Source: Desulfobaccales bacterium (GTDB taxonomy: Bacteria > Desulfobacterota > Desulfobaccia > Desulfobaccales > 0-14-0-80-60-11). Taken from it: a DNA stretch of 64,000 bases. The DNA is taken from the NCBI GenBank assembly GCA_052139855.1, contig JBKQVS010000045.1, positions 657-64,656 of the forward strand, read 5' to 3'. Made by a program: the position numbers and the translations under genes. Below the pieces are notes generated by a model, which worked only from the letters and a program-made list of their open reading frames with translations, was not told the origin of the DNA and did no database searches. Below, in pieces: positions 1 through 64,000 of this stretch (positions are counted from its first letter, which is position 1; the number at the start of each line of letters is the position of its first letter).

Positions 1-408
1 GCACAAAACCACAAGGAATTCCAGTAATGAGGATAAATGAAGGAATCAAGGGTAATGCATGGGGAATTTTCGAGGGTAACACCTTGCAAGGTTCTCTGAT
101 TCCCTTATGTGAATGCAAGTTTAAACACCAATTTTGAGCGAACCCTTACCTTATCCTTCACACGCTTTTTAGGAACATTTTGAGGCATTTTAAGTGCGAT
201 TTACATTATAAAAAGGGCTTCAAAACTGATACCTCCACCCCTTGCCCAATCCACAAAAATCAACGAAACCCATTCAGAGGAATTTCTTTCCGGTATACCT
301 CTTGGTTATCCTGTTGACATACCCTCCATCTTTGTGACATAAGGGAATCATCTTGCAGTACCCAACCCCTGCCACCAGGGGAATATGATGCTTGATAAAC
401 TTGATGAC
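1..408 (-). mobile_element. Edge of a second low-GC inserted element that continues beyond the window start. It is non-coding and related, in inverted orientation, to 5680-5965.
   Basis: Composition switches at about 400-408, exactly where the YihY-like frame loses family resemblance. Positions 188-215 are the reverse complement of 5811-5838 (27/28 nt). Interrupted similarity flanks this core on both sides, for example TGCATTCACATAAGGGAATCAGAGAACCTTGCA versus TGCATTCATAGCATGGAATGAGAACTTGCA. Confidence 0.5.
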
Positions 409-747
409 CAGGATGCCGATGAGGGTGGCCGCAAGGCCGGTGCCCGGCCGGTAGGCGGCCTCGATCATCGTTCTCACGGCGCCGGCCCCTTGGGCCCCGA
501 TCAAATCCTGGGCCCGCCGCAAGATTTCCACCTGGACGGTGGTCTTGCCAAGGATAACGCCGAAGATGGCGATGACGATGATGAGGAGGGGGGCCATGGA
601 AAAAGTGGTATAGAAGGCCAGGGCGGCGCCCAGGGTTGGGGCATTGTCTCGCCGCCAGGCCCGGTAGGTCTCGGACAACAAGTCCCAGACCGGTCTCAAA
701 GGGGGCCGTCTTTTGCGGGGGGCCGGCGCCGGGGTTTCGTGAGGCAT
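400..747 (-). pseudogene. YihY/BrkB-family membrane protein, 3'-truncated, with only about 115 N-terminal codons left
   Basis: In ORF 274..747 the first ~114 aa (LGAALAFYTTFSMAPLLIIVIAIFGVILG...) look like YihY family N-termini. The rest is encoded by low-GC DNA and lacks the remaining transmembrane segments of a ~290-aa family member. Confidence 0.6.
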
Positions 748-831
748 GGCGGAGTTACCTCTGCGGCTACCAGGGGTGATGAGTCCGGTCCTGCTCCTGG
801 GAAGAAGTTGGGGCCGGCGGCAGTTTTGGCA

Positions 832-1125
832 TCAATCGCCGATGATTTTCACCAGGACGCGTTTGCGGCGGCCGCCGTCGAACTCGCCGTAAAAAATCTG
901 TTCCCACGGCCCGAAATCGAGCCGGCCGCGGGTAACGGCCACCACCACCTCCCGGCCCATGATTTGCCGCTTCAGATGGGCATCGGCGTTGTCCTCGCCG
1001 ACGTTGTGGCGATACCGGGAGACCGGGGCGTGGGGGGCCAGGCCTTCCAGCCAGACTTCGTAGTCGTGATGCAGCCCGGACTCATCGTCATTGATGAAAA
1101 CGCTGGCGGTGATGTGCATGGCGTT
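832..1125 (-). pseudogene. yjbQ: YjbQ/UPF0047 family protein, C-terminal 95 codons (distal half of a split gene)
   Basis: ORF 832..1119 ([30 protein letters not shown]...) matches the central and C-terminal part of YjbQ-type proteins. The missing N-terminus is found at 7431..7562. Confidence 0.8.
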
Positions 1126-2806
1126 CTTGATTCATATCTTCTTTAACTTTCTCCGGTGCTGCAAGGTTTGGATTTTCTTTTAAAATTGTTGTCCCAATTT
1201 TGCTTAAAATCTCTTTGTCTCCCTCTTTGTCCTCTCTAAAGCGGTCTGAAAAAGTGAATGCATCTCCACTTCTCGCAAGAAGAACTCCTTCTATTGTTCC
1301 TAACTTACCATAAGCGTTAAATTCGTATCGCTTAGGCTTGCCCTTAAGCTCTTGTATGTAAATCCCATATTTTCTTCCCATTTCATCTTTACCACCAAAA
1401 AGCAGATTGACAAGTTTTTTCTTTTCCTCAAAAGGTAATTTTTCAAAAGGGACGCCTGACCCTAAGTAGTTTATTCTCTGTAGAAATTTTACATACATAA
1501 TCCGCTTAATCTCTATATCTGTTTCAGTCGGTAATGTATTCAATCGTAATTGGATTGAATCAATTTCTTCCTTTAACCCCTTGGCATTGTTTTCTAATTC
1601 CTTCCATTTTGGTTTAATTCTTTCAAAGATTTTGTCACAATCATTATCATCTTTACACTTGTCTATCAGCGAAATGAAAGTATTGATTCTTTTCTGCGTA
1701 GCCTTAAGTTCGTCTTGTTTAGATTCCAGCTTTATCCTAAGGTCTTCGGCCACCTTCCCAAGTGGGTTTCCATTAAAAACAGACTCCCTCAAACTATCTT
1801 TGTTGCCAAGCACCAAAAATAATTCATCTAAAACAGCCTTTTCCAGTGCATCTGCATTTATTTGGTATCTACGTTTACGTCCTTGATATGGCTTATAATA
1901 TCTCGTTCCCCTCTGATTCTTTGTTCCCGTTAATGCATAGCCAGTATCTTTATCAAATATCAAACGTGAGAAAAGATATTGATATTTTTGCGTCTTATGG
2001 TCATAGGTTCTTCGAGCTTCACATTTTCTCCTAATTGCGATAATTGTCTCATTAGAAAGAAGGGGAGGAATGTTTAATGTATGTGTTTCATCAAGCTTAA
2101 AGTTTTTATCTTTAAAATGAATAGACCATTTGTCACCGCAACGATAGCACATTGTTTTATGGAGATTAGTACCATTCATTCCAAATCGTTCACCAAGCTG
2201 TTTCCATGAGTAATCTTCTTCAAGGTAGAGTCTGGCAGCTTCATTTATTATGGCTTGCTTCTTTTCGTCAATTTTCCAAGTCAGGGTAACCTTATTCCAA
2301 ATCCGGCCATAGGGCTTCTTTCCACAAGACGGGCGACCATCTTTAGCCCGTTTAATCCTGTTAATGGCCGACTTATATTTTTGCTGTTTTGCAAAGAGTT
2401 CTTGAATTTCAACACCCATACCAAGGATAAAGCAGTGGTCCGGATTATATAAGTTCATCTCCATAGTTCCATTAAAAAACCTTATCTCTAACTTCTGCAA
2501 AGTCTCTATATACTGTTTTGATTTCGAATTATCCCGTGACCATCTTGATAAATCAGCAACCATGATTGCTTCAAAATTCTTTTGTTCAGCGTCCTGCATT
2601 AGCTTGTCTAATATTTTTCGCTCATAGTCTTGTGTGGCATGTTCTTGTCCCTCATACCATTTGTAAATTTTGCCATTAAGACTTTGTATCGCCTGGGAAA
2701 GTTGCTCCTTTTGAGTTCGCAAGCTTTCACCTTGTTTGGCCTGTTGCTCTGTTGATACACGAATTAGGGGGGCAAACACCAAGCCTGTATTATCTTCCTG
2801 TTTCAT
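1088..2806 (-). CDS. Large serine recombinase (integrase)
   Basis: 572-aa ORF with an N-terminal resolvase catalytic motif (LIRVSTEQQ), a recombinase/zinc-ribbon-like region (CYRCGDKW) and a long K/E-rich coiled-coil-like stretch. The last 8 codons and the stop lie in host DNA beyond the junction repeat. Confidence 0.85.
1115..1125. repeat. attL core (TGCATGGCGTT)
   Basis: Identical 11-mer at 7429-7439, located at the host/island composition boundary. Confidence 0.8.
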
Positions 2807-2850
2807 TGAGTTATCCCCTTAAATTGGTCAATTGTTGACATAGCTTAAGG

Positions 2851-3183
2851 TTATTTTGATTCGCCATCTTTCAGAGGAAACCTCTTTGCATTAGTAAGAT
2901 ACTCTTTCAAATCATCTTCATCTACCAAAATCTTTTTACCTAACTTTATGATAGGGAAGGGAACCAGCTTGCGATTTATCCAACTTCTGAAAGTGCCTTG
3001 AGTTATTCTCAAGACTTTAGAGACTTCTTCTACTGTCAAATATCTTTTATTTAGGATGGAATCATCATTCACAGCTTTTGCCAAATCCTTTAGAGGGGTT
3101 TCACGGTCTGATTTTCCAATCTTATCGCCTAACATATCTATAAGCTCGCCATTAGAATGTTTCTTATACTTGTTGGATACCAT
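2851..3183 (-). CDS. Excisionase/MerR-superfamily HTH DNA-binding protein (possible recombination directionality factor)
   Basis: 110-aa ORF. The segment LTVEEVSKVLRITQGTFRSWINRKLVPFPIIKLGKKILV resembles excisionase-family HTH domains. It overlaps 3138..3815 by 46 nt. An alternative ATG at 3135 lies 3 nt after the upstream stop. Confidence 0.6.
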   Translation of the reverse strand: MVSNKYKKHSNGELIDMLGDKIGKSDRETPLKDLAKAVNDDSILNKRYLTVEEVSKVLRITQGTFRSWINRKLVPFPIIKLGKKILVDEDDLKEYLTNAKRFPLKDGESK

Positions 3184-3815
3184 TTGACCAATCCCCGTTT
3201 GGTTTTAACCCCACGACTCTTAAATTCTTCGGCAATGGCTTGAAGCGTATACCCCCTGTCCCTCAATTCCTTGGCTAATCTGATAACCTCTTGTTCTGGC
3301 AAGAAGGGGGTCAATTGGGTACCTTCTACCTTGTAGCCGAACGGAATATGGCCTACGTGTTCACCTTTCTCAATTTTCCTTTGCAAAGCATCACTTGTTC
3401 TCTCTCCTATCATACCCCGTTCCATCTCCGCAATTCCGGCAATGAGGGTGAAGAAGAATTTTCCCAATGGGGATTTGGTATCCAAACGCTCATTGATGCT
3501 ATGGAATCCAATCCCATAATTATCAAGCTCCTTCGTGACCTCTAAGGCGTCTATGGTAGAGCGGAAAGCTCTATCAAGCTTATATACCACCAGGGCTTCT
3601 ATTTCCTTATTCCGAGCCATGTCAAGAATCTTCTTTATCCCTGGCCGATTCAGGTTTTTTGCCGACAAACCTTCATCTGCCACAATCTCTATAAGCACAA
3701 AATCGTTTAGTTCACAGTAAGCTTTAATCTTGGCTCCTTGGTTTTCCAGGCTAACCCCTTCCCTGGCCTGTTCTTCTGTGCTCACCCTAACATACCCCAC
3801 AGCTTTTTTCATCAA
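3138..3815 (-). CDS. Small serine recombinase (resolvase/invertase type)
   Basis: 225-aa ORF with the VGYVRVSTEEQ catalytic-serine motif, a resolvase N-terminal domain pattern and a C-terminal HTH-like tail. Confidence 0.85.
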   Translation of the reverse strand: MMKKAVGYVRVSTEEQAREGVSLENQGAKIKAYCELNDFVLIEIVADEGLSAKNLNRPGIKKILDMARNKEIEALVVYKLDRAFRSTIDALEVTKELDNYGIGFHSINERLDTKSPLGKFFFTLIAGIAEMERGMIGERTSDALQRKIEKGEHVGHIPFGYKVEGTQLTPFLPEQEVIRLAKELRDRGYTLQAIAEEFKSRGVKTKRGLVKWYPTSIRNILMASL

Positions 3816-3853
3816 ATTACTCCTTAGCTTGGTTTACCTATTTATATAGCAGT

Positions 3854-3882
3854 TTGCGTTGCATGTCAAGCTTTTTTATAAT
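3854..3882 (+). promoter_or_regulatory. Sigma70-like promoter candidate (TTGCGT-17 nt-TATAAT)
   Basis: TTGCGT at 3854-3859, a 17-nt spacer and TATAAT at 3877-3882, pointing toward 4029..4563. Confidence 0.3.
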
Positions 3883-4028
3883 TAAGGAACGTTTATTATA
3901 AATGACCTTGTTAATGAGGCGTATGCTGAACTGAAAATGTCAGTTTTAGTATCGGATTTAGTTAACTTTTTATGCTATAAGGGGATTATGCGGCTTCCCT
4001 TGTCAAACTAAACATTTGGCTTAAAAAA

Positions 4029-4256
4029 ATGACAGACCCTTTCAAGCCCTATATCCAATCCCTGCAAGCTGATTTGGCGCGGTGCAACGCCTCAGAGCAT
4101 ACCCACAGGCCCGACCTCAAGATTCTCCTGGAATCCTGGGGGCAACGCCTCTCGGCCACCAATGAACCCCGGCAGGTTACCGATTGTGGTAACCCCGATA
4201 TTTTCTATTGGATGGTTCCATTTTTGACAATGGCAAAGAATTTGGGATTTTCTTGA
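4029..4256 (+). pseudogene. Remnant of the N-terminus of a type IIG/N6-adenine DNA methyltransferase-like gene
   Basis: 75-aa ORF. The stretch CNASEHTHRPDLKILLESWGQRLSATNEPRQVTDCGNPDI resembles, from memory, the conserved N-terminal block (ATEHTYRPAL...NEPKR..CGAPDF) of large methyltransferase/restriction fusions. It is truncated after ~60 aa and locally higher in GC than the rest of the island. Confidence 0.35.
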
Positions 4257-4302
4257 CATTACCCATAGGCTCATGGTGAATTAGGAATGATAAGGAAGAA
4301 TT

Positions 4303-4563
4303 ATGGGGGAGTTACTTGAGTGGTTGTTCAAAGTCGAAAACAAAAAAACTTGCCGTTTCATTGGCGTTATTTTGGTCTTGACGCCACTTTTATTCTTTTT
4401 CGGTGGAGGATTTCAAGGAGCTACTCTTGAAGGACCTATCTTTACTACTGGTGGACTTAGAGCGGTCTTCATTACAATTATGTCGGTTATGTTCATCATG
4501 GGGATTATGCTTATTTTGGTTGGATTTAGTAGACGTGAAAAAAATGGGGCCTTCAAGAAGTAG
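4303..4563 (+). CDS. Small membrane protein, unknown function
   Basis: 86-aa ORF with two clear hydrophobic segments (FIGVILVLTPLLFFFGGG and AVFITIMSVMFIMGIMLILVGF). Confidence 0.5.
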   Translation: MGELLEWLFKVENKKTCRFIGVILVLTPLLFFFGGGFQGATLEGPIFTTGGLRAVFITIMSVMFIMGIMLILVGFSRREKNGAFKK

Positions 4564-4600
4564 CGTGGGTAGATACTAAGTCCCCTTGCTCAGGTTCCTT

Positions 4601-4644
4601 GCCACTTGCTCGATGGGTATGTCTTAGAGCTGCTATTTTATGTC
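4601..4644. repeat. 44-bp imperfect direct repeat, copy A (partner at 5009-5052)
   Basis: 37/44 identical by hand alignment. The minus strand reads a decayed mini-ORF (MKRDIK*). Confidence 0.6.
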
Positions 4645-4720
4645 TCGCTTCATGTTTTTATCATTCTGCTATCCGAGAATGTTATGAGCAACGATTCGCA
4701 GCCTGGTTTTACTTGATATC

Positions 4721-4957
4721 CTAACATCTTATATACAATGATATAACCACTAATAATCCAGTAAGTAGGGCTAATACCCAAGTTGCCATTGCAAGAGTCC
4801 ATGTTTTATTTACAAGTTGTTCAGTATATCTTAATTTTAAGATATCATTAGCCACCATATAACCGATATGGTTCGGTGCTTCCATTCTCAACATAAATTC
4901 CATTATTTCTTGTACTGAACTTGTTAATAACATTTTCCTATCTTCTTCCTTAAACAT
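4721..4957 (-). CDS. Small tail-anchored membrane protein, unknown function
   Basis: 78-aa ORF with a C-terminal hydrophobic helix (WTLAMATWVLALLTGLLVVISLYI). Confidence 0.45.
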   Translation of the reverse strand: MFKEEDRKMLLTSSVQEIMEFMLRMEAPNHIGYMVANDILKLRYTEQLVNKTWTLAMATWVLALLTGLLVVISLYIRC

Positions 4958-5008
4958 TTTTAGCCTCCTAAATCTGGATAAACGGCTCAGCCCAGGCCCA
5001 GCCGCTCG

Positions 5009-5052
5009 GCCACCTGGTCAATGGGTATGTTTTTGAGCTGGTCTTTTATGTC
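5009..5052. repeat. 44-bp imperfect direct repeat, copy B
   Basis: Partner of 4601-4644. It lies within a minus-strand mini-ORF at 4987..5055 (MDIKDQLKNIPIDQVAERLGLG*). Confidence 0.6.
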
Positions 5053-5065
5053 CATATGTCACCAC

Positions 5066-5572
5066 TTATTCCTTTTTCTGTTCTTGTTCTTTCATCATTT
5101 TATGATAGGCAAAAGTGGCTATCATTCCCCTAAAAATTGAAAAATTTATGAATAATGCCACAATCACAACACTTAGATAACCAAAACGGAAACCTTGATA
5201 ATTCTTATTTAATCCTAAAATTATATTGGCAATACCTTCAAAAAAAACATGCACAAACATAATTGTGATACAAGTTCTACTCTTTTTATAAATGCCAAAT
5301 GTCAATAATGATAATATGACTATATCTACTATATCCACTGTACTTGCCATATTACTAACTAACTTGTAATATACTTCACGGCCATTTAGAAACAAAACAA
5401 ATAATGCAACACAAAATGCACCAGTTATAGGGTTGATAGTGATATGATTGGTATCAGTTAAGTGGATTGATTTTTTACAATGAGGACACCAATAACCATG
5501 AACTGTTTTCAATTTGTAACCATCATAATTACCACAGTCTGGACATTTGATATTGTTGTCAGCTTTTTTCAT
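5066..5572 (-). CDS. Zinc-ribbon membrane protein, unknown function
   Basis: 168-aa ORF with N-terminal CPDC...17 aa...CPHC and about four hydrophobic helices. Confidence 0.55.
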   Translation of the reverse strand: MKKADNNIKCPDCGNYDGYKLKTVHGYWCPHCKKSIHLTDTNHITINPITGAFCVALFVLFLNGREVYYKLVSNMASTVDIVDIVILSLLTFGIYKKSRTCITIMFVHVFFEGIANIILGLNKNYQGFRFGYLSVVIVALFINFSIFRGMIATFAYHKMMKEQEQKKE

Positions 5573-5679
5573 TTATACCGCTCTCCTTAAAACTGCATAA
5601 ACCTTTCAGCAGCCGCCGGGAGGTGGTTAAGGTTGCGGGGACAAAAAAACCGAACTGCACCCTCAGGGCATCCCGGCTC

Positions 5680-5965
5680 TTATCATTCAATCAACATAAT
5701 CGCTCCCCTCCTGGTGAGTGGGGCAGCTTTTAGAATAATTCCCTTATGGCATAAAGTGAGATGGTCTGTCAATAAGTTTACAAGAGGCATGGAGGTGAGA
5801 AATCCAGTCGCTTTTTACAATGTAAATCGCACTTAAAACCACTCAGAACGGCTTTTTCGGTTTAGGGAAGGGTAAGGGTAAGGGTAGAGGGAAAACGTTT
5901 AAAATCAGCCCCTCAAACGTGCATTCATAGCATGGAATGAGAACTTGCATTTTAATTGTGAGAAT
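5680..5965 (+). repeat. Non-coding module homologous, in inverted orientation, to 1-408
   Basis: Positions 5811-5838 (CTTTTTACAATGTAAATCGCACTTAAAA) match the reverse complement of 188-215 at 27/28 nt. The flanks match with indels. It contains the GGTAAG tandem tract at 5865-5890. Confidence 0.55.
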
Positions 5966-6157
5966 TCGAAAAAGGCTCATTTGTTTCTATGGGAATTGTG
6001 ACAATTGGATAGAGTTAAATGCTTAACTTATTTGAATCATTGGGGTATTCCCCCCCCCTATGGCAGAACGATGGCAAGATATAAATTGCCATTAAATTAT
6101 GACAATTGTTTATAGCATGGCGCACAGTCTAAAGCTGTAATGCCAATTGTGACAATA
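5954..6157. promoter_or_regulatory. Four copies of a 13-bp near-palindrome AATTGTGACAATT (iteron or operator candidates)
   Basis: Copies at 5954-5966 (AATTGTGAGAATT), 5994-6006 (AATTGTGACAATT), 6095-6107 (AATTATGACAATT) and 6145-6157 (AATTGTGACAATA), with start-to-start spacings of 40, 101 and 50 bp. Confidence 0.5.
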
Positions 6158-6242
6158 AAAATCATTTCAGTTAGCTACAACTAATTGAAATAACCCCTTT
6201 TTATGGGGAGGGGAGGCGTTCAACCACATTATCAACTTGTAA

Positions 6243-7241
6243 TCACAATGAATCAGGCATGATATATTCTTTACCAGTGGTAGGAATAAACGATGTCTTT
6301 GATAGCTTATGCATAAATGCATTTGTAAGTAGTTCATGTTCGACAATAAATCGCCCATAATTAGGCACTCCCCTATCTTTGTCTTTTAGTGATTCAATCT
6401 GCTTGATAAATTCGGATTCATATTCTCTATGAGTAATACCCCTAACCCACTGGTGAATAGTTTGTTTGATTATATTTCCATACCCTGGCCTCCTCTGGTT
6501 AACACGTTTAATTTCCTGTTTGTTCTTTCTTACAATGTAGTTTGTCAGCATGTTTGAATCAATATAGGCAAATATGAAGAATTGCTTTAAATTCAGTGCA
6601 TCTATATTACTTAAAGGCAGTGACAAACCTAACCGTTTGATTACCCTACGGCTTAGCACAAGCTCCATTCTGACAAACTCAGGATTATCTTCTGGTTTAA
6701 GATAAGTTCTTGTTCCTTTAGTAGCTGTTCTTATATCAGTTGTATAAAATGTATCTTCAATGTTGAATGACTTTTGTTTCTGGTATCTGAGGTACAATTT
6801 GTTGTCAAGAAATTCCTGAAAGTCTTCAAGATTTTCTGTGTAAAAATCAAAGGTAAGCTCTACTTGACTTAATTTGTGAAAGATGGAAAACTTGCTGAAA
6901 TAGCTATGGAATAAGTGTAATATCTCTTTGCTTGGGTCATGAATCTCTATTCTTGTTGTTGGTATCAACTCACCTTTAAATCTCATGTCATAGAACAGTT
7001 GAATGCTAATATCATTGTCACAATACGTCTTAGTGCGATTAAATTTACCTTTTGACAGAGGATTCTTTTTTGTCCGTTTAAACCCATTGGCACTTAATAG
7101 GTCACAAATTGGGTTTAGAAACCTAAGGTGAATATATGAAAGGGAAAGCCAATCAATACTTGCCCTAAGGGTAAAATCAGGAATGTAAGAATCGTCTGCA
7201 TTATTATAGGAGGTAAGTGGACTAAAGACTTCAAGGGTCAT
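6243..7241 (-). CDS. Putative Rep_trans/MOB_T-like replication initiator or relaxase
   Basis: 332-aa ORF. The motif pattern SIDWLSLSY ... VELTFDFY ... RTYLKPEDNPEFVRMELVLSRR resembles the blocks of rolling-circle Rep_trans proteins (iDwL, RiDlaiD, iY.K....R.El). This is recognised by eye only. Confidence 0.35.
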   Translation of the reverse strand: MTLEVFSPLTSYNNADDSYIPDFTLRASIDWLSLSYIHLRFLNPICDLLSANGFKRTKKNPLSKGKFNRTKTYCDNDISIQLFYDMRFKGELIPTTRIEIHDPSKEILHLFHSYFSKFSIFHKLSQVELTFDFYTENLEDFQEFLDNKLYLRYQKQKSFNIEDTFYTTDIRTATKGTRTYLKPEDNPEFVRMELVLSRRVIKRLGLSLPLSNIDALNLKQFFIFAYIDSNMLTNYIVRKNKQEIKRVNQRRPGYGNIIKQTIHQWVRGITHREYESEFIKQIESLKDKDRGVPNYGRFIVEHELLTNAFMHKLSKTSFIPTTGKEYIMPDSL

Positions 7242-7428
7242 AAGGTCTTAAATCTCCTTCAAATTTTAGATTGAATGAATGTTAACGGAAAAAGGCCAAA
7301 GTGTACATAATTTTTCTGGATAGGGAATGGGTGCAAGGATTATCTTTGCTCTATCTGCCAAAAGGCTGTCTTGCGTATACTTCCCCGTTCAGAATAAAGG
7401 GGATTGGTTTTGAAGGTGTAAGAATATT

Positions 7429-7439
7429 TGCATGGCGTT
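7429..7439. repeat. attR core (TGCATGGCGTT)
   Basis: Identical to 1115-1125. Confidence 0.8.
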
Positions 7440-7562
7440 GACCAGGACCAGGCCTTCGGTGACGCCGCTATCGGCGAGGCATTGCTCCACCTGGGGGGTG
7501 ATATTGATGAAGGCCCGGCGGCCGGGGACTTGAAACCAGAGTTCCTGGCGAAAGCTTTTCAT
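7429..7562 (-). pseudogene. yjbQ: YjbQ/UPF0047 family protein, N-terminal 44 codons (proximal half of the split gene)
   Basis: Minus-strand ATG at 7562. The translation [44 protein letters not shown] ends at the ATG inside the junction repeat and then runs into island DNA. Confidence 0.8.
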
Positions 7563-7745
7563 AGGTTTGGGGGTGGCTCCCGGTTTTGTTCAAAGGTGCC
7601 ACAGGACCGCGCCGGTGTCAAGGGGAAGGCAGGGGAAGGGCAGGGCAAAGCCCACAGGGGAAGCGGCGCTGATGAGGGGCCGAGTCAGGGAAACCCGACC
7701 CCGGGGCCGGATACTGGGAGCAGCAACAGATTACCTCCGCTCCGG

Positions 7746-7767
7746 CCCTCCCCCCCGAGGGGGAGGG
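7746..7767. repeat. C-tract/G-tract hairpin (REP-like)
   Basis: CCCTCCCCC-CCGA-GGGGGAGGG, a 9-bp perfect stem. Confidence 0.5.
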
Positions 7768-7828
7768 GGCAGAGGGAAGAATCTGCTCCAACAAGGCCCT
7801 GGTGAAAGATTATTTTTCCAGGGAGGTT

Positions 7829-8104
7829 TTACTTTTTTGGCGCTCCGGCCGGGGTGGGTTCCGGGGTCACCCCTTCATCCTGCATTTTTTTCAGGTACTT
7901 TTCCGGGTCTTTCTTGAAGTCTTTATCGCAGCCCTCGCAGCAAAAATAGATGCGTTTGCCCTGGTAATCGACATAGGTGCTCTTGTCAATTTTGTCGCCC
8001 CGGACCGGGCAGACCGTCTGGGGTTTGGGGTCGGCGGCCCAGAGGCTCCCGGCGGCAAAGGCAGCCAGGGCCAGGGCCAGGATTACGGCTTGGAATTTTC
8101 TCAC
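7829..8104 (-). CDS. Secreted YHS/TRASH-type metal-binding domain protein
   Basis: 91-aa ORF with a signal peptide followed by CPVRG...YFCCEGC, as in YHS domains. Confidence 0.7.
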   Translation of the reverse strand: MRKFQAVILALALAAFAAGSLWAADPKPQTVCPVRGDKIDKSTYVDYQGKRIYFCCEGCDKDFKKDPEKYLKKMQDEGVTPEPTPAGAPKK

Positions 8105-8191
8105 ACGACTCTCCTTATGGGGGTTTTCACAGGTTCACATTGTCTAGATAAAATATTGTTCATGGATGGCCTGATTGTCAAGGGCATGATG

Positions 8192-8674
8192 CTAAGGCCC
8201 GGTCTCGCCGATTTTCTGGATGACCCATTTGCCGCCTTCCTGCCTCCAGGTGACATAGGTGTTGCCGGAATCGCTCTGGGGGCAGACAAAGGTATTGGGG
8301 CCTTTCTGCTTCCACATTTCGCCTTGGCGGAAATTGATCCGGAAGGTGTAGCCGTTGGGTTCATTAAAGAAAAAACCGTACCAGCCCTTCTGGGCGGCAA
8401 AATCTTTGGCCATCACCTCGTATTTGACCATCCGGTTGGTGACAACCTTCCCGGTGCCAATCTCATAACCCAGGTATTGCCAGGGGGAGGTTGTCGAGAA
8501 GCTGGCGAGGATGGCCGATTTATCTTTTCGGACTACGGCGTCAATGAATGAGCGCATGGCCTGGTCAGGGCCCTGGTCAGCCGCGGCGGCGCTATAATTC
8601 CAGGCGCAAACGGACAGGGTTAGGATCAGCGCCGATAGTATTCCCCATTGAACCATCCGGTTTTTTCCGAGCAT
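8192..8674 (-). CDS. Secreted hypothetical protein
   Basis: Track ORF 8192..8905 overlaps the upstream gene. The internal ATG at 8674 gives 160 aa with an N-terminal signal-like segment (WGILSALILTLSVCAW). Confidence 0.55.
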   Translation of the reverse strand: MLGKNRMVQWGILSALILTLSVCAWNYSAAAADQGPDQAMRSFIDAVVRKDKSAILASFSTTSPWQYLGYEIGTGKVVTNRMVKYEVMAKDFAAQKGWYGFFFNEPNGYTFRINFRQGEMWKQKGPNTFVCPQSDSGNTYVTWRQEGGKWVIQKIGETGP

Positions 8675-8720
8675 GTCTCGTACCTCCGTGATTTTGGTGA
8701 GTGGTTGGCGATTGGCAAAA

Positions 8721-10469
8721 TTAGTCTTTGGGCGGTTCCTCCGAATCCTTGAGGTCCAGGGCGCCGGATTTTTTGAGGGCGGCGAGGCCGCCCTGGAGGT
8801 TGACGGCGTTACAGAGGCCGGCGGTTTCGAGTTGGCGCAGGGCCTCGTAGGAGCGGACGCCGGAGTTGCAGACCACCAGAAGGCGCTTATCCGGGGGGAT
8901 TTCATTGAGGCGGTGGTTCAGGGTCTCCTGGGGGATATTGAGCCAGCGCGGCCCAAAGAGGTCGACGTAGGGGGCGGCGTTGGCCGCGCCCCGGACGTCC
9001 AGGCAGATGGCGTCGCCGGCCTTATCGGTCAAGAAGCACTGTTCGAAGTCGGCGACCTCGATGGTGCGGTTGTAGCCGTCCAGGATGTTTTCCAGGGTGT
9101 TGGCCACGGCGTTGACGATATCGAGGGCGGCGGCAAAGGGCGGGGCGTAGGCCACTTCCAGGTTGGACAGGTCTTGTAAGCTGGCCTTGAAGGGGAGCAG
9201 GGCGGCGATGCTGTTGATGCGGCCCACCAGGGCGTCGCCGTTGTGGCTGAGGCCCTGGGCCCCGAGAAGGCGCCGGGTGGCTTTATCCGCCACCAGGTGG
9301 AGATACATGAGGTCCTGGGTGGGGTAGAAGTGGGCCCGGTCGGCCTGGATCACCAGGGCGCCGGCGGCATCAAAGCCGGCGGCCGCGGCCTGGGCCAGGC
9401 TTAAGCCGGCGCCGGCGATGGCCAGGTCAAAGGTCTTCAGGGTGAAGGAGCCGACGATGCCGTTGAAGGTGGCGGCGCCTCCGGCCAGGTTGGTGCCGAT
9501 GACCCGGCCCTGGCGGTTGGCCAAGGAGCCGGAGGGAAAATAAACGGGTTGGCCGGTGATGAGGTGCAGGTTGTCGATGCAGTCGCCACCGGCGTAAATG
9601 CGGGGGTCGGAGGTCTGGAAGCGCGGGTTGACCGTGATGCCGCCGGTGGGAGAGACCAGCAGGCCGGCCTGGCGGGCCAACTCAGTATTGGGGACGGCGC
9701 CCACCGCGGTAATGACCAGGTCGGCGGGTAAGATTTCTTGTCCGGTGACTACTTCCAGGGCATGATCGTCTCCGGCGTGAGGCCGGATTTCCCGGACGGT
9801 TGCCGACAGGTGGAGGGTGACGCCCTGGTCCCGGAGATGTTTGGCGACCATGCGGGCCAGACCGAGCTCCAGGACGCCGGGAAGGACCTGGGGGGTGACT
9901 TCCACTAAGGCGGTCTCCAGGCCCCAGAGGTCGCTGACGGCCTCGGCCATTTCGACGCCGATGGCGCCGGCGCCGATGATGACGACGCGGCCCACCTCAC
10001 CTTTGGCGATGGCTTCCCGGACGGCCATGGCGGCGGGGAGATTCGAGACGTTCAGGACGCCGGGGAGGCCGGCCCCGGGGACGGGCAGGGGGCGGGGACG
10101 GCTGCCGGTGGCCAGGACCAGGTGGTCATAAGGGAGATTTTCCTCCCGGCCGGTGACCAGATCAAGGACCCGCACCTGTTGGTGGGGGCGATCAATGGCC
10201 AGGGCCCGGGTGCGGATTTTGACCCGGACGTCCTTGGCGTTTTCAAAAAATTCGGGAGTGCGGAGCATGTGGAAGCTGGTGCTCATCAACTCCTTGATAT
10301 CGCTGAGATCGCCGGAGATATAGTAGGGGATGCCGCAGCCGCCGTAGGAGATGTATTCGCCCTGATCCACCATGGTGACCTCAAAGTCGGGGCGGAGACG
10401 TTTGAGGCGGCAGGCCACCTTGGGACCCAGGGCTACGGCCCCGATGATGATGACGCGTTTCGGTTTCAT
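8721..10469 (-). CDS. FAD-dependent pyridine nucleotide-disulfide oxidoreductase (CoA-disulfide reductase/NADH oxidase-like) fused to a C-terminal rhodanese domain
   Basis: 582 aa with GxGxxG at the N-terminus (IIIGAVALG), a redox Cys context (YGGCGIPYY), a second dinucleotide fold (VVIIGAGAIGVE) and a rhodanese active-site loop (VVCNSGVRS). Confidence 0.8.
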   Translation of the reverse strand: MKPKRVIIIGAVALGPKVACRLKRLRPDFEVTMVDQGEYISYGGCGIPYYISGDLSDIKELMSTSFHMLRTPEFFENAKDVRVKIRTRALAIDRPHQQVRVLDLVTGREENLPYDHLVLATGSRPRPLPVPGAGLPGVLNVSNLPAAMAVREAIAKGEVGRVVIIGAGAIGVEMAEAVSDLWGLETALVEVTPQVLPGVLELGLARMVAKHLRDQGVTLHLSATVREIRPHAGDDHALEVVTGQEILPADLVITAVGAVPNTELARQAGLLVSPTGGITVNPRFQTSDPRIYAGGDCIDNLHLITGQPVYFPSGSLANRQGRVIGTNLAGGAATFNGIVGSFTLKTFDLAIAGAGLSLAQAAAAGFDAAGALVIQADRAHFYPTQDLMYLHLVADKATRRLLGAQGLSHNGDALVGRINSIAALLPFKASLQDLSNLEVAYAPPFAAALDIVNAVANTLENILDGYNRTIEVADFEQCFLTDKAGDAICLDVRGAANAAPYVDLFGPRWLNIPQETLNHRLNEIPPDKRLLVVCNSGVRSYEALRQLETAGLCNAVNLQGGLAALKKSGALDLKDSEEPPKD

Positions 10470-10538
10470 GCGTTTCCTCTGGAGAGCTGAGTTTGGGGCG
10501 TAAGTGGGGCGCAGGGCGCACCCGAGAAAATATTGTCA

Positions 10539-10570
10539 CGCCAAGGCGCAAAGGCGCCAAGGTGCAAAGA
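10539..10570. repeat. Tandem octamers (CGCCAAGG CGCAAAGG CGCCAAGG TGCAAAGA)
   Basis: Four consecutive 8-mers read directly, in the spacer between the CDF gene stop and the oxidoreductase start. Confidence 0.7.
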
Positions 10571-10584
10571 AGTCATAAATCAGA

Positions 10585-11610
10585 TTATTTCTCCGGGGCA
10601 TCGGGCTGGTCCGGGGTTTTATGGGGGCCGTCGCAGGTCAGGGTGTCGGTGCGCCAGAGGCGCTGCATGATCGTGCCGGCGAGGCGATGCTCACAGGGCT
10701 CGTGGCCGCAGATGGGGCACTCCGGGTCCATGCAGGGGTCGGCATGGATGAGGATGTCCGCCTGGCCCTCATAGTGATCGTTGAGGATTTTTTCCAGTTG
10801 TTTGACCTCGGCGTGGCTGGCTTCCAGCAAGAGATCCCGGGGCAGAATGAGGTGGAAGTCGATGAAGACGCGGGTGCCGGCCCGGCGGGCCCGGAGCTGA
10901 TGGATGTCAATCCACATGGGGCGGCGGTTATCGGAGATAACCCGACAGATTTCTTCCAGGAGTTGGGGGTCGGAGGTGTCCATGAGGCCGGAGGCGGCCT
11001 GCCATACCAGCCGACCCCCGGTGACCAGGATATTGAGGCCCACCAGGATGGCGACGGCGCCGTCCAGCCAGTTCCAGCCGGTGAAATAAACGCCCACCAG
11101 GCCCAGGACGACCCCAACGGTGGTGATGACGTCGGTGAGGACGTGTTTGCCGTCGGCGATGAGGACGATGGATTTGGTGCGCCGGCCGACGATGACCAGG
11201 ATGGCGCCCAGGATGAGGTTCACCACAGCGGCGGCCAGGATAAGGAGCATGCCCTTTTCCAGTGCGGGGATGGCCTGGGGGTGGAAGAGACGGGGCCAGG
11301 CCTCGTAGAAGATCCCCAGGGCCGCCAGGACGATAAGGGCGCCTTCAAAACCGGCGGAGAAATACTCGACCTTGCCGTGGCCGTAAGGGTGGGTGGGATC
11401 GGGGCGCTTGGCGGCGATGATGATGCTGCCCAGGGCGAAGCCGGCCGCCACCACGTTGATGATGGATTCCAGGGCATCGGAGAGGATGGCGGCGGAATCG
11501 GTGAGATAGAAGGCGATAAATTTTACGGCCATCAAGCCCGCGCCGATGAGCAGGGAGGCGGAGATGGCCAGGAGGTGATTTTTGAGGTTAGGGTTTTTTG
11601 GGGAGTGCAT
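10585..11610 (-). CDS. Cation diffusion facilitator (CDF) family transporter with a Cys/His-rich C-terminal tail
   Basis: 341 aa with six hydrophobic helices, the HGHGKVEY and DxxxD-type CDF motifs, and the tail CMDPECPICGHEPCEH. Confidence 0.85.
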   Translation of the reverse strand: MHSPKNPNLKNHLLAISASLLIGAGLMAVKFIAFYLTDSAAILSDALESIINVVAAGFALGSIIIAAKRPDPTHPYGHGKVEYFSAGFEGALIVLAALGIFYEAWPRLFHPQAIPALEKGMLLILAAAVVNLILGAILVIVGRRTKSIVLIADGKHVLTDVITTVGVVLGLVGVYFTGWNWLDGAVAILVGLNILVTGGRLVWQAASGLMDTSDPQLLEEICRVISDNRRPMWIDIHQLRARRAGTRVFIDFHLILPRDLLLEASHAEVKQLEKILNDHYEGQADILIHADPCMDPECPICGHEPCEHRLAGTIMQRLWRTDTLTCDGPHKTPDQPDAPEK

Positions 11611-11803
11611 GGATTGGCAATAGACCTGATTTTATAAGTCCGACTATTTCATGAATATACTTTTCCTTCATGGCAATCAAGGCCAATATGCTTATTCTCC
11701 GAGGAAAAGAATGGGTATGTTGACTCTCGGCCATCTGGTGGATAAAGTTAAATATATTGCCTGGATGATAAATTGATCGGATCAATGCGACGGGGTGGGG
11801 CTG

Positions 11804-11998
11804 ATGAAAATATCGATAGAGTTGTCCCAGGAGCAGGCCAGAATTTTTCAAAGCACGGCGGAACGGCTGGGTTTAAACCCTGAAGAATTGGCCCGGGCTG
11901 GCCTGGCGGATATGTTGGGAGTCCTGCAGGATGATTTCCAGAAAGCCGCAACCTATGTCCTGAATAAAAACCAGGAACTCTATCGGCGGCTTAGTTGA
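11804..11998 (+). CDS. Putative antitoxin of the Doc toxin
   Basis: 64 aa from the ATG at 11804 (the track ORF starts at GTG 11795). Its stop overlaps the start of the Fic/Doc gene. Confidence 0.55.
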   Translation: MKISIELSQEQARIFQSTAERLGLNPEELARAGLADMLGVLQDDFQKAATYVLNKNQELYRRLS

Positions 11999-12387
11999 TG
12001 CGATACTTGACCCTTGGAGAGGTCATAGAGTTGCACCGCCGAATTATCCAGCAGACGGGCGGTGCATCCGGAGTGCGCAACCTTGCCGCGTTGGAGTCGG
12101 CCGTGGCGCAGCCTCGCATGACCTTTGAGGGACAAGACCTTTATCCGACTATCGAGGATAAAGCCGCGGCGCTGGCATTCTTTATTGTCCAGAACCATCC
12201 GTATCTAGATGGAAACAAGCGTTGCGGTCATGCCGCGATGGAAACTTTTTTGGTGCTGAATGGCAAGGAAATAGATGCCCTGGTGGACGAAGTCGAGGAG
12301 ATTATTCTGGAAATAGCCTCGGGAAAATTCTCTCTGAAGAATTTTGGAAACTGGTTAGCAGGACATGTCCGCAGTTTAATATCTTGA
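11998..12387 (+). CDS. doc: Fic/Doc family toxin (death-on-curing)
   Basis: Contains the Fic motif HPYLDGNKRCG. About 129 aa, typical of Doc toxins, with an ATGA-type overlap with the upstream small ORF. Confidence 0.85.
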   Translation: MRYLTLGEVIELHRRIIQQTGGASGVRNLAALESAVAQPRMTFEGQDLYPTIEDKAAALAFFIVQNHPYLDGNKRCGHAAMETFLVLNGKEIDALVDEVEEIILEIASGKFSLKNFGNWLAGHVRSLIS

Positions 12388-12426
12388 GGCTGGCAGAATG
12401 TTACGGTGACGCCTCAAGGTAAGCAG

Positions 12427-12750
12427 CTATTTGTGGAAATGGATGAAGATATTCTCCCGTTCAAAGGTTCCCTTCAAGAAGATTTCCTGGTGGTCCTGGG
12501 AAGAGAAGGTCTGCAGGTCGAAGTCCTCGTCAGGAAACCAATCCGTCTGAAAGACTAAACCGGAATCGTCTTGCCGGATGGTGACGTGGCCTTCATCGGC
12601 GACCTCAAGGGGCCAGGCGAGATAGAGGCTGAAGCTCAAGGAGGTGGGGGTGCGGCTGATACTGGCCTTCTTGGCCTCCCAGATTTCATACTTGGGGTCG
12701 CCGAACCCGGAGAGCCAATAGAGGGTGATGTAGTTGAGGCCGTCAAACAT
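12427..12750 (-). CDS. Hypothetical protein
   Basis: 107-aa ORF 34 nt downstream of sdhB on the same strand. No motif recognised, and GC is lower than in its neighbours. Confidence 0.35.
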   Translation of the reverse strand: MFDGLNYITLYWLSGFGDPKYEIWEAKKASISRTPTSLSFSLYLAWPLEVADEGHVTIRQDDSGLVFQTDWFPDEDFDLQTFSSQDHQEIFLKGTFERENIFIHFHK

Positions 12751-12783
12751 GTGGGGCTAAGAGGAGGCGCGCCTTGTCGGCCA

Positions 12784-13536
12784 TTACTTACAAAAACACT
12801 TACTGCCGCTACACTTGAGGGCCATTTGAGCCATTTTGCGGCGGACGAAGGCCAGCTGGCCCTGGAGGGGAATCTCCATGGGGCAGAGGTCGTCGCAGGC
12901 CATGAGGCCGATGCAGCCGAAGACGCCCTCGTCAGTGCCCACCACGTCAAAATATTTGGCGGTGGGGCGCTCATCCCGGGGGTCGATCATGAAGCGGGCG
13001 ATGCGGTTCAGAAAGGCGGCGCCCATGAAGTCGGCCCGCATATTGGCGGTGGCGCAGGCGCCGATACAGCAGCCGCACTCGATGCAGCGCTCGGCATCGT
13101 AAATGGCCTGGGCGGTGGGGTTGTCCATGCGCGCTTCGATGGACTTGGGGTTGAAGACCTTGTCGGTGTGAATCCAGGCCTCGGTGCGCACGTTGAGATG
13201 GCGGAACCAGACGCCGGTGTCCACGGAGAGGTCGCCCACCAGTTTAAAGACCGGCAGGGGCATGACCGTGATCTTATCCGGCATATCCTGGGTCAGGGTT
13301 TTGCAGGCCAACCCCGGCCGGCCGTTGATGAGCATGGCGCAGGAGCCGCAGATGGCCGCCCGGCAGACGAAGTCGAACATCAGGGAGGGATCCAGTTCCT
13401 CCCGGAGGCGATTCAGGGCGATGAAGAGGCTCATGCCCATGGTTTCCTCCAACTGATACTCCTGCATCCGGGGAGGAATCTCGGGGGTGGCGGGATTGTA
13501 GCGAAAGACGGAAAAGGTGAGAAGCCGTTCAGCCAT
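12784..13536 (-). CDS. sdhB: Succinate dehydrogenase/fumarate reductase iron-sulfur subunit
   Basis: 250 aa with 2Fe-2S (CRAAICGSC), 4Fe-4S (CIECGCCIGAC) and 3Fe-4S (CIGLMACDDLCP) cysteine clusters. Confidence 0.9.
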   Translation of the reverse strand: MAERLLTFSVFRYNPATPEIPPRMQEYQLEETMGMSLFIALNRLREELDPSLMFDFVCRAAICGSCAMLINGRPGLACKTLTQDMPDKITVMPLPVFKLVGDLSVDTGVWFRHLNVRTEAWIHTDKVFNPKSIEARMDNPTAQAIYDAERCIECGCCIGACATANMRADFMGAAFLNRIARFMIDPRDERPTAKYFDVVGTDEGVFGCIGLMACDDLCPMEIPLQGQLAFVRRKMAQMALKCSGSKCFCK

Positions 13537-13619
13537 TTTAGAAATCCTTTGGTGTTATGGAAATTGGGTGAGGGGGCTAAGGGCTGTTTCGTAAGTGCCC
13601 TTACCTCCTCCCCCAAAAA

Positions 13620-15437
13620 CTAATCGCCTTTTTCGATGGGCATTTCACCGTAGCCCCGGGAGCCCGGCGGCAGTTCGGTGATGTTCACGGGCTCGTACTG
13701 GAGTTCGGGCATGGCGGCGCCGGGTTTCCAGAAGGCCAGGGTGCGTTTCAGCCAGTTGTCGTCGTCCCGGCGGGGGAAGTCCTCGCGGTAGTGGCTGCCC
13801 CGGGATTCGGTGCGCTGCAGGGCGCCGTAGGAGATGCACAGGGCCAGGCGGAGCATGCCGGGGAGGCGGAGGGCGGCCAGCAGCTCGGGATTGGGCCCCA
13901 GGCCGCTGGAACGCAGCCGGACGTTTTGGGCCCGCTGGTAGAGGTCCTGTAAGGTGGTAACGGCTTCCTGGAGGGCGTCACTATTTCGGAAGATGCCCAC
14001 GTTTTGGGTGAGGGTTTCTTCCATGCGGCGGCGCAGAACGTAGGCGTCTTCGGAGCCGTTCTTGCGGCTGCGGAGGTCGGCCAGGCGGCTCGCCTGGGCG
14101 CCCATGGCGTCTTCCACCAGGGAGAAGGGGAAGGTCAGGGACTGTTCCTTAACAAATTCAGTGACCCGCTCCCCCACCACCATGCCGGCGACGATGGTTT
14201 CGGCCAGGGAGTTGCCGCCCAGGCGGTTGAAGCCGTGCAGGTCCCAGCAGGCGGCTTCGCCGGCGGCAAAGAGGGCTTTTAAGCCATAGACCTCGCCGTT
14301 CTTGTTGGTGCGGACGCCGCCCATGGAGTAGTGCTGGGTGGGCCGGACCGGGATGAGGGCTTCGACGCAGTCGAGGCCCAGGAAATTCTGGCAGATGGTG
14401 TGGACTTCCCGGAGGTTGGTGCAGATGTGCTCCGGGCCCAGATGGCGGATGTCGAGCCAGAGGTGGGGGCCGTAGGGGCTGTCCACCCCGAAGCCCTGGC
14501 GGATGTGGTGCAGCATCCAGCGGCTGACCACGTCCCGGGAGGCGATTTCCTTTTTCACCGGCTCATAATCGGGCATAAAGCGGTGGAGATTCTTATCGAG
14601 GAGGATGCCGCCGTCGCCTCGGCAGCCTTCGGTGACCAAGATGGCGGCAGGGACGATGCCGGTGGGGTGGAACTGCACCGCCTCCATGTTGCCCAGGGGC
14701 ACGAGGCCGGTATCCTGGGCGATGGCCATGCCGGTGCCCTCATTGATGACGGCGTTGGTGGAGACGCCGTAGATGCGGCCGTAGCCACCGGTGGCGATGA
14801 CCGTGGCCTTGGCCAGGTAGGGGCGAAGCTCGCCGGTGCGCAGGTCCATGACCACGGCGCCGCAGCAGGTGTCGCCGTTGTGGATGAGGCTGATGGCTTC
14901 GCAGCGATCGTGGACGGTGACCCCCAGCTTGATGACCACGGAATCCATGGCGTACTGGAGGACGTGGCCGGTGCCGTCGGCGGCGAAGCAGGTGCGCCAC
15001 TTGGCGGTGCCGCCGAACTGGCGCTGGGCGATGAGACCGGCCTTGTCCTGGAGATCTTCGATCTCGACGCCATCGGGCAGGGTGCGCTTGCCGGGGACCA
15101 CCCGGGACCAGGGCACGCCCCAATGGGACAACTGGCGCACGGCCACCGGGGCCAGTTCGCAGAAGAGCCGGGCCACTTCCTGGTCGCAGCCCCAGTCGGA
15201 GCCCTTGACCGTATCTTCAAAGTGGATATTGGGGTTGTCGCCGTAGCCCATGGCGACGTTTCCCAGGGATGCCTGCATGCCCCCCTGGGCGGCGGTGCTG
15301 TGGGAGCGGCGGGGCGGCACCAGGCTCAGGATGGTGACCTGGTGGCCCTGCATGGCGGCTTCGATGGCCACGCGTTCGCCGGCCAGGCCGGCCCCGATGA
15401 CCAGGACGTCAGAGATATGTGCGTCGGACCAGTTCAT
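13620..15437 (-). CDS. sdhA: Succinate dehydrogenase/fumarate reductase flavoprotein subunit
   Basis: 605 aa with an FAD fold (VLVIGAGLAGERVA), a covalent-FAD His context (RSHSTAAQGG) and the active-site HPTG and RGSHYRED motifs. Confidence 0.95.
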   Translation of the reverse strand: MNWSDAHISDVLVIGAGLAGERVAIEAAMQGHQVTILSLVPPRRSHSTAAQGGMQASLGNVAMGYGDNPNIHFEDTVKGSDWGCDQEVARLFCELAPVAVRQLSHWGVPWSRVVPGKRTLPDGVEIEDLQDKAGLIAQRQFGGTAKWRTCFAADGTGHVLQYAMDSVVIKLGVTVHDRCEAISLIHNGDTCCGAVVMDLRTGELRPYLAKATVIATGGYGRIYGVSTNAVINEGTGMAIAQDTGLVPLGNMEAVQFHPTGIVPAAILVTEGCRGDGGILLDKNLHRFMPDYEPVKKEIASRDVVSRWMLHHIRQGFGVDSPYGPHLWLDIRHLGPEHICTNLREVHTICQNFLGLDCVEALIPVRPTQHYSMGGVRTNKNGEVYGLKALFAAGEAACWDLHGFNRLGGNSLAETIVAGMVVGERVTEFVKEQSLTFPFSLVEDAMGAQASRLADLRSRKNGSEDAYVLRRRMEETLTQNVGIFRNSDALQEAVTTLQDLYQRAQNVRLRSSGLGPNPELLAALRLPGMLRLALCISYGALQRTESRGSHYREDFPRRDDDNWLKRTLAFWKPGAAMPELQYEPVNITELPPGSRGYGEMPIEKGD

Positions 15438-16081
15438 GACAGACCTTTAGGAACGTTGCGGAAATAGAAGACCAGGAGGGTCAGGAACCCCAACCCGACG
15501 AAGCCGATGGTGGCATAGACCAGATAGGAGGTGAATTTTTTCCGGTGAATCCAGCTCCACTTCACCAGGATACGGTAGAGGCCCACCATGGCGTGGATTT
15601 CGGCGGCCAGGATCAGGAGCACGAAGTTGGAGAAGTAGCCTCCCTGAATCCGGGCGGCGCTGGTGGCGGCGGCGATGGGCCAGGTGACCAGCACGCTCCA
15701 GATATGGGTGGCGGCCAGGACCAGGACGATGAGGCCGGTGAGGATCTGGACGCCCCAGGCCCAGGTGTCCAGGTGGGCCAGGCGGCGGGAATGCTGCACG
15801 AAGACCCGCATTTCCTGGAACTTCCAGGGGGCCTTGCGCATGGCCACGAGGCCGTGGACGAGGATGGCCAGGAGGATGAGGGGGATGCCGATGTAGGAGA
15901 GATAGTACTCATCCATGCGGGCGGAATCCCGGTTGAAGGCGTCCACGCCGAGAATAATGCTGGAGACCGCGAACATGTGGAACTGGAGAAAACCGAAGAG
16001 CATCAGGCCGGTGGCCAGCTCCAGGAGTTCCATGCGGGCTTCCAGCCGGGGACTTTTGGCCAGAAGTTTTTGTAAGATCAC
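15434..16081 (-). CDS. sdhC: Succinate dehydrogenase/fumarate reductase cytochrome b subunit (five-helix type)
   Basis: 215 aa, multi-helix with conserved His residues, first gene of a C-A-B operon with a 4-nt overlap into sdhA. GTG start with AGGTGA upstream. Confidence 0.7.
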   Translation of the reverse strand: MILQKLLAKSPRLEARMELLELATGLMLFGFLQFHMFAVSSIILGVDAFNRDSARMDEYYLSYIGIPLILLAILVHGLVAMRKAPWKFQEMRVFVQHSRRLAHLDTWAWGVQILTGLIVLVLAATHIWSVLVTWPIAAATSAARIQGGYFSNFVLLILAAEIHAMVGLYRILVKWSWIHRKKFTSYLVYATIGFVGLGFLTLLVFYFRNVPKGLS

Positions 16082-16101
16082 CGGGTCACCTGTCTAGAAA
16101 A

Positions 16102-16130
16102 GTTCAAAGTTTAAGGTTCAAAGTTCAAAG
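16102..16130. repeat. Tandem GTTCAAAG-type repeats in the sdhC leader
   Basis: GTTCAAAG TTTAAG GTTCAAAG TTCAAAG read directly, 21-49 nt upstream of the sdhC start. Confidence 0.65.
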
Positions 16131-16325
16131 TCAGGAGTGTGCCCCTGAGGCATTTTAAGCAGTTACGGGTGGGCCAAAGCCCCATGAATGGCTGCTCGGA
16201 AAATGTGAAATTTTACGCAAACTCAGTTTTTATATATATTTCAAGAAGAAGTGGTTGTCAAAGATTTTATGGGGCGCCGCGTCGCCGTGGTCGCTCATGA
16301 AATTCTAGCAGACCGGGAGGGTTCT

Positions 16326-16350
16326 GAAAATCAGATGAATTCTGATATTC
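16326..16350. promoter_or_regulatory. Inverted repeat GAAAATCAGA-TGAAT-TCTGATATTC (operator candidate)
   Basis: 10-bp arms with one mismatch and a 5-nt spacer, about 245-270 nt upstream of sdhC. Confidence 0.3.
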
Positions 16351-16536
16351 ATGTAAAAAGTTTTCTGACAAGGGGGTTGGGGGAGATGAAGGGGGCGTAG
16401 GGGGTTGGGGTCAAAGAGATATTTTTACCCGGAGGGGTGGTTCCCGAACCGCCCCCACAAGGAATTTTAGGAGTGGGGGGGACCGGAAAGGGGCATGAGG
16501 TTTAGCCTGGGCCACCGGTTTGATGGCGATGCGGTA

Positions 16537-17364
16537 TCAGCCCGCGGGGTGGTAGAAGACGGAGGCCAGGATCACCGCGGCCAGGAGGACGCGGTAGACC
16601 GCGAAGGGGATGAAGGTGTGGCGCTGGAGAAAGCGCATGAAATACTTGATGGTGAGGTAGCTGGAGACCGCCGCGGCTAAAAAGCCGAGGGTGGCGGGCA
16701 ACAGGGGGAGGGTCCCGGCGGGCTCGTGGAGCCACTTGGGGATGTGGTGGAGGCCGGCGCCGGCAATGATGGGGGTGCACATCAAAAAGGAGAAGTGGGC
16801 CGCGGAGCGGCGGTTGAAGCCCAAAAAGAGGCCGGTGGTCATGGTGATGCCGCTACGGGAAACTCCGGGCATGATGGCGAAGGCCTGGGAGAGGCCAATG
16901 AGGACGGCGTCCTTTAGGGTGATCTGGTCCAGGGGGCGCTTATGCCGGGCCAGGATTTCCCCGAGGATGAGGAGCAACCCCACGGCGCCCAGGAGAATGG
17001 CGATACGGGCCGGTTCTCGGAAGATGGTTTCGGCTTTCTTTTCCAGCAGCACCCCGGCCAGGCCCCCGGGAATGGTGGCGACGATGAGAAAGAAGAGCAT
17101 CTTGCGCTCCGGGCGGTTGTACCGGGAGGGGGAGATGAAGGCGTGGGCCATGTCCAGCCAGTCCTGGTAGAAGTAGGCCACCAGGGCGACCAGGGAGCCG
17201 ACATGGAGGAGGATGTCAAAACCCAGGCCAGCATAGGACACATGAAGATAGTGCTCCAGAAGGGCCAGGTGAGCGGAGCTGGAGATGGGCAGGAACTCGG
17301 TAATACCCTGGACCACACCGAGAAAGAGAGCGATGAGCGGCTGCATAGTTGCCGAATGTATCAC
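16537..17364 (-). CDS. uppP: Undecaprenyl-diphosphate phosphatase
   Basis: 275 aa with the signature GVVQGITEFLPISSSAHL and a multi-helix BacA/UppP pattern. Confidence 0.92.
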   Translation of the reverse strand: MIHSATMQPLIALFLGVVQGITEFLPISSSAHLALLEHYLHVSYAGLGFDILLHVGSLVALVAYFYQDWLDMAHAFISPSRYNRPERKMLFFLIVATIPGGLAGVLLEKKAETIFREPARIAILLGAVGLLLILGEILARHKRPLDQITLKDAVLIGLSQAFAIMPGVSRSGITMTTGLFLGFNRRSAAHFSFLMCTPIIAGAGLHHIPKWLHEPAGTLPLLPATLGFLAAAVSSYLTIKYFMRFLQRHTFIPFAVYRVLLAAVILASVFYHPAG

Positions 17365-17394
17365 GGGAACATTGAGCCGGCAATGAGAAAATGT

Positions 17395-17436
17395 TCAGGG
17401 GTCAGGGATCAGGGGCTAGGGGTTAGGGGGGAGGGG
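17395..17436 (+). repeat. Six tandem heptamers YYAGGGG (G-quadruplex-capable tract)
   Basis: TCAGGGG TCAGGGA TCAGGGG CTAGGGG TTAGGGG GGAGGGG read directly, in the cdaR-uppP spacer. Confidence 0.7.
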
Positions 17437-17572
17437 AGGCACTTTTGGCAAGGGCTATATATGAAATTGCCTTTAGAGGGATGATCGGCGCAGGTTTTAG
17501 CCGGCCGGCGCTGGGGCGGGAAAGCCGGCGCCATCGGTGGGGTTGCGACCTGGCGGCAGGGATCGCCGGGGA

Positions 17573-18490
17573 TTATGGCGACTTGGGCACGGTGACGGTG
17601 ACGGTGGCGGGGAGGGCGCGCACCAGGCTGACGCCAACGGGCAAGTCTAGGGAGACGTTGAGACGGTGGTGGCCGGGGGACAGGTTCCGGATATCCACCC
17701 GGGGCTTGAGGTCTTCGGGCTTGAGGTTATGGACCAGGGGCCAGAGGCCTTTAAGGGTGAGGGCGATTTGGGCCGGTGAGACTTTGGCGGCCTGGGGATC
17801 GGTCAAGACGGGAATCCCGGGAAAGGTCCGGGTCAGGTCTTTGGGGCCGATCTTGATGTCGGCCAGGATGGGGACCGGATCTTTCAGGGCCAGGTGAAGG
17901 TTCTTGAAGTCCAAATCCGTGGCGATAACGGTGTTTTCCTTGAGGAAGGACAGATCAATGGGGAGGGTGGGGATAAATTTCAGGTCGGCCAGTTCCTGAT
18001 AAGGGCCCCTCACGGTCACCTGGTCTGGGCGGGTGTTGGCGCTCACGAGCTCGTAGCCCTCGGCGGGGCTATTTTCCAGGGCCGGTTTGACGGGCAGGGT
18101 CCGGGTCAGGGTGGAGGCCAGGGTCAGGGAGATGGGGTTGGGCTGGATGCGGACCACCTGAACCCCCCGGGGCAGGGAGAGGCTGTTGGGGCCGAGGGAG
18201 AAGGTGTGGCGGCCGCTTTTATAACCGCTGAGGTCCAGGGTTTGGATGAGGCGGGCCTGGGAGAGACTATTGATAATGGAGCGGGAGCCGACGACCCGAA
18301 CCTGAATGGCGGGAGGGACCTCGCTGGTGACCATGAGATTCTTGTGCAGATTGACCATTTCGAGGGTCATGTTGAGGGAGGTCTCGGTGCGCTCCTCACC
18401 GCTGACGGCAAACCAGAGGGCGAGGGCCAGCAGGAGTGAAAGGAGTTTCAGAAACCTATTGCGTTTTAAAGTGCCGAACCAGTTTGTCAA
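17573..18490 (-). CDS. cdaR: YbbR-domain protein (CdaR-like regulator of diadenylate cyclase)
   Basis: 305 aa with an N-terminal membrane anchor and repeated YbbR-like beta-rich modules. It overlaps the 3' end of cdaA. Confidence 0.75.
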   Translation of the reverse strand: MTNWFGTLKRNRFLKLLSLLLALALWFAVSGEERTETSLNMTLEMVNLHKNLMVTSEVPPAIQVRVVGSRSIINSLSQARLIQTLDLSGYKSGRHTFSLGPNSLSLPRGVQVVRIQPNPISLTLASTLTRTLPVKPALENSPAEGYELVSANTRPDQVTVRGPYQELADLKFIPTLPIDLSFLKENTVIATDLDFKNLHLALKDPVPILADIKIGPKDLTRTFPGIPVLTDPQAAKVSPAQIALTLKGLWPLVHNLKPEDLKPRVDIRNLSPGHHRLNVSLDLPVGVSLVRALPATVTVTVPKSP

Positions 18491-19259
18491 TCCAGTTTCC
18501 TCGGTTATTGGCCGGGGTCTCCAGGAGGTCCCGGAGGGCCTGACGCAATTGCAGAAGGGTAAGATCGCGTCTCAGTTTGCCCGCATGGGCCAGGGAGATC
18601 TGTCCGGAGGTCTCGGAGACCACCAGGGCCAAGGCGTCGCTTTGTTCGGTGATGCCCACCGCGGCCCGATGGCGGGTGCCCAGGGTGGGATCCAGGTTGG
18701 GGTTACGGGACAGGGGCAAGAGGCAGCCGGCGGCCACGGCCCGGTCCCCTTGAAGAATAACGGCGCCGTCATGGGTGGGGTTGTGGGGCCAGAAGAGCGT
18801 AATCAGCAGCTCTTTGGTGACCAGGGCGTCCAACCGGATGGCCCCTTCGAGAAAATCCGACAGGCCGATATAGCGCTCCATGACAATGAGGGCGCCGACG
18901 GAGCGACCGGCCATAGTGTCGACGGCCTCGCAGACTTCCTCAACGGTGACCGGGGCGTCGATGCCGCCCGGGGCCAGGGCCTTTTTGCCCATGCGACTGA
19001 GAACCCGGCGGATGTCGGCCTGGAAGAGAATGATGATAATCAGCACAAAGCTTTTGACGATGATATCCAGGAGCCATTCGAGGGTAAAGAATCCCAATTG
19101 CCGGGCCACCAGATAAGCGAGAAACAGGAGGAAGAGCCCGGCCAGGACCGGGATGGCCTGGGTGCCGCGCAGGATCAGCACCACCTGGTAAATGATGATG
19201 GCGACCAGGATGATGTCGACACCATCCTGCCAGCGCAGATTGCTTAGAAATTGCAGCAT
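18456..19259 (-). CDS. cdaA: Diadenylate cyclase (membrane-anchored, CdaA type)
   Basis: 267 aa with three N-terminal helices and DAC-domain motifs (DGAVIL, LGTRHRAAVGITEQSDALALVVSETSGQISLA). Confidence 0.9.
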   Translation of the reverse strand: MLQFLSNLRWQDGVDIILVAIIIYQVVLILRGTQAIPVLAGLFLLFLAYLVARQLGFFTLEWLLDIIVKSFVLIIIILFQADIRRVLSRMGKKALAPGGIDAPVTVEEVCEAVDTMAGRSVGALIVMERYIGLSDFLEGAIRLDALVTKELLITLFWPHNPTHDGAVILQGDRAVAAGCLLPLSRNPNLDPTLGTRHRAAVGITEQSDALALVVSETSGQISLAHAGKLRRDLTLLQLRQALRDLLETPANNRGNWIDKLVRHFKTQ

Positions 19260-19538
19260 GGCGGGGGCGAGGGCGCATCCTTTCCGGAGCTGTCAGATAA
19301 TCCGGAGGCGAAGGGTTTTATACTGACCGAATCGCAATCAAACGAGTGGCTCAGGCTGAGACCTGAGGCCGCCAATAAGAACTTGTGGCCGGCACATCCG
19401 TTTGGGGCCCCGTTGGTCTTCTCCAACCTTAGGCTTAGAAGGGGCCAGGCCAGGAAACGTTAAGCGCGTCAGTTAAAAAATGCAACGGCTGCCTGCTGGC
19501 GTGGAGCCGGAAGTTTAAGTATTTAAACAGGTTAGTTA

Positions 19539-19568
19539 AAATCCCCCCTACCCCCCTTTTTCAAAGGG
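19539..19568. repeat. REP-like element sharing a 30-nt identical core with 40939-40968
   Basis: AAATCCCCCCTACCCCCCTTTTTCAAAGGG is identical at both sites and contains the hairpin CCCCCCTTT-TTC-AAAGGG. Confidence 0.7.
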
Positions 19569-19654
19569 CGGAGTGACTGCGAAAGCTTATGTTGCGGTGC
19601 CTCTGAGATCCTTCGCTTGGCTCAGGATGACCCAAAAAACCGTTTTTCAGCGGC

Positions 19655-20551
19655 CTAACCGGGAACCGCTCCCGCCGGGGCAGGGCTAATGGCCTGCAGC
19701 ACGGCCAGAAACTGGCGGGCATAGGCGACGTTGTGGGTGCGGATGATACGCGCCCCGCGCAGGACCGCCACGGCCATGGCCGCCAGGGTGCCGATATCCC
19801 GTTCTTCGCCGGCGGGGAGGTCCAGGATATGCCCAATGAAGGCTTTCCGGGAGGGCCCCAGCATCAGGGGACAGCCCAAATCCAGAAAGACGTCCAGATG
19901 GTTCAAGACCTCGAGGTTGTGTTGGCCGGTTTTGCCGAAACCGATACCGGGGTCCAGGACCAGGGACTCAGGCGCGAGGCCCCGGGAGGCGGCGAAATCC
20001 AGCCGTTCCCGGAAAAAATCCCTGATTTCTCCCAGCAGGTCGTGGTAGTGAGGCCGGTGCTGCATATCCCTGGGGGTGCCCTGCATGTGCATCAGGACCA
20101 CTGGGGCCTTAAGCTCGGCGGCCAGGGGGGCCATATCCGGGTCGAAGCGCAGAGCGCTGATATCATTGATGATGGCGGCGCCGGCTTCGAGGGCGGCCCG
20201 GGCTACCTTCGCCTTGTAGGTATCGATGGAGATGGGGACGGTGATTTCCGGGGCAATGGCCTCGATGACCGGCAAGACGCGGCGCAGTTCCTCATCGAGA
20301 GAAACGGGATCGGCAAAGGGGCGGGTGGATTCGCCGCCGATGTCCAGGATGTCGGCGCCGGCCACCACCAGGGCCCGGGCCTGGGCCAGGGCGGCGTCAG
20401 GGTCGAAAAAGCGGCCGCCGTCGGCAAAAGAATCGGGGGTGACGTTGAGCACCCCCATGACCAGAGGGCGAGGCAGCGTGAGAAGCGCCGCCCAGATATG
20501 GCGGCGCTCCGGAGTCTCCACCAGGCCGGAGGGATGGGTCAGGCCCGGCAT
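19655..20551 (-). CDS. folP: Dihydropteroate synthase
   Basis: 298 aa with the motifs VMGVLNVTPDSFADGG and DIGGESTRP. Confidence 0.92.
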   Translation of the reverse strand: MPGLTHPSGLVETPERRHIWAALLTLPRPLVMGVLNVTPDSFADGGRFFDPDAALAQARALVVAGADILDIGGESTRPFADPVSLDEELRRVLPVIEAIAPEITVPISIDTYKAKVARAALEAGAAIINDISALRFDPDMAPLAAELKAPVVLMHMQGTPRDMQHRPHYHDLLGEIRDFFRERLDFAASRGLAPESLVLDPGIGFGKTGQHNLEVLNHLDVFLDLGCPLMLGPSRKAFIGHILDLPAGEERDIGTLAAMAVAVLRGARIIRTHNVAYARQFLAVLQAISPAPAGAVPG

Positions 20552-20553
20552 GG

Positions 20554-22419
20554 TTACGCCTGTTGGAGGCCAAGCGGCAGTTGGGGCGAGATGGGCGCGG
20601 GTTCTTCGAGATCCTGGAAAGAGTTCAATATCCGGTCGATTTCGGCGCTGTCCAGGGTTTCCTTTTCCAGGAGGGCCTGGGCCAGGGCTTCCAGTTGGGC
20701 CCGATGCGTGGTCAGCAGATTCTTGGCTTGATCGTGAGCGTTGAGGACCAGATTCTTGATGGCATGGTCGATGACCCGGGCGGTTTCATCACTGAAATCT
20801 TTGGCCTGGGAGATCTCGCGGCCCAAAAAGATGTGTTCATCCCGCTTGCCGAAGGTAACGGGGCCCAACTCGTCGCTCATGCCCCAATTGCACACCATCT
20901 TGCGGGCCAGGTCGGTGGCCCGTTCCAGGTCGTTGCCGGCGCCGGTGGTGAAATGCTGGAAGACCAATTCTTCGGCAGCCCGGCCCCCCAACAAGACCGT
21001 CAGGACATCGACGAGATACTCTTTGGGGTAGGTGTGCCGTTCATCCAGGGGTAGTTGCTGGGTGAGCCCCAAGGCCCGGCCCCGGGGAATGATGGTGACC
21101 TTGTGGATGGGGTCGGCGCCCGGGGTGCATTTGGCCACCAGGGTATGACCGGCCTCGTGATAGGCGGTGTTGAGGCGTTCGCGCTCAGTCAAAATGAGAC
21201 TGCGGCGCTCGGTGCCCATGAGGACCTTATCTTTGGCCTCCTCGAAGTCGGGCATGGTGAGGGAGTCACTGCCGCGCCGGGCCGCGAAGAGGGCGGCTTC
21301 GTTGGCCAGGTTCTCGAGGTCGGCGCCGGAAAATCCGGGGGTGCCCCGGGCCAGGATGGAGAGGTCGACGGAGTCGGCCAGGGGAGTGCGGCGGGTATGG
21401 ACCTTGAGGATGGCTTCCCGCCCCTTAAGGTCGGGGATGGGGACGACCACCTGACGGTCGAAGCGGCCGGGCCGCAGCAGGGCCGGGTCCAGGACGTCCG
21501 GGCGGTTGGTGGCGGCGATGAGGATAACGCCTTCATTGGCCTCAAAGCCGTCCATCTCGACCAGGAGCTGGTTCAAGGTCTGCTCGCGCTCATCGTGGCC
21601 GCCACCCAGGCCGGCGCCGCGGTGACGGCCCACGGCGTCAATTTCATCGATGAAGATGATACACGGGGCGCTCTTTTTGCCCTGGATGAACAGGTCGCGC
21701 ACCCGGGCGGCGCCGACACCCACGAACATCTCGACGAAATCGGAGCCGCTGATACTGAAGAAGGGCACCCCGGCTTCGCCGGCGATGGCCCGGGCCAGGA
21801 GGGTTTTACCGGTGCCCGGGGCGCCCACCAGGAGAACGCCTTTGGGGATGCGGCCGCCGAGCCGGGTGAACTTCTTGGGATCCTTGAGGAAATCGATGAT
21901 TTCCGACACTTCTTCTTTAGCTTCCTCGATGCCGGCCACGTCACTGAAGGTGATCTTAACGGTGGATTCGGTCATGAGGCGGGCCCGGCTCTTGCCGAAG
22001 GACATGGCTTTACCGCCGCCGGATTGCATCTGGCGCATGAAGAAGATCCAGATGCCCACCAGGACCAGCATGGGCAGCCAGGAGACCAGCAGGGTGGTGT
22101 ACCAGGGAGAATCATCCTTGGGCTTGGCGGTGATCTCCACCTTTTTGGACTGGAGGAGCTTGATCAGATCCGGGTCAGTGGGGGCGTAGCTCTTGAAGGC
22201 CTTGCCTTCTTCCATTTCGCCGGTGATTTCATCGCCCTGGAGCGTGACCTTCTGGACTTTGTCGGCTTTGACCAGTTCGATGAATTTGCTGTAATTGATG
22301 GTGGCCTTGCCCCGGGCGTGTTCGACGCTGTTGAAGTAGTTAAACAGGAAGATCATTACCAGGGTAATGAGCAGCCACAGGGCGATGTTCTTGTAAAATG
22401 GGCTCAAACGGTTATTCAT
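20554..22419 (-). CDS. ftsH: ATP-dependent zinc metalloprotease FtsH
   Basis: Walker A GAPGTGKT, the SRH region, and the HEAGH zinc site. The track ORF extends to 22458, but the ATG at 22419 ([17 protein letters not shown]) is the more typical start. Confidence 0.95.
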
Positions 22420-22765
22420 AGGGTCCTTAGAGGCAGTCAAACGCCATAGATATATCAATTATATCGATTTCACCATGCAATAGTTTACGTCTCATGAGGG
22501 AAAAATGCAAGGTGAATTGTGCGGTTGGCTTAATTCCGGCGGGAGAGGCGGAAACGGGGCCTTAGATCCGGCGCTCTCCCCTTCCGGGGGCAATGGCCGG
22601 GCTGAGGGCGTGGGGGCGCGGTGAGGACGGGAGCAAAAAAGGGGTTCCGCCCTATCCCCCCTTGGGCAGAGGGGAGATAGGGGGAATTTTCTCAGGGTTC
22701 AGGCTCAAAAAGTAATCTCTTTCCTGCTCCGATTCATCATGAAGCAGGCGGTGGTGCCGGCGGGG

Positions 22766-22951
22766 CTAAAACTTCTCGCCCGGCAGCAGACTGGCCAGGC
22801 TCTCCCGGGGGATGCGCCAGGGGCCGCAGCCCCACTTGATGCCGGGAATCCGGCCGTCACGGATCATCCGGTAAACGGTGCGGCGGGAGACAACCAGGAT
22901 CGCCGCGGCCTCATCGGGCCGAAAAAAGCGCTTTTTGTGTAATAATTCCAT
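22766..22951 (-). CDS. Excisionase-family (AlpA/MerR-like) HTH protein
   Basis: 61 aa. RPDEAAAILVVSRRTVYRMIRDGRIPGIKWG is an HTH of the excisionase family pattern. Confidence 0.6.
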   Translation of the reverse strand: MELLHKKRFFRPDEAAAILVVSRRTVYRMIRDGRIPGIKWGCGPWRIPRESLASLLPGEKF

Positions 22952-23644
22952 GTTTTAGCCTCCCTGCGGTTGCAGATTTCCCTTCCTTGAGGGTCTGGTA
23001 AATTTGAATGCAAGGGGCAAGCCAGATTTTCATAAGGGCAAGTTTTTCGCTGGGTGCGCCTCACGCACCAATTTCACCAAGGTATAGGCGGACCGTCCTC
23101 ACCCGACACCTTTCTCCATGGTTGTGCGCGGGCCGACGGCTCAGGCGCGACTGGTCCCACCCGTTCAGATAAAAGTGTGCATGCACACCCTCCCTGCAAT
23201 CCCAAGTTGTCAAAGGCAGCAGCCGGCCAGGTCTTATCCACCCCTAAATTAAGGGGGCTTTGGGTTAATTGCCCTAGAGATTGCCGAATCCCTCTAGACT
23301 GATTGCCCTGCACCTGCCGTGCTTCGTCCGCCCGGGCCGGAAAGCCGGCCGGGGCGGTTGCGGCCCGCGTCCGGCGTGATTGTTTCCTGGTCATGCTACA
23401 GAACCCGAGATTTGCCGCCTGCCCCCGCGCAGGGGGAAGGCCGCTAAGTTAAGCAGGGCTTACCTCAGCGGCCCGGAGCCCCGGGGAACTGTTGCTTCAG
23501 TCTTATTTTTCCGGTAAAGGGCTTGGGGCGTTTCCGGCGGCAGGCCGAAGCAAGATATGGGACAGGAGCGGACAGGTGTCTTCCGGGTTGCACGAATCTT
23601 GAATTGGGACAGAGCAACTGCGTCAGAGAAGGGAGGGAACAGCA

Positions 23645-23818
23645 ATGGCCCAAGAACGCCTGATGAGGCCCAGGGAAGTGGCCCACCGCCTGGCGGTGTC
23701 CCGCTCCACGGTGTACCGCTGGTTTTGGGAAGGCAAGCTCAAGGGGATCAAGATCACCGGAGGCACGGTCAGAATCCTGGAGAGCGCGGTCCGGGATAAG
23801 ATGGCCGAGGTTTATTAA
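23645..23818 (+). CDS. Excisionase-family HTH protein, paralogue of 22766..22951 (below the ORF-track length cutoff)
   Basis: Hand translation gives MAQERLMRPREVAHRLAVSRSTVYRWFWEGKLKGIKITGGTVRILESAVRDKMAEVY, with GGAGGGAA upstream of the ATG. Confidence 0.55.
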   Translation: MAQERLMRPREVAHRLAVSRSTVYRWFWEGKLKGIKITGGTVRILESAVRDKMAEVY

Positions 23819-24060
23819 GGGGAACCGGAAATTTTCGGCCCGGGCCAGGCCCGAGTGAGGCAAAGAAAAGGCGGCGGCGCCGCCGGGACAGAGGGAGTCC
23901 ACGATAGAGGTCAAAACGACCCGGCAAGACGTTGTCAAGGTGAGGTCAGACGCGGGGGCAGGAATAGTTGACACCGGCTGAGAGGAGGGATCGGGGCTGA
24001 GTGACAACCGTTCCAGGCGTGCTGGAGACTGAATGGATTATTGCGTATATCCAGGCAAAC

Positions 24061-24531
24061 ATGGCGGGGATAACCAAAAGGACTAAGAAAGGAAAACGCG
24101 ATCTTTATGGAGAGGATGCCCAATCACTCTACCTGGCCGGCAAGGACTTAGAAGAGATTCAGGAGTTGCTGCCGGTGGCCCTGGCCACTTTGAAGCGGTG
24201 GCACCGGGAAGAGAGATGGGAAGAAAAACGGCGGCAGGTAACGGTATGCTCCCGGTGGCTGGGAGAGGCCTTGAAGGGGGTCCTGAGGGAGAAGGCCGGG
24301 CGGCTCATTGTCAGGGGCGACCTGAAACCGCAGGAGCTGGATGAAATCACCAAGATTGTGACGCTCCTGGACCGCCTGTGCAGCCAGGGATGGGATATGC
24401 GGGCTGCGGCCCTGGAAGTGATGGACCGATTCATTCAGTATTTACGGGGGTGGGTGCAGGACCCGGAGGAACTGAAGCAGATTTCGTACCGGGTGCAGGA
24501 GTTTTTCCGGCAATTGGAGGAGGAGTCCTGA
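24061..24531 (+). CDS. Terminase small subunit, Mu gp27-like
   Basis: HTH-like N-terminus (LYLAGKDLEEIQELLPVALATLKRWHREERW), sited directly upstream of the large terminase. The track ORF starts at GTG 24001. Confidence 0.6.
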   Translation: MAGITKRTKKGKRDLYGEDAQSLYLAGKDLEEIQELLPVALATLKRWHREERWEEKRRQVTVCSRWLGEALKGVLREKAGRLIVRGDLKPQELDEITKIVTLLDRLCSQGWDMRAAALEVMDRFIQYLRGWVQDPEELKQISYRVQEFFRQLEEES

Positions 24532-24645
24532 GCCCGGATACCGCGAGGGCGGGGCGCATGGCGCCCACCAGCACGTCACGGTGAAACACGGATGGTTTTT
24601 TGACGGCGGGCAGAGAGGCCCGCCCCACCGGCACAAGGACGTACC

Positions 24646-26172
24646 ATGAACTTGAACAAGAAGTTGACCAAGAGCGAGTTTCGCCAGCGGGCCGATAAGA
24701 TCCTGATGCGTCTGTCGCTAGAAGTGATGCCCTTCTGGGACGACAGTGCAGAAAAGCACCAACAACGGCTGGAGCGGGCCGCAGGTGATCCCCTGTATTT
24801 CTGCCGCACCTATCTGCCGCACTACTTCGCCCACGGCCCGGCGCCCTTTCACCATGAGCTGGTGCGGCTGCTGGAGGAGCGGCACGAAGAGGTGGTGACG
24901 CCCACGGCGGTGGCCGCCCCCCGGGAGTTCGCCAAAACCACAGTGTGCTCCTTCGGCTACGTCCTCCATCAGATTTGTTTCCGGCGGCGGCATTTCATCC
25001 TGATCGGCAGCGACACCGAAGACCTGGCCTCGGATCTCACCGGCTACATCTACCTGGAGCTGCTCTATAACGAGCGGCTGCACCAGGATTTCGGGGAACT
25101 GGCCAAAGGCAATAAGTCGGTGAACGATTTTGTGACCTTGAACGACATCCGGGTTAAGGCCCGGGGCCGGGGGCAGCGCCTCCGGGGCCTCAAGCACAAG
25201 CAGTGGCGGCCGGACCTGGTCATCCTGGACGACCTGGAGAATGACGCCAACGTGCGGAATCCGGAAATCGTCCAATCCATCCTGGACTGGGTGAAATCGG
25301 CAGTCTATCCCGCGGTGGATGCCCGGGGCACCCTGATGGTCATCGGCACCATTCTGCGGTGGCACAGCGCCCTGCACGTGATGCTGACCAGCCTGGATGA
25401 ACCCTACTGCAATTTCCAGCGGCGGATTTACCGGGCCTACCAGGATGACGGGTCGTCATTGTGGGAGGCCCGGCACCCGGTGAGCCGGCTGAAGCTGCAA
25501 AAGCAGCTGATGGGCACCGTGGCCTTCAACCGGGAGAAGATGAATGAACCGGCGCCGGACGGCGGCTTTTTCCAGGAGGACTGGATTCACTACTACCATC
25601 CCGACAGTTTGAAAGACCGGGACCTGGTGGTAACGGGTTTTTTCGATCCCTCCCTGGAGACCGGGGCCACCGCGGATTACAAGGCTTTTGTGACGGTGGG
25701 CTGGGACCGCAGGGAAATGGTGTTTTACGTGATGGACGCGGTCATCCAGAAGACCACTTTGGATCAGATTATGCGCACCATTTTCAACCGGCACCGGCAA
25801 TTCGGCTATCAAGTGGTGGGGGTGGAAGACAACCTGTTTCAGCGTCTCCTGCTCAAGGAGTTCGACCGGATCGGGGTGGAGCGCAGCCAAGTGCTGCCCC
25901 TTAAAGGGGTGACCCACCGCATCGCCAAGGAGACCCGGGTAGCCGGGCTGTCACCGCTGTTGGAGCGGGGCAAGATTCGCTTTATCCGGGGGCATTCGGA
26001 CCAGGAACTCCTGGTGGAGCAGTTGCTCTTCTTCCCGTCGCGGACCCTGCACGACGATGGCCCGGACGCCCTGGAAGGGGCGGTCGGTCTGGCGCGGGGC
26101 CTGCCGACGGGAGAGGCGCCGCGCTATATCCCGGTGAAGCCGCGCCTGTTCCAGAGCCGGGGAGCATTTTAG
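24646..26172 (+). CDS. Terminase large subunit
   Basis: 508 aa with a Walker-A-like PREFAKTT, Walker B LVILDDLEND and a C-terminal nuclease motif (HDDGPDALEGAV). Confidence 0.85.
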   Translation: MNLNKKLTKSEFRQRADKILMRLSLEVMPFWDDSAEKHQQRLERAAGDPLYFCRTYLPHYFAHGPAPFHHELVRLLEERHEEVVTPTAVAAPREFAKTTVCSFGYVLHQICFRRRHFILIGSDTEDLASDLTGYIYLELLYNERLHQDFGELAKGNKSVNDFVTLNDIRVKARGRGQRLRGLKHKQWRPDLVILDDLENDANVRNPEIVQSILDWVKSAVYPAVDARGTLMVIGTILRWHSALHVMLTSLDEPYCNFQRRIYRAYQDDGSSLWEARHPVSRLKLQKQLMGTVAFNREKMNEPAPDGGFFQEDWIHYYHPDSLKDRDLVVTGFFDPSLETGATADYKAFVTVGWDRREMVFYVMDAVIQKTTLDQIMRTIFNRHRQFGYQVVGVEDNLFQRLLLKEFDRIGVERSQVLPLKGVTHRIAKETRVAGLSPLLERGKIRFIRGHSDQELLVEQLLFFPSRTLHDDGPDALEGAVGLARGLPTGEAPRYIPVKPRLFQSRGAF

Positions 26173-26177
26173 GTGGA

Positions 26178-26226
26178 GTGAGCGGTGAGCAGTGAGCGGT
26201 AAGCAGTGAGCAGTAAGCGGTGAGCA
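26178..26226 (+). repeat. Seven tandem heptamers GT[G/A]AGC[G/A]
   Basis: GTGAGCG GTGAGCA GTGAGCG GTAAGCA GTGAGCA GTAAGCG GTGAGCA, starting 6 nt after the terminase stop. Confidence 0.8.
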
Positions 26227-26295
26227 GAAAGACAAAATTGACCAACCGTTGTCTGGACACCGCGCCCAGCTCGCGGCGAATGGTTAGGAGAGACT

Positions 26296-27531
26296 ATGGG
26301 GCTGAAAGATTTATTCGGGAGGATGTTTAAAGAGACGGTGCGGCCGGAGACCCGGGAGTTGTCGGCGGTGAGCCTGGCAGAACGCTGGAGCAGCTACCCC
26401 AGTGCGGGGCTGACTCCGCACCGCCTGGCGGGAATCTTCCGGGAGGCGGACCAAGGCAATGTTTATCGCCAGATGGAGCTGTTCGAGGAAATGGAGGAGA
26501 AGGACGCGCACCTGACGGCGATTCTCCAGACCCGGAAAATGGCGGTATTGGGCAAGGACTATGAGGTGATGCCCTATGCCAATACCCCGGAAGATGCAGA
26601 GATTGCGGCGCGGGTGGGGGAGATGGTCTACGGCATCCCCGGACTGGAGGAGGCCCTCCTGGACCTGCTGGACGCCATCGGCAAAGGGTTTGCCCTGTGC
26701 GAGATCCTCTGGGAGGTGACGGGTGGCCAGGCCCGGGTTTCGGAGTTGCGGTGGATTCCCCAGAAGAAAGTGACCTTCGGGGAAGACTGGAAGCCCCGCC
26801 TGCTGACTCCCGAGGCCAGTTGGCAAGGGATTCTGCCCCCGGTCTGGAAGGCGATCTACCACCGCTACCGGGCCAGAAGCGGCCATGCGACGCGGGCGGG
26901 AGTGCTCAGGGTGGTGGGCTGGATGTATTTGCTGAAGAATTTTGCCTTGAAGGATTGGGCGGCGTTCAACGAGGTGTTCGGGATGCCGCTCAGGCTGGGG
27001 AAGTATGACAGCACCGCCTCGCCGGCGGACCGGGAGGCCCTGGTGCAGGCCATCCGGAACCTGGGCTCCGACGCCGCAGGGGTGATCAGCAAGTCCACAG
27101 AGATCGAATTTGTGGAGGCCACCTCCCGGTCGGGGGGCGCCAACCCGTACCAGCTCATGGCGGATTTTTGCAACCGGGAGATGTCCAAGGCGGTTTTGGG
27201 CCAGACCCTGACGACGGATACCACGGGGTCCACGGGGACGTTTGCCGCGGCCAGCGTGCACGCCGAGGTGCGCCGGGACCTGGTGGAAGCCGACGCCCAG
27301 GCCCTGGCGGCCACCTTGCGGGAACAACTGCTGCGGCCCCTGGTGGGATTCAACTTCGGCTGGGACAAGCCGGTGCCCTGGTTCCGCTTCAGGTTTGAAG
27401 CGGAAGAGGACCTCAAGACCTTGTCCATGGTTTACCGGAACCTGGCGGCCATGGGCGTGCCCCTGGACATGGAGCACGTGGCGGAGCGTTTCGGCATCCC
27501 CCTGGCGGGGGCCGGCGGGAAGGGGAGCTGA
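26296..27531 (+). CDS. Portal protein, Mu gp29-like (DUF935 type)
   Basis: 411 aa. The N-terminal block LAGIFREADQGNVYRQMELFEEMEEKDAHLTAILQTRK is characteristic of Mu-type portals, and the gene lies after the terminase. Confidence 0.8.
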   Translation: MGLKDLFGRMFKETVRPETRELSAVSLAERWSSYPSAGLTPHRLAGIFREADQGNVYRQMELFEEMEEKDAHLTAILQTRKMAVLGKDYEVMPYANTPEDAEIAARVGEMVYGIPGLEEALLDLLDAIGKGFALCEILWEVTGGQARVSELRWIPQKKVTFGEDWKPRLLTPEASWQGILPPVWKAIYHRYRARSGHATRAGVLRVVGWMYLLKNFALKDWAAFNEVFGMPLRLGKYDSTASPADREALVQAIRNLGSDAAGVISKSTEIEFVEATSRSGGANPYQLMADFCNREMSKAVLGQTLTTDTTGSTGTFAAASVHAEVRRDLVEADAQALAATLREQLLRPLVGFNFGWDKPVPWFRFRFEAEEDLKTLSMVYRNLAAMGVPLDMEHVAERFGIPLAGAGGKGS

Positions 27532-27584
27532 CTGAGGTGGTGAGGGACACGAGGCATCGAATCATATTAAGGAGGAAGGGGCTG

Positions 27585-27929
27585 ATGCGGATCGGGAAGA
27601 AACTGGTGATCGCCGGAGTCATTATGGGGTTGTTGATGGGCACCATCATGGGATGCCAAACCTTGAAGAGCGCTTTCTGTTCCCCCACGGCGCAGGAGAT
27701 TGCGGATGCCACCGACTTCGTGGCCAATGCCGACTCATTATTGGCCTTCCTGAACACCCTGGCCCCCGACGCCGAGGTGACCGCGGTGATAGCCGCCCTG
27801 AAGATTGCCAAAGCCGTGTTCGATCAAATCAAGTCCGGCATCTGCGTGTCGTCGGAGCAGCAGGCCGCGGCCCAGGCCGCCATCAACGCGGGCCAAACGA
27901 TGGCCATGAAGCTGGGGTATAAGCCGTGA
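27585..27929 (+). CDS. Small lipoprotein, unknown function
   Basis: The ATG at 27585 is preceded by AGGAGGA. A signal peptide with lipobox (LLMGTIMGC) is followed by an Ala-rich helical body. The 3' end overlaps the next gene start (GTG 27926). Confidence 0.55.
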   Translation: MRIGKKLVIAGVIMGLLMGTIMGCQTLKSAFCSPTAQEIADATDFVANADSLLAFLNTLAPDAEVTAVIAALKIAKAVFDQIKSGICVSSEQQAAAQAAINAGQTMAMKLGYKP

Positions 27930-28723
27930 AAGGGTTTGGGTGGCGCAAGGAACATGCCGACCCCCGGGATTTTACCCACGGGGATATCCCCGAAGTATCG
28001 GACCGGGTTCAGGCAACGGCAGAAAGCCCGGAGGTGGATTTCTTTAAATGGATCGGTCCCATCAAGGACCAGGGGAATCTTGGTTCCTGCGTTGCCAATA
28101 GTATCGCCGGCGCCTATGAGTTCGACGGCATCAAGACCACGGGCACGTATACCTCCGTGTCCCGCCTTTACCTCTATAAGGCGGCCCGGCGATTGGGAGG
28201 CTTTAGCGGGGATTCCGGGGCCTATATCCGGGACGGGATGCGGGCTCTGGTGAGACTGGGGGCGCCTCCGGAAGCCCTCTGGCCCTATCAGGTGGAAACC
28301 TTTGATGCGCCGCCTGATTTCGTGGCCTCCGGATATGCCCAGAACTTTGCGGCCCTGCGTTATGTCAGGCTCAAAAATCTGGCTGAGATCAAGGCGTATA
28401 TCCGGGGCGGCTTCCCGGTGGTCTTTGGGTTCACGGCGTTTCCCTCCATTGATGAGGTGAAAGAAGACGGCTGGGTGCCAGTGCCAAAATCGGGGGACCG
28501 GCCGGCGGGGGGGCACGCGGTCTATGCCTGCGCCTATTCCAACCTGAGGCAGTCGAAGTATTGGCACGAGCCAGCCGGCGCCATCGGGTTCATAAACAGC
28601 TGGGGAGATTGGGGGGATAAGGGCAAAGGCTGGCTGCCCTATGCATATTTTCAACAGGGTTTCTGTGATGACTTCTGGGCTTTGATTTCGGCGAAACACC
28701 CGGATGAGAACGACTTCGACTGA
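27926..28723 (+). CDS. Papain-family (C1) cysteine peptidase
   Basis: 265 aa with the catalytic triad contexts DQGNLGSCVANS (Cys), GGHAVYACAY (His) and INSWGDWGDKGKGW (Asn-Ser-Trp). Confidence 0.8.
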   Translation: MKGFGWRKEHADPRDFTHGDIPEVSDRVQATAESPEVDFFKWIGPIKDQGNLGSCVANSIAGAYEFDGIKTTGTYTSVSRLYLYKAARRLGGFSGDSGAYIRDGMRALVRLGAPPEALWPYQVETFDAPPDFVASGYAQNFAALRYVRLKNLAEIKAYIRGGFPVVFGFTAFPSIDEVKEDGWVPVPKSGDRPAGGHAVYACAYSNLRQSKYWHEPAGAIGFINSWGDWGDKGKGWLPYAYFQQGFCDDFWALISAKHPDENDFD

Positions 28724-28985
28724 TGCCCCCGTGATCATTGATGAGGGGAAGCAATGGCGTTGGTCCAAATGGATCATGAACAGTATGTTCGCGGTCCTCC
28801 TGGTCCTGGTGGGGATCGTCCGAGACTGCGGGAACGGCGAGGGATTTTGAAGGGTCAGAACCAGGGGGACAGGGTCCGGGCCTGAGGCCGGGTGACGGCC
28901 GGTCGCGGGCGCGGCGACGAGCCGAGCCGCAGCATGGGGATAGGTTGGGAGCAAGGCCTCAAATAAGACCATGGAGTGAGGAGAG

Positions 28986-30026
28986 ATGACGATGACGTCG
29001 AAGGCGGTAAGCCAGGACCAGACTCCTGCCCTGCCCGAATGGATCAGAGTGCTGCCCCTGGGCACCGTGGAGTTGTCGGACCACCGGGAACCGTTTCTGG
29101 TGGACGAAGCGTCGCTTCGGTCCATGACGGCGGATTTCCGCACCCGGGGAGTAGATCTGGTCATCGATTACGAGCACCAATCCCTGCAGGGGGAGCGGGC
29201 CCCGGCAGCGGGCTGGATCAAGGACCTGGAGGCCCGGGGCGACGGGCTGTGGGCCCGGGTGGATTGGACCCAACAAGCCCGGGATTATCTGGAGAAGAAG
29301 GAGTATCGGTACTTCTCGCCGGTGCTGCGGCTGGACCCCGAAACCCGCAAGCCGGTGGCCCTGATGCACGTGGGCTTAACCAACGTGCCGGCGATCAAGC
29401 ACCTGCCGCCCCTGGTGGCCAGGTGGGGCGGGAAAACTGCGGCCCCGGGAGGGCCGCGGCCGGCGAAACCGGCGGTCAGGGCCCGGGCGGGAGACATGGA
29501 CTCAATAAAGGAGAAGGGGATGATGGTGGAACAGCTCAAACGCCTGATGGGTTTGGAGCCCGAGATGGCAGAGGAGGCGGTATGCGGCAAGGCGCTGGAG
29601 GCGTTCCGGGACCTGGCCGGGGCCTTGAATCTGCCGGGTGAAGTATCCGTGGCGCAACTGAAGGGGGCGGTGGAAGCTTTGAAAGCCGGGGCATCGCGCC
29701 TGCTCAAGGCCGAGGAGGCCCTGGAGGCTCTCAAAGTCCGCCTGTCGAGTGAGACGGCCGACCGGCTGGTGGAAGAAGCCCTGAAGGCCGGCAAGGTCAG
29801 CCCGGCCCAACGCGGTTGGGCGCTGGAATATTGTCGACGGGACCCGGAAGGTTTCCAGACCTATGCGAACCGGGCCCCGAAACTGGTGCCCACCGGGGAG
29901 GAACTGCAACTCCTCCGGGAGGATCACCAGGATGAGAGCGGCTTGCTCCCGGAGGAGATGGCCGTGTGCCGCTCCCTGAATGTTGCTCCGGAAGCCTACC
30001 TGAAGGCCAAGGCCCAAACGGGGTAG
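28986..30026 (+). CDS. Prohead protease/scaffold, Mu gpI-like
   Basis: 346 aa. The N-terminal block WIRVLPLGTVE...VDLVIDYEHQS...AAGWI...YRYFSPV follows the Mu I-protein pattern. The C-terminal half is helical and Ala/Glu-rich, like a scaffold. Confidence 0.75.
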   Translation: MTMTSKAVSQDQTPALPEWIRVLPLGTVELSDHREPFLVDEASLRSMTADFRTRGVDLVIDYEHQSLQGERAPAAGWIKDLEARGDGLWARVDWTQQARDYLEKKEYRYFSPVLRLDPETRKPVALMHVGLTNVPAIKHLPPLVARWGGKTAAPGGPRPAKPAVRARAGDMDSIKEKGMMVEQLKRLMGLEPEMAEEAVCGKALEAFRDLAGALNLPGEVSVAQLKGAVEALKAGASRLLKAEEALEALKVRLSSETADRLVEEALKAGKVSPAQRGWALEYCRRDPEGFQTYANRAPKLVPTGEELQLLREDHQDESGLLPEEMAVCRSLNVAPEAYLKAKAQTG

Positions 30027-30112
30027 CTGCCGCAGGGAGAGTCTTGGGGGAAGAGCAGCAGGAAGGTTTTCGGCTGGATGAGATTAACCAATACAAGCGG
30101 AGGTAGAAGGAT

Positions 30113-30511
30113 ATGTCAGGATTAACCCGTGACCGGGCTACGCCATACCGGGAAGGTATTGAGATTGAATACCCGGTGGCAGCCAACACGAAAATCTACG
30201 CCGGCTCCCTGGTATGCATCAGTGCCGCGGGATATGCGGTACCGGCGGCGGACACCAGCGGTTATCGGTTCGCCGGGGTGGCCTTGGAACAGGTGGACAA
30301 CAGCGAGGGCGGCAAGAGTGTGAGGCTGCGACGGGCCGGGGTCTTCGAGTTCGACGCGGTGTCCATTAGCCAGGACATGGTGGGAGCGGCCATGTACGCC
30401 GCGGATGACCACACCTTTGATGACGCCGCCGGTCCCACCAATGACATCAAAGTGGGCCTGTTGGTCAAATACGTCTCGGCCACGAAAGGCTGGATCGATA
30501 TCGCCAGGTAA
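30113..30511 (+). CDS. Head decoration/cement-like protein (DUF2190-like)
   Basis: 132 aa, beta-rich, positioned between the protease and the major capsid gene as in many Mu-like and HK97-like head modules. Confidence 0.5.
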   Translation: MSGLTRDRATPYREGIEIEYPVAANTKIYAGSLVCISAAGYAVPAADTSGYRFAGVALEQVDNSEGGKSVRLRRAGVFEFDAVSISQDMVGAAMYAADDHTFDDAAGPTNDIKVGLLVKYVSATKGWIDIAR

Positions 30512-30525
30512 CGGAGGAATCTCTC

Positions 30526-31422
30526 ATGATCATCAATATGGAAAGTTTAGCCCGACTGTACACGGGATTCACTGCGGTGTTCAACGCCGCCTTCCAGGAC
30601 ACCCTGACCTGGTATGAGCGGGCGGCCATGACGGTGCCGGCCACCACCCGGATCATGGATTACAAGTTTCTCCTGGATTTTCCCATGGTGCGGGAATGGA
30701 TCGGTGACCGGCAGATCAGCTCTCTGGAACCCCAGGCCTTCCAGGTGGAAACCAAGGACTGGGAAGCCACCATCGAGGTGGACCGGAATGACATCGAAGA
30801 CGACCAGTTGGGGTTCTACAATCCCATCATAGCGGCCCTGGCCCAGGAAGCGCGGAAACACCCGGAGAGATTGATTGCGGACCTGATGCTGGGGGGATTC
30901 GCCACGGCCTGCTACGACGGCCAAAACTTCTTTGCCACCACGCATCCGGTGGGTGCGGGGACCGTCTCCAATTTCGGCGGCGGCTCCGGCACCGCCTGGT
31001 ATCTCCTGGATACCAGCCGGGCGGTGAAGCCGTTCATTTTTCAGTTGCGGCGGGACGTCCAACTGGTGCGCATGGACCGGCAGGATGACGAGCACGCCTT
31101 CATGCGGAAGAAGCTGCGCTACGGGGTGGATTACCGGGGGGCGGCGGCCTATGGGCTGTGGCAACTGGCCTATGCCTGCAAAGAGACGTTAAACGACACC
31201 AACTACGCCGCGGCCCGGGCCGCGATGATGTCGGTGGCCAATGCCGAGGGGCGGCCCCTGGGCATGAAGCCCAACCTGCTGCTGGTGCCCCCGTCCCTGG
31301 AGGCGCAGGCCCGGGAGATCTTGCAGGCGCAGTTTATCATCGGGGACCCCCTCACCGGCGGGGCCCGCACCAATGTCTGGCAGGGTACGGCCGATCTCCT
31401 GGTGGTGCCGGAGCTGAGTTAA
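30526..31422 (+). CDS. Major capsid protein, Mu gpT-like
   Basis: 298 aa. The N-terminal LYTGFTAVFNAAFQ...MDYKFLLDFPMVREWIGDRQ pattern is that of Mu-like major head subunits. Confidence 0.8.
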   Translation: MIINMESLARLYTGFTAVFNAAFQDTLTWYERAAMTVPATTRIMDYKFLLDFPMVREWIGDRQISSLEPQAFQVETKDWEATIEVDRNDIEDDQLGFYNPIIAALAQEARKHPERLIADLMLGGFATACYDGQNFFATTHPVGAGTVSNFGGGSGTAWYLLDTSRAVKPFIFQLRRDVQLVRMDRQDDEHAFMRKKLRYGVDYRGAAAYGLWQLAYACKETLNDTNYAAARAAMMSVANAEGRPLGMKPNLLLVPPSLEAQAREILQAQFIIGDPLTGGARTNVWQGTADLLVVPELS

Positions 31423-31426
31423 AGGT

Positions 31427-31517
31427 GCGCAGGCGGGACGCCTGCGCCACTGGGCGGGACGCCTGCGCTACGGGGCGGGGATGCCCGCCCTACCGGGAAG
31501 GCGGCGGCACCGCCGCC
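31427..31517 (+). terminator. Array of GC-rich stem-loops after the capsid gene
   Basis: Three hairpins: GCGCAGGCG-GGA-CGCCTGCGC (31427-31447), GGGCGGG-GATG-CCCGCCC (31473-31490) and GGCGGCG-GCAC-CGCCGCC (31500-31517). The 16-mer GGCGGGACGCCTGCGC is repeated at 31432 and 31453. No U-tract follows. Confidence 0.4.
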
Positions 31518-31548
31518 CTCCCAGGATTTTGCGACAAGAGGAGCGATT

Positions 31549-31887
31549 ATGGCCTGGTTTGGTGGCTTTACCTTAGAGACGTATAACCGGATTCCGGGCG
31601 ATTACGAAGAGATTACTGTGGGCGTCAGCGTGGTGGGATGTTCGAGTTCGAAGATCATGCCGACCACGGGACCCTATGCGCGCATGGCCGCCCGGGCGGC
31701 CCTGGTGTCCTCGGAAAATGGCGACATCCGGTTTCGCATTGACGGAGGGCTGCCCAGCGCCAGCAGCGGGCACTATCTGACCAGCGGCGACACCCTGGTG
31801 CTCACCGGCACCCAGGCGATCCAGCAATTCCGGGGCATCAGGAGCGGCGATACGGACGCGGAGTTGAGGGTGACGTATTTCTATTAA
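31549..31887 (+). CDS. Phage structural protein, unknown
   Basis: 112-aa beta-rich ORF in the head module. Confidence 0.45.
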   Translation: MAWFGGFTLETYNRIPGDYEEITVGVSVVGCSSSKIMPTTGPYARMAARAALVSSENGDIRFRIDGGLPSASSGHYLTSGDTLVLTGTQAIQQFRGIRSGDTDAELRVTYFY

Positions 31888-31990
31888 GAATGGGCCCGGT
31901 TGCCCCGGTGACTCTGAACCTCCATTCGCCCCGGCCACTGTGCTTCCGGACAGGGGAAGACCGACAATAACGGCATAAGGTGGGAATTAC

Positions 31991-33187
31991 ATGCCTGAAT
32001 ATCTCGACAGCACCTACGATGTGGCGGCCAACACCCACACTGCCAAGGAACAGTCCTTTGCCGTAGTGGAGGTTGGGGACGCCAAACAGCCGGAGGTGTT
32101 CCACCCGCAAGTCAAGATTATGCGCTGGGATAATGAGTGCAATTTCTCGGCCCGGTTGGTGCATAAGGAAGCCAGCCCTAAAGTCGCGCTGGTGGCTGAC
32201 AAAATTCAATGGGTAGGTGATGCAGTTGAGGCTCACTTCTACGAGATCGGAGAGGGGAAGGAAGGCGGCGGTTATGAATTTGAAATTATCCTGAAGAAGG
32301 CACCCAAGAGCAACGTCATCAGCATGACCCTCCAGACAAAGGGCCTGGACTTTTTTTACCAGCCCGAATTGACCCAGGAGGAGATTGACCATGGGGAAAT
32401 TCGGCCCGACAAGGTAATTGGTTCCTACGCCGTCTATCACCAGACGATGGCTGGCGATCATACCGGGCTGGGCGGCAAGAACTATCTTGCGGGTAAGGCG
32501 TTTCACATCTTCCGCCCCAGGATTGAGGATGCTGAGGGGAATTGGGTTTGGGGCGATCTTAATATTGATGATAAGCAGGGGTTGCTCACCGTCACTATTC
32601 CCCAGGACTTTCTAGATAAAGCCGTCTATCCGGTGCGTCACGCAGCGGGATTGGAGTTTGGGTATCATGTGGTGGGAGGCTCTCAAAATAGCACTGGAAA
32701 TCAGACTTGTTTATTCAAAGCAACGGCAGGTGGTTCAGCACCAGGAACCCCGGCTTCATCGGGGATTATAACCAAACTCACCTTATACTGTAAAATATCC
32801 CAAAACAATCCTGTTTTTAATCCAGGTGTTTATAATAATTCAAGTGATCTTCCGTCAACAAAGGTTGCGGGAATAGACTCTGGTGGCAGTCAAATTCCAG
32901 TTAATTACGCATGGCTGGATTCCCCCATATCGGCAACAATAATAGCTGGAACCCAATACTGGTTGGGGTTTTCAAATCATACTGGCAATCTTTATTATAC
33001 TTTCGATACTATTACCAATATACAACAATATGCGAATGGACTTGCCGCTTGGCCCGATACTTGGACTGGAAACGCCTGGAATAATCTCGCAAGCCTCTAT
33101 GCCACCTATACAGAATCAGGCGGAAGCGCCGCCAAGGTTCCTTTTTGGCTGTTTAATCAAGCTGCATTAGGACAAGGAGTAGCATGA
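31991..33187 (+). CDS. Phage structural protein with a compositionally foreign C-terminal domain
   Basis: 398-aa ORF. The 3' third (about 32690-33120) drops to 19/60 and 24/60 GC in hand-counted lines. Confidence 0.5.
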   Translation: MPEYLDSTYDVAANTHTAKEQSFAVVEVGDAKQPEVFHPQVKIMRWDNECNFSARLVHKEASPKVALVADKIQWVGDAVEAHFYEIGEGKEGGGYEFEIILKKAPKSNVISMTLQTKGLDFFYQPELTQEEIDHGEIRPDKVIGSYAVYHQTMAGDHTGLGGKNYLAGKAFHIFRPRIEDAEGNWVWGDLNIDDKQGLLTVTIPQDFLDKAVYPVRHAAGLEFGYHVVGGSQNSTGNQTCLFKATAGGSAPGTPASSGIITKLTLYCKISQNNPVFNPGVYNNSSDLPSTKVAGIDSGGSQIPVNYAWLDSPISATIIAGTQYWLGFSNHTGNLYYTFDTITNIQQYANGLAAWPDTWTGNAWNNLASLYATYTESGGSAAKVPFWLFNQAALGQGVA

Positions 33188-33188
33188 C

Positions 33189-34379
33189 ATGGCTTTGAAA
33201 GGCGTGGCGATCACGATTCAATATACCGCCTGGGATACTTCGGCCAATGCCCCCAAGACCGGTGATGCGGCTAACCATACCCTCAAGGTAATCAAGGACG
33301 GGACTGCGGCTACCCCCACCAATAGTCCGTCGGAAGTGGACGCGACGAATTGCCCCGGGGTTTACAAACTGGCTTTGACGGGGGCGGAAATGGGGTACAA
33401 CACTGTTTCTGTGGCTGGTAAAAGTTCAACTGCCAGCGTCGCTATCATCCCAATCCACATCACCACGGAAGGGGGCAACCTGGATGCGGCGGTGAGCAGC
33501 CGGGCCCCGGAATCCGGCGGCAATGTTGCCGCGGTCAAAGCCAAGACAGATAACTTACCGGCCTCGCCAGCGGCCGTGGGTTCGGCCATGACTCTCACCA
33601 GCGCCTATGATGCAGCCAAAACCGCCGCGCCGGAATCCGGGGGCAACGTGGCGGCGATCAAGGCCAAGACGGACAACTTGCCATCCGACCCGGCCAGCAA
33701 TACCCAGGTCAATACGCGGTTGGCCACCTCAGGCTATACGGCTCCCGACAACACCGACATTGTGGCCATCAAGGCTAGGACCGATAACCTCCCCGCTTCT
33801 CCGGCGGCTACCGGGGATATACCTGCTGCCGCCACCATTGCCGCGGCAGTTTGGGGCAACGCCAGCCGGACCTTGACTTCCTTCGGCAGCCTCGTAGCCG
33901 ACATCTGGGCTTATGCCACCAGAACGCTTTCTTCTTTCGGGGCCCTGGCAGCCGATGTTTGGAGCGTGGGTACCCGGTCTCTCACCGACAAGACCGGATT
34001 CACGATCTCGGGGACAAAGCAGACCCTGGATGCCTTACAAGATCTCTCCCAGGCCGGGGCCCAGGCAGGGGCGACCGCGGCTCTCAATGCCTATGATCCG
34101 CCCACCAAAGCCGAAATGGACGCGGCCCTGGCCGCCCTGCACGACATCAGCGTGGGAGAACTGTTGGCCGGGGATCTGTCGGACAGCCTGAGTTTTCCGG
34201 CCAACTCCCTGGCGGACCGGCTCCGCAAGCTCTTCTGGATCCTCTGCAACCGCATGGCCATCGTGGATGCGACCGGGGCTTTCACGGCATACAAGGGCGA
34301 CGGGGCGACTCCCGGGGCCACCGGGACCATCACGGATAACGGCACGAACACGGTAAGGAGTGCACCGACATGGCCATAA
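33189..34379 (+). CDS. Fibre-like structural protein with internal repeats
   Basis: 396 aa with three copies of ESGGNVAA[VI]KA[KR]TDNLP[AS].PA and three copies of W....R[ST]L[TS]. Confidence 0.5.
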   Translation: MALKGVAITIQYTAWDTSANAPKTGDAANHTLKVIKDGTAATPTNSPSEVDATNCPGVYKLALTGAEMGYNTVSVAGKSSTASVAIIPIHITTEGGNLDAAVSSRAPESGGNVAAVKAKTDNLPASPAAVGSAMTLTSAYDAAKTAAPESGGNVAAIKAKTDNLPSDPASNTQVNTRLATSGYTAPDNTDIVAIKARTDNLPASPAATGDIPAAATIAAAVWGNASRTLTSFGSLVADIWAYATRTLSSFGALAADVWSVGTRSLTDKTGFTISGTKQTLDALQDLSQAGAQAGATAALNAYDPPTKAEMDAALAALHDISVGELLAGDLSDSLSFPANSLADRLRKLFWILCNRMAIVDATGAFTAYKGDGATPGATGTITDNGTNTVRSAPTWP

Positions 34380-34516
34380 ATCCCGAAAGTATTGCCTCCT
34401 GGGGCCTCCTGGGCGGCAGCGGCGAAGGGGGGGAGGGGGGGAGGCAGGCCCAACCCAAATTCTGGCGGAACCCATTCAAGTCTTCCTTGCGGCCGATAGC
34501 CTTACCGTGGAGATAG

Positions 34517-34855
34517 ATGATGACTAATAAGCTGGCGATCAAGCAGGGGGAGGCAAAGACCATCACCTTTACGGTGAGAGACGCCCTGGGGGTTGGGGTG
34601 GATCTCTCCGGGGCGGCCTTGCTCCTGGGAGTGAAGAAAGATAAGTCGGATACGGATTACGCCGTGGCCAAGGCCGACCAGGAGTTCGACAAGAGCCAGG
34701 CGGTGGACGGCATTGTGTCGGTAAATCTGAGCGCCGCGGACACCAACCAGCCGGAGGCGACCTACATCGGGGAGCTCAAGTGCGCCTGGGCCGGGCCGGT
34801 GGTCAAGAAGAGCGACGATTTCTTCTTGCAGATCAAGCGGGCGGTGACGGCGTGA
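34517..34855 (+). CDS. Small beta-rich phage protein (Ig-like by pattern)
   Basis: 112-aa ORF in the morphogenesis cluster. Confidence 0.4.
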   Translation: MMTNKLAIKQGEAKTITFTVRDALGVGVDLSGAALLLGVKKDKSDTDYAVAKADQEFDKSQAVDGIVSVNLSAADTNQPEATYIGELKCAWAGPVVKKSDDFFLQIKRAVTA

Positions 34856-34862
34856 AGATTTG

Positions 34863-34917
34863 GGGGAAAAGGGGAAAAGGCGAAAAGGGGAAGAGGGATA
34901 AAAGCGGAAAGGATAAA
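34863..34917 (+). repeat. About seven tandem purine-rich octamers (GGGGAAAA type)
   Basis: GGGGAAAA GGGGAAAA GGCGAAAA GGGGAAGA GGGATAAAA GCGGAAA GGATAAA, starting 8 nt after the stop at 34855. Confidence 0.7.
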
Positions 34918-35012
34918 GCCAGGTTCCCTTTGATATACAACCAGCTTATGCGCTTAATTTACTGAAAAACCACATTTAAAAGGAAAAACGGAAAACCAGA
35001 AAAGAGGGAATT

Positions 35013-35435
35013 ATGGCTTACTGTTCCGAAGACGACCTTCTGAAGATGATTCCTCAGGCAGACCTGGCCGATTTGACGGTGGAGTCCGGGGAGGTCCCCG
35101 ACAGTCTCATCATCAATGAGGCCATCAGCAAGGCCGAAGCCGAGATCGACTCCTACCTGGGGGTCAGGTACGTGGTGCCGCTGTCCGCCCCGCCGGACCA
35201 GGTCAAGGCCCTGGCCGTGGAGCTGGCCATCTATCACCTTTTTTCCCGGCGCAGCGTGGTACCGCCGGTGCGGCAGCAGAAGTACGAGGCGGCGGTGGCC
35301 TTCCTGAAGCAGGTGGCGGCGGGACAGATAGTGATCGTCGGGCCTCAAGGAGAGCCGCCCTCGGTGGCTAAAGAGGTGGCCGACGCCACCGGCGCCAAGC
35401 GGGTCTTCTCCCGGAATATCCTGGCGGATTGGTAA
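35013..35435 (+). CDS. Head-tail adaptor, Mu gp36-like (DUF1320 type)
   Basis: 140 aa. The pattern YCSEDDL...EAISKAEAEIDSYLGVRYVVPL is characteristic of gp36-like proteins. Confidence 0.65.
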   Translation: MAYCSEDDLLKMIPQADLADLTVESGEVPDSLIINEAISKAEAEIDSYLGVRYVVPLSAPPDQVKALAVELAIYHLFSRRSVVPPVRQQKYEAAVAFLKQVAAGQIVIVGPQGEPPSVAKEVADATGAKRVFSRNILADW

Positions 35436-35448
35436 GAGGGGGTAAGCC

Positions 35449-35880
35449 ATGGCCAACTATCTGTGGACCACGGTGGAGGATGCGGTGGTGGCGGCTCTGC
35501 AAAAGGCATTAGACTCCCAGGTCAACACTCTGGCTACCTACCAGGGTGACTGGCTGACTGATCTGCACCGGGAGTACTGGCGCCTGCCCGCGGTTTTGGT
35601 GCAGTTTCGCCAGAGCCGGGGGGAACAGGTTACCCTGTCGTCCTATGACCTGAGCCTGGAGTTTACCGTCCTGGTAATGGTTCGGGGCAATACCGCCAAA
35701 CGGCGCGAGGCCGACGGCGTCTACCAGATACTGGCGGGGGTGCGCCAGGCCTTGTGGCACCAGGATCTGGGCCTGGAGTTAGAGCCCCTGAACCTCATCA
35801 GGGAAGAGCCCCTGTTGAGCGACCAGGAATTCGCGGTGTACGCGGCCCACTATGGCACCGCTTTGGTGCAGGATTTTTGA
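35449..35880 (+). CDS. Mu gp37-like head-tail joining protein (DUF1834 type)
   Basis: 143 aa, positioned after the gp36-like gene, with the pattern LPAVLVQF... Confidence 0.5.
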   Translation: MANYLWTTVEDAVVAALQKALDSQVNTLATYQGDWLTDLHREYWRLPAVLVQFRQSRGEQVTLSSYDLSLEFTVLVMVRGNTAKRREADGVYQILAGVRQALWHQDLGLELEPLNLIREEPLLSDQEFAVYAAHYGTALVQDF

Positions 35881-35901
35881 AGCTGACGAGGAGAGAGGAT
35901 C

Positions 35902-37197
35902 ATGACCCGGTCCATCCGGAATTTTTTGGCCACCCATAATCTGCTGGCGGTATCGGCCAGACAGCAGGAGGCGGCCATGAACACCGAACAGGCATTGGAC
36001 ACCACGCTGCTGGTGGATCTGAACACGGTGCTGAACTACCAGGCGGTGAAAAGCCCCAACCGGGAGGAACTCACCGGCAAAGAAGAGGCCGACCGGCTCC
36101 ATGATTTCGGCGGCAAAGTGGTGGGCACCCTGACCTTTTCCCGGGCCCAGCCGCAGCATGTCGCCTTTCTGCTGGGCTACGGCCTGGGCCAGGTGGCGAC
36201 GACCCCGGCCGGGAGCACCGGCTTTCGGCATACGATCCTGCCGCGGTCCGGGGAGGTGGACGTGGCCCGGTCCAACCCGTCTTTTACCGCGGCCATGCGC
36301 TTCGGGCGCCAGGTGATGAAACGGCGGTTCGCCTCCTGCTTCATCGATCAGATCAGGATGGATTTCGCCCGGGACGGCTGGGCCAAGATTAGCGGGACGG
36401 TGAAAGGCAGTGGCAAGGTGGTGGACAACACCCAGGTGGAGGAGGTGGCCGCGGCCGACAATGCCACCAGCCTGAGCCTGGCGGCCCACGGGGTGGCCGG
36501 GGAAACTGCGGCGGAGCGCTGGAGCAACGTTCAGGCCGTCAAGGTGCTGAATCCCGCCACGTCCGCCTGGGAGGAAGTGGCATACCAGGCCGTGTCCGGG
36601 GCGGTTCCGGCCGTCATTGACATAACTTCGCCGGGGGGAAGCGGGACGCCGACCACCTACCGGGTCTATTACCTGCCCGGGGAGAGCGGTTGGATGGACC
36701 TGCCGCCCCGGGTGGAGGAGCCCCCCCTGAAGGTGAGCCAGTTGGAAGTGACCCTGGGGGGGCGCTGGGACGGCACCGCGTTCAGCGGCGGGTATCAACT
36801 GGCCACGGAACTGAGAAGCGTTACCTGGACCATGAAAAACAACCTGACGCCGGAATCCACCCCCGGGGCCGGGGGCAATTACGCCAACCGCGCCTTCAGG
36901 ACCGGGCGGGACCAGAGCCTGAAATTCGACCGGGATTTCCGGGACTTCCTCCTGGCCCAAAACCTGAAAGACAACGATACGCTGGGGGTGCGCCTGAAGG
37001 CGACGGGGCCGGAATTCGAGCCGGGGGTCAGCTACCAGGTGGATCTGGTTTTTCCCCGGGTGTCGGTGCTGGCCACCACGGTCAAGGTGTATCAGCGGCG
37101 GTTAGGGGAAGAGGTGGAATTCGCGGTCCTGGAGGACGACACCTACGGCTCGGTGGTGGCTTACGTCCAGAACCAGGTGAGCGGCTACGCGGCTTAA
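35902..37197 (+). CDS. Putative major tail (tube) protein
   Basis: 431-aa ORF with a good RBS. The call rests only on position, upstream of the chaperone pair and tape measure. Confidence 0.35.
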   Translation: MTRSIRNFLATHNLLAVSARQQEAAMNTEQALDTTLLVDLNTVLNYQAVKSPNREELTGKEEADRLHDFGGKVVGTLTFSRAQPQHVAFLLGYGLGQVATTPAGSTGFRHTILPRSGEVDVARSNPSFTAAMRFGRQVMKRRFASCFIDQIRMDFARDGWAKISGTVKGSGKVVDNTQVEEVAAADNATSLSLAAHGVAGETAAERWSNVQAVKVLNPATSAWEEVAYQAVSGAVPAVIDITSPGGSGTPTTYRVYYLPGESGWMDLPPRVEEPPLKVSQLEVTLGGRWDGTAFSGGYQLATELRSVTWTMKNNLTPESTPGAGGNYANRAFRTGRDQSLKFDRDFRDFLLAQNLKDNDTLGVRLKATGPEFEPGVSYQVDLVFPRVSVLATTVKVYQRRLGEEVEFAVLEDDTYGSVVAYVQNQVSGYAA

Positions 37198-37203
37198 GAG
37201 CTC

Positions 37204-37227
37204 ACGCAAAGGCGCAAAGGCGCAAAG
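37204..37227 (+). repeat. Three tandem octamers (ACGCAAAG GCGCAAAG GCGCAAAG)
   Basis: Read directly, starting 7 nt after the stop at 37197. Same octamer family as 10539-10570. Confidence 0.7.
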
Positions 37228-37238
37228 TGGGAGATACC

Positions 37239-37622
37239 ATGGCCAGAATTTTGGGAGAATCACGCCATACCCTGGCGATCCAGGACCCGGTCTCCGGTTC
37301 GGTGGTCACCCTGCACTACCGGGGACCGACCTCGGAGGAGCGGGTGGCCTACCAGCTCGCGGCTTTCCGCCTGGAAGGCGGCGAACGGCGGTTTTGCCTG
37401 GGGGAGACCCGCCTCAAGTTCGGGCTGGAGATCCTCACCGGGTTTGAGGCCGGGGATTTTGTCATGGCGGCGGAGGGCGGACAGACTCCCCTGGACCCGG
37501 CCCAGCATCCGGATTGGAAGGAGCGTCTCGGCATCGAGGCCCCGGATCTGGTGTCGTATCTGGCCCAACAGGTGTTTGAAGGCATGCGGGTGGCTTCCCG
37601 GGGGGAGCCGGAGTGGGACTGA
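37239..37622 (+). CDS. Tail assembly chaperone (G-like)
   Basis: 127 aa from the ATG at 37239, immediately upstream of an overlapping -1-frame ORF and the tape measure. Confidence 0.45.
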   Translation: MARILGESRHTLAIQDPVSGSVVTLHYRGPTSEERVAYQLAAFRLEGGERRFCLGETRLKFGLEILTGFEAGDFVMAAEGGQTPLDPAQHPDWKERLGIEAPDLVSYLAQQVFEGMRVASRGEPEWD

Positions 37623-37951
37623 AGGAGGGGCCCGGGGCAGGACGGCCGGGCTGGCCCCTGGATCGAGAACTGCAGGCGCTGGCCGGCGGACGGCTCTGCG
37701 GCCCGGAGGAACGGCGCCGGTGCCGGGCCGAGAGCGGCGCTTTCGCCGACTGGGCTTGCGGGGCCTGTGGCGAGCGGGTGCGCCCGGAAGCCATCTCCCC
37801 CTGGACCTGGCACCTGGTCTTTCTGTACCAGTTGAGCCGGGCCGGCTATCCCTTCAAGGCCAACGATCTCAGTTTGGAAACCTGGCTCCTCATGGGGACG
37901 GTGCGCCGGGTTTTGGAAGGAACCCAGCGAGGACAATATGGCCACGAGTAG
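37613..37951 (+). CDS. Overlapping -1-frame ORF (possible T-like extension of the chaperone, or an independent small protein)
   Basis: 112 aa, GTG start, with a 10-nt overlap into the chaperone and a 14-nt overlap into the tape measure. Contains CGPEE...CGAC. Confidence 0.35.
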   Translation: MGLKEGPGAGRPGWPLDRELQALAGGRLCGPEERRRCRAESGAFADWACGACGERVRPEAISPWTWHLVFLYQLSRAGYPFKANDLSLETWLLMGTVRRVLEGTQRGQYGHE

Positions 37952-38699
37952 AGTGAAAAGCAGCACAAATCAGAAAAAACTGGAGGATTATCGCGCCTAC
38001 CAGGAAGAGCTGCTCCAGATTAGCCGGGAATACAGCCAGGCCCGCCTGGCGGTATGGACGGACGAGACCCGGGCCCTCCACGACACCTGGAGCAGCTTCG
38101 CCCAGGAGTGGCAAGCCGATCTGGAGCAGATGACGGCCCTGGCCGGTAGTGATTTCGAGGGGATGGCGGCCCGGGGCGAGGCCGCGGCCGGGGTCCTGGC
38201 CCAGAGCTGGCAGAAGAACCTGTCGGACGTTTCCGGGGCGGTTTCCCAGTGGGGCGCCAACTTCCTGCAGACCCTGGGGCAGGTGGCTTCGGCCTGGGCG
38301 GGCGCCTTGGGGAGCGGCAGCAGTTCCCAAGGCTGGTCCTCGCTGTTGGGCGGGGTCCTGGATATCGGCGGCGTCTTTCACCAGGGGGGGATTGTGGAGG
38401 CTCACCAGGGGATGGTGATTTCTCCGGGGACCTTGATGGGGGACGAACAGCTGATTATGGCCCAGGCCGGCGAGGGGGTCCTGCCCCGGGAGAGCATGGC
38501 CCGTTTGGGGGAGAAAAACTTCGAGGCCCTGAGAACCGGCCGGTTCGAGGCCTCCGGCGGCAAGGCCGCGCCCCGCTATGACGTGACCATCCAGGTCCAG
38601 ACTTTGGATGCCTCCGGGGTGGCGGGCCTGGACTGGGACCGGCTGGTGCAGCGGCACCTGGTGCCGGCTCTCAGACAAGAAGCGGACCGGCGCTGGTAA
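37938..38699 (+). CDS. Tape measure protein (unusually short)
   Basis: 253 aa, a helical Ala/Gln/Trp-rich N-terminal half, and position after the chaperone pair. Confidence 0.55.
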   Translation: MATSRVKSSTNQKKLEDYRAYQEELLQISREYSQARLAVWTDETRALHDTWSSFAQEWQADLEQMTALAGSDFEGMAARGEAAAGVLAQSWQKNLSDVSGAVSQWGANFLQTLGQVASAWAGALGSGSSSQGWSSLLGGVLDIGGVFHQGGIVEAHQGMVISPGTLMGDEQLIMAQAGEGVLPRESMARLGEKNFEALRTGRFEASGGKAAPRYDVTIQVQTLDASGVAGLDWDRLVQRHLVPALRQEADRRW

Positions 38700-38708
38700 G
38701 GAGGGGAG

Positions 38709-39074
38709 ATGGCAAACGCCCGGTTGGAATGGACCCCCCCGGGGGGCAGCGGCCAGAGCTACACCTTGCCGGTCAACTTCACCTGGGATTATCAGGAACT
38801 GGCCCAGGATGAGACCGACCGGGAGCGGGCCGCGGACGGCACCTTGAGGAGTTATCTGAGGCGGCTGAAGCAGCGATGGGAGTTGCGGTTCCAGTTCATT
38901 TCCACGGTTCAGAAAGATGTCCTGGCGGGCATCAAGCAGGCCCAGGCGGATATTGATTTTTTCCGGGACGGGACCGGGGTCAAGACCTTCACCGGGGTGT
39001 GGACCAATGACCTGGATTTCCGGGAGGTGGCTCCCGGGTTATGGTCCGGGAGCATGATGCTGGAAGAAGTGTAG
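38709..39074 (+). CDS. Minor tail protein
   Basis: 121-aa ORF directly after the tape measure. Confidence 0.35.
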   Translation: MANARLEWTPPGGSGQSYTLPVNFTWDYQELAQDETDRERAADGTLRSYLRRLKQRWELRFQFISTVQKDVLAGIKQAQADIDFFRDGTGVKTFTGVWTNDLDFREVAPGLWSGSMMLEEV

Positions 39075-39080
39075 GGTTGA

Positions 39081-39101
39081 GTGAGCAGTGAGCGGTGAGT
39101 A
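39081..39101 (+). repeat. Three tandem heptamers GTGAGCA GTGAGCG GTGAGTA
   Basis: Same heptamer family as 26178-26226, starting 7 nt after the stop at 39074. Confidence 0.7.
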
Positions 39102-39135
39102 ATTATTAAGTTTGTCTATCGAATAGAGAGAAACC

Positions 39136-40812
39136 ATGCGGCAAGCCGGAGCGGATTATCTGCGGGAAGAAGGGCGGTGCCGGGGGGCCAGGCCCCGGGT
39201 GAAGGCGGTGCTCTTCCCCTATGAGCTGGATTACGGGCTGGCCCCGGGCTCCGGAGAGTTTATCCGGACCGCTTATGGCGGCGAACCGGGGAAACTGGCG
39301 ATGGGTGACGGCTATCTGACGTCCGGTGCCTGGACCTCCCCGGTGGTGCAAACATTTTCACCTTACCTGGACGAGGCGGCGGCAGCCTGGGAGGAGCCGG
39401 CAGGACACATGGACGTGGAGATCCGGCTCCGCACCGGGGAGACGCCGGCCGGGGTGGCCCAGGCGGCTTACGCGCTGCTTACGTCGGGGCAGGACGTTTC
39501 CCTGGGCCCGTACTTCCAGGTGAAAGTTGACTTCAGCGAAACCATCCGGGCCTGGGGGATAGATGATCCCGGAGAGGCGGATGGGTTTGCGGCCTATGCC
39601 GCGGACCAGAGCCCGGACGGCGGTTTTGAGAGTTACGCCTCGGACGGGCCAGGGTGTCTGACCGCTTTCAGCCTGGCCGGGCGGCTCACCCTGCCGGAGC
39701 GGGAAATCATTGATGCGGGCGGGGTGCGGGTGGAGTTGGCCCGGGATTTCAGCGAACTCAGGACCGGCGACCACGTCCTGGTCCTGGACAACCGGCTGGG
39801 GCAATGGCTGAACCGGGCCGAAAACGCCTATCTTCAGGATCCGGACTGGACCCGGAAGCAACTGGCGCTGTGGCACGGCTGGGAGCTGCCCAACGGCACG
39901 GTGGCCTGGCAGTTGCTTTACCAGGGAGTGGTGCAGCGCCTGGCGGGGATGGCCCACGGCTGGCGCCAGCAGCATCGGGTCCGCCTGGAAAGCCAGGATG
40001 GGGTAGCGGCGGGGCTCAAGCAGAAGATCGGCGCGCCGGCCGACACGGGGGAGCGGCGGCCGTTTATGCGGGGCACCTACCTGGCCCGGGGAGAGCTGAT
40101 CCGGGTGGTGGAGGCCAGTCTTGGCGAGATCACCCGGACCGGCAGTGGCAGCGCCGGCCTGGACCTCCTGGGGACCTACCGGGGGGACTATCGCAAGGAT
40201 TATCTCCTGGAAGCGGAGACCAGCGGCGAGGTGGGGAGCGCCACCTTCCGCTGGTCCCTGGATCAGGGCCAGAGCTGGCAGAAGGCGGGGCTGGCGGCGG
40301 TCGGGGCGGATAAGCCGGTGGGTTTGGATGAGGGCCTGTCGGTCTCCTGGGAACCGGGGCTGGGGCCGGACCTAGTGGCGGGGGACCGCTGGAGCTTTAC
40401 GGCGTTTCCCCCGATCTACCACTACCAGGTCTTTGGGGCTCCTTTTGAGGCCATCACCGCGGTCTATCTCGCCGGGGAAGAAGACGACGACCGGGTGACC
40501 AAGGACGCCTCCACCGGCCTGATTCAGGTCAGCGGCAAGAACACCTCGGTTTCGGCCCGGGTGGTCAAGGACCACACCACCCACCCGGTGGACATGGTGG
40601 CCGACATTTTAGCGGAAGTGGGCCTGGCGGCGGCCATCCACCAGGATTCCTTTGCCCTGGCCAAGAGCCTCACCCCGGAGTACGCCATCGGGGCGAGTTT
40701 TGAGAATCTCACCGCAGCCCAGGCCATTCGGGAGATCGTCCGGCGCTGCCTCTTTGATCTCTGGATCGATTTTGGGGAGATAAAGATCAGGGCGTATTTG
40801 GGGGAGGATTGA
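39136..40812 (+). CDS. Tail tip/hub-like protein
   Basis: 558 aa. It shares a ~90-aa domain (TSGEVGSATFRWSLDQGQSW...DLVAGDRW) with the next large protein. Confidence 0.4.
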   Translation: MRQAGADYLREEGRCRGARPRVKAVLFPYELDYGLAPGSGEFIRTAYGGEPGKLAMGDGYLTSGAWTSPVVQTFSPYLDEAAAAWEEPAGHMDVEIRLRTGETPAGVAQAAYALLTSGQDVSLGPYFQVKVDFSETIRAWGIDDPGEADGFAAYAADQSPDGGFESYASDGPGCLTAFSLAGRLTLPEREIIDAGGVRVELARDFSELRTGDHVLVLDNRLGQWLNRAENAYLQDPDWTRKQLALWHGWELPNGTVAWQLLYQGVVQRLAGMAHGWRQQHRVRLESQDGVAAGLKQKIGAPADTGERRPFMRGTYLARGELIRVVEASLGEITRTGSGSAGLDLLGTYRGDYRKDYLLEAETSGEVGSATFRWSLDQGQSWQKAGLAAVGADKPVGLDEGLSVSWEPGLGPDLVAGDRWSFTAFPPIYHYQVFGAPFEAITAVYLAGEEDDDRVTKDASTGLIQVSGKNTSVSARVVKDHTTHPVDMVADILAEVGLAAAIHQDSFALAKSLTPEYAIGASFENLTAAQAIREIVRRCLFDLWIDFGEIKIRAYLGED

Positions 40813-40822
40813 GGGGGCGTGC

Positions 40823-40843
40823 GGGCGGGTTTTAAACCCGCCC
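40823..40843. repeat. Palindromic REP-like hairpin GGGCGGGTTT-T-AAACCCGCCC
   Basis: 10-bp perfect arms read directly. Confidence 0.6.
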
Positions 40844-40938
40844 CTACATCGGCTCTATCCATAAAAGCTGGTTTAATGCGCCCATTCATAGAGCGATTGC
40901 CAAAAGTTTTTCCGTTATGGCACATGCTCCAAGAAGCT

Positions 40939-41016
40939 AAATCCCCCCTACCCCCCTTTTTCAAAGGGGGGAACTGAGCGGAACTCCTTCGGAAGTCCCC
41001 CTGTGAAAAAGGGGGA
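40939..41016. repeat. REP-like element (30-nt core identical to 19539-19568) plus a second C/G hairpin
   Basis: AAATCCCCCCTACCCCCCTTTTTCAAAGGG, followed by CCCCCT-GTGAAAA-AGGGGG. Confidence 0.7.
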
Positions 41017-41108
41017 TTCAGGAGGATTTAAGAATCAACAATGGGAAGGAATTGTTGGAAAGCGCCATAAATGCTGAACCATAGCCTTTTTGCCTAAAAG
41101 GAATCACC

Positions 41109-44100
41109 ATGGGACGGATTCAATGGACCCGGGCCGCACAGTTTAATTGGGTCTTCGACAATATGGGCGGGACCCCGCTCCAGGAGGCGGCGGCGGGCAA
41201 CTGGCATCAGGCCGTGGCCACGGTGGCGGAGGATGGCGGCGTGGCGATCACCGCCCCTAACCCCGGGGGCGGCCAAGTCTGCTGGGTGCGGGGGGTATGG
41301 CCGGCGGACACCACGTTCCCCTGGGAAGGTTTTTGGGCCGAGCCCATGGCCGGGGACCTCACCAACTATTACCCGGGGGGGGCCTTTGCCAATGAGGCGG
41401 ACCGGACCAGCATCACCCTGGGGACGGCGCTGCCGGCCGGGACCGCGGTGCAGCTCTACTATATTTACTACACCGGGGAGCAGGCTCTCAAGTATGAGCC
41501 GCTGAACAACTATCCCTGTATCCGCCGGGCCTACCGGGCCCGGGACGATTACACTTATGATTTTGCGGTGGACCGGATGCTGGACCTGATAGCCTTGCTG
41601 CACCTGGCAGGGCGGGAGCGGGGCCGGGACTATGGCCCGCTGATCCGTTTCCTCTGGGATGCCTTTATTAAGCGGGAGGAGTCTTGTACGCCGCCCCTGA
41701 TGCACGACGACTTTGAGCGCCAGCAGTGGGACCGGGGGGCGCACCTGCTCTATCGCGACGCCACGGGTGGGGAGACGGCTTTTCAGATTTTCCAGAGCGA
41801 GGCGGCCGCGGATATGGGCGGCCGGGCGCTCCACGTCAAGGCGGCGCTGGCCACCACCAGGGATGCGGCCTGGTTCGGCTACGGGCTGGACTGGTCCCTG
41901 GCCGCCGCCCCCTTTAAGTCCATGGACCGTCTCACCTTCATCTTGCAGGGGGTGGGCGGCACCAGCCACCTGCACAATCTCACCAAGATCGGCAGCGGCA
42001 GCGCCACCCTGGTGCTCCTGGGGGACTATGCCCAGCAGGAGAAGCGGCGGTTTGTGGTGGAGATGGAGACCACGGGGGAGGTGGGCGCGGCCACCTTCCG
42101 GTGGTCCAAAGACGGCGGGCTCACCTGGGTGACCGGGGGTCTGGTGAGCGGGGACCGGCAGCACCCGGTGACCCTGGAAGACGACCTGGCCGTGGCCTGG
42201 GAGGGGGGGGACGGCACCGACCTGGTGGCGGGGGATTTCTGGATGTTTTGGGGCGGCGAGCCGGCCATCCACCCCCGGCGCCTCCTGGTGACCCTGAACG
42301 ACTCCAGCCAGGAGGATGCGGACCCCTGGGGGACCGAACACACATACGTCCACGCCATTCCGGACCGCTTTACCGGGGCCACCGCCTTTGAGGTGCCGTT
42401 TAGCCAGTTCTGGCGCCGGGACAATATCATTGATGACGGCGACCGGGTTCAGGCCATGTGGGGCAGCTGGTACTCCGCCAGCCAGCCGGGCGACATCGAC
42501 ATCACCATCGGCACCCGGGAAGAGACCGAAATTCTCCTGGGAGAGACCTTTTATACCCAGCGGCAGATTACCTGGGACCTGTCCCCTTATGCCACCGCGT
42601 TCGGGGTGTGGGCCGGAATTGATACTTCGAACTGCAACTCCGCCGGGCATGCCACCGTCAACTTTCTCATCAAGCCGGTGGTGAGCGGCCTCAGCTCCCT
42701 CACCCTCCGGATCAAGGTGAAAGACGCCCAGGGCAGCTATTTCACCCGGGATGAGACGGTCCAGGTCAACACCTGGCAGCGGGTGAGCGTTACCCTGGGG
42801 GAGATGACGCTGGAATCGGGGACGTCCCCCCTCACCCATCCCCTGCAGGTGGTGGATGTGGGGTGCCCGAGTTCTCCTCCCAGCAACGGCACGTTTTATC
42901 TGACCGACCTCAAGTTCGATGAGCACGTGACCTTTGCCGCGGCCGACCGCCTCCGGGTGTTGGAATTCAAGATGGAGCAGCAGGGCCTGGTGGAGCACGA
43001 GTGGTGGCTGGACGATGTGGCGCTGAACCTGAACGCCTCGGACCCCTACCCGTCGGCGCCGCGGCTGGCCATTTCCCTGACCCCTTACGGCCAGAACCCC
43101 TGGCGGGGTCCCACCCCGGTGCATTACGCGCACCCCCTGGCGCCTTACCTGGTGGGGGCCCTGGACCTCAGCCAGACCTATCTCACGCTGCACCGGGACG
43201 CCCAGGAGGAATTTACCCGGCGTTACGGCGGGGCGCCGGGCCCCATCATCCCGGTCCATACCCGCAATGACGTGGAGAATATCGCCTTGTGCGGCGAGGA
43301 GGATTTTCTCCGGTTCTCCTGGTGGCGGCGGTACCGGGATTTCGGCATGGTGGCGGGATTCTGGCATTTTAACGGGGGGCTCACCGATGCCTCCGGGAAA
43401 GACCATAGCCTCACCTGGCAGGGGGGCGGCGTGCCGGGCTATGCCGAGGGTGTTTGCCAGCCGGGGGCCACCGCGGTGGACCTGGACGGCAGCCACTATC
43501 TATCTCTATACGAGGCCGATCTGAATCTGGGGACGGAGGATTTTACCCTCGAGATGGTCCTCAAACCCGGGGCCCTGGCCGACGGGGTGCGGCTGATCAG
43601 CAAGGTGGACCCGGGGGGGACGGGCTTTGAGGTGTGTCTGGTTCCCGGGGGGGCAGTGGCGGTGGTCCTGGCGGACGCCAGCGGCGCTTCCACCCTTGCC
43701 CCCAGCCCCGGGCTCAGCCTGGATACCGCGGCGTACCACTATTTGGCCGTGGCCGGCGACCGGGACGGACAAGTCACCTTCTGCGTGGACGGGAGCCTGG
43801 GAACGTGTGCGGCGGCCCGGCCCGGCAGTCTGGACAACGATCAGGCGTTTACGGTGGGGCGCCGGTCCGGGTCGGGGGCGGATTTTTTCCAGGGGCGGAT
43901 CGACCTGATCCGGGTGCACCGGGGCCGGGCGTTGAGCGGGACCGAACTTAAGGACACCTGGGGGATCATCCAGGGGCAGGAGAACGGCTCGGCCTATCCG
44001 GAAGTGGGCAGCGGCCTGGGCCAATACTGGGCCTTCCTGCGCCTGGCGGAATTTTTTTTCCTGAGCAATGACGCCGGCGCGGAAGCCATTTTGCTCAACT

Positions 44101-45260
44101 GGCTCGCCTGGATCGACGGCGCCGGCGCGGCCGACGGCCCCGGCTGGAAGGTCCCGAGCCAATTCTCGGAGTTCGGTTTCACCTACGGGAGCTACGATCC
44201 GGGGCAGACTGCGGCCATCGCCCTGGGCTGTCTCTTCATCCACCTCAGGAACGGCCATGAGGTGGCGGCCACCTGGGCCCGGCGGCTCCTGGACGATCTG
44301 AGGGAAAACCGCCTGGACCCGGCCTTCGGCGGTTACCAGAGCGACTACCATTACGCCTGGCTGAACGGCCTGGTGCTCAGGGCCTTTGGCCTGGCGGTTA
44401 ACGGCGCGGCCGGCCAGGCGTTCGTCTTTCCGGCCGGTCCTGATGACCGGGACCATTTCGACGCCCTGATGGCCTGGGTGTTCGCTCATGCCGGGGACGG
44501 GAAGCCCAACGTCCTCAACGCCGATTGGATGCCGTTTGCCTACAGCGAGGCCGCGGATGTCTGGGAATACGTGCCGAACTATCTCATCATGAGTCAGCTG
44601 GGGACCCTGGAGGCGGTGGCGGCCATGCTGGGTGCGGCCCTGGAGTATGGCAAGGCAACGGCGGAGTGGACCTGGTGGCAGCGGCTGCTGGACTTTGTCC
44701 TGTTGGATAACCTGGTGGGGTTGTCCCCGGCCCAGATCTGCTCGCTCACCCTGAGCTATGAGCAGACCGGCCCCAAGAACCTGGTGCGGGTGCTCTACGC
44801 CGACTACGACCAGGACAACGATAAGTATGCCGAGGCCCGGGCGGAGGCGGCCATCAGCACCTGGGGGGAGGCGGCCCTGGACCTGGATTGCCGTTACGGC
44901 TCCCCCGTGGTTCTGGAAGACCCGGGGGTGGCCCAGCTCCTGGCTTCCCGGCTGCTGGCGCGGCTGGCGGCGCCCCGGGAACTGGCGGAAGTTTCGACCT
45001 GGCTGGAAGGGGTGCGCCTGGAACTGGGCGACACGGTGGCGCTTTCTTCGGACTTTCACGGGTTGGACCAGGAAGAATTTACCGTGAGCGGCAAGGACCT
45101 GGACCTGGGGGGGCGCTCGGTCAGCCTGAGTCTGGACCGGCCTCTGAACACCTCCTGGTCCTGGGCCGTGGACGCCCCGGGGAGCGCAAATGACGGCTGG
45201 GCCATCGAGGTGGCCAGTTCCTATGATGTCAACTGGGCCTTTCGGGCTGAGGCCGGATAA
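41109..45260 (+). CDS. Large tail-tip/host-specificity protein with a LamG/ConA-like lectin domain
   Basis: 1383 aa. It contains the TTGEVGAATFRWSKDGGLTW domain, a central laminin-G-like block (FWHFNG...DFTLEMVLKP...YHYLAVAGDRDGQVTFCVDG...FFQGRIDLIRVHRGRAL) and a C-terminal gpJ-like tail. Confidence 0.6.
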   Translation: MGRIQWTRAAQFNWVFDNMGGTPLQEAAAGNWHQAVATVAEDGGVAITAPNPGGGQVCWVRGVWPADTTFPWEGFWAEPMAGDLTNYYPGGAFANEADRTSITLGTALPAGTAVQLYYIYYTGEQALKYEPLNNYPCIRRAYRARDDYTYDFAVDRMLDLIALLHLAGRERGRDYGPLIRFLWDAFIKREESCTPPLMHDDFERQQWDRGAHLLYRDATGGETAFQIFQSEAAADMGGRALHVKAALATTRDAAWFGYGLDWSLAAAPFKSMDRLTFILQGVGGTSHLHNLTKIGSGSATLVLLGDYAQQEKRRFVVEMETTGEVGAATFRWSKDGGLTWVTGGLVSGDRQHPVTLEDDLAVAWEGGDGTDLVAGDFWMFWGGEPAIHPRRLLVTLNDSSQEDADPWGTEHTYVHAIPDRFTGATAFEVPFSQFWRRDNIIDDGDRVQAMWGSWYSASQPGDIDITIGTREETEILLGETFYTQRQITWDLSPYATAFGVWAGIDTSNCNSAGHATVNFLIKPVVSGLSSLTLRIKVKDAQGSYFTRDETVQVNTWQRVSVTLGEMTLESGTSPLTHPLQVVDVGCPSSPPSNGTFYLTDLKFDEHVTFAAADRLRVLEFKMEQQGLVEHEWWLDDVALNLNASDPYPSAPRLAISLTPYGQNPWRGPTPVHYAHPLAPYLVGALDLSQTYLTLHRDAQEEFTRRYGGAPGPIIPVHTRNDVENIALCGEEDFLRFSWWRRYRDFGMVAGFWHFNGGLTDASGKDHSLTWQGGGVPGYAEGVCQPGATAVDLDGSHYLSLYEADLNLGTEDFTLEMVLKPGALADGVRLISKVDPGGTGFEVCLVPGGAVAVVLADASGASTLAPSPGLSLDTAAYHYLAVAGDRDGQVTFCVDGSLGTCAAARPGSLDNDQAFTVGRRSGSGADFFQGRIDLIRVHRGRALSGTELKDTWGIIQGQENGSAYPEVGSGLGQYWAFLRLAEFFFLSNDAGAEAILLNWLAWIDGAGAADGPGWKVPSQFSEFGFTYGSYDPGQTAAIALGCLFIHLRNGHEVAATWARRLLDDLRENRLDPAFGGYQSDYHYAWLNGLVLRAFGLAVNGAAGQAFVFPAGPDDRDHFDALMAWVFAHAGDGKPNVLNADWMPFAYSEAADVWEYVPNYLIMSQLGTLEAVAAMLGAALEYGKATAEWTWWQRLLDFVLLDNLVGLSPAQICSLTLSYEQTGPKNLVRVLYADYDQDNDKYAEARAEAAISTWGEAALDLDCRYGSPVVLEDPGVAQLLASRLLARLAAPRELAEVSTWLEGVRLELGDTVALSSDFHGLDQEEFTVSGKDLDLGGRSVSLSLDRPLNTSWSWAVDAPGSANDGWAIEVASSYDVNWAFRAEAG

Positions 45261-45321
45261 TTTCGGGGAGAGCCAGCGCCGTTCCCCGCCATATTTCAAA
45301 CAGGCAAAGCGAGGTTAATCC

Positions 45322-46377
45322 ATGTCTCTGATAGACCTTCCCCAGACGAAATGGGGCAGCGGCACCGGCCGCCAGGTGATTTTGAAAGGCGATTTCGCCA
45401 AGATCGAGGAGGCGGTGACGGAGGCCTTCGAAGTCACCCGGGGTCCCGGGCTGGAATACGTGGACAGCGCCACCCTGCGGGTCAACGCCACGGCCGATTG
45501 TAAGGCCCGGGCGATGCTGTGCGGTTTTCCCTCCCCCCTGGCCCGGGGCCACTGGGTGGACGGGGGCCTGAGCGACGGCCGCTACCGGGAAAACGCCGCG
45601 CCGGTGAGCCTCAATCTGGCCACCGCCGGTCATCTCTGGGGCACCGAGAAGTCCGACCAGTGGTATGCGGTCTATGCCCTGGCGGGAGCCAACGACGCCA
45701 TCTTCTCCCTGAAAGCCATGCCGGTCATCCGGGTGGCTTCCCAGGACAGCCAGGTGATTACCCTGAGGAACAACGCCAATGGGGCCAACATCGGGTATGG
45801 CTTTACCGCCAACGAACTGGCGGGGGCCGGCCTCCTGATCCTCAGCGGGGCTTCCCGGGGGCTGCTCCGGGCAATCACCGCCAACAATAACGACAACGCC
45901 ACCGGGGGCACCATCACCTATAGCGGCGCGGCCCTGAGCCTGGCCCAAGGGGATTGGGGCGTGGTCCTGCCCAGCACCAACTTCCGGTACCTGGGCATGG
46001 GGTTTAACGATACCTCCGGCAACCTGGCGCCCTTTTACCAGGAGGCCGGCCGCACCACTTACCGCAGCCCCCGGCAGTTGTGCAGCGGGGCCATTAACGG
46101 CTACACCCTGATGGACCTGGGTCTGATGGCCCCGCCCACGGCGTCCGGGCTGACGGGGTATGCCGCGGCTGCGGCGGGCTACGACGTGAAGCTGGCCGTG
46201 TCATACGACGGCAGCACCCCGGCCCTGGTGGTGCACGGCAGCCCGCCGTCGGGCGACTTCCAGGGAGCGCGGGGGGCCATCCCCTTTGCCTGCCAGGTGT
46301 TGGACGGCGGCCGGGTCTATCTGAACAACGACAACACCGCCAATCAGGCGGTCAAGGTCACGGGTTGGAGGGAATAA
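45322..46377 (+). CDS. Tail fibre/receptor-binding-like protein
   Basis: 351-aa Gly/Ala/Asn-rich beta-type sequence after the host-specificity gene. Confidence 0.4.
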   Translation: MSLIDLPQTKWGSGTGRQVILKGDFAKIEEAVTEAFEVTRGPGLEYVDSATLRVNATADCKARAMLCGFPSPLARGHWVDGGLSDGRYRENAAPVSLNLATAGHLWGTEKSDQWYAVYALAGANDAIFSLKAMPVIRVASQDSQVITLRNNANGANIGYGFTANELAGAGLLILSGASRGLLRAITANNNDNATGGTITYSGAALSLAQGDWGVVLPSTNFRYLGMGFNDTSGNLAPFYQEAGRTTYRSPRQLCSGAINGYTLMDLGLMAPPTASGLTGYAAAAAGYDVKLAVSYDGSTPALVVHGSPPSGDFQGARGAIPFACQVLDGGRVYLNNDNTANQAVKVTGWRE

Positions 46378-46637
46378 TGACCCTGGATGGCAAAAAAACC
46401 TATATCACCGCGGTAGCGGCGGCCTTGGCCAGTTTTGCCCTGGCCATGGGGTGGCTGACCAAAGAACAGTACCAGGTGGTCCTGGGCCTGTTGGGGTCCC
46501 TGGGGCTGGCGGCGCTGCGGTCCGGGGTGGCCAGGGGCGCCACGGATAAGGCCGCGGCCGGCGAACCGGACGAGGCGGGGGCCGGGCCCGGAGGGTCCCA
46601 GTCCGCGGCCGGGTGCGGCGCCGGCGGTAACGGCTAG
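46377..46637 (+). CDS. Holin-like membrane protein
   Basis: 86 aa from an ATG that overlaps the upstream stop (TAATG), with GGAGGG upstream, two hydrophobic helices and a charged Ala/Gly tail. Confidence 0.45.
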   Translation: MTLDGKKTYITAVAAALASFALAMGWLTKEQYQVVLGLLGSLGLAALRSGVARGATDKAAAGEPDEAGAGPGGSQSAAGCGAGGNG

Positions 46638-46686
46638 GGGATGAGGGGTGCGGGGGACCGCCGCCTCAGAGGATTCTTGAAAAACT

Positions 46687-46953
46687 ATGATGAATTATCA
46701 AGACTTAAGTGAGCACGTGGGGGCTTTGGTCACGCTGCTGGGCCTGTTTGCCGGGGTGAGCGGCCTCCTGGTGTGGCGTATGCTGGTGCGCATGGAGAAG
46801 AAGGTGGACGAGCTGTCGCAGCATTTCTGCATCTGCCGTGAGGAGCTGGGGGACCGCTTCGTCCCCCGCTTCGAGCATGAGGTGGAACACCACGGCATGT
46901 GGGAGGCCCTCAATTACCACAGCCACGATATGCGGGGGAGGGTGGTGCGATGA
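46687..46953 (+). CDS. Membrane-anchored phage protein
   Basis: 88 aa with an N-terminal helix (VGALVTLLGLFAGVSGLLVW). Confidence 0.4.
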   Translation: MMNYQDLSEHVGALVTLLGLFAGVSGLLVWRMLVRMEKKVDELSQHFCICREELGDRFVPRFEHEVEHHGMWEALNYHSHDMRGRVVR

Positions 46954-47165
46954 GCGAAGATCGGGTGGATTGCCTGGTCAACCGTCTCCACGTGACCTGC
47001 CTCACCCTCATCCGGCTGAAGCGAGAGGCGGTCTATGGCCAGGACCCGGGCTTTTTGGAACTGCTGGGAGGATATTTATTGCACAGCCGCCGGTTAATGG
47101 ACCTCATCCGGGACCGGGAGGCCATGGGAAATCCGCACCGGCGGCATGGTTCGCCTCCCTGCTGA
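46950..47165 (+). CDS. Small phage protein
   Basis: 71 aa from an ATG at 46950 that overlaps the upstream stop (ATGA). Confidence 0.3.
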   Translation: MSEDRVDCLVNRLHVTCLTLIRLKREAVYGQDPGFLELLGGYLLHSRRLMDLIRDREAMGNPHRRHGSPPC

Positions 47166-47207
47166 GGTGATGAGCCGGGGCAGATCTCCCGGAGGGGGAG
47201 TTGGAGC

Positions 47208-47636
47208 ATGATCGAATATCCATGGATGGCGATTGCCAGAAGGAAACTTGGAATCCACGAAATCCCCGGCCCGGAGGCGAACGCCTTTATCGTGGAATGC
47301 CTGGAATCCACGACCCTGGGGTATCCTGAAAATCAATCGGATGAGACGGCCTGGTGTTCCGCCTTTGCCAACCGGGTCATGCAACTGGCCGGGTATGATG
47401 GCACCAATAACGCCTGGGCGAGATCGTGGCTCGATTGGGGCCGGGAGCCGACCGATGGAGAGTTCGGCGCAGGGGTAATAGTGATCCTGGAGCGGGGGGC
47501 AAACTCCGGCCACATCGGGTTTCTGGAGGATTGGGAGGATAACCGGGTAAAGCTCCTGGGCGGCAACCAGGGGAATGCCGTAAGTGAAGCCTGGTTCCCC
47601 ATGAGCCGGGTTTTGGGGTATCGGGTGCCTGCCTGA
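47208..47636 (+). CDS. Endolysin, NlpC/P60-CHAP-like (TIGR02594-type pattern)
   Basis: 142 aa with a Cys context ETAWCSAFANRVM and a His context GHIGF, at the end of the phage cluster after holin-like genes. Confidence 0.65.
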   Translation: MIEYPWMAIARRKLGIHEIPGPEANAFIVECLESTTLGYPENQSDETAWCSAFANRVMQLAGYDGTNNAWARSWLDWGREPTDGEFGAGVIVILERGANSGHIGFLEDWEDNRVKLLGGNQGNAVSEAWFPMSRVLGYRVPA

Positions 47637-47870
47637 AAAGCAATTTCCGCAAACGCCACGATTTGGTGGAGACCATCTCCGATCCAAGGAGCCCGCAACT
47701 CTCCATGAGGCGCGATTAAGCCTGGGTCAAGCCGCCGTCCGGGCTGCACGCGGCAAGCTGACGGCTGACCGCGCGGTTCCGGTCAGGCCGGATAAGACGG
47801 CAAACCGGCTCCGGTCCTTGACGGGCAGCGGTTTTTCTGATAGGGCTGTGCATCAGAGGGACGGCCGGGC

Positions 47871-48482
47871 ATGAACCTGTTGGATCTGGGCATCATTGTG
47901 CTTCTGGGCTTGATCACCCTGAGAGGCTATTACCGGGGCCTGTTTCAGGAGTTGGCGGTCCTGGTGGGGGTGGTGGGGGGCGTGGTGGTGGCGGCCCACA
48001 CCTACCTCCGCCTGGCGGTGATGTTGAAACCCTGGGTCACCGACCCCCAGCATGCCCGGTGGATCGCCTTTGCCGTGCTGTTCGTGGCCGTCTATTGGCT
48101 CACCCGGCTGGTGGCCCATTTTATCCAGCGCCTGCTCTACCATCTCTACCTGGATTTTTTTGACCGCCTCCTGGGCGGCACCTTTGCCCTGGCCAAAGGG
48201 GCGCTCCTGGTGGGATTCGCGCTGATGTTGCTGGGGGGAGTTCTGCCCAAGGATTCCCACCTGTTGAAAGGCTCCGTCGCCGCGCCCCATCTCATTTCTT
48301 TCGCCCGCCAATCTTTGGAATTGCTGCCACCGGACTTTAGGCAACGTCTGAACGATTACCTGAAGGAATGGCGCAAGCCCCGGGAAAATCGCCAGGTCGA
48401 GGAACCCCGGCCTCAGGAGGATCAGGAGCCCCGGACTCCGGCCGGGCCCAGCCGAAATTTGGGCAAGGGGCCCGGGGCCTGA
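47871..48482 (+). CDS. cvpA: CvpA family membrane protein
   Basis: 203 aa with an N-terminal MNLLDLGIIVLLGLITLRGYYRGLFQEL pattern and four helices. Confidence 0.8.
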   Translation: MNLLDLGIIVLLGLITLRGYYRGLFQELAVLVGVVGGVVVAAHTYLRLAVMLKPWVTDPQHARWIAFAVLFVAVYWLTRLVAHFIQRLLYHLYLDFFDRLLGGTFALAKGALLVGFALMLLGGVLPKDSHLLKGSVAAPHLISFARQSLELLPPDFRQRLNDYLKEWRKPRENRQVEEPRPQEDQEPRTPAGPSRNLGKGPGA

Positions 48483-48615
48483 AGCGGCGGGCTTATCCCA
48501 GACTCGTTTCTCCAAGGGCTATCTTCTTCATCCTTCACCCCGACCTCTCCCCTCAAGGGGAGGGGGCATAACGGCAAGAACTTTTGGCAATTGACCTCTG
48601 CTGGAGCTTGGCAAC

Positions 48616-49422
48616 ATGACCGGTAAAAACGGCAATCCGGGTGCGGCGCTGCAGGAATTTATGGCCATTGTGAGGCGCCTGCGGGGTCCGGGGGGGTGCC
48701 CCTGGGACGCGCAACAGACCCCGGAGACTTTGAAGACATATGTGCTGGAAGAAGCGTATGAACTGGTGGAGGCCCTGGACAGCGGCGATCCCGGCAAGAT
48801 CAAAGAGGAACTGGGGGACCTGCTGCTGCACCTGGTGTTTCTGAGCGACCTCTATGAGGAGCGGGGGAATTTTTCTCTGGCGGAAGTGATTGCGGGGATC
48901 GCGGCCAAGATGATCCACCGGCATCCGCATGTATTTGGGGACGCCCAGGCCGAGACCCAGGAAGAACTGCGCCGTCTCTGGCAGCAGGCCAAAGCCCAGG
49001 AGGGGAAGAGCCCGGCGGCCCCGGCCCTGGGCAAGGTCTCCCCGGCCCTGCCGGCCCTGGTTCAGGCCCAGCGTCTGGGGGAGGCCGCGGCCCGCATGGG
49101 TTTCGATTGGCCCAACCTCAAAGGCGCCCTGGACAAAGTCGAGGAGGAATGGCGGGAACTGCGTGAGGCCCTGTGCCAGCCCGCCAACCCGGCCTGGGAG
49201 GAGGAACTGGGGGACCTGCTCTTCTCCCTGGTCAACGTGGCCCGTTTCCTCAAGATCGATTCCGAAGGGGCGTTGCGGGGCACCATCTACAAGTTCATCA
49301 AGCGGTTTAACGTGGTGGAACGCACCCTGGCCAAGGAGGGCAAGACCCCGGAGACTGCCAGCCTGGAAGAGATGGACGCCATTTGGGAGGCCTGCAAAAA
49401 GGAGAAAGCCCCTGCCCCATGA
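48616..49422 (+). CDS. mazG: Nucleoside triphosphate pyrophosphohydrolase MazG
   Basis: 268 aa with tandem MazG domains (CPWDAQQTPETLKTYVLEEAYE, EELGDLLLHLV, EELGDLLFSLVNVAR). Confidence 0.9.
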   Translation: MTGKNGNPGAALQEFMAIVRRLRGPGGCPWDAQQTPETLKTYVLEEAYELVEALDSGDPGKIKEELGDLLLHLVFLSDLYEERGNFSLAEVIAGIAAKMIHRHPHVFGDAQAETQEELRRLWQQAKAQEGKSPAAPALGKVSPALPALVQAQRLGEAAARMGFDWPNLKGALDKVEEEWRELREALCQPANPAWEEELGDLLFSLVNVARFLKIDSEGALRGTIYKFIKRFNVVERTLAKEGKTPETASLEEMDAIWEACKKEKAPAP

Positions 49423-49533
49423 GGGCGCGGCCGCGGCGGGAGTCTATCCGGGGAGGGATTTTTTCCCGGGAAGAATCCTTGTCAAGGCCGGGGAAAGGTG
49501 ATAGATTTAACAAATTTAAGGGGTTAATGCGAT

Positions 49534-51366
49534 ATGCCAGCCGGCCGGTCCCGGGGAACTTTCCGCCTGAGCTTGATCATCGTCATCATCGTAACCGGGG
49601 CCACCCTGTTATCAATCCTCTTCTTTGCGTTCTGGCAGCGACTCAACCGCCAGGTTGAGGTCATCCTTCAAGAACAGTTCAATCAGCAGCAGTTGTTCCT
49701 CTCCCGGAAAATCGCCGACAACGTCGAGTCCTACTTCGACTTTCTGGAAAACGCGCTCATGGGTTATGCCGGGCTGTTCCAGACGACCTCCCCCGAGGAC
49801 CGGGAGATGGGCGCCGCCATGGAAGAGAGGTTTACCCGGCACCAGCGGTTCGGGATTCTTGAAATCCGCCGTTATAATGCGGCCGGGGTGGGCGTGCAGG
49901 TCTTCAGCACTTCCCCTACTCCCCCCGCGCCCGGCAGCCTTACCCTGGCGCCCGCCTTTCTTGACTGGGCCCAAAATCCGGCGCACCAGGGCCGGCTGTT
50001 CTTGAGCGAGACGTTCGTTTACCCTGATGCTCCCTGGAAGGGCCGGCGACTCATGCGGTTCCTGTCTCCACTTTACTGGCCGGGAGCCAACTCAAAATTG
50101 GCGGGGGTGGTGGAGTTTCTCATCGACCCCTTCTTTATCTGCCAGAGAGTCACGGCGGAGGTGCGGTCCGGTCAGACCGGCTATGCCTGGATCATCGATC
50201 AGGACGGCGTCTTCCTGGCCCACTATGAGAAAGAGTTTGTCGGCCAGGATGCCCTCCAAGTCAGGATAGAACGCAATCCCAACATCAGGTTCACGGGTCT
50301 CCGGGAGATCCAGGCCAACATCCTGTCGGGGAAGGAAGGCACGGGACAATACACCTCCGGCTGGCACCGTCAGCACCTGGGAGAGACCCCCAAGCTGGTG
50401 GCCTATACCCCCATCAGGTTTAATAAAGGATTGATCACCGGGGTCACGGAGGTCCAGGACCCGGCCCACAATCTCTGGGGGGTGGCGGTGGTGGCCCCGG
50501 TGGCGGAAGTGTCCGGCACGGTGGGGCAGGTGCTGCATCAGGAATTGTTCCTGGTGGGCCTGTTTTTTATCGTGGTGTTGGGGGCCGCGGGGGCGTTCAT
50601 CGGCGCCGCCTTTTTCTGGAACAAGAGTCTGAGCCGCCAGGTGGAGTTGAAGACCGAGGAACTCCTGGAGTCCCAGGAGCGCCTGCTGCGTTCGGAGCGG
50701 TTCGCGGCGGTGGGGGAAGCGGCCGCTTACGTCAGCCATGAAATCAAGAATCCCCTGATGGTCATCGGCGGCCTGGCCAGCCAGGTGGAGCGGCGCCTGC
50801 CGGATGACCCGGCGGCCCAGGAGAAACTGCGGATTATCCAGAATGAAGTGAAGCGTCTGGAGTCTTTCCTGGGGGAACTGCGGGATTTCCTGCGCCCCGT
50901 CCTGCCCAGCAAACAGGAAATCGACCTGAACCGGGTGATCCGGGACGTGAAAGCCTTGATGGGAGACGCCGTCGAGGAAAGGGGGATTCATCTGGAGACC
51001 CGCCTGGACCCGAACCTGCCTCCCCTAGAGGCCGACCCCAACCAGCTCGAGCAGGTCCTGCTGAATCTGGTCAAGAATGCCTTGGAGGCCACGGAGGAGA
51101 AGGGCACTATCGTGGTGAGCTCCGGGGCCAAGGACGGCCAGGTATGGTTTTCGGTCCAGGATACGGGCCGGGGGATGGCCGAGGACGTGCAGGAAAAGAT
51201 CTTTCATCCCTTTTACACCACCAAGGATAAGGGCACCGGCCTGGGGCTGGCGGTGATCAACAAGATTGTCACGGATCACCACGGCACCATTATGGTGGAC
51301 AGCGTCGCCGGAAGCGGCAGTACCTTCACGGTGAGATTACCGAGAAATAGCGTTGAAGCTGCGTAA
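49534..51366 (+). CDS. Sensor histidine kinase with a periplasmic Cache-like domain
   Basis: 610 aa with two transmembrane segments flanking a ~300-aa sensor region, an H-box (SHEIKNPL), and N and G boxes (NLVKNALEA, DTGRGM, GTGLGLA). Confidence 0.85.
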   Translation: MPAGRSRGTFRLSLIIVIIVTGATLLSILFFAFWQRLNRQVEVILQEQFNQQQLFLSRKIADNVESYFDFLENALMGYAGLFQTTSPEDREMGAAMEERFTRHQRFGILEIRRYNAAGVGVQVFSTSPTPPAPGSLTLAPAFLDWAQNPAHQGRLFLSETFVYPDAPWKGRRLMRFLSPLYWPGANSKLAGVVEFLIDPFFICQRVTAEVRSGQTGYAWIIDQDGVFLAHYEKEFVGQDALQVRIERNPNIRFTGLREIQANILSGKEGTGQYTSGWHRQHLGETPKLVAYTPIRFNKGLITGVTEVQDPAHNLWGVAVVAPVAEVSGTVGQVLHQELFLVGLFFIVVLGAAGAFIGAAFFWNKSLSRQVELKTEELLESQERLLRSERFAAVGEAAAYVSHEIKNPLMVIGGLASQVERRLPDDPAAQEKLRIIQNEVKRLESFLGELRDFLRPVLPSKQEIDLNRVIRDVKALMGDAVEERGIHLETRLDPNLPPLEADPNQLEQVLLNLVKNALEATEEKGTIVVSSGAKDGQVWFSVQDTGRGMAEDVQEKIFHPFYTTKDKGTGLGLAVINKIVTDHHGTIMVDSVAGSGSTFTVRLPRNSVEAA

Positions 51367-53605
51367 GCGCTTGCCTCCCAGCGCACCCCTGCCCCTGGAA
51401 CATCAAAAACGCCGCCGGGAACGCGTCCTCATCGCCATATCGCTGGTCCTGGTGGTGGGCATCACCTCCCTGGAAGTCCACCTGGTGCATCGGGGCGGCC
51501 AGCCGGTGACCGGCAGTCTCCTGGCCTTCGGTCTCCTGAATATCAATACCTTTCTCCTGCTCCTGTTCACCTTTCTGATTTTTCGCCACCTGTCCAAGCT
51601 CTTTTTCGAGAGGCGCCGCAAAGTATTCGGCTCGCGCCTGCGGACCCGGCTGGTCATGGCCTTCACTACCCTGACCCTAATGCCCACCCTCTTTCTCTTC
51701 GTTATGGCCTGGCAGCTGATGTCCAGCCGGGTGGATTACTCCTGGGACCGCCAGGTGGAGCAGTCCCTGGATCAGGCCCTGACCGTGAGCCGCACCATTT
51801 CCCAGGAGCTGAGCAGCAAGCTCAGGGCCTGCGGCCAACTGGTGAGCCTGGAGTTGGCCAAAAGAGAGGGCTGGCGCCAGGAAGAGCGGGGTTCCCTGGC
51901 AGCCTTCCTCAACCCGCGGCGGGAGGAATTTCAGCTGACCGGGCTGTCGGTCCTGGACACCCGGGGGACTATGGTGGCTGAGAGCGTGGCGCCGCAGGCG
52001 CCGGCGTTCCCGGCGATTGCCTGGCCAGAGGTCCAAGCCACCGCCGCGGCCCAGGACAAGATCATCCGGCAGCCCCTGCCGCACGGAGAACTCCTGACCC
52101 TGCCGGTGCCCCTCCGGGACGCGGCGGGCGCCCCGGCAGGTTATGTGATGGTGCGGGAACTCATCCCCCAGGCCCAACTCCTGCAGATCGCGGCCGCGGC
52201 CAAGAGTCTTCAGGACCTGCGCCGACGGCACCTGCTCTTCAGCCCGGTCAGGGTCAGCCATTACCTGACCCTGATCATCGTCACCCTCATCGCGATCATG
52301 GCCGCCATCTGGCTGGCCTTTTACCTGGCCCGGGAGATCACCACCCCCATCCGCCAACTGGCCGAAGGCACCGTGAAGGTGGCGGGGGGGAATTATGATA
52401 TCCACATTGATGAGGAAGGCCGGGATGAAATCGGCTTCCTGGTGCAATCCTTCAACAAGATGACCCACGATTTGCAGCAGAGCCAGGCGCAACTGGCTGC
52501 GACGTACCGTCAGTTGAGCGACAGCCATACCCTGATTTCGGCCCAGAAGCGGGACATGGAAATCCTGCTCAAGAACGTGGCGGCCGGGGTGATCGGCATC
52601 GACGCGGCCGGGCGGGTGACCAATATCAACGATTCCGCCGCCCAGATGCTGCGTCTGAAGCGGGAAGAGGTCATGGGGCAGGACTGCCGGATGCTTTTGC
52701 CTCCCGGGGAGTTTAACCGCATGGCCGAGGTGGTGGCCGCGGCCCGGAAATCTTCCCGGGGCGCGGTGGAGAAACCCCTGCATCTGGTTTTGCCGGATAA
52801 GACGCTGTATCTCCTGGTAAAGACCACGGCGCTGAGAGATGACGCGGGCCAGTACCTGGGAGTGGTGCTGGTATTCGAGGACTTGACGGAATTGGAAAGG
52901 GCTCAGCGGCTGGCGGCCTGGCGGGAGGTGGCCCGGCGGATCGCCCACGAAGTGAAGAATCCCCTGACGCCCATCAAGCTGGCGGCCCAGCGCCTGCAGC
53001 GCCGCTTTATCGGCCGCCTGGGCGAGGATGGACCCATCTTTGACGAATGCACCCAAGTCATCATCAAACAGGCGGATGAGATCAAGAACCTGGTGAATGA
53101 ATTTTCCCGGTTTTCGCGGCTGCCCCAGTTGACCCTGGCCCCCCAGGACCTCAACCAACTGGTCCAGGAAACCTTGCTGCTCTACCAGGAGGTCCAGCCC
53201 CGCATCACCCTGGCGTTTCATCCCGATAAGGCCCTGCCGCCCCTGCTCCTGGACGGGGAGCAGGTCAAGCGGCTGCTCCTGAACCTGCTGGATAACGCCC
53301 TGGCCTCCATCAAAGGCACGGGAACCATCACGGTCTCTCTGCGGAGAAGTCCGGCTGACGGCCGGGTGGAACTCACCGTGGCCGATACCGGCGTCGGGGT
53401 GCCGGACCGGGACAAGATCCGCATCTTCGAACCTTACTTCTCCACCAAGCGGGGCGGCACCGGCCTGGGGCTGGCCATTGTCAACTCCATCGTGGCGGAG
53501 CACCAGGGGTTTATCCGGGTGGAAGACAACGTGCCCCGGGGCGCCCGGTTTATCATCGACCTTCCTATGCATAGGGGCGAATATGCCGACTCTGCTGGTA
53601 GTTGA
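51353..53605 (+). CDS. ntrY: NtrY-like sensor histidine kinase (TM-HAMP-PAS-HisKA-HATPase)
   Basis: 750 aa with an H-box IAHEVKNPLTPIKLAAQRL typical of NtrY, plus HAMP and PAS segments. TTG start. Confidence 0.75.
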   Translation: MKLRKRLPPSAPLPLEHQKRRRERVLIAISLVLVVGITSLEVHLVHRGGQPVTGSLLAFGLLNINTFLLLLFTFLIFRHLSKLFFERRRKVFGSRLRTRLVMAFTTLTLMPTLFLFVMAWQLMSSRVDYSWDRQVEQSLDQALTVSRTISQELSSKLRACGQLVSLELAKREGWRQEERGSLAAFLNPRREEFQLTGLSVLDTRGTMVAESVAPQAPAFPAIAWPEVQATAAAQDKIIRQPLPHGELLTLPVPLRDAAGAPAGYVMVRELIPQAQLLQIAAAAKSLQDLRRRHLLFSPVRVSHYLTLIIVTLIAIMAAIWLAFYLAREITTPIRQLAEGTVKVAGGNYDIHIDEEGRDEIGFLVQSFNKMTHDLQQSQAQLAATYRQLSDSHTLISAQKRDMEILLKNVAAGVIGIDAAGRVTNINDSAAQMLRLKREEVMGQDCRMLLPPGEFNRMAEVVAAARKSSRGAVEKPLHLVLPDKTLYLLVKTTALRDDAGQYLGVVLVFEDLTELERAQRLAAWREVARRIAHEVKNPLTPIKLAAQRLQRRFIGRLGEDGPIFDECTQVIIKQADEIKNLVNEFSRFSRLPQLTLAPQDLNQLVQETLLLYQEVQPRITLAFHPDKALPPLLLDGEQVKRLLLNLLDNALASIKGTGTITVSLRRSPADGRVELTVADTGVGVPDRDKIRIFEPYFSTKRGGTGLGLAIVNSIVAEHQGFIRVEDNVPRGARFIIDLPMHRGEYADSAGS

Positions 53606-54962
53606 CGACGAGCCCCAGATCCTGCAGGTGATCTCGGGTATCCTGCAGGACGAAGGCTTCGAGGTGATCACCGCCCCGGACGGGGAGGCCGCCCTCAAGC
53701 TGGTGGGGGAGGAGGCCCCGGACCTGGTGCTCCTGGACATCGCCCTGCCGGGGATGGACGGCCTGGAGGTGCTCCAGGAGTTGAAGCGCCTCTACCCCTT
53801 CCTGCCGGTGGTGATAATTTCGGCCTATGGCTCGGTGGAAAACGCCGTAAAAGCCACCCGCCTGGGCGCCTATGACTTTATCGAAAAGCCGCCCAACGCC
53901 GACAAGATTCTCCTGACGGCGCGCAACGGCCTGGAGCTGGCCCGCCTGTCCGAGGAGAACCGGCGGCTGCGCCAGCAGGCGGCGCCGGTGCGGGAGATTA
54001 TCGGCAAGAGCGAGGCCATCCGCAAGCTGAGGGAGTCGCTGAACCTGGTGGCGCCCACCAACGCCTCGGTGCTCATCACCGGGGAAAACGGCACCGGCAA
54101 GGAGCTGGTGGCCAGGGCCCTCCATGCCTACAGCCGCCGGGCGCCACGCCCCTTCGTGGAGGTCAACTGCGCCGCAATTCCGGAAGACCTTATCGAAAGC
54201 GAGCTCTTCGGTCATGAGAAGGGGGCCTTTACCGGGGCCACGGACCGCCACCGGGGCAAATTCGACCTGGCCCATGAAGGCACCCTCTTCCTGGACGAAA
54301 TCGGGGATATGAGCCTGAAGACCCAGGCCAAGATCCTGCGCATCCTGGAAGAGCAGCGCTTCGAGCGGGTAGGGGGCCACCGGCCCATCCAGGTGGACGT
54401 GCGCATCGTGGCCGCCACCAACAAGAACCTGGAAGAAGAGATCGCCAAAGGGACTTTCCGGGAAGACCTCTATCACCGGATCAATGTCATTCCCCTTATC
54501 GTCCCGTCCCTGAAGGAGCGCCGGGAGGACATCCCCCTGTTGGCGGCGCACTTCCTCAAGGAGCTGGCCCGGGAAAACGATGCCCCGCCCAAGACGTTCA
54601 GCCCCGAGGCCCTGGAGGTTCTGGCGGTCCAGCCCTGGCCGGGGAACGTCCGGGAGCTGAAAAACTTCGTCTGGCGCCTGGCCATCCTCACCGCGGGAAC
54701 GACCATCGAAGTGGCCGACCTGCCGCTCACCGCCCAGGGCCTTACCCCGGAAGAGAGCGGCGAGGGCGAATTCATCGACCCGTTCCTCCAGGTGCCGTCC
54801 TTCCGGGAGGCCCGGGCATTGTTTGAGAAACAGTTCCTGCGGCGCAAACTGGAGGAATACCGGGGCAACGTCAGCCTGCTGGCCGAAAAGATCGGCCTGG
54901 AACGCTCCCACCTCTACCGCAAACTCAAAACCTACGGCCTGGAACCGAAGAAGGACGGGTAG
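53583..54962 (+). CDS. ntrX: Sigma-54-dependent response regulator (NtrX/NtrC family)
   Basis: ATG at 53583 (MPTLLVVDDEP). It has a receiver domain, an AAA+ domain (GENGTGKE, ELFGHEKGAFTGA) and a C-terminal HTH. Confidence 0.85.
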   Translation: MPTLLVVDDEPQILQVISGILQDEGFEVITAPDGEAALKLVGEEAPDLVLLDIALPGMDGLEVLQELKRLYPFLPVVIISAYGSVENAVKATRLGAYDFIEKPPNADKILLTARNGLELARLSEENRRLRQQAAPVREIIGKSEAIRKLRESLNLVAPTNASVLITGENGTGKELVARALHAYSRRAPRPFVEVNCAAIPEDLIESELFGHEKGAFTGATDRHRGKFDLAHEGTLFLDEIGDMSLKTQAKILRILEEQRFERVGGHRPIQVDVRIVAATNKNLEEEIAKGTFREDLYHRINVIPLIVPSLKERREDIPLLAAHFLKELARENDAPPKTFSPEALEVLAVQPWPGNVRELKNFVWRLAILTAGTTIEVADLPLTAQGLTPEESGEGEFIDPFLQVPSFREARALFEKQFLRRKLEEYRGNVSLLAEKIGLERSHLYRKLKTYGLEPKKDG

Positions 54963-55286
54963 GGCAGGCAAGAAACGGCCGGGCGCAAGAGGCGGGACTA
55001 GCACGCCGGCCCCCCCCTCACACACCATCCATCGAGACCTGATTAGACTTGATATGTTGGGGTAGACTTTAGCGCGCCGGCAGGGTCTCCAATACAACTC
55101 TGATAATCATAGAGAATGTTTTTGATTCGGATTTAAGGCGTTGATAGATAGCAGTAATCGGCACCCCTCTTGACCTCATCCGCTGAACTTTGCCTGGTTT
55201 AATCCGGTTCCCGCCTTTTGCTCTCCGGGCTTTCTGCAGTATCTCGGGCTGATACCTGTCTGGGCCGAGCTGCGTATGAACCTAAC

Positions 55287-55322
55287 CTCAGAGGCCGCCC
55301 GGACTGATGAGCGGCCTCTGAG
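55287..55322. terminator. 12-bp perfect stem-loop downstream of the aldo/keto reductase gene
   Basis: CTCAGAGGCCGC-12 nt-GCGGCCTCTGAG, 26 nt beyond the stop at 55348. No clear U-tract. Confidence 0.4.
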
Positions 55323-55347
55323 AAATTGCCTCATATGATTAATAGTT

Positions 55348-56583
55348 CTAGCCTAACATTGCCTCGGCTTGGCGCATGAGGGTGGCGATGGCCAAACCTT
55401 GGGGGCAGGCTTGCTCAGCCTGGGAAAAGTCCACCTTGGTCAACCGCTGCCGAATTTCCGGGGGCAGCCCGGCGAAGGTCTGCCGGGCCAGCTCCGGATC
55501 GCCATAGTACTGGTGGTACATGAGACAGCGCATAACGTCGTTCACGGGCACGGCGCCGCCCACGGCCTCCTGGCAGATTTTGCCGCAGCCGGCGCAGTAG
55601 TCGGACTTGGTCTCCAGGGCATATCGGCGCAAGGAGTCGAACTCCTCCCGGGCCAGTTTGGTCTGGTCCAGAGCTGCGGCTACGTTGGCCGAGAGGATGG
55701 TCAAGTTGGGCATCTGGGAGCAGATGCTGGCGATGTGAGGGTTTTCCCAGATGACTTTGAGCTTGGCCTGCTTGTCGGTGAAGCCCCGTTTCAGGAAGCG
55801 ATCGACCATTTCCAGCTTGGTTTCGCTGGCCATCTTCGGCGGCGCCGGCCTGCCGGCCTGGGACTTCATGGCCACCAAACCGATGCCGGCCTTGGCGCAA
55901 GCGTTTATGGCCTCCTGCATCTTGGGGTTGTTCATGATCTGGAAGTTATACGTGGTCATCACCGCGTCGATCCAGTCCAGCTTGGCTGCGCCCAGCAGAC
56001 AGTCATCCATGTTGGTATGGGTGCTGAAGCCGAAGGCTTTAATCTTGCCGGCCTTCTTCATCTCCGCGGCCCAATCCTTGAAGGGGGTCATTTCATCGAT
56101 GCCGGTGAGGGCGGGGACAAAGAAAAGATCCAGATAGCTTGTGTGCATCCTTTTCAGACATTTGTCCAACCGCTCGGTGTAGTTGCCGCCCTTGGCCTGC
56201 AGCTTGGTGACCAGGAAGAGCTCCTTACGAACCTCGGGGTTGCGGGCGATAAAGCGGCCGATCCCTTCCTCGCTCAGGGTATTGCCGTAGTGCTCGGCCG
56301 CATCCCAGAAGGTGACCCCCCATTTCACGGCCTGCTTGAGGAGCAGTTGATTGTTGATGGTGTCGAACATGCAGCCCAGGTTAAGGATGGAGACGTCCAC
56401 CCCGGTCTTGCCCAGGGGGCGTTTGGGCACGATCGTGGCCTTGGGCGCGGCCGGCGCCTCCGGGGCGGCCATGGCCCCAGTCACTCCGGCCCCGGCCACT
56501 GCGAGTCCGGCGAGTCCCACGGTCTTCACAAAATCCCGGCGCGTAAAGCCTTTACCTTCAGTCGTCCTGCTCATGGTAGTCAC
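55348..56583 (-). CDS. Tat-exported aldo/keto reductase with a C-terminal Cys cluster
   Basis: 411 aa with a twin-arginine signal (TRRDFVKTVGLAGLAVAGAG), an AKR fold pattern, and C-terminal CAGCGKIC...C...C. Confidence 0.8.
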   Translation of the reverse strand: MTTMSRTTEGKGFTRRDFVKTVGLAGLAVAGAGVTGAMAAPEAPAAPKATIVPKRPLGKTGVDVSILNLGCMFDTINNQLLLKQAVKWGVTFWDAAEHYGNTLSEEGIGRFIARNPEVRKELFLVTKLQAKGGNYTERLDKCLKRMHTSYLDLFFVPALTGIDEMTPFKDWAAEMKKAGKIKAFGFSTHTNMDDCLLGAAKLDWIDAVMTTYNFQIMNNPKMQEAINACAKAGIGLVAMKSQAGRPAPPKMASETKLEMVDRFLKRGFTDKQAKLKVIWENPHIASICSQMPNLTILSANVAAALDQTKLAREEFDSLRRYALETKSDYCAGCGKICQEAVGGAVPVNDVMRCLMYHQYYGDPELARQTFAGLPPEIRQRLTKVDFSQAEQACPQGLAIATLMRQAEAMLG

Positions 56584-56698
56584 CTCATAGGCTTATGATT
56601 CGCGGATTGTGCAAGACTAATTAGACCAAACCACGATTTGGCTGGGCGTGGCCTCCCTTAGCCTTTCCCCGTGCCATATATCTTCTACAGCGGCCAGC

Positions 56699-57313
56699 TT
56701 ACTTGGGAATTTTTTTCTGCCGGTTCAGATCATAGATCGGGACAAACTTGAGATCCGCCCGCAGAACTTCTTCCGGAGATTTGGCCACGAGTTCCCCGTC
56801 CTGCTGGATGAAGCGCAATTCGGCGCCTACCCCGCAACCCGCCGTACAGGCTGTATCCAGTTTGGATTTGGCCTCGGAATACTCAGGGTCCGCCTTGCTC
56901 TTCCCGTGGAATTTTTCCCGCCACGCGATCCATTGCTGGGGGGTCAAGCCGCTCTGGTCAATGAAGACATAGTAGACCACCTTATCCTGGCAGTCCTCCT
57001 CCAGGAAGAGGCTATACTCTGCGGGCGTATCGGGGCTGCCCAACCCCGCCGGGCGATTTTGGGCGCCCGCTTCGATGAGCCAGGCCGTGGGGCATTTGCG
57101 GGAGGCGGCGAAGTCTTTTACCGGACCGAAGATGAACCCGGGGTTCATCTCGTCGGCCACGAAATTTCCGGCCAAAAATTTCTCGGGCGGATGGTAAGCG
57201 GTCAGCCCGTTGGCTTGCCGCAGGGCTGTGGCCTTGGCGCTTGCGGCCCAGGCTGTGGTGCCGTTGCACACCAGGAGCAAAAATCCCAAGAATATCGGCA
57301 ATAGGCGTGTCAT
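56699..57313 (-). CDS. Secreted hypothetical protein
   Basis: The ATG at 57313 has AGGAGGG upstream and is followed by a signal peptide (MTRLLPIFLGFLLLVCNGTTAWA). The track ORF extends to 57418. Confidence 0.5.
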   Translation of the reverse strand: MTRLLPIFLGFLLLVCNGTTAWAASAKATALRQANGLTAYHPPEKFLAGNFVADEMNPGFIFGPVKDFAASRKCPTAWLIEAGAQNRPAGLGSPDTPAEYSLFLEEDCQDKVVYYVFIDQSGLTPQQWIAWREKFHGKSKADPEYSEAKSKLDTACTAGCGVGAELRFIQQDGELVAKSPEEVLRADLKFVPIYDLNRQKKIPK

Positions 57314-57420
57314 AAGCCCTCCTATCATCATCATGGACCTTTGTACATTCTTCTTACCAGAAGCGATGGAAAAAACAAGATAAGGAGCCAGCCGGCAATC
57401 GTCTCTCGGCGAGCCCACGC

Positions 57421-59112
57421 TTACAGCATTGATTCCGGGGTTAACCAGGAAAGGCAGCGCAGGCTGAGGCGCTGGAAGAACCGGCTCATGGGCTCCTGGT
57501 AATACCGCACCTCCTGTCCCTTCTCTTCGGTTACCCAGACCAGATCATAATCTCCCAGGAGCGTCACCCGGTAGGTGCGAGCCGGTGAGGCACCCTCGGC
57601 AAAGAGCCAGGCCGTCTGGTTAGCGAGTTCGGGGCTGTGGATAGCGATGCCATTCTGGGTGTCGAGCCGCATGGAGCGCGGGTCAAAGTTGAAGGAGCCC
57701 ACAAAAACCGTGCGGCGATCCAGGATGAAGGTCTTGGCGTGCAAGGCGGCCCGGGACGAGCCGCCGAATTGCAGGGACGAGCCGCCGATCTGGATGAGGG
57801 AGGCGCTGCGCTGGACGACGGAGCTGCCGCCCTGGATGAAGGAGTTGAAGAACCGCAGGACGTCGCCGCCCACCTGGCCGCGCTGCCGCTCAAGGTGCAC
57901 CAGCGTCGGTTTGATCTCATAGAGTTCCACCCCCAGGCGGAGGAGGTCCTGGCGGTAGTGCATATAGCCGATCTGGGCCACGGGTACGTCGGTGGAGACG
58001 AAAGAGTTGGTAATGATCTTGATGGTGACGCCGCGGTCGCGCAGTTGCTGGACAAATCGCACCCCAGCCTCGCCGGGCACCAGGTATGGCGAGACCATGA
58101 GCACCTCGCTCCGGGCTTTGCCAAGGATTCCCTTAAGCTCCTGCAGCATTTTGGTTAATCGTTTGGGGTCATCGGCGTTGACGCACTTTAACGGATCATC
58201 GGCGAGGACTTGGGCCTGCCCCCAGACAATGGGGACCGTGCCGGCGTCGATCCGTTTCAGGAGATCGCTTCCTTGGACCTTGAGCCAGTAGGTCGATTTT
58301 TGTAGGCGTTCTCTCTGAGTTTCGAGGTCGCGGTGAGCGCTCTCAAGGTCATCGGCGGTGGGCCGGAACGATATGAGGGCGTTAATGGGCACTGCGAGCA
58401 CGCAGTTCCAGTAGTCGTCGAAGACCGCGCTCACCTGGCGGGTAATGGGTCCCAGGACGATGATATCCATATCGTAGAAGTTGGCTTCACTGCTGGCCCC
58501 GAAGTACTCATCGCCGATATTGCGCCCCCCCACGATGGCCACACTGTTGTCGACGATAAAGGCCTTGTTGTGCATCCGCCCTCTCAGCCTTTCGGGTCCA
58601 AAGGCCATCTTGAGCGAGCGGACCGGCAAACTTGACCAATGGGTCCCGAAGGGATTGAAGAGCCTCACCTCGATATTGGGGTGGAGTGCCAGCGCGGCTA
58701 TCAAGAAATCCGTCTTTTTCGTCAGGTTCCAGTCGTCGAGCAGCAGACGCACTCTCACCCCCCGATCAGCCGCAGCGAGGATGCGGTCGAACAGGAACTT
58801 ACCCGTGAGGTCGTCGTGAAAGATATAGTACTGCAGGTCGAGGGTTTTTTCCGCCTGGTCGAGCAAGCGGGCCCGGGCGGCAAAGGCGTCGATCCCGGTT
58901 GGCAGGAGGTAGAATCCCGAGGCCCCCGGATGATCAACGGCCCGGGCCTGAATCTTCTTCCCCAGGGCGGTCCCTTCAGGCCGGTAAAGGGCGCTGGAGA
59001 CGGGGCGCGGGTAATCATACGGGATCGTGGCGCAGCCGTTCAGGAGATAAAGGAGCAGCAAGAGAAGCGGCGGGAGGGCGGCTTGCGCCCCGGGGCGACG
59101 TTGCATCAGCAT
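57421..59112 (-). CDS. Phospholipase D/cardiolipin-synthase family lipoprotein
   Basis: 563 aa with a lipobox (LLYLLNGC) and two HKD motifs (HNKAFIVDNSVAIVGGRNIGDEY and HAKTFILDRRTVFVGSFNFDPRS). Confidence 0.88.
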   Translation of the reverse strand: MLMQRRPGAQAALPPLLLLLLYLLNGCATIPYDYPRPVSSALYRPEGTALGKKIQARAVDHPGASGFYLLPTGIDAFAARARLLDQAEKTLDLQYYIFHDDLTGKFLFDRILAAADRGVRVRLLLDDWNLTKKTDFLIAALALHPNIEVRLFNPFGTHWSSLPVRSLKMAFGPERLRGRMHNKAFIVDNSVAIVGGRNIGDEYFGASSEANFYDMDIIVLGPITRQVSAVFDDYWNCVLAVPINALISFRPTADDLESAHRDLETQRERLQKSTYWLKVQGSDLLKRIDAGTVPIVWGQAQVLADDPLKCVNADDPKRLTKMLQELKGILGKARSEVLMVSPYLVPGEAGVRFVQQLRDRGVTIKIITNSFVSTDVPVAQIGYMHYRQDLLRLGVELYEIKPTLVHLERQRGQVGGDVLRFFNSFIQGGSSVVQRSASLIQIGGSSLQFGGSSRAALHAKTFILDRRTVFVGSFNFDPRSMRLDTQNGIAIHSPELANQTAWLFAEGASPARTYRVTLLGDYDLVWVTEEKGQEVRYYQEPMSRFFQRLSLRCLSWLTPESML

Positions 59113-59222
59113 TGCTTCGGAGTCCGCTTCTGCCGCTTCATTATGGCGCTAAACCTCACGGCGGCAATTTCCTCTCCGGGCTCCGGTGAGCCGGGAATCG
59201 GTGATCAGCGCTGGTTAATGGT

Positions 59223-59852
59223 TTAATTTGCCTTTTCCGGGAGGCTCTTAATACCTGCCTGCCTTCTGATAGCGTCGATATTTAATTTCCCGATCCACCG
59301 GGGCAGATTGCTCCAGGCCTGGTGAACCCCGAAGCCGCCCTGGGTCATCTCCCGGATGGCCTCGGCTTTGCTCCACCCTTGCACCGCGATGCGATAAACG
59401 GCGATCACGGTGCCGGTGCGGTCGGCGCCATACTGGCAGTGAACCATAACCGGGGCGCGCTTCGGGTCGGTGACAATTTTGAGGAAACGGACCACATCAT
59501 CCGCCTCGGGGTGCCAGGGTTTCATGTAGATATGTTCGGTGGCCAGTCCAGTGCCGGCGATTTCGTCGCGATCCGAGTGAAAAGAACGCAGGTTGATGAT
59601 GGTTTTGATACCCAATTGCTTTAAGTTTTGCATGCCTTGGGGGCTGGGTTGGTCGCCCCGATAGAGTGCCTCGGAGATCCGGTAGAGGTTCGGCACCCCC
59701 TCCAACTTGACCGGTTGGGCCCAGGTTTTGGGCCGATCGGCCGGCAAGGGGTCGGCCCAGGCAACCCAGGCAAGCAGGAAGACGCTGGCGGCAGCGATGA
59801 CCGCAGTTCCCCTGATCCCAACCCGGGCACGAACGGTGAGGTGGCAAGGCAC
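59223..59852 (-). CDS. Secreted CX5R (tyrosine/dual-specificity type) phosphatase
   Basis: 209 aa with a signal-like N-terminus and the active-site loop VHCQYGADRTG. Confidence 0.8.
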   Translation of the reverse strand: MPCHLTVRARVGIRGTAVIAAASVFLLAWVAWADPLPADRPKTWAQPVKLEGVPNLYRISEALYRGDQPSPQGMQNLKQLGIKTIINLRSFHSDRDEIAGTGLATEHIYMKPWHPEADDVVRFLKIVTDPKRAPVMVHCQYGADRTGTVIAVYRIAVQGWSKAEAIREMTQGGFGVHQAWSNLPRWIGKLNIDAIRRQAGIKSLPEKAN

Positions 59853-59930
59853 GTTAGCGGTCCCCGCCGCCGCGGCAGGTCATGGCCAAAACCGAAACGT
59901 CATGCATGTCCTGTCCTCCCGGCGGCTCAA

Positions 59931-61046
59931 TCAAAGAAAGGCGGCAAAATCCTGGAATTTAACTTTTTTTTGCGCCACGGTCCGGCCGATCTGCTGCAGG
60001 TCATCAATATGCTTGACGGAATCGATTTTCTGGACCTCTTCCGGCCGGATATGCGGCAGGCCTAACTCATCCAGACCCGTCAAGGTCAGTTCAGCGTTAT
60101 AGCGCAGGTAGGTGAAGAGTTTGGGTTGCACCGGCCCCTGCTTGCCGATGAGATCGCCGATTTCCTGGTCCAGGGGATCGCCCGCCAGACATTGGCCAAA
60201 AACCCGGCAGAGAAAATCCTGCTCGTTCAGGGCAGCGAACATCAGGGCCAAGGGCAGGGAGGCGGAGTTGTATAAGATATTCATGTCAAAAGGTTGGAGG
60301 TTGGCATCGGCTTTGGGATTGGTGCCGGTGCCGATGGAAACCAACAAGATCTTGTCCTCTCCCGCGGGCCAGTTGAGGTTGTAGGGTTCAACCGTGGCCA
60401 TGAGAAAGGCCTGGAAGGCAGGGTTGTTGTAGGTCGTGAGGGCCCCATCGATGAAAATGAATTCTTCGGCACCGACCCGGACGACTTCGGGAGGGAAGAA
60501 ACATGGCGCCGCGGTGCTGGCCCGGACCAACTGCCAGAGAGGGATATTCAGATTGCAGCCGGGGAGCTCTCTTTGATTAAACTTGGCAAAGGGATTATTG
60601 GTGACCGGCCAGGGCGAATCCGTGGTGGCATTGCGCATAACCATCATCAGTAAGGTCTTGAGACGGTCACTGCCGAGAGTCGTGTCGGCCCCGAACATCT
60701 CGTGGAGCTTTTGGGAGAGTTTCGTGTCTTCGTATTTGTAGCGGAACCGCCGTAAGACGCTGGCCTCCTCGAACATCTCCCTCCCGGTTTCAAGATAGAA
60801 ACTGCGGATGTCGGTCACCGACATACCCAGGGAGAGGGCGGTGCCGATAATCGCTCCGGTACTGGTTCCGGCGATAAAGTCAAAATAATCCGCCAGGACG
60901 AAATCATTTTGACGTCCTGATTGCTCTCGCAGCAGGGTTTCAAGTACGGCAAGGATTTCCAAGGTTATGATACCCCGGATGCCGCCACCGTCCAACGCCA
61001 GGATGCGTTTGGGGCCTTGCGCTCTGATCCTCTCAGATAAAGTCAT
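59931..61046 (-). CDS. Patatin-like phospholipase
   Basis: 371 aa with an oxyanion loop DGGGIRG, a nucleophile elbow GTSTG and a catalytic Asp DGA. Confidence 0.9.
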   Translation of the reverse strand: MTLSERIRAQGPKRILALDGGGIRGIITLEILAVLETLLREQSGRQNDFVLADYFDFIAGTSTGAIIGTALSLGMSVTDIRSFYLETGREMFEEASVLRRFRYKYEDTKLSQKLHEMFGADTTLGSDRLKTLLMMVMRNATTDSPWPVTNNPFAKFNQRELPGCNLNIPLWQLVRASTAAPCFFPPEVVRVGAEEFIFIDGALTTYNNPAFQAFLMATVEPYNLNWPAGEDKILLVSIGTGTNPKADANLQPFDMNILYNSASLPLALMFAALNEQDFLCRVFGQCLAGDPLDQEIGDLIGKQGPVQPKLFTYLRYNAELTLTGLDELGLPHIRPEEVQKIDSVKHIDDLQQIGRTVAQKKVKFQDFAAFL

Positions 61047-61640
61047 GAGCCCCTCCTTTCCCCAAAAAGCTGATTGGCGGCGCGTCCAGACCGGCGATTA
61101 TGCTGCAGCCGGCGGGGTGGCGGTCTAGAATTGCGCCCGCAAGCTCCGGTCCCGAGATGCACCGCGCCACGATCCTTGCAACGCAAGCGCTCTTTCTCCC
61201 GCGGCTCAAGATAGCACTAATTTTCTTAAGAAATCAATACCGATCCATGGGGCGCGCCTGGCGGGCCTGAGGTCTCAGGCCTGGGGCCCCTGAGCCCAAT
61301 TAATCCGGTGAGGCGGCAGCCTTGGCCGATCCCGGCCCCGATTGGTCCCCGGGGCCGATTCTGTGGTGCGGTATCCCGAAGATATTTGAGAATAGCAAAG
61401 ATGAAGATATGATCGCCATAGCCGTCACAGGTATGGGCGGAGGGAAAGATTTGGGGCGCCTGGGAGGCAAGCTTCTAGAATACCTGCGAAAATGGCAGGA
61501 GAGCTTCAGGTTGAACAGTGTTGCTACGTGGTAGACAGCCAATCGTTGGCCGTCTGATAAGTTTTCTCAAGATAGCGGCGATTTTCAGCGGCAATCTTTG
61601 AGAAAATCGATGCCTTAATAGCGAATCCAGAAATAAACAG

Positions 61641-61946
61641 CTAGTACTGCATCACTTCGTGCCATTTATAGATAGCAACGCCATCATAAAATCGTATCTG
61701 GGCCGCGTCGATTGCCGCTGCAGATTCTATGCAGCAGCTCTTTCCATAGGCATAATTATAGACTTTCGTTCCATTACTGAGTTTCTGTTCGGATTGCGGC
61801 GGCCCCAACATCGCGACAACATCACTTTCCGTAGTTTGGCCCAGTCCAATTCTCTCCACTGCCGCGCTGTTATATTGGCTCCCGGCTGTATGGGCACACC
61901 CCAGAAATAGACCCGCCAAGACAATGAGTAACAGGTGCTTCGCCAT
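61641..61946 (-). CDS. Small lipoprotein (SmpA/OmlA-BamE-like by pattern)
   Basis: 101 aa with a lipobox (LFLGC) and GQTTESDVVAMLGPP. It lies in a locally lower-GC patch (24/60 at 61741-61800). Confidence 0.45.
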   Translation of the reverse strand: MAKHLLLIVLAGLFLGCAHTAGSQYNSAAVERIGLGQTTESDVVAMLGPPQSEQKLSNGTKVYNYAYGKSCCIESAAAIDAAQIRFYDGVAIYKWHEVMQY

Positions 61947-62350
61947 GGTCTCCTCCTCAATAGCCCGGTAAATTTGTCGCCTTCGGACTGCCCTGAGGCT
62001 ATAATTTTAACATATTTTGGCTTTATAATCATTTTTAAAGAAAAAGCAAGGGGTATTCCCTCTGAGAACCTCAGGAGGGGCATCGGGGAGCCGTATTGCT
62101 GACCTGCATAGCAGGATTCGGCAACGCCCGGACCGCAAGTCGTGGTCCAAATCACCTCATGAAACTGCACCGATTTGGGGCGGGGGGGTGCGAAATCCAG
62201 GGGTGAAGCAGGCTTGCGCCACAGGGGAGAACCGTGAACCGTGCCCATAAAAAACCCTCCTCAAGAAGGGCTTGGGGAGGGAGTTGGAGGGGAGGGCGGG
62301 GGACCCTTACGAAATTACGAAATGGTCTCAAGCCCCCCGGCTTTGCCGGT

Positions 62351-64000
62351 TCAGACCGGCTGGCCCACCTCGGCCAGGGTCTGGAAATAGATGCGGCGGA
62401 TGCGCCCCATGCGCTTGTTAAAGCACAGGCCCAGTTCCATACAGGCATTATAGAAGGATTCCTGGCTGAATTCCAGGGCGAGCAGCCGGGCCATGGTTTC
62501 CTTGGTGAACTCATGGTGCAGGTCCTTGATCTTCTGGGCGGCTTCCCCCAGGCCCTGCCACAGGGGCAGCAGGATGATGTCCGACTGTTCCTGCAACCGG
62601 GCGATTTCGGCCCGGACCACCTGCATGGTTTGCAGGGAGCCGCTGCCGTCCTTTCCCGGGCTGGTTCCCTGAACCACCTCAACTCCCAGGCGTTCCAGGA
62701 ACTTGATGAGAAAATCCCGGGGACCCTTCTCCCAGGTGCAGAGGTTCCAGATATCTTCGGGAATTCCGACTCGGGGCAGGCGGCCTTTCTGCGGCAGCCA
62801 CTGGCGCAGCTGCTGGCCCCGGGCATAAAGCTGTTCCTGGAGCTGCTGGAAATAGTTATTTCTTTTGAAGTTTGCCTTCCACAGGATGATGCGGCCGTAA
62901 GCCTTCATTTTGGCAAAGAACAGGTCCCGGGCGATGAGGCGTTTAATCACCGAGGTCCAGCTGTAAAACTTCTTCATGGCCCGGTTGGTTTCCATCTGCA
63001 GTTCATACGGGGTGAACTGCCGGGGTTGAAACACGGTGTGGTGGCCGTCGTACTGGCTCCAATCCCGGCAGATAATCCGGTTTTGGGCTTCCATCTCCCG
63101 GTAGAAGGGCGTGCCGGGGATGGGGGTGAGGATCAGGTATTGCAGGGAGTCCAGGTCCAATTGGCGGGAAACCTTCACGGTGTCGCGAATCACCTGGTAG
63201 TGATCCTCTTCGGAACCGAAGACGAACATGCCGTGGACATTGATGCCGAAGCGGTGGAAATTGTTGACGCAGTCCTTGATGCCCTGCACGGTCTGAGACT
63301 TGTTGTAGGCCTTCAGAGTGGCGGGGTTGATGGATTCAAGCCCCACGAAGACGATGTAGCAGCCGCTCTTAGCCATGAGGGCCAGGAGTTCCGAATCCTT
63401 GGCAGATTCCACCCGCACCTGGGCGCTCCATTCGATCTTCAGACCTTCGGCGATGATGCGCTCGCACAGTTCCTTGGTGCGCTGGCGGTCGGCGGTGAAG
63501 TTGTCGTCGCAGAAAAAGATGTGGCGAGCCTGGAGGCCATTCTGACGAATCTCGGCGATGACCCGGTCGATGGAAGTGACGCGGTGCTTGCGCCCGAACA
63601 TCATGATTACCGAACAGAAGCTGCAGTTAAAGGGGCAGCCCCGGGAGGTGGCGATGGAGACCACGCCCCGCCTATTTCGGGCCTTCCAGCCGTGAATCAG
63701 GGTGTAATCGGGGATGGGCAGGGAATCCAGGTCGCCCAGGAAAGGGCGCCAGGGGTTTTGCTGGATGGTGTCGCCGTCCCGATAGCAGAGATTGTGGATG
63801 TCTGCCAGGCTGCCGCCGGTTTCCAAGGCGTTGACCAGTTCCGGCAAGGCTTCGTCACCCTCGCCGCAGACCACATAATCGGCATGTTCTAAGCCTTCCA
63901 GGGGCAGAAAACTCGAGTGGGCGCCGCCCAGGACCACCGGCAGGCCCTGCTGGCGGTAGAAGTCCGCCAGCTCGTAAGTCCGGGGGGCGGTGGAAGAGAT
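62351..64000 (-). CDS. B12-binding-domain radical SAM protein (5' end outside the window)
   Basis: Radical-SAM CxxxCxxC motif (SRGCPFNCSFCS) preceded by a cobalamin-binding-like region. The frame stays open to the window edge. Confidence 0.85.
   Translation of the reverse strand: MSSTAPRTYELADFYRQQGLPVVLGGAHSSFLPLEGLEHADYVVCGEGDEALPELVNALETGGSLADIHNLCYRDGDTIQQNPWRPFLGDLDSLPIPDYTLIHGWKARNRRGVVSIATSRGCPFNCSFCSVIMMFGRKHRVTSIDRVIAEIRQNGLQARHIFFCDDNFTADRQRTKELCERIIAEGLKIEWSAQVRVESAKDSELLALMAKSGCYIVFVGLESINPATLKAYNKSQTVQGIKDCVNNFHRFGINVHGMFVFGSEEDHYQVIRDTVKVSRQLDLDSLQYLILTPIPGTPFYREMEAQNRIICRDWSQYDGHHTVFQPRQFTPYELQMETNRAMKKFYSWTSVIKRLIARDLFFAKMKAYGRIILWKANFKRNNYFQQLQEQLYARGQQLRQWLPQKGRLPRVGIPEDIWNLCTWEKGPRDFLIKFLERLGVEVVQGTSPGKDGSGSLQTMQVVRAEIARLQEQSDIILLPLWQGLGEAAQKIKDLHHEFTKETMARLLALEFSQESFYNACMELGLCFNKRMGRIRRIYFQTLAEVGQPV

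Follow-up and report, generated by a model that had tools for sequence, protein, structure and literature searches.

The DNA analysed here (the window) is a stretch of 64,000 nucleotides from a metagenome-assembled genome (MAG) of a Desulfobaccales bacterium. Near its start, two low-GC stretches (~37-40%) are set within host DNA of ~65% GC. The longer of these, at ~1115-7439, is an island that splits yjbQ, and the shorter, at positions 1-402, adjoins a truncated yihY. Further dips in GC were seen at ~11550-12450 (0.44-0.47; a Fic gene and a small neighbouring ORF) and at ~32000-33000 (0.50).

A serine recombinase island in yjbQ

The yjbQ island and its main features are as follows:

1115-7439, minus strand: yjbQ island of 6.3 kb (copy 1), with the 11-bp direct repeat TGCATGGCGTT at either end
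1088-2806, minus strand: large serine recombinase, 572 aa (PF00239, E 1.8e-14), the 3' end of the gene entering the att core
2851-3183, minus strand: HTH_17 protein, excisionase-like
3138-3815, minus strand: small serine recombinase, 225 aa, with only the first half of a 'Recombinase' domain
5066-5572, minus strand: 168-aa zinc-ribbon/membrane protein, cargo (among small cargo ORFs)
5573-6242, minus strand: non-coding stretch of 670 nt
5640-5950, minus strand: non-coding module, copy 1, internal, flanked by the 168-aa cargo gene and by the iteron-like repeats that follow the Rep-like gene
6243-7241, minus strand: Rep_trans-like protein, 332 aa, so named from a fold match and lacking a Pfam match

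The host gene yjbQ (minus strand) is divided into a C-terminal part at 832-1119 and an N-terminal part at 7431-7562, and exact copies of the 11-bp repeat lie at 1115-1125 and 7429-7439. When the flanks are joined, the YjbQ reading frame (PF01894) is recovered, with 21 residues across the join. The yjbQ island thus displays the features of a large serine recombinase island, i.e. an N-terminal resolvase catalytic domain in the recombinase, a core repeated at both ends and a target gene that can be reconstructed, and it is a bona fide insertion. Judged from its sequence, it resembles a small integrative, possibly mobilizable, element. The large serine recombinase ORF crosses the left repeat, its last ~11 codons being host-encoded. 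A 44-nt direct repeat (84% identity, 4601-4644 and 5009-5052) lies either side of a 78-aa ORF in the island.

For the 332-aa protein, no Pfam family, Rep_trans (PF02486) included, was matched by sequence at E <= 0.01. An AlphaFold (AF2) model of the protein has a mean pLDDT of 68.6. When the model was compared to the PDB, the five top matches were all RepDE/RepD (4cij, 4cwe; E 9e-7 to 8e-4, probability 1.0), albeit with TM scores of only 0.32-0.44, and these Rep_trans rolling-circle initiators were the sole significant matches. The predicted fold suggests the island could replicate or be mobilized after excision. Just downstream of the Rep-like gene are four ATTGTGACAAT-like (iteron-like) repeats at 5954-6150 and a GGGG(G)AATACCCC palindrome at ~6043-6060. 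Both are conserved in two of the relatives described below (L008 and L025), and together they constitute a candidate origin.

The low-GC DNA beside yihY belongs to the same family

The features around the start of the window are:

1-402, plus strand (functional orientation): copy 2 of the island-family module, non-coding and diverged, running off the window start
85-215, plus strand: conserved block with TGAATGCAAGTTTAAAC..ATTTT..CCCTTACC repeats, ending in a 28-nt core (188-215), in all 7 aligned copies
313-342, plus strand: promoter-like TTGACA-18 nt-CATAAG, facing the yihY junction
366-387, plus strand: hairpin CCCCTG-CCAC-CAGGGG, its 3' arm forming a Shine-Dalgarno-like AGGGGA that is followed by an ATG at 385
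402-403: junction of element DNA and yihY codon 115, identity to intact-yihY contigs stopping exactly at 403
403-429, plus strand: host yihY stretch GATGACCAGGATGCCGATGAGGGTG, resembling (by in-register local alignment) the sequence that follows the module in relatives (island 5652-5685)
403-747, minus strand: 5' part of yihY (YihY/BrkB family), residues 1-115, with Pfam PF03631 over residues 33-115

No long ORF was found in 1-402 in any frame. A sequence-only reading of this DNA had proposed that the AT-rich stretch from 1 to ~400 is homologous, in inverted orientation, to a module internal to the island (~5680-5965), and our analysis bears this out. The reverse complement of 1-402 is colinear with island positions 5690-5949 at 65-71% identity, and three inverted repeat matches follow one another in colinear order (305-351 with 5735-5781, 178-215 with 5811-5848 and 95-122 with 5915-5942). 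A MAFFT alignment of the reverse complement of 1-420 with 5660-6110 gave a mean column identity of 71%, with a 53-nt insertion in copy 2. Alignment of 1-408 to the island, which the same reading had put forward as a check, yielded significant similarity: blastn against the whole window matched 85-215 to 5949-5811 (E 3.5e-9) and 282-396 to 5803-5690 (E 6.9e-8). No third copy of the module was found in the 64 kb by blastn of 1-402.

The 28-nt core is identical at 27 of its 28 positions between 188-215 (minus) and 5811-5838 (plus), again as first read, and occurs exactly twice in the window; it was matched in none of 100 shuffles (chance expectation 0). The junction-side hairpin and ATTCCCTTATG strings quoted in the sequence-only reading are both found as written, and the module is indeed located at a junction in copy 2 and internally in copy 1. 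Both sequences are AT-rich and their overall identity is only 65-71%, as might be seen for a chance or low-complexity likeness of AT-rich DNA. However, the three colinear blocks and their blastn E values, the failure of shuffled sequence to return the core and the presence of the module in six more independent contigs with identical block order exclude chance similarity. The DNA at 1-402 and the yjbQ island belong to one element family.

A mosaic family with a fixed backbone

A look-up with the recombinase protein retrieved seven public contigs, including L001 (218 kb, from a Desulfobaccales-containing metagenome assembly) and several Logan contigs. Relatives of the island were collected via homologues of the 332-aa protein and two DNA/protein scans, which gave L008, L009, L010, L011 (with L019 and L021-L024), L020 and L025. 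A DNA scan with the core pattern returned 0 matches in genome, metagenome and viral collections. A second DNA pattern matched only L011-type islands and L020, with no viral match, and BLAST of 1-402 gave no match among plasmids and phages.

Comparison of these sequences reveals a mosaic family that shares a backbone of a Rep-like gene, iteron-like repeats, the module, cargo, a small serine recombinase, HTH_17 and a large serine recombinase. The canonical ends of the family lie upstream of the Rep-like gene and directly after the large serine recombinase gene. The module is positioned downstream of the Rep_trans-like gene and the iteron-like repeats, and variable cargo follows it. In both L009 (1480-1960 and 3170-3490) and L011 (5708-5886 and 7708-7932), two diverged module copies occur in direct orientation, each ahead of different cargo; modules A and B of L009 are 55% identical in block and core. 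The closest relative of copy 2 is the module of the JGI contig L020 (82% identity over 143-374), which precedes a 228-aa membrane-protein gene, while module B of L009 is 75-79% identical to copy 2. The relatives part from one another at differing points, up to ~60 nt past the TTGACA..ATAAG motif.

L011 (JBEKIG010000029.1) contains an 8.7-kb variant island at ~4066-12726, located between a glnB-like gene and amt and with an ATGCA core at its end. Its gene order is as in the yjbQ island, and its large serine recombinase is 566 aa. The small serine recombinase and HTH_17 genes, which overlap by 46 nt in the window, are kept as a pair (224 aa and 112 aa), which may act as a resolvase, an invertase or a directionality factor. 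The L011 contig has 63% GC and is binned as a 'Nitrososphaeria archaeon' MAG; it looks bacterial and hence has probably been mis-binned. Five JGI contigs (L019, L021-L024) carry the same type of island. Insertion sites seen for the family are yjbQ (the window, L001, L007 and the contig of P0003) and glnB-amt (L011), and none of the relatives found is inserted in yihY. A tyrosine-integrase fragment in L010 indicates the mosaic family may carry other recombination genes.

Make-up of the shared module

Two parts can be distinguished in the module. The first runs from CCCTTACC/GGGTAAG repeats to the 28-nt core and is present in 7/7 of the copies aligned. The second follows a variable insert and consists of TTGACA, an 18-nt variable spacer, (C/G)ATAAG, a CCCC...(A)GGGG hairpin with a ribosome-binding-site-like 3' arm, and a short leader. 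Folded as single-stranded DNA, block and core form less structure than shuffled versions do, whichever strand is taken (z +0.1 to +1.8), which suggests that they may be duplex DNA bound by protein, and not a structured RNA or single-strand origin. A MOBQ-like nic site in the core TAAGTGCG is a purely speculative idea.

TTGACA and ATAAG are invariant, with a varying spacer, in copy 2, the island, L007, both modules of L009 (L009A and L009B), L011B, L020 and L025, and this conservation pattern points to a putative promoter function. A consensus promoter scan did not call TTGACA-18-CATAAG; the scanner misses the motif because the second hexamer lacks a final T. Equivalent CCCC...AGGAGGGG hairpins are present in the island, L007, L009A, L009B and L025. 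The leader ends in a terminator-like hairpin and T7 run in the island (at ~5640-5680), L007 and L009A, and the same conserved leader stretch is seen in L025, where it is cut by the contig end.

A structured RNA or single-strand origin was considered and rejected: covariance models from Rfam gave no match at E <= 1 in window positions 1-9000, block and core fold worse than shuffles, and the leader, with its terminator-like hairpin, folds no better than shuffled sequence (z -0.75) and is devoid of covariation support. A conserved small peptide downstream of the hairpin was likewise rejected, the reading frames differing among the island, L009A and L025. We read the module as a putative regulatory or leader region, reused ahead of variable cargo, and not as an element end.

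In the window, element DNA joins yihY at a non-canonical position

The yihY ORF (274-747, minus strand) has a Virul_fac_BrkB match confined to residues 33-115, beyond which 42 element-encoded codons lead to a stop at 274. The truncated product is 157 aa, compared to 299 aa for the full gene in L001. The abrupt switch of the YihY-like frame into AT-rich DNA at ~400, noted in the sequence-only reading, is hereby placed at 402/403 by comparison with contigs that carry intact yihY; GC drops from ~65% to ~40% left of 403, and the BrkB match ends at residue 115. At the break, the window reads ...GGCATCCTGGTCATC|AAGTTTATC and the intact gene ...GGCATCCTGGTCATC|TTAATCGGC; the longer reads are ...GGCATCCTGGTCATC|AAGTTTATCAAG for the window and ...GGCATCCTGGTCATC|TTAATCGGCTCC for intact yihY. 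By blastn, the rest of the 64-kb window contains neither the 3' part of yihY nor the genes downstream of it; in L001, Pro_isomerase and cytidine-deaminase-domain genes are located past yihY. Evidence for copy 2 spans this one junction and 402 nt; neither a second recombinase nor a second junction was found in the 402 nt visible or in scans of the collections.

The break lies ~18 nt past the ATG that follows the hairpin, i.e. inside the canonical family architecture and not at either of its ends. The element continues past this point in the island, L007, L009 (A and B), L011B, L020 and L025. Hence, yihY is better described as fused to a fragment or rearranged family member than as interrupted by a second element, and it would be wrong to class the junction as another ordinary insertion. 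The proposal that two adjacent host genes are each interrupted by one element family therefore stands as regards the common family and the insertion in yjbQ, but is weakened as regards yihY, where the junction is not a canonical end and the gene is intact in four other contigs (see below).

Host sequence directly beyond the break is not unlike what follows the module elsewhere. GATGACCAGGATGCCGATGAGGGTG matches, at ~20/25 nt, the GATrrGCCGGGrTGCC-CTGAGGGTG sequence that is conserved among relatives, where it makes up the 5' arm of the terminator-like hairpin. Copy 2 aligns with the island, L009A and L025 beyond 403, as far as 417-427. The in-register score at the junction is 12 for the island (P = 0.002) and 13 for L009A (P = 0.001), as compared to 20,000 random host 35-mers. 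In an unanchored search of host sequence, the similarity is not significant and falls within noise. The island, L009A and L025 do not represent three independent tests, since they are homologous to each other. The longest exact words common to yihY and the known relatives at this site are 7-8 nt.

Several other accounts of the junction were discarded. A crossover shifted to the right, with the C at 424 derived from the element, is contradicted by the same C in L007, where yihY is intact; it is an ordinary synonymous polymorphism. yihY does not appear to be a pseudo-attB of the large serine recombinase of the island, given that its similarity to the yjbQ attB is out of register (P 0.04-0.1) and that attP is unlike the end of copy 2. 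An inversion or duplication within the window was rejected, as neither the 3' part of yihY nor the genes after it occur elsewhere in the 64 kb, and 65-71% identity excludes a recent duplication. By reasoning only, un-inverting 403-5680 provides no simpler ancestor.

yihY is intact in sister assemblies

In 4/4 public contigs that cross the site (L001, L002, L004 and the more distant L007), all from the same Desulfobaccales population as the window, yihY is uninterrupted. The first three contain the same island in yjbQ and match the window from 403 rightward, bar a few SNPs that include one synonymous change at 424. L007 represents a more distant strain with an island that is 94% identical, and here too yihY is intact across the site. 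Look-ups with the recombinase and with a 160-aa protein retrieved intact-yihY contigs only. In exact-product look-ups of public records, there was no trace of the truncated 157-aa YihY, of a 253-aa antisense ORF that starts in the junction or of a window-specific 341-aa neighbour allele, and the yihY junction of the window is absent from all collections searched.

The sequence-only reading had named a yihY that simply continues as the outcome that would count against it. This is the case for the sister assemblies, while the window's own contig reads truncated at 402/403. With the site empty in close relatives, the copy 2 junction would represent a gain and not ancestral sequence. The intact gene in four contigs, together with window-specific products that are nowhere on record, indicates that the event is either strain-specific or a chimeric contig end.

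Four Logan contigs, assembled from short reads of sister samples (L016, L017, L018 and L005), end near the island/yihY region; L016 ends within the N-terminal part of yjbQ and L005 at window position 454. These ends are consistent with strain variation at the locus in the population. When the window is compared to L001/L002, 9 of the 12 differences in 12.4 kb cluster at 10484-10503 and 10797-10864, in or upstream of a cation-efflux gene, which suggests a locally recombined or hypervariable patch.

Origin of the yihY junction

We propose that what can be seen at 1-402 is the margin of another, diverged stretch of DNA that stems from the low-GC integrative island family. More element DNA would lie to the left of the window, in the form of a second family member or a remnant that is probably truncated or rearranged. 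Its module would have become joined to yihY codon 115 exactly where the terminator-like hairpin would otherwise begin, through a non-canonical recombination aided by short imperfect homology. This might have come about by deletion or rearrangement of a nearby second element, or by an illegitimate or secondary-site crossover. As a result, yihY function would be lost in this strain only, and the outward promoter-like motif would point antisense into yihY. We assign a probability of roughly 0.5 to such a fusion, in which short homology assisted the joining of a second family member that is probably truncated or rearranged. Non-canonical, homology-aided recombination is the most likely route because the join coincides with the start of the hairpin and yihY resembles the hairpin arm.

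A less likely account is an assembly artefact: yihY would in truth be intact, and the stub, part of a related element located elsewhere in the genome or in the community, would have been attached to it through an assembler error or a chimeric read. Against this, the longest exact words shared at the site are far under any assembler k-mer, and chance alone would hardly place a chimeric join in register with the similarity patch (P about 0.001-0.002). Such an artefact would fit the uninterrupted gene in all four public contigs, the absence of the 157-aa product, 253-aa antisense ORF and 341-aa allele from any record, a short low-GC stub at the very edge of the window, which starts at a contig end, and a junction away from the canonical element end. 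A contig that ends a few hundred bases into a variable mobile element is, however, also the usual signature of a genuine insertion, and related elements are demonstrably diverse in the same samples. Canonical integration of a complete second element by a large serine recombinase is less likely than non-canonical recombination, and unlikely in itself. It would place an attP just downstream of the module, with yihY as target, and would turn the yihY-like stretch of the island, L009A and L025 into an unused attP. The target is in register with an internal sequence conserved in relatives, this stretch is more conserved than its surroundings between the island and L009A, and a mosaic family can carry other recombination genes, as the L010 fragment illustrates. 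The same stretch is nevertheless more simply read as the arm of a terminator-like hairpin in the relatives, and the similarity is restricted to one side of the crossover. Furthermore, the sites seen for relatives are yjbQ and glnB-amt but not yihY, resemblance of the yihY site to the yjbQ attB is within chance (P 0.04-0.1), and the island attP is unlike the copy 2 end.

Duplicated modules in L009 and L011, clustered mosaic breakpoints and in-register yihY similarity would all be explained by an integron-like cassette system, a very improbable reading overall. The module would then double as a recombination site (GCCGGGrTGCC-yTGAGGGTGCAG) for the small serine recombinase, which would exchange cargo cassettes from one module copy to another and now and then enter similar-looking chromosomal sites, yihY among them. 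Two family members ~690 bp apart (402 to 1115) in inverted orientation are an unlikely coincidence, for which none of these readings accounts.

Comparison with known systems

No other assembly supports the yihY junction, and it is to be treated with caution. We regard it as an ordinary strain-specific mobile-element junction or, given that yihY is intact in other assemblies of the same bacterium, possibly as an assembly artefact. If real, it means that one island family has struck twice within ~0.7 kb in a single Desulfobaccales strain and has knocked out yihY, and small islands that encode a large serine recombinase and a Rep-like protein would be active and recombining in peat/wetland populations. 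The current understanding of integrative elements is left unchallenged. The more useful by-product is the description of the family itself, with its fixed backbone, swappable cargo slots and at least two target sites (yjbQ and glnB-amt).

Integrative and mobilizable elements (IMEs) and small islands that pair a serine recombinase with a Rep_trans-family (MOBT-type) relaxase/replicase have been reviewed (PMC5704250), and IMEs that use their own Rep_trans-family relaxase have been described (PMC7563843); these elements are largely from streptococci and staphylococci. The island family is similar in being small (6.3-8.7 kb), low in GC within a high-GC host and variable in cargo, with the large serine recombinase gene at one end, directly beside the att site, a short terminal direct repeat and insertion in a conserved host gene. 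A candidate Rep_trans-like protein, so assigned by predicted fold and with adjacent repeats, would add to the likeness. In contrast, the host of the island is represented by a Desulfobaccales MAG, the 332-aa protein has no Pfam match and only a moderate fold match, and the family possesses an extra small serine recombinase and HTH_17 gene as well as a repeated non-coding module that finds no match in Rfam, plasmid or phage records.

Large serine recombinases and their att sites have been surveyed (PMC10083194). As in islands and prophages that split host genes by this route, attL and attR of the yjbQ island share a short common core and the recombinase gene lies beside the att site. The yihY junction differs in being inside the canonical architecture and in lacking an att-like relation to the attP/attB of the island.

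Mosaic 'moron'-type cargo slots, found in phages, ICEs and satellites, have a conserved regulatory region before variable cargo. The cargo position in the window is occupied by a chromosomal gene read antisense, i.e. by a host junction and not by a cassette, unlike such slots. In the relatives, however, the likeness is evident, with a promoter-like/leader module followed by unrelated genes and breakpoints clustered just downstream of it.

Follow-up and report, generated by a model that had tools for sequence, protein, structure and literature searches.

In the window, by which we mean the whole stretch of 64,000 nucleotides of Desulfobaccales DNA that was analysed, the gene yjbQ is split by an integrated element (1126-7439, minus strand) that has a copy of the 11-bp repeat TGCATGGCGTT at either end. 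The left copy (1115-1125) adjoins a recombinase gene and has its putative 2-bp crossover, TT, at 1124-1125, which is AA in the yjbQ sense; the right copy (7429-7439) has the corresponding TT at 7438-7439. Both copies lie exactly where an earlier note on this DNA had placed them and there is no third within the window, while shuffled sequences gave an expectation of 0.03 copies, and at least two copies in 0 of 100 shuffles. From repeat to repeat the element measures 6,303 bp, and one repeat copy brings this to 6,314 bp.

The 5' part of yjbQ (7438-7562, minus strand) consists of codons 1-41 and of the Asn42 codon up to its second base, and the 3' part (832-1125, minus strand) of codons 42-138 and the stop, including a 95-aa ORF from Met44. 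The minus-strand ORF from 7562 to 7389 starts MKSF...LVLVNAM, the one from 1119 to 832 starts MHITASVF..., and tblastn of the joined protein places residues 1-46 at 7562-7425. Removal of 1126-7439 in silico leaves one 138-codon ORF, as the note had predicted for precise excision, and the product matches Pfam PF01894/UPF0047 from end to end (profile positions 1-117 of 117, E=1.6e-35). The GC content is 37.9% between the repeats and 61.5% in the remaining window, so that the contrast seen in the note holds but not its values of about 35% and 70%. A long-resident element would not usually differ from its host by as much as 23 points, and we count this against the explanation preferred below.

Genes of the element

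The gene directly on the attachment site (1088-2806, minus strand) encodes a 572-aa large serine recombinase. Its ORF terminates in host DNA, 34-36 nt beyond the crossover, so that the last 11 codons are host-encoded, and the form predicted for the excised element is 589 aa long with a different tail. The protein matches Pfam Resolvase PF00239 (residues 15-156, E=1.8e-14) and a PHROG integrase family (E=1.3e-34), and R16, V17 and S18 of the resolvase-type catalytic domain are invariant in an alignment of 50 homologues. In the AlphaFold model (pLDDT 80) residues 122-155 form a helix and 168-269 an α/β domain, followed by a β-hairpin region (283-305) and long helices (349-423); the αE helix and DNA-binding domains 1 and 2 with the coiled coil appear to be present. 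Foldseek aligns 553-563 columns of the model to full-length serine integrases (9dxd_A, E=5e-17), and also finds the Bxb1, PhiC31 and LI integrases. The protein is a genuine full-length large serine integrase. Pfam gives no match to PF07508 (Recombinase) or PF13408 (Zn_ribbon_recom) in it, PF13408 being found only in relatives at 41% identity or less, and the putative recombinase and zinc domains are assigned solely from the predicted fold and from more distant relatives. The usual cysteine pairs of the zinc-domain region are, by eye, replaced, and the protein may be a zinc-less variant.

The next gene (2851-3183, minus strand) encodes a 110-aa HTH_17 or "excisionase family" DNA-binding protein (PF12728, E=1.4e-11; TIGR01764, E=7.9e-10), which is 78-83% identical in three related elements and is a candidate regulator or directionality factor. 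A second, small serine recombinase follows at 3138-3815 (minus strand; the ATG at 3812 gives 224 aa). Its resolvase catalytic domain (Pfam Resolvase, E=1.8e-40) leads into the beginning of a recombinase domain (profile positions 3-49 of 102). The protein matches the catalytic domain of the TP901-1 integrase (E=2e-22), and its conservation across related elements (79-84% identity) exceeds that of the large recombinase. A 75-aa ORF at 4029-4256 (plus strand) is similar to the N-terminus of type IIG restriction-modification enzymes (PADLOC REase_MTase_IIG, profile positions 3-57 of 1096, E=1.4e-6) and is probably a gene remnant. The three small cargo ORFs at 4303-5572, of 86 aa (plus strand), 78 aa and 168 aa (both minus strand), have no family match above a curated threshold; judged by eye from the translations all three have hydrophobic, membrane-segment-like stretches, and the 168-aa product has a zinc-ribbon-like CxxC pair at its N-terminus.

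A conserved non-coding region at 5735-5929 is common to the element and a peat-type relative (L011, 5675-5890). It has no Rfam match, and its RNA folding is not in excess (z = 0.2 and 1.2). Between this region and the last gene there are four or five copies of an iteron-like motif resembling AATTGTGACAATT (5954-6156; repeat families D2 and D12). The last gene (6243-7241, minus strand) encodes a 332-aa orphan backbone protein with just 12 homologues among 5.8 billion proteins and with no Pfam, NCBIfam, PHROG or PDB sequence match. Its AlphaFold model (pLDDT 70) gives weak Foldseek matches to a staphylococcal rolling-circle initiator (4cwe_A; probability 0.91, E=3.8e-3, TM 0.27-0.32) and to an Inoviridae "REP" (E=2.2e-4), the latter being the best named viral structural match; the TM-scores of its Rep matches are 0.27-0.37, and R178, Y180, R191 and E193 are conserved. 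With low confidence, we regard it as a candidate rolling-circle replication initiator. PHROGs and Pfam, applied to all eight ORFs of the element, gave solely integrase, invertase, excisionase-type or HTH matches and no capsid, terminase, tail, coat or morphogenesis ATPase.

Occupied and empty sites

Some strains carry the element at this site, whereas near-identical ones have the site empty. The earlier note had made its case depend on a contiguous yjbQ in related genomes, and in contig L008, which has the gene order of the window and flanks that are 98.2-98.7% identical, yjbQ is uninterrupted and encodes exactly the protein predicted from the joined halves. The element is missing both from this contig and from the more distant syntenic contig L007, and both carry the predicted attB GGTGATGTGCATGGCGTTGACCAGGACC. 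The fold, the family matches and the empty site agree with the note that a serine-recombinase element splits yjbQ. More than 100 homologous YjbQ proteins, intact and 138 aa long, were found at 84-96% identity, and N42, A43 and M44 are invariant across ten aligned sequences.

Independent assemblies also show the site occupied: it is so in six sequencing runs, in two MAG protein records at NCBI and in one ENA assembly. The element is 100% identical in contig L001, five Logan contigs are 99.9-100% identical over longer stretches that include it, and in a more divergent strain (L035) the site is also occupied, with 95.1% identity in the element and 93.7% in the right flank. None of the assemblies searched contained an excised circle, an attP junction or an integrase of 589 aa, so that the present mobility of the element is putative.

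Of 49 species-representative loci with a relative of the integrase, 26 have it next to a yjbQ fragment; these loci fall under seven phylum-level labels, and every one of the 26 has its junction at the same AA of the Asn42 codon. Three close relatives, with integrases that are 70-75% identical, have the backbone in common but different cargo: L019, with CsrA, HxsD and a radical-SAM protein as cargo, and L010, from a genome labelled Acidobacteriota, are inserted in yjbQ, and L011 is located at the 3' end of amtB. The same yjbQ arrangement is found in Desulfopila aestuarii DSM 18488 and in Desulfosarcina widdelii PP31, a cultured organism with a complete genome, and a few distant integrase relatives are on contigs classed as viral by IMG/VR. 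One close relative is in an archaeon-labelled bin, which looks like a binning error. The same codon, the varied cargo and the seven labels together read as a signature of horizontal mobility. Next to the integrase eight relatives have a full-length yjbQ of their own, and these elements would thus seem to avoid rather than exploit the loss of yjbQ. The element in the window, unlike these eight, has no replacement copy, and therefore yjbQ is inactivated while it is integrated.

AA is common to both junctions in the window, in L019 and in 7 complete elements. Because AA is all that the two junctions of L019 have in common, and because 13 + 13 genome loci (one junction sampled per locus) have it at the Asn42 codon, we place the crossover at this dinucleotide, at the edge of the 11-bp repeat and not at its centre. 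The imperfect inverted arms quoted in the note do exist, but their register shifts to the TT/AA at the repeat edge. The window arms symmetric about AA would then be GAAGATATGAATCAAG and GAATATTTGCATGGCG, which by hand count match at 10 of 16 positions, and the attP arms of two relatives are strongly palindromic and centred on AA (14 of 16 in L059 and 17 of 20 in L061, also hand counts). Short att sites with imperfect dyad symmetry around an identical 2-bp crossover, as seen here, are what is expected of a serine integrase.

Nature of the element and its relation to known systems

We consider it highly probable that this is a small (6.3 kb), AT-rich, non-phage integrative element which was placed in the Asn42 codon of yjbQ by its own large serine recombinase. 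By analogy with the mechanism established for this enzyme family, the integrase would bind an attP of about 50 bp on the circular element and an attB of about 40 bp in yjbQ (predicted as ...GGTCCTGGTC AA CGCCATGCACATCACC...), cut both at AA with 2-nt overhangs, rotate the halves and religate them (PMC12286644). The reverse reaction would require a directionality factor, for which the adjacent HTH_17 protein or another protein of the element are candidates; such factors have neither sequence conservation nor a fixed gene position (PMC12286644). Excision would give a free circle and restore the 138-codon yjbQ without a scar. More speculatively, the circle could replicate as a plasmid by means of the Rep-like protein of 332 aa, the nearby iteron-like motifs and the conserved non-coding region, and the small serine recombinase could resolve multimers. 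The element itself is of a fairly ordinary kind, and what is newly recognised is its target, the Asn42 codon of yjbQ.

Several known systems are similar in part. The SPβ and skin elements of Bacillus subtilis are 48-134 kb long. They are prophages or remnants in spore formers, with excision programmed in the mother cell. Like the yjbQ element they interrupt a coding gene between short junction repeats and restore the frame by precise excision, and SPβ in spsM, with SprA, and skin in sigK, with SpoIVCA, have as in the window the recombinase gene adjoining the attachment site (PMC4191935, PMC5499854); unlike them, the yjbQ element is only 6.3 kb, has no phage genes that we could find, resides in a Desulfobaccales host and belongs to a horizontally spread family. 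The gin element in gerE of Bacillus cereus ATCC 10987 is, as here, non-phage with several site-specific recombinase genes, and it recombines within a 9-bp shared sequence in a small gene, comparable to the short repeat in yjbQ (PMC5595907). Its excision is however sporulation-specific and needs GirC and GirX (PMC5595907), whereas the host of the yjbQ element does not sporulate, and the target and backbone genes differ. The SCCmec elements with CcrA, CcrB or CcrC are also non-phage, with large serine recombinases and a conserved housekeeping target. The insertion site of SCC is the 3' end of rlmH, and the gene remains functional. Membership of the yjbQ element in the SCC group was rejected, as both its recombinases match NCBIfam CcrB only partially, with no more than 51 and 128 bits where the equivalog cut-off is 900.

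In the comK prophages of Listeria, of the A118 and φ10403S type, a serine integrase targets a conserved coding gene, the function of which can be restored by reversible excision ("active lysogeny"). These are full-size tailed phages with regulated excision that has been shown experimentally, whereas excision of the yjbQ element is a prediction. In the integration-dependent immunity of mycobacteriophages attP is inside the repressor gene and integration alters the C-terminus of the protein, but the integrase is of the tyrosine type; in the yjbQ element it is the serine integrase's own tail, not that of a repressor, that is exchanged. In Vibrio cholerae yjbQ has been named as a recurrent insertion site of mobile elements and is listed as a defence-island hotspot (bioRxiv 10.1101/2024.07.25.605194), a likeness at the level of the gene. 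Our literature search found no paper that links yjbQ with serine recombinases.

The earlier note had compared the element to switches of the skin or SPβ type, and the architecture does resemble them, with a split gene, its own serine recombinase and a predicted scarless restoration. A domesticated intervening element, mainly vertically inherited and with host-timed excision switching yjbQ on, would also fit with the window element having no replacement yjbQ, so that the integration state decides the function of the gene, with the occupied site in L035, according to which the element can persist, and with gin, the closest precedent, being non-phage and having several recombinase genes too (PMC5595907). 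Such a switch is nevertheless unlikely when the integrase clade is found at the same codon under seven phylum-level labels with varied cargo, when the site is empty in a strain with almost identical flanks, and when eight relatives keep a full-length yjbQ beside the integrase; these observations are why we regard the element as an ordinary site-specific mobile element. Desulfobaccales also have no known terminally differentiated cell type in which irreversible excision would be harmless, which counts against a switch.

An integrated satellite or defective filamentous-phage-like element, packaged by a helper, instead of a plasmid-like replicon, would agree with the size of 6-10 kb, the several small ORFs with membrane-like stretches, the viral-classed contigs of a few distant integrase relatives and the structural matches of the 332-aa protein to the Inoviridae "REP" and the PDB rolling-circle initiator. 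Those matches are however weak, the cargo of the relatives is entirely different, and PHROGs and Pfam found no morphogenesis ATPase, coat, capsid or terminase family, which makes this origin improbable. The GC difference of 23 points, the apparent binning error of one close relative, and the fact that all data are metagenome assemblies could point to an AT-rich foreign contig misjoined into a high-GC genome. We give almost no credence to such an artefact, as both junctions are identical in contigs of six sequencing runs, in a 218-kb NCBI contig and in an independent ENA assembly, both fall in one codon and leave a perfect 138-codon gene, and the arrangement recurs in the complete genome of D. 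widdelii PP31 and in D. aestuarii DSM 18488.

The integrative element in yjbQ is not the only insertion at this end of the window. The end of a second AT-rich insertion (1-402) cuts the neighbouring gene brkB/yihY, the 5' part of which is at 403-747 (minus strand), and brkB is intact (299 aa) in three contigs (L001, L002 and L004) that otherwise are 99.9% identical to the window from 403 onward. This insertion is separate from the yjbQ element but related to it, and the conserved non-coding region of 5735-5929 is found again at its end, at about 140-360 on the opposite strand.

The interrupted yjbQ gene and its empty allele

The 11-bp sequence TGCATGGCGTT, which an earlier note on this DNA had placed at 1115-1125 and 7429-7439, occurs exactly twice in the 64-kb window; shuffled sequences give an expectation of 0.03 copies, and no shuffle reached two. 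According to the ORF list, the minus strand from 7562 to 7389 starts MKSF...LVLVNAM, and from 1119 to 832 it reads MHITASVF...IIGD. Removal of one repeat copy and everything between the copies leaves a single ORF of 138 codons, just as the note had proposed, and the product covers profile positions 1-117 of 117 of Pfam UPF0047/YjbQ (E=1.6e-35). There is no second copy of yjbQ within the window. The difference in base composition that the note described is real, with 37.9% GC within the 6,303 bp between the repeats, but the flanking DNA was put too high at 70%, as the rest of the window has 61.5%.

The note had also suggested looking for an uninterrupted yjbQ in related genomes, and the joined 138-aa protein was found residue for residue in public data, encoded without any insertion on contig L008 (ERZ25039519 contig_82837). 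The gene order of L008 is that of the window, with a ferredoxin-type protein, cation efflux, pyridine-nucleotide disulfide oxidoreductase, YHS, yjbQ and brkB, and after brkB a peptidyl-prolyl isomerase, a deaminase and a PEP-utilising enzyme. The two flanks of the window abut on L008 with an overlap of 14 bp and share 98.2% and 98.7% identity with it. In L007, a more distant syntenic contig (86-95% identity), yjbQ is likewise uninterrupted, and the predicted attB, GGTGATGTGCATGGCGTTGACCAGGACC, is present in both contigs. More than 100 intact YjbQ homologues of 138-139 aa were found at 84-96% identity, and Asn42, Ala43 and Met44 are invariant in all ten YjbQ sequences aligned.

The integrase of the element is present in two protein records from NCBI Desulfobaccales MAGs and on a 218-kb NCBI contig, and the occupied yjbQ site was seen in contigs from six sequencing runs. 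One of the occupied contigs, L035 from an independent ENA assembly, is 95.1% identical to the window in the element, 93.7% in the right flank and 99.9% in the left. As several independent assemblies have the occupied site, an assembly artefact is for practical purposes ruled out. The occupied and empty alleles together show the integration event, and occupancy of the site varies among close strains.

The gene for a 582-aa pyridine-nucleotide disulfide oxidoreductase with a rhodanese domain (8976-10582) is missing from L007. A low-GC segment of 0.77 kb (11668-12433), with genes for a Fic-domain protein and for a partner of 64 aa that together resemble a toxin-antitoxin pair, is found in the window, L035 and the related contig L001, and is absent from the otherwise 98%-identical L008.

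Gene content of the element and its integrase

The core genes of the yjbQ element all lie on the minus strand. Profile matches identify a serine recombinase of 572 aa (the integrase, 1088-2806), an HTH_17 or 'excisionase family' protein of 110 aa (2851-3183) and a second, small serine recombinase of 224 aa (3138-3815), which has a full resolvase domain and only the start of a recombinase domain. The last two genes overlap by 46 nt (3138-3183) in different frames, and they are called likewise in two relatives, L012 and L019. A remnant at 4029-4256 is similar to the N-terminal end of a type IIG restriction enzyme in a PADLOC match; this fragment and an HTH match are all that PADLOC reported, and a cargo of defence genes was rejected on that outcome. 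Three small ORFs at 4303-5572 have, as judged by eye, hydrophobic, membrane-like stretches; here a 44-nt direct repeat (4601-4644 and 5009-5052, 84% identity) flanks an ORF of 78 aa. Then follow a conserved non-coding region (5735-5929), iteron-like AATTGTGACAATT repeats (5954-6156) and the gene for an orphan protein of 332 aa (6243-7241, minus strand), for which sequence-based annotation gave nothing and in which R178, Y180, R191 and E193 are conserved. A structured RNA or tRNA was rejected as the target, since Rfam gave no match at either its gathering score or E<=1, and neither a tRNA nor a tmRNA was found.

The catalytic domain is the sole domain that sequence profiles detect in the integrase, and R16, V17 and S18 are invariant in an alignment of 50 sequences. 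Its AlphaFold model (pLDDT 80) matches recently solved complexes of full-length serine integrases over about 555 columns (9dxd_A, E=5e-17), and also Bxb1, PhiC31 and the LI integrase-DNA complex. The match of the model to full-length enzymes identifies it as a divergent yet complete large serine recombinase, possibly one without zinc ligands.

Relatives of the integrase and their crossover point

Three close relatives, with integrases 70-75% identical, share a backbone of the 332-aa protein, the small recombinase, the HTH_17 protein and the integrase, and differ in cargo; the elements have 35-39% GC in hosts of about 60%. L019, of about 9 kb, lies in yjbQ beside brkB and carries CsrA, HxsD and two radical-SAM genes, L010 lies in yjbQ of a genome labelled Acidobacteriota, and the 8.7-kb type from peat soil (L011-L018) lies at the 3' end of amtB, upstream of glnK. 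The junctions of L019, GGTC AA GCTAATG... and CAGG AA CGCCATGCA..., have only AA in common, which fixes its crossover there.

When the integrase alignment was scanned against one genome per species, 49 loci were obtained, and a fragment of yjbQ abuts the 3' end of the integrase gene in 26 of them; in half of these (13) the fragment is the 3' part, on the same strand, and in the other 13 it is the 5' part, on the opposite strand. The junction is at the AA of the Asn42 codon in every one of the 26. Seven of the elements have both ends within their locus and measure 7-11 kb, and some attP arms are strongly palindromic around AA, as in L059 (AACTAGATTTACTTAGGG AA GGCTTAGTAAATTTAGTT). By homology, the crossover in the window falls on an edge of the 11-bp repeat, on the TT at 1124-1125 and 7438-7439, and the remaining nine shared bases are an incidental identity of attP and attB. 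The carriers are labelled Desulfobacterota ('Deltaproteobacteria'), Acidobacteriota, Planctomycetota, Spirochaetota, Bacteroidota, Lentisphaerae and Bacillota, and two are cultured, Desulfosarcina widdelii PP31 (complete genome) and Desulfopila aestuarii DSM 18488.

Some other loci deserve mention. A 75%-identical integrase (P0140) on L036 (JBEKIG010000029.1) is labelled 'Nitrososphaeria archaeon', probably as a result of a binning error; the same element was seen in eight metagenome contigs, flanked by glnK-type and amtB genes and next to genes for multihaem cytochromes. The distant relatives L048 and L075 abut a divergent yjbQ-like gene (36-40% identity) with TA and TT, not AA, as junction dinucleotides, and may have been retargeted to a paralogue. 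P0001, a YjbQ homologue of 232 aa on a 991-bp NCBI contig, has residues ~42-133 duplicated in tandem, and the joint, ...KRVLV|NAMHITAS..., is exactly at the target codon of the integrase; it could stem from recombination of attB with the site resembling it close to the gene's 3' end, or from an assembly artefact.

Eight loci and one IMG/VR contig have a full-length yjbQ inside the element, directly upstream of the integrase gene. Compared with the host gene as reassembled from its halves, the element-borne gene is 92% identical in L049 and 96% in L050; these elements make up for the gene that they disrupt. No such copy is present in the window element.

The best-supported explanation of the insertion in the window is an ordinary site-specific integrative element. 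Judging from what is known of the enzyme family (PMC12286644), from which we infer both chemistry and directionality, integration would proceed by recombination of attP and attB at AA, and yjbQ would be restored by the reverse reaction, which needs a directionality factor. A switch that regulates yjbQ in the manner of skin, SPβ or gin is disfavoured by the horizontal spread of the family, by the strain-level variation and by the replacement copies of yjbQ in relatives. A satellite or a filamentous-phage-like element is possible, but it would be one without any morphogenesis gene, and no phage structural genes were found in the yjbQ element. More tentatively, the circle of the integrative element may lead a plasmid-like life after excision, as suggested by the weak similarity in modelled structure of the 332-aa protein to rolling-circle initiators, its conserved residues and the adjacent repeats. 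The excised form was not found, all nine contigs with the 332-aa gene being integrated.

The attachment site falls within the 3' end of the integrase gene, and the ORF extends 2-86 nt beyond the crossover in 24 of 24 yjbQ-targeting loci examined, and 21-42 nt in all 13 relatives whose integrase ORF enters the 3' part of yjbQ, as it does in the window. The integrated enzyme in the window has 572 aa, the last 11 from host sequence, and that of the excised circle is predicted to have 589 aa, with a different, element-encoded end of 25 residues, so that two isoforms would report the state of the element. Should the tail affect stability or the bias between integration and excision, it would be a built-in directionality or copy-control device on the serine integrase itself, which we consider improbable; such an exchange of tails would be analogous to integration-dependent immunity, in a new place. 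The 589-aa form is absent from a collection of 15 billion proteins, and the 24-mer of attP, whose predicted junction on the circle contains ...GAATCAAGAACGCCATGCAAATATTCTTACACC..., was not found in IMG/VR.

Gene-splitting elements with their own serine integrase are well known (PMC4191935, PMC5499854, PMC5595907), and for Vibrio cholerae a published list of insertion hotspots includes yjbQ (bioRxiv 10.1101/2024.07.25.605194). No paper linking yjbQ to serine recombinases was found in the literature searched, where the conservation of the crossover across phyla, the replacement copies and an attP within the integrase ORF also appear to be undescribed. The gene joins the conserved genes that serve as landing sites for serine integrases, and within a single clade of integrases the 2-bp crossover in this gene is the same across seven phylum-level labels. 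As the target motif VNAMHITAS is nearly invariant, the integrase/attP pairs are candidate integration tools of broad host range for those anaerobes that are difficult to engineer, and integrase/attB pairs from this family are of some practical interest for work on anaerobes. The two cultured carriers make the system testable. The 75%-identical relative, which uses the amtB 3' end instead, offers a clear natural example for the study of how such integrases retarget, and the family shows different ways of handling the cost to the target gene, some elements bringing a replacement yjbQ and the window element none.

The insertion in brkB and other observations

A second AT-rich insertion (1-402) cuts brkB/yihY after ...GGCATCCTGGTCATC, with the junction at 402/403 and the 5' part of brkB at 403-747 (minus strand). 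Three contigs, L001, L002 and L004, are 99.9% identical to the window from 403 onward and have an intact brkB (299 aa), and the insertion therefore varies between strains. In a search for the rest of this element, the chimeric BrkB fragment was not in the gene-position index.

The end of the insertion (140-400, minus strand) is about 70-87% homologous to 5660-5990 (plus strand) of the yjbQ element and to 5675-5890 of L011, in a non-coding region that includes a near-invariant TGTAAATCGCACTTAAAA and GGGTAA repeats. As an RNA the region was rejected, with folding energies no better than shuffles on either strand and no Rfam match, and a metagenome scan with its most conserved 18-mer returned solely copies of one known relative and chance matches. 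It is perhaps an origin of replication or a second attachment site. Just to its left in the yjbQ element, at 5657-5685, is CACCCTCAGGGCATCCCGGCTCTTA, whose best match in the whole brkB gene is the exact insertion site of the second element, CACTCTCATCGGCATCCTGGTCATCTTA (L001 12379-12407); the score is not better than that of shuffles, 110 of 500 reaching it. The match may be due to chance, or the sequence may serve the small recombinase as a second attachment site; a hypothesis of low probability is that the family has such a site beside the conserved region, used by the small recombinase to enter brkB. The left half-site of the yjbQ attB (GTCCTGGTCAAC) and the host sequence at the brkB junction, ATCCTGGTCATC (403-414, minus strand), have TCCTGGTCA in common, in register, and a third copy, GTCCTGGTGAA, is at yjbQ codons 131-134 (window ~847-857).

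Elsewhere in the window, at 31991-34379, two ORFs of about 400 aa are repetitive, rich in Ala, Thr and Gly and tail-fibre-like in appearance, with a dip in GC to 49.7% at 32-33 kb, and possibly belong to a prophage.

Follow-up and report, generated by a model that had tools for sequence, protein, structure and literature searches.

A Mu-type head, short-tail and lysis gene cluster at a fixed position beside ftsH in Desulfobaccales: a candidate gene transfer agent-like locus

Results

A structural gene cluster lies between ftsH and cvpA

We analysed a 64,000-nt stretch of DNA (the window) from a Desulfobaccales bacterium (GCA_052139855.1, contig JBKQVS010000045.1, positions 657-64,656 of the forward strand). 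Between ftsH on the left and cvpA on the right, window positions 22766-47636 hold a cluster of about 25 kb with about 28 intact genes. Their products are two small HTH regulators and the proteins for packaging DNA, for a Mu-type head, for a tail that is short and non-contractile, and for lysis (Table 1). A previous sequence-only reading had counted about 30 co-oriented, apparently intact genes; the co-orientation does not hold, since one HTH gene lies on the opposite strand.

That reading had also described the cluster as purely structural, and indeed the Pfam and PHROG scans of its ORFs detected no integrase, transposase, replication gene or CI-type repressor inside the element; the HMM annotation that had been suggested as a check uncovered no hidden integrase or replication gene. 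Terminal direct repeats were looked for at the element and none was found, as anticipated by eye, and the impression of a host-like GC content was confirmed by the GC3 values (0.816 in the element, 0.812 in the host). Serine recombinases are encoded at 1088-3815 in a separate island of 37-39% GC; we rejected them as genes of the element because they are located about 15 kb away, past conserved host genes. We found no earlier description of this locus in the literature.

Table 1. Features of the cluster in window coordinates, with their best-supported matches and dN/dS among related genomes.
Feature	Position	Strand	Match or remark	dN/dS
HTH1, 61-aa HTH_17 (excisionase/MerR-like) regulator	22766-22951	- (leftward)	Pfam HTH_17, E = 1e-13	0.21
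Promoter/operator-like block, GGACA-N6-GACA ... GCACGAATCTTGAA	23560-23603	+	about 42 nt upstream of HTH2	
HTH2, 57-aa HTH_17/AlpA-like regulator	23645-23818	+	Pfam HTH_17, E = 6e-11; first gene of rightward string	0.18
terS, small terminase subunit, about 156 aa	24061-24531	+	phrog_4151, E = 3e-9	0.18
terL, large terminase subunit	24646-26172	+	phrog_38, E = 9e-91	0.16
(RGTRAGC)n heptamer array, terL-portal spacer	26177-26231	+	TRF	
Mu-type portal	26296-27531	+	Pfam Portal_Mu (PF06074), E = 5e-110	0.16
Lineage-specific pair region	27537-28723	+	small lipoprotein-like protein (27585-27929 as called) and papain-like protein	
Papain-like protein	27926-28723	+	Pfam Peptidase_C1, E = 4e-6	
Mu gpI-type protease/scaffold	28986-30026	+	Pfam Mu-like_Pro (PF10123), positions 1-330 of 330, E = 3e-71	0.33
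Capsid cement/decoration protein	30113-30511	+	Phage_cement_2; phrog_1731, E = 5e-29	0.21
Mu gpT-type major capsid protein	30526-31422	+	Pfam Mu-like_gpT (PF10124), E = 1e-107	0.15
Conserved 112-aa protein between head and neck genes	31549-31887	+	in 30 loci	0.27
Variable cargo slot: p398, p396 (internal repeats), 112-aa phrog_1084 protein	31991-34855	+		
Mu gp36-type and gp37-type head-tail joining proteins	35013-35880	+	Pfam, E = 1e-29 and 1e-17	0.31, 0.33
Tail tube, fused double-domain type, 431 aa	35902-37197	+		0.22
Tail assembly chaperone pair	37239-37951	+	G 37239-37622; T extension 37613-37951, -1 frame	
Short tape measure, 253 aa	37938-38699	+	phrog_339, E = 3e-6	0.38
Tail-tip module: 121-aa, 558-aa and 1383-aa proteins	38709-45260	+		0.20-0.33
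Second, shorter (RGTRAGC)n array	39080-39100			
Putative fibre/receptor-binding protein, 351 aa	45322-46377	+		0.26
Lysis module: 86-aa and 88-aa membrane proteins, 71-aa protein, CHAP lysin	46377-47636	+		0.16-0.37
CHAP-domain lysin	47208-47636	+	CHAP, 26.1 bits (cutoff 26)	

Packaging, head and neck genes

Both terminase subunits named in the sequence-only reading were matched in PHROG. The terS ORF is open from a GTG at 24001 and its start was placed at 24061; among the orthologues examined, most have a protein of 154-160 aa. From end to end, N-terminal HTH-like motif included, the protein aligns with the equally long terS of L072, a related Mu-like phage locus that carries GemA and shares its contig with one of the orthologous loci (L059). 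The HTH-like motif is conserved, and no Pfam DNA-binding domain was matched in terS. Known GTA TerS proteins are reported to be devoid of a DNA-binding domain (PMC11841831); the terS described here keeps this HTH-like N-terminus, so packaging may still be site-directed. TerL is about 32% identical to that of the transposable Pseudomonas siphophages DMS3, JBD24 and MP38.

The tandem repeats of the cluster had been taken for host-type repeats. This is contradicted by the (RGTRAGC)n arrays, which are specific to the element, with 9 matches against 1.03 expected and 8 of the 9 inside it. Among 49 orthologous loci, 12 have the array in this terL-portal spacer, and the phage contig L168 contains it in abundance.

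The Mu-type portal, I-like protease/scaffold, T-like capsid and gp36/gp37 adaptors proposed from the sequence were all matched by Pfam, and the Mu-type head morphogenesis module (portal, gpI, gpT, gp36, gp37) is thereby present. The capsid protein matches PDB 8rkc and 8rkx ('Mu GpT domain protein') with E = 2e-61. From their sequences, the capsid, scaffold/protease and cement genes look unreduced. Heads of Mu-like phages have T=7 symmetry and a capacity of about 37-39 kb; a head of that full size could therefore hold the whole 25-kb locus, unlike those of classical GTAs.

Two regions of the head module vary between lineages. The lipoprotein-like/papain-like pair is present only in relatives with at least about 83% terL identity, with one weak exception (29% in L049), and the slot between gpT and gp36 ranges from 101 to 4349 bp among species. 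In the window this slot contains p398 and p396 (31991-34379), which have a lower GC and are accessory cargo; p398 has a GC3 of 0.51 and is absent from every other species locus, and family searches gave no matches for either protein.

Tail, fibre and lysis genes

Among the matches listed, homologues of the tail tube are mostly 429-432 aa long and many carry PF18906. The P74-26 tube (8ed0, E = 2e-8) is the closest match to its AF2 model (pLDDT 68.5), and T5 pb6 matches it as well, which confirms the initial assignment as a tail tube candidate. Likewise, the proposed chaperone pair is confirmed by the second frame, which is -1 relative to the first in 23/23 orthologous loci compared; the pair is thus probably expressed by a frameshift, and a canonical slippery heptamer was looked for in it and not found. 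The tape measure matches only the C-terminal ~220 positions of a 1123-position profile and has a length of 215-266 aa in 16 species.

The 1383-aa tip protein carries Laminin_G_3 and Phage-tail_3 domains (Pfam) and had no match among 50,697 phage records; the order of the tail-tip genes is kept in orthologues. The 351-aa protein precedes small membrane proteins in 12 loci, and since the family search gave no match for it, its role as a fibre is putative. One match to phrog_1259 (E = 1e-30) was observed in the lysis module. In many lineages p86 and p88 are placed between the head and tail genes instead, and the CHAP lysin was detected in only 8 right-end loci, all with at least 81% mazG identity.

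Regulators and control region

The two proteins of about 60 aa that had been noticed at the left end as excisionase-type HTH proteins both belong to HTH_17, HTH1 being oriented in the opposite direction. HTH1 adjoins the cluster in 53 loci and HTH2 was found in 54. What separates ftsH from HTH1 depends on the lineage and can be a response-regulator/TPR gene or a DHO_dh gene, the succession of HTH1 and the response-regulator/TPR gene being observed in 15 species. The extra gene beside ftsH in some lineages was considered as an integrase and rejected, since it encodes the response-regulator/TPR protein.

Only one clearly conserved block was detected in the HTH1-HTH2 spacer, with a mean column conservation of 0.81 over 47 aligned lineages; the motif upstream of HTH2 was seen in 47/47 of them, and exact matches to both motifs of the block are confined, within the window, to this site. 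Such conservation suggests that the block is a promoter.

The element has a fixed position, diverges with its host and is under purifying selection

Relatives of terL at 60-93% identity were found in 58 species-level Desulfobaccales MAGs, all carrier genomes being uncultured. The synteny comparison suggested beforehand as a test placed the element directly beside ftsH in 40 of the 44 species-level loci with enough upstream DNA. It ends beside cvpA in 21 metagenome loci, and a species whose tube is 75% identical has a second complete cluster with the same ends. None of the orthologous loci showed an integrase or a replication gene. A recombinase module or a clean att junction in relatives, which would speak against domestication, was found in none of these loci.

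The divergence of the element follows that of host genes (Mantel r = 0.90, p = 1e-4, n = 23), with identity correlations up to Spearman 0.93 and an element/host ratio of dS of 1.0-1.2, where the Nei-Gojobori dS is near saturation for many pairs. A shared locus, correlated divergence and a dS ratio near 1 are the pattern of vertical inheritance. Twelve loci anchored on cvpA-mazG, one of them from the close relative L099, have no element at the junction, so that inheritance was not strictly uninterrupted.

The comparison of dN/dS across related genomes, also suggested earlier, gave 0.15-0.38 for the genes tested, from regulators to lysin, matching the 0.12-0.35 of flanking housekeeping genes. 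ORFs are intact in 47/49 loci for the portal, 42/44 for gpT and 49/58 for terL, and ftsH among the carrier species has diverged down to 77% identity. The constant position, the divergence in step with the host and the purifying selection along the whole length thus support the original proposal of a domesticated or GTA-like particle locus. In one lineage (L061-63) HTH1, HTH2 and terL remain between ftsH and cvpA and the rest of the cluster is lost. We rejected this junction as a clean att site, the three genes left being a deletion remnant, and terL is there under relaxed constraint (dN/dS about 0.40).

The element resembles the late half of transposable Mu-like siphophages

The IMG/VR relative L174, which is autonomous, encodes in the 10 kb before its terL a transposase like MuA, an ATPase like MuB, Gam and GemA; its terL, portal and tube are 48%, 46% and 37% identical to those of the element. 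Because these early genes precede homologous head and tube genes, the element is the late half of such a phage. Transposable Mu-like siphophages (DMS3, JBD24, JBD30, L174, L072) share with it homologous terL, portal, gpI and gp36 and the same late-gene order; the likeness extends to the gpT capsid, a homologue of which is solved in 8rkc, and, for L174, to the tube. However, the element lacks the transposase A, ATPase B, Gam and GemA of Mu-like phages, its tape measure is drastically reduced, with 253 aa for a profile of 1123 positions, and it occupies one fixed site in many species, whereas Mu-like phages insert at random sites. We therefore rejected its identification as a transposable Mu-like phage: the DDE transposase A and the ATPase B are also absent from all orthologous loci.

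Discussion

A domesticated particle locus of Mu-like origin

We conclude from comparative sequence data that this is an anciently domesticated, vertically inherited particle locus, most likely of GTA-like type, which makes it a strong candidate for a new gene transfer agent-like system. It shows these features of the class: a phage-derived chromosomal cluster for packaging, head, tail and lysis that lacks replication, integration and transposition genes, vertical inheritance, and purifying selection on structural genes. We judge it rather probable that the element descends from a Mu-like transposable siphophage, of which it keeps the morphogenesis and lysis genes, that the early region was lost in an ancestor of many Desulfobaccales, and that the remainder has since been inherited vertically beside ftsH and kept functional by selection as a GTA-like packager of host DNA. 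The gene content, the loss of the early genes, the constant position, the divergence in step with the host and the purifying selection are observed; particle production, the packaging substrate and DNA delivery are what we infer.

The divergent HTH_17 pair would control one conserved promoter/operator upstream of HTH2, and the adjacent response-regulator/TPR protein may belong to the control unit in many lineages. This promoter would drive a single rightward gene string of about 24 kb. A subpopulation of cells would then make Mu-type heads with the scaffold/protease and the cement protein, to be filled by a terS/terL headful motor and joined to short non-contractile tails of about 38 nm (estimated from the 253-aa tape measure), made of the fused double-domain tube and the large tip; the membrane proteins and the lysin would release the particles. 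Mu-type terminases package from chromosome-integrated DNA, starting at a defined site. Since the element cannot replicate or transpose, its particles should carry host chromosomal DNA, and with such cargo the locus would be a GTA-like system of independent origin. By the same reasoning, loss of the transposition genes alone could turn a phage of this kind into a host-DNA packager. Headful packaging is regarded as a route of GTA evolution (PMC7947584).

More tentatively, and at a little short of an even chance, we propose an order-wide GTA that arose independently from a transposable Mu-like phage, is connected with host signalling by way of the HTH pair and the response-regulator/TPR protein, and maybe moves tens of kb per particle in full-size heads. 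Few GTAs of independent evolutionary origin are known. If our proposal is correct, it would bring the class a new origin, in an ancestral transposable phage, and a new host group, the Desulfobaccales, which are widespread anaerobic sulfate reducers of sediments, groundwater and lakes. It would also indicate a simple route: a phage with a terminase that already takes its DNA from the chromosome needs only to have its early half deleted. If the headfuls are as large as those of Mu, the fragments exchanged among these uncultured anaerobes could be much larger than with classical GTAs. Homology is a poor guide to novel GTAs, as the searches rely on likeness to RcGTA (PMC11841831); synteny, host co-divergence and dN/dS taken together can reveal such elements without homology to known GTAs.

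Comparison with known systems

The organisation recalls that of the Rhodobacter GTA, as the sequence-only reading had remarked: both are chromosomal head-tail-lysis clusters without integration or replication genes, vertically inherited over a large host clade under purifying selection, with a short tape measure, a very large tip protein with a Phage-tail_3 domain and ancestry from a headful packager. The likeness does not extend to gene homology, only Phage-tail_3 being common in kind. We rejected an RcGTA-like element, since the head-tail genes are not homologous to the RcGTA cluster; the portal, protease/scaffold and capsid are Mu-type (PF06074, PF10123, PF10124) and the tube is P74-26/T5-like. 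In contrast to RcGTA, the element retains its scaffold/protease and a terS with an HTH-like N-terminus, its genes seen so far all lie in one locus, and its host belongs to the Thermodesulfobacteriota instead of the Alphaproteobacteria. Another GTA of a sulfate reducer of the former Deltaproteobacteria is Dd1 of Desulfovibrio desulfuricans, whose particles are described as small and tailed, with host DNA inside (Rapp & Wall 1987, cited in PMC11841831). Its host is placed in a different phylum-level lineage under current taxonomy.

Two other classes were rejected. An R/F-type tailocin, which consists of a tail only, does not fit, as the element has genes for terS, terL, portal, scaffold, cement and capsid and these are under constraint, nor does a phage satellite (PICI or capsid-forming PICI), as the element has a complete tail module and neither integrase nor replication gene.

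Alternative interpretations

The element could be a PBSX-type defective phage whose tails kill or inhibit competing strains, host DNA being a by-product without productive transfer. Members of the Bacillus subtilis group have PBSX at one conserved locus. PBSX-like prophages are defective, non-excising and host-conserved, with the same inventory (terminase, head, tail, lysis, small DNA-binding regulators, no integrase or replication genes). In addition, the tip and fibre of the element are under strong selection like the head genes, and the tip diverges faster (median identity 55% for p558, 81% for gpT), which fits targeting. However, PBSX has a contractile tail and unrelated genes, and it kills and does not transduce. 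Killing by very short non-contractile tails is less established than by contractile ones, and the constraint on terS, terL and portal, which is among the strongest in the element (dN/dS 0.16-0.18), is harder to explain if the DNA content is irrelevant. We find a killer role rather unlikely.

Alternatively, terS could recognise a pac-like site in or near the element, so that headfuls carry the element with downstream host DNA and the element is spread or repaired among relatives through homologous recombination in the flanking ftsH and cvpA regions. The full-length terS with its conserved HTH-like N-terminus, the conserved repeat arrays adjoining the terminase genes, the unreduced appearance of the head genes and the defined start of Mu packaging in integrated DNA are in agreement with this. 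Yet with one chromosomal copy and no replication, a single site would fill very few particles per cell; the scarcity of the heptamer arrays among orthologous loci and their many intergenic sites in phage L168 argue against a unique pac role; and dS is alike in the element and its flanks, so there is no sign of frequent replacement. Such self-directed packaging is, in our opinion, quite unlikely, and host-DNA packaging is preferred.

We regard as very improbable a still-mobile phage or satellite that borrows host or helper recombinases, for example by integrating in the Xer manner or as a mini-Mu mobilised by the transposase of a helper. The missing recombinase and the presence of Mu-like phages with early-region genes in the same host clade (L072, L174) would suit it, but the position is the same in 40/44 species and the element tracks host divergence, the variable content of the ftsH-HTH1 junction leaves no fixed att site, and neither terminal direct repeats nor a replication module was found. 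Finally, defective prophages occur in many bacterial genomes and the L061-63 lineage lost most of the cluster, but an ordinary prophage in neutral decay, intact by chance, is effectively refuted by intact ORFs, conserved lengths, co-divergence with the host and low dN/dS over dozens of species.

Gene content of the ftsH-cvpA interval

A sequence-only reading had described, between ftsH and cvpA, a phage-like structural cluster (hereafter the element) with host-like GC and devoid of integrase, transposase, replication and CI repressor genes. Family scans bore out this description. We found terS and terL, a Mu-type portal, a Mu gpI protease/scaffold, a cement protein, a Mu gpT capsid protein, Mu gp36 and gp37, small membrane proteins and a CHAP lysin, together with two small HTH_17 proteins, one per strand (HTH1, minus; HTH2, plus). 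Within the element, these scans turned up no integrase, transposase, replication protein or CI-type repressor, and the right flank consists of host genes only. GC3 is 0.816 in the element versus 0.812 in the host, the exception being p398, at 0.51 (element proteins are named by their length in amino acids). For the 253-aa protein, the match to a tape-measure profile of 1123 positions is confined to the C-terminal end of that profile, and the 1383-aa tip protein contains Laminin_G_3 and Phage-tail_3 domains. PDB sequence searches with the 558-aa and 1383-aa proteins gave no match, nor did phage record searches with the 1383-aa and 431-aa proteins. Scanning the window for tRNAs and Rfam families also returned nothing.

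Positions of the features discussed, in window coordinates
Feature	Position	Strand	Remarks
Low-GC island	1000-7300		
Two serine recombinases (572 aa and 224 aa)	1088-3815		in the low-GC island
Fic-domain protein and small upstream partner	11804-12387		among host genes left of the element
ftsH	20554-22458	minus	left flank
Conserved non-coding block	23560-23603		~42 nt upstream of HTH2; GGACA-N6-GACA, then GCACGAATCTTGAA
(RGTRAGC)n heptamer arrays	26177-26231, 39080-39100	coding	intergenic spacers of the element
p398 and p396	31991-34379		accessory; gpT-gp36 slot
cvpA	47871-48482		right flank

Two serine recombinases encoded in the window were rejected as belonging to the element because they are sited in an island of low GC (0.37-0.39 vs 0.62 for the host; GC3 0.35). 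In addition, the intervening host genes flank the cluster in other species, where no recombinase was detected. This island, about 15 kb from the element and beyond sdh, uppP, ybbR, cdaA and folP, also encodes an HTH_17 protein of 110 aa as well as several proteins that gave no family hit. The island is a separate and apparently recent mobile element, unrelated to the phage-like cluster. The Fic-domain protein and its partner are possibly a toxin-antitoxin pair.

The tail is predicted to be non-contractile

The 431-aa protein, previously a tail tube candidate, has 453 homologues; the 120 listed are almost all of 429-432 aa and many carry PF18906. The best matches of its AlphaFold model (mean pLDDT 68.5) are the fused double-domain tubes of P74-26 and T5. 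Homologues and fold identify it as a tail tube, and the siphophage-type match implies a non-contractile tail. A role as the sheath of a contractile tail was dropped, the fold search having returned siphophage tube proteins. Ahead of the tape measure, two small ORFs show the geometry of the chaperone pair that had been proposed: in every orthologous locus compared (23/23), the second ORF is in the -1 frame with respect to the first. A search for a canonical slippery heptamer for this chaperone frameshift found none.

The element occupies a conserved position and diverges together with its host

Comparisons of synteny and of dN/dS among relatives had been suggested as checks on the first reading, and both were carried out. 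A terL scan of bacterial and archaeal genomes, one per species, gave 58 Desulfobaccales-type MAG loci with terL 60-93% identical to that of the element. When the window proteins were mapped onto them, 44 loci reached far enough upstream, and 40 of these 44 share the order ...uppP-ybbR-cdaA-folP-ftsH, HTH1, HTH2-terS-terL-portal-...-gpI-cement-gpT, continuing with ...-gp36-gp37-tube-chaperones-tape measure-p121-p558-p1383. On the right side, a mazG-anchored scan of metagenome contigs showed 21 loci in which p1383-p351-p86-p88-p71(-lysin) leads straight into cvpA-mazG-histidine kinase. A 205-kb contig of a species with 75% tube identity carries the entire cluster, bounded in the same way on both sides and free of recombinase genes. 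All comparison genomes are MAGs or metagenome contigs, many of them long, including contigs of ~2 Mb and one complete chromosome.

The ftsH-element-cvpA arrangement is not universal. At 12 cvpA-mazG-anchored loci, one of them from the close relative L099, no element is found at that junction. In L099 (1-9200) and L137 (1-9400), cvpA is preceded by rubredoxin-reductase-like and other host genes, with neither the element nor ftsH; mazG identity is 89% in one element-free relative of this group. Therefore, either the right junction is conserved only in a subclade or the element was lost or moved in some lineages.

The dN matrices of host (ftsH and cdaA) and element (terL, portal and gpT) genes are strongly correlated (Mantel 0.90, p = 1e-4, 23 taxa), with an element/host dS ratio of 1.0-1.2: element and host genes diverge together. 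Median Nei-Gojobori dN/dS values, for which dS is near saturation in many pairs and the meaningful part is the comparison with host genes measured identically, are 0.15-0.38 in the element (0.15-0.18 for terL, portal, gpT, terS and HTH2; 0.20-0.22 for HTH1, cement, tube, chaperone and p121; 0.31-0.38 for gpI, gp36, gp37 and tape measure; 0.16-0.37 for tip, fibre and lysis genes) versus 0.12-0.35 for host ftsH, mazG, folP, cdaA, cvpA and ybbR. Orthologues are mostly full-length, without stop codons, and protein lengths are kept, the tape measure ranging from 215 to 266 aa.

Origin from a Mu-like transposable siphophage

The viral contig L174 (35 kb, IMG/VR) encodes a MuA-like transposase (rve and Mu-transpos_C), a MuB-like AAA ATPase, Gam and GemA (116-6123), all at most 10 kb upstream of terL. 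Its proteins are 48% (terL), 46% (portal), 39% (gpI), 38% (gp36) and 37% (tube) identical to those of the element, and it is an autonomous Mu-like relative. L072 (5099-5551), a further Mu-like locus that has GemA, shares its MAG contig with L059, an orthologous copy of the element. Among cultured phages, the best terL matches (~32%) come from DMS3, JBD24 and MP38, which are transposable siphophages of Pseudomonas. Solved chains labelled 'Mu GpT domain' match the capsid protein. Taken together, these relatives and matches indicate that the element is what remains of a transposable siphophage of the Mu type: its late half, with the early half missing.

In three related species (L061, 9956-12287; L062; L063), nothing lies in the ftsH-cvpA interval except HTH1, HTH2, a terL that is intact (515 aa) and an unrelated 224-aa membrane protein. 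With a terL dN/dS of ~0.40 vs 0.16 elsewhere, this state looks like a secondary loss followed by relaxed constraint.

Separately, the viral contigs L164-L173 have a terL 53-62% identical to that of the element together with unrelated portal and capsid genes: different head modules have exchanged their terminase gene.

Control region

Transcription of HTH1 and HTH2 is divergent. A single non-coding block, upstream of HTH2, is clearly conserved. It was present in 47/47 lineages aligned, the remnant lineage included; within the window, exact matches to both of its motifs occur only there. We did not call it a sigma-54 promoter: the -24/-12 spacing is present and both invariant doublets are missing. 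Scanning for promoter and terminator consensus sequences yielded hits in numbers no higher than in shuffled sequence.

In 15 species, one locus of which has no ftsH neighbour, HTH1 is immediately followed, in the same orientation, by a gene for a response-regulator receiver/TPR protein. This gene is full-length in L024, L029, L030, L033, L034, L042, L046, L049, L050 and L070, shorter in L040, L041, L043, L048 and L051, and absent from the window's own lineage. It may belong to the unit that controls the element. Its place after HTH1, even without ftsH as neighbour, suggests a possible link to host phosphorelay signalling. The extra gene of ~400 aa between ftsH and HTH1 in many lineages was also considered as an integrase and rejected, since it encodes this response-regulator/TPR protein or, in other lineages, DHO_dh.

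Possible function

What we observed is a complete set of particle genes that has lost its selfish functions, at a fixed position, co-diverging with the host and under purifying selection. We propose that the element would be induced in a subpopulation of cells from a single promoter, that Mu-type heads would be assembled on short tails (~38 nm, from the usual 1.5 Å per tape-measure residue) and that headful packaging would be followed by release by lysis. Phages of the Mu type package straight from their integrated copies, and the packaged DNA always has host ends. A 'host ends' class is mentioned in PMC7947584. As a single non-replicating copy leaves host DNA as the only abundant substrate, a role like that of a gene transfer agent (GTA) is favoured. 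Two features count against a classical GTA: terS retains its full length and an N-terminus that is conserved and HTH-like, and the head genes show no obvious reduction, such that a headful might be larger than the locus itself. Owing to these features, a killer particle of the type of PBSX, the Bacillus defective phage, and pac-directed self or lateral packaging both stay live alternatives to the GTA-like role.

In its mode of action the element would resemble GTAs or PBSX-like defective phages. It is no member of the Rhodobacter GTA family, its head genes being of Mu families. Nor is it a transposable phage, since it has neither a transposase nor variable insertion sites, and it is neither a tailocin nor a satellite. 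Full-text literature searches found no earlier description of a GTA, or of a conserved phage-like cluster, in Desulfobaccales, and none of a GTA derived from Mu. According to a recent review, the discovery of GTAs beyond Alphaproteobacteria has been limited by reliance on similarity to known GTAs (PMC11841831).

Variable parts and repeats

The gpT-gp36 slot varies from 101 to 4349 bp among species. In the window it holds p398, found at no other species locus, and p396, which has internal repeats of ~41 aa; family and structure searches gave no match for either. A second slot, after the tube gene, contains extra genes in another species (L187, 11375-13720). The papain-like protein encoded after the portal, like the small protein that accompanies it, is almost restricted to the window's closest relatives, and small membrane proteins lie between head and tail genes in many lineages. 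The CHAP lysin was detected in 8 right-end loci only, all from relatively close relatives. Finally, the terL-portal spacer carries a (RGTRAGC)n array in 12/49 orthologous loci (L014, L017, L021, L024, L032, L033, L037, L053, L054, L064, L068 and L069), and many such arrays are present in L168, a phage contig with 62% terL identity.
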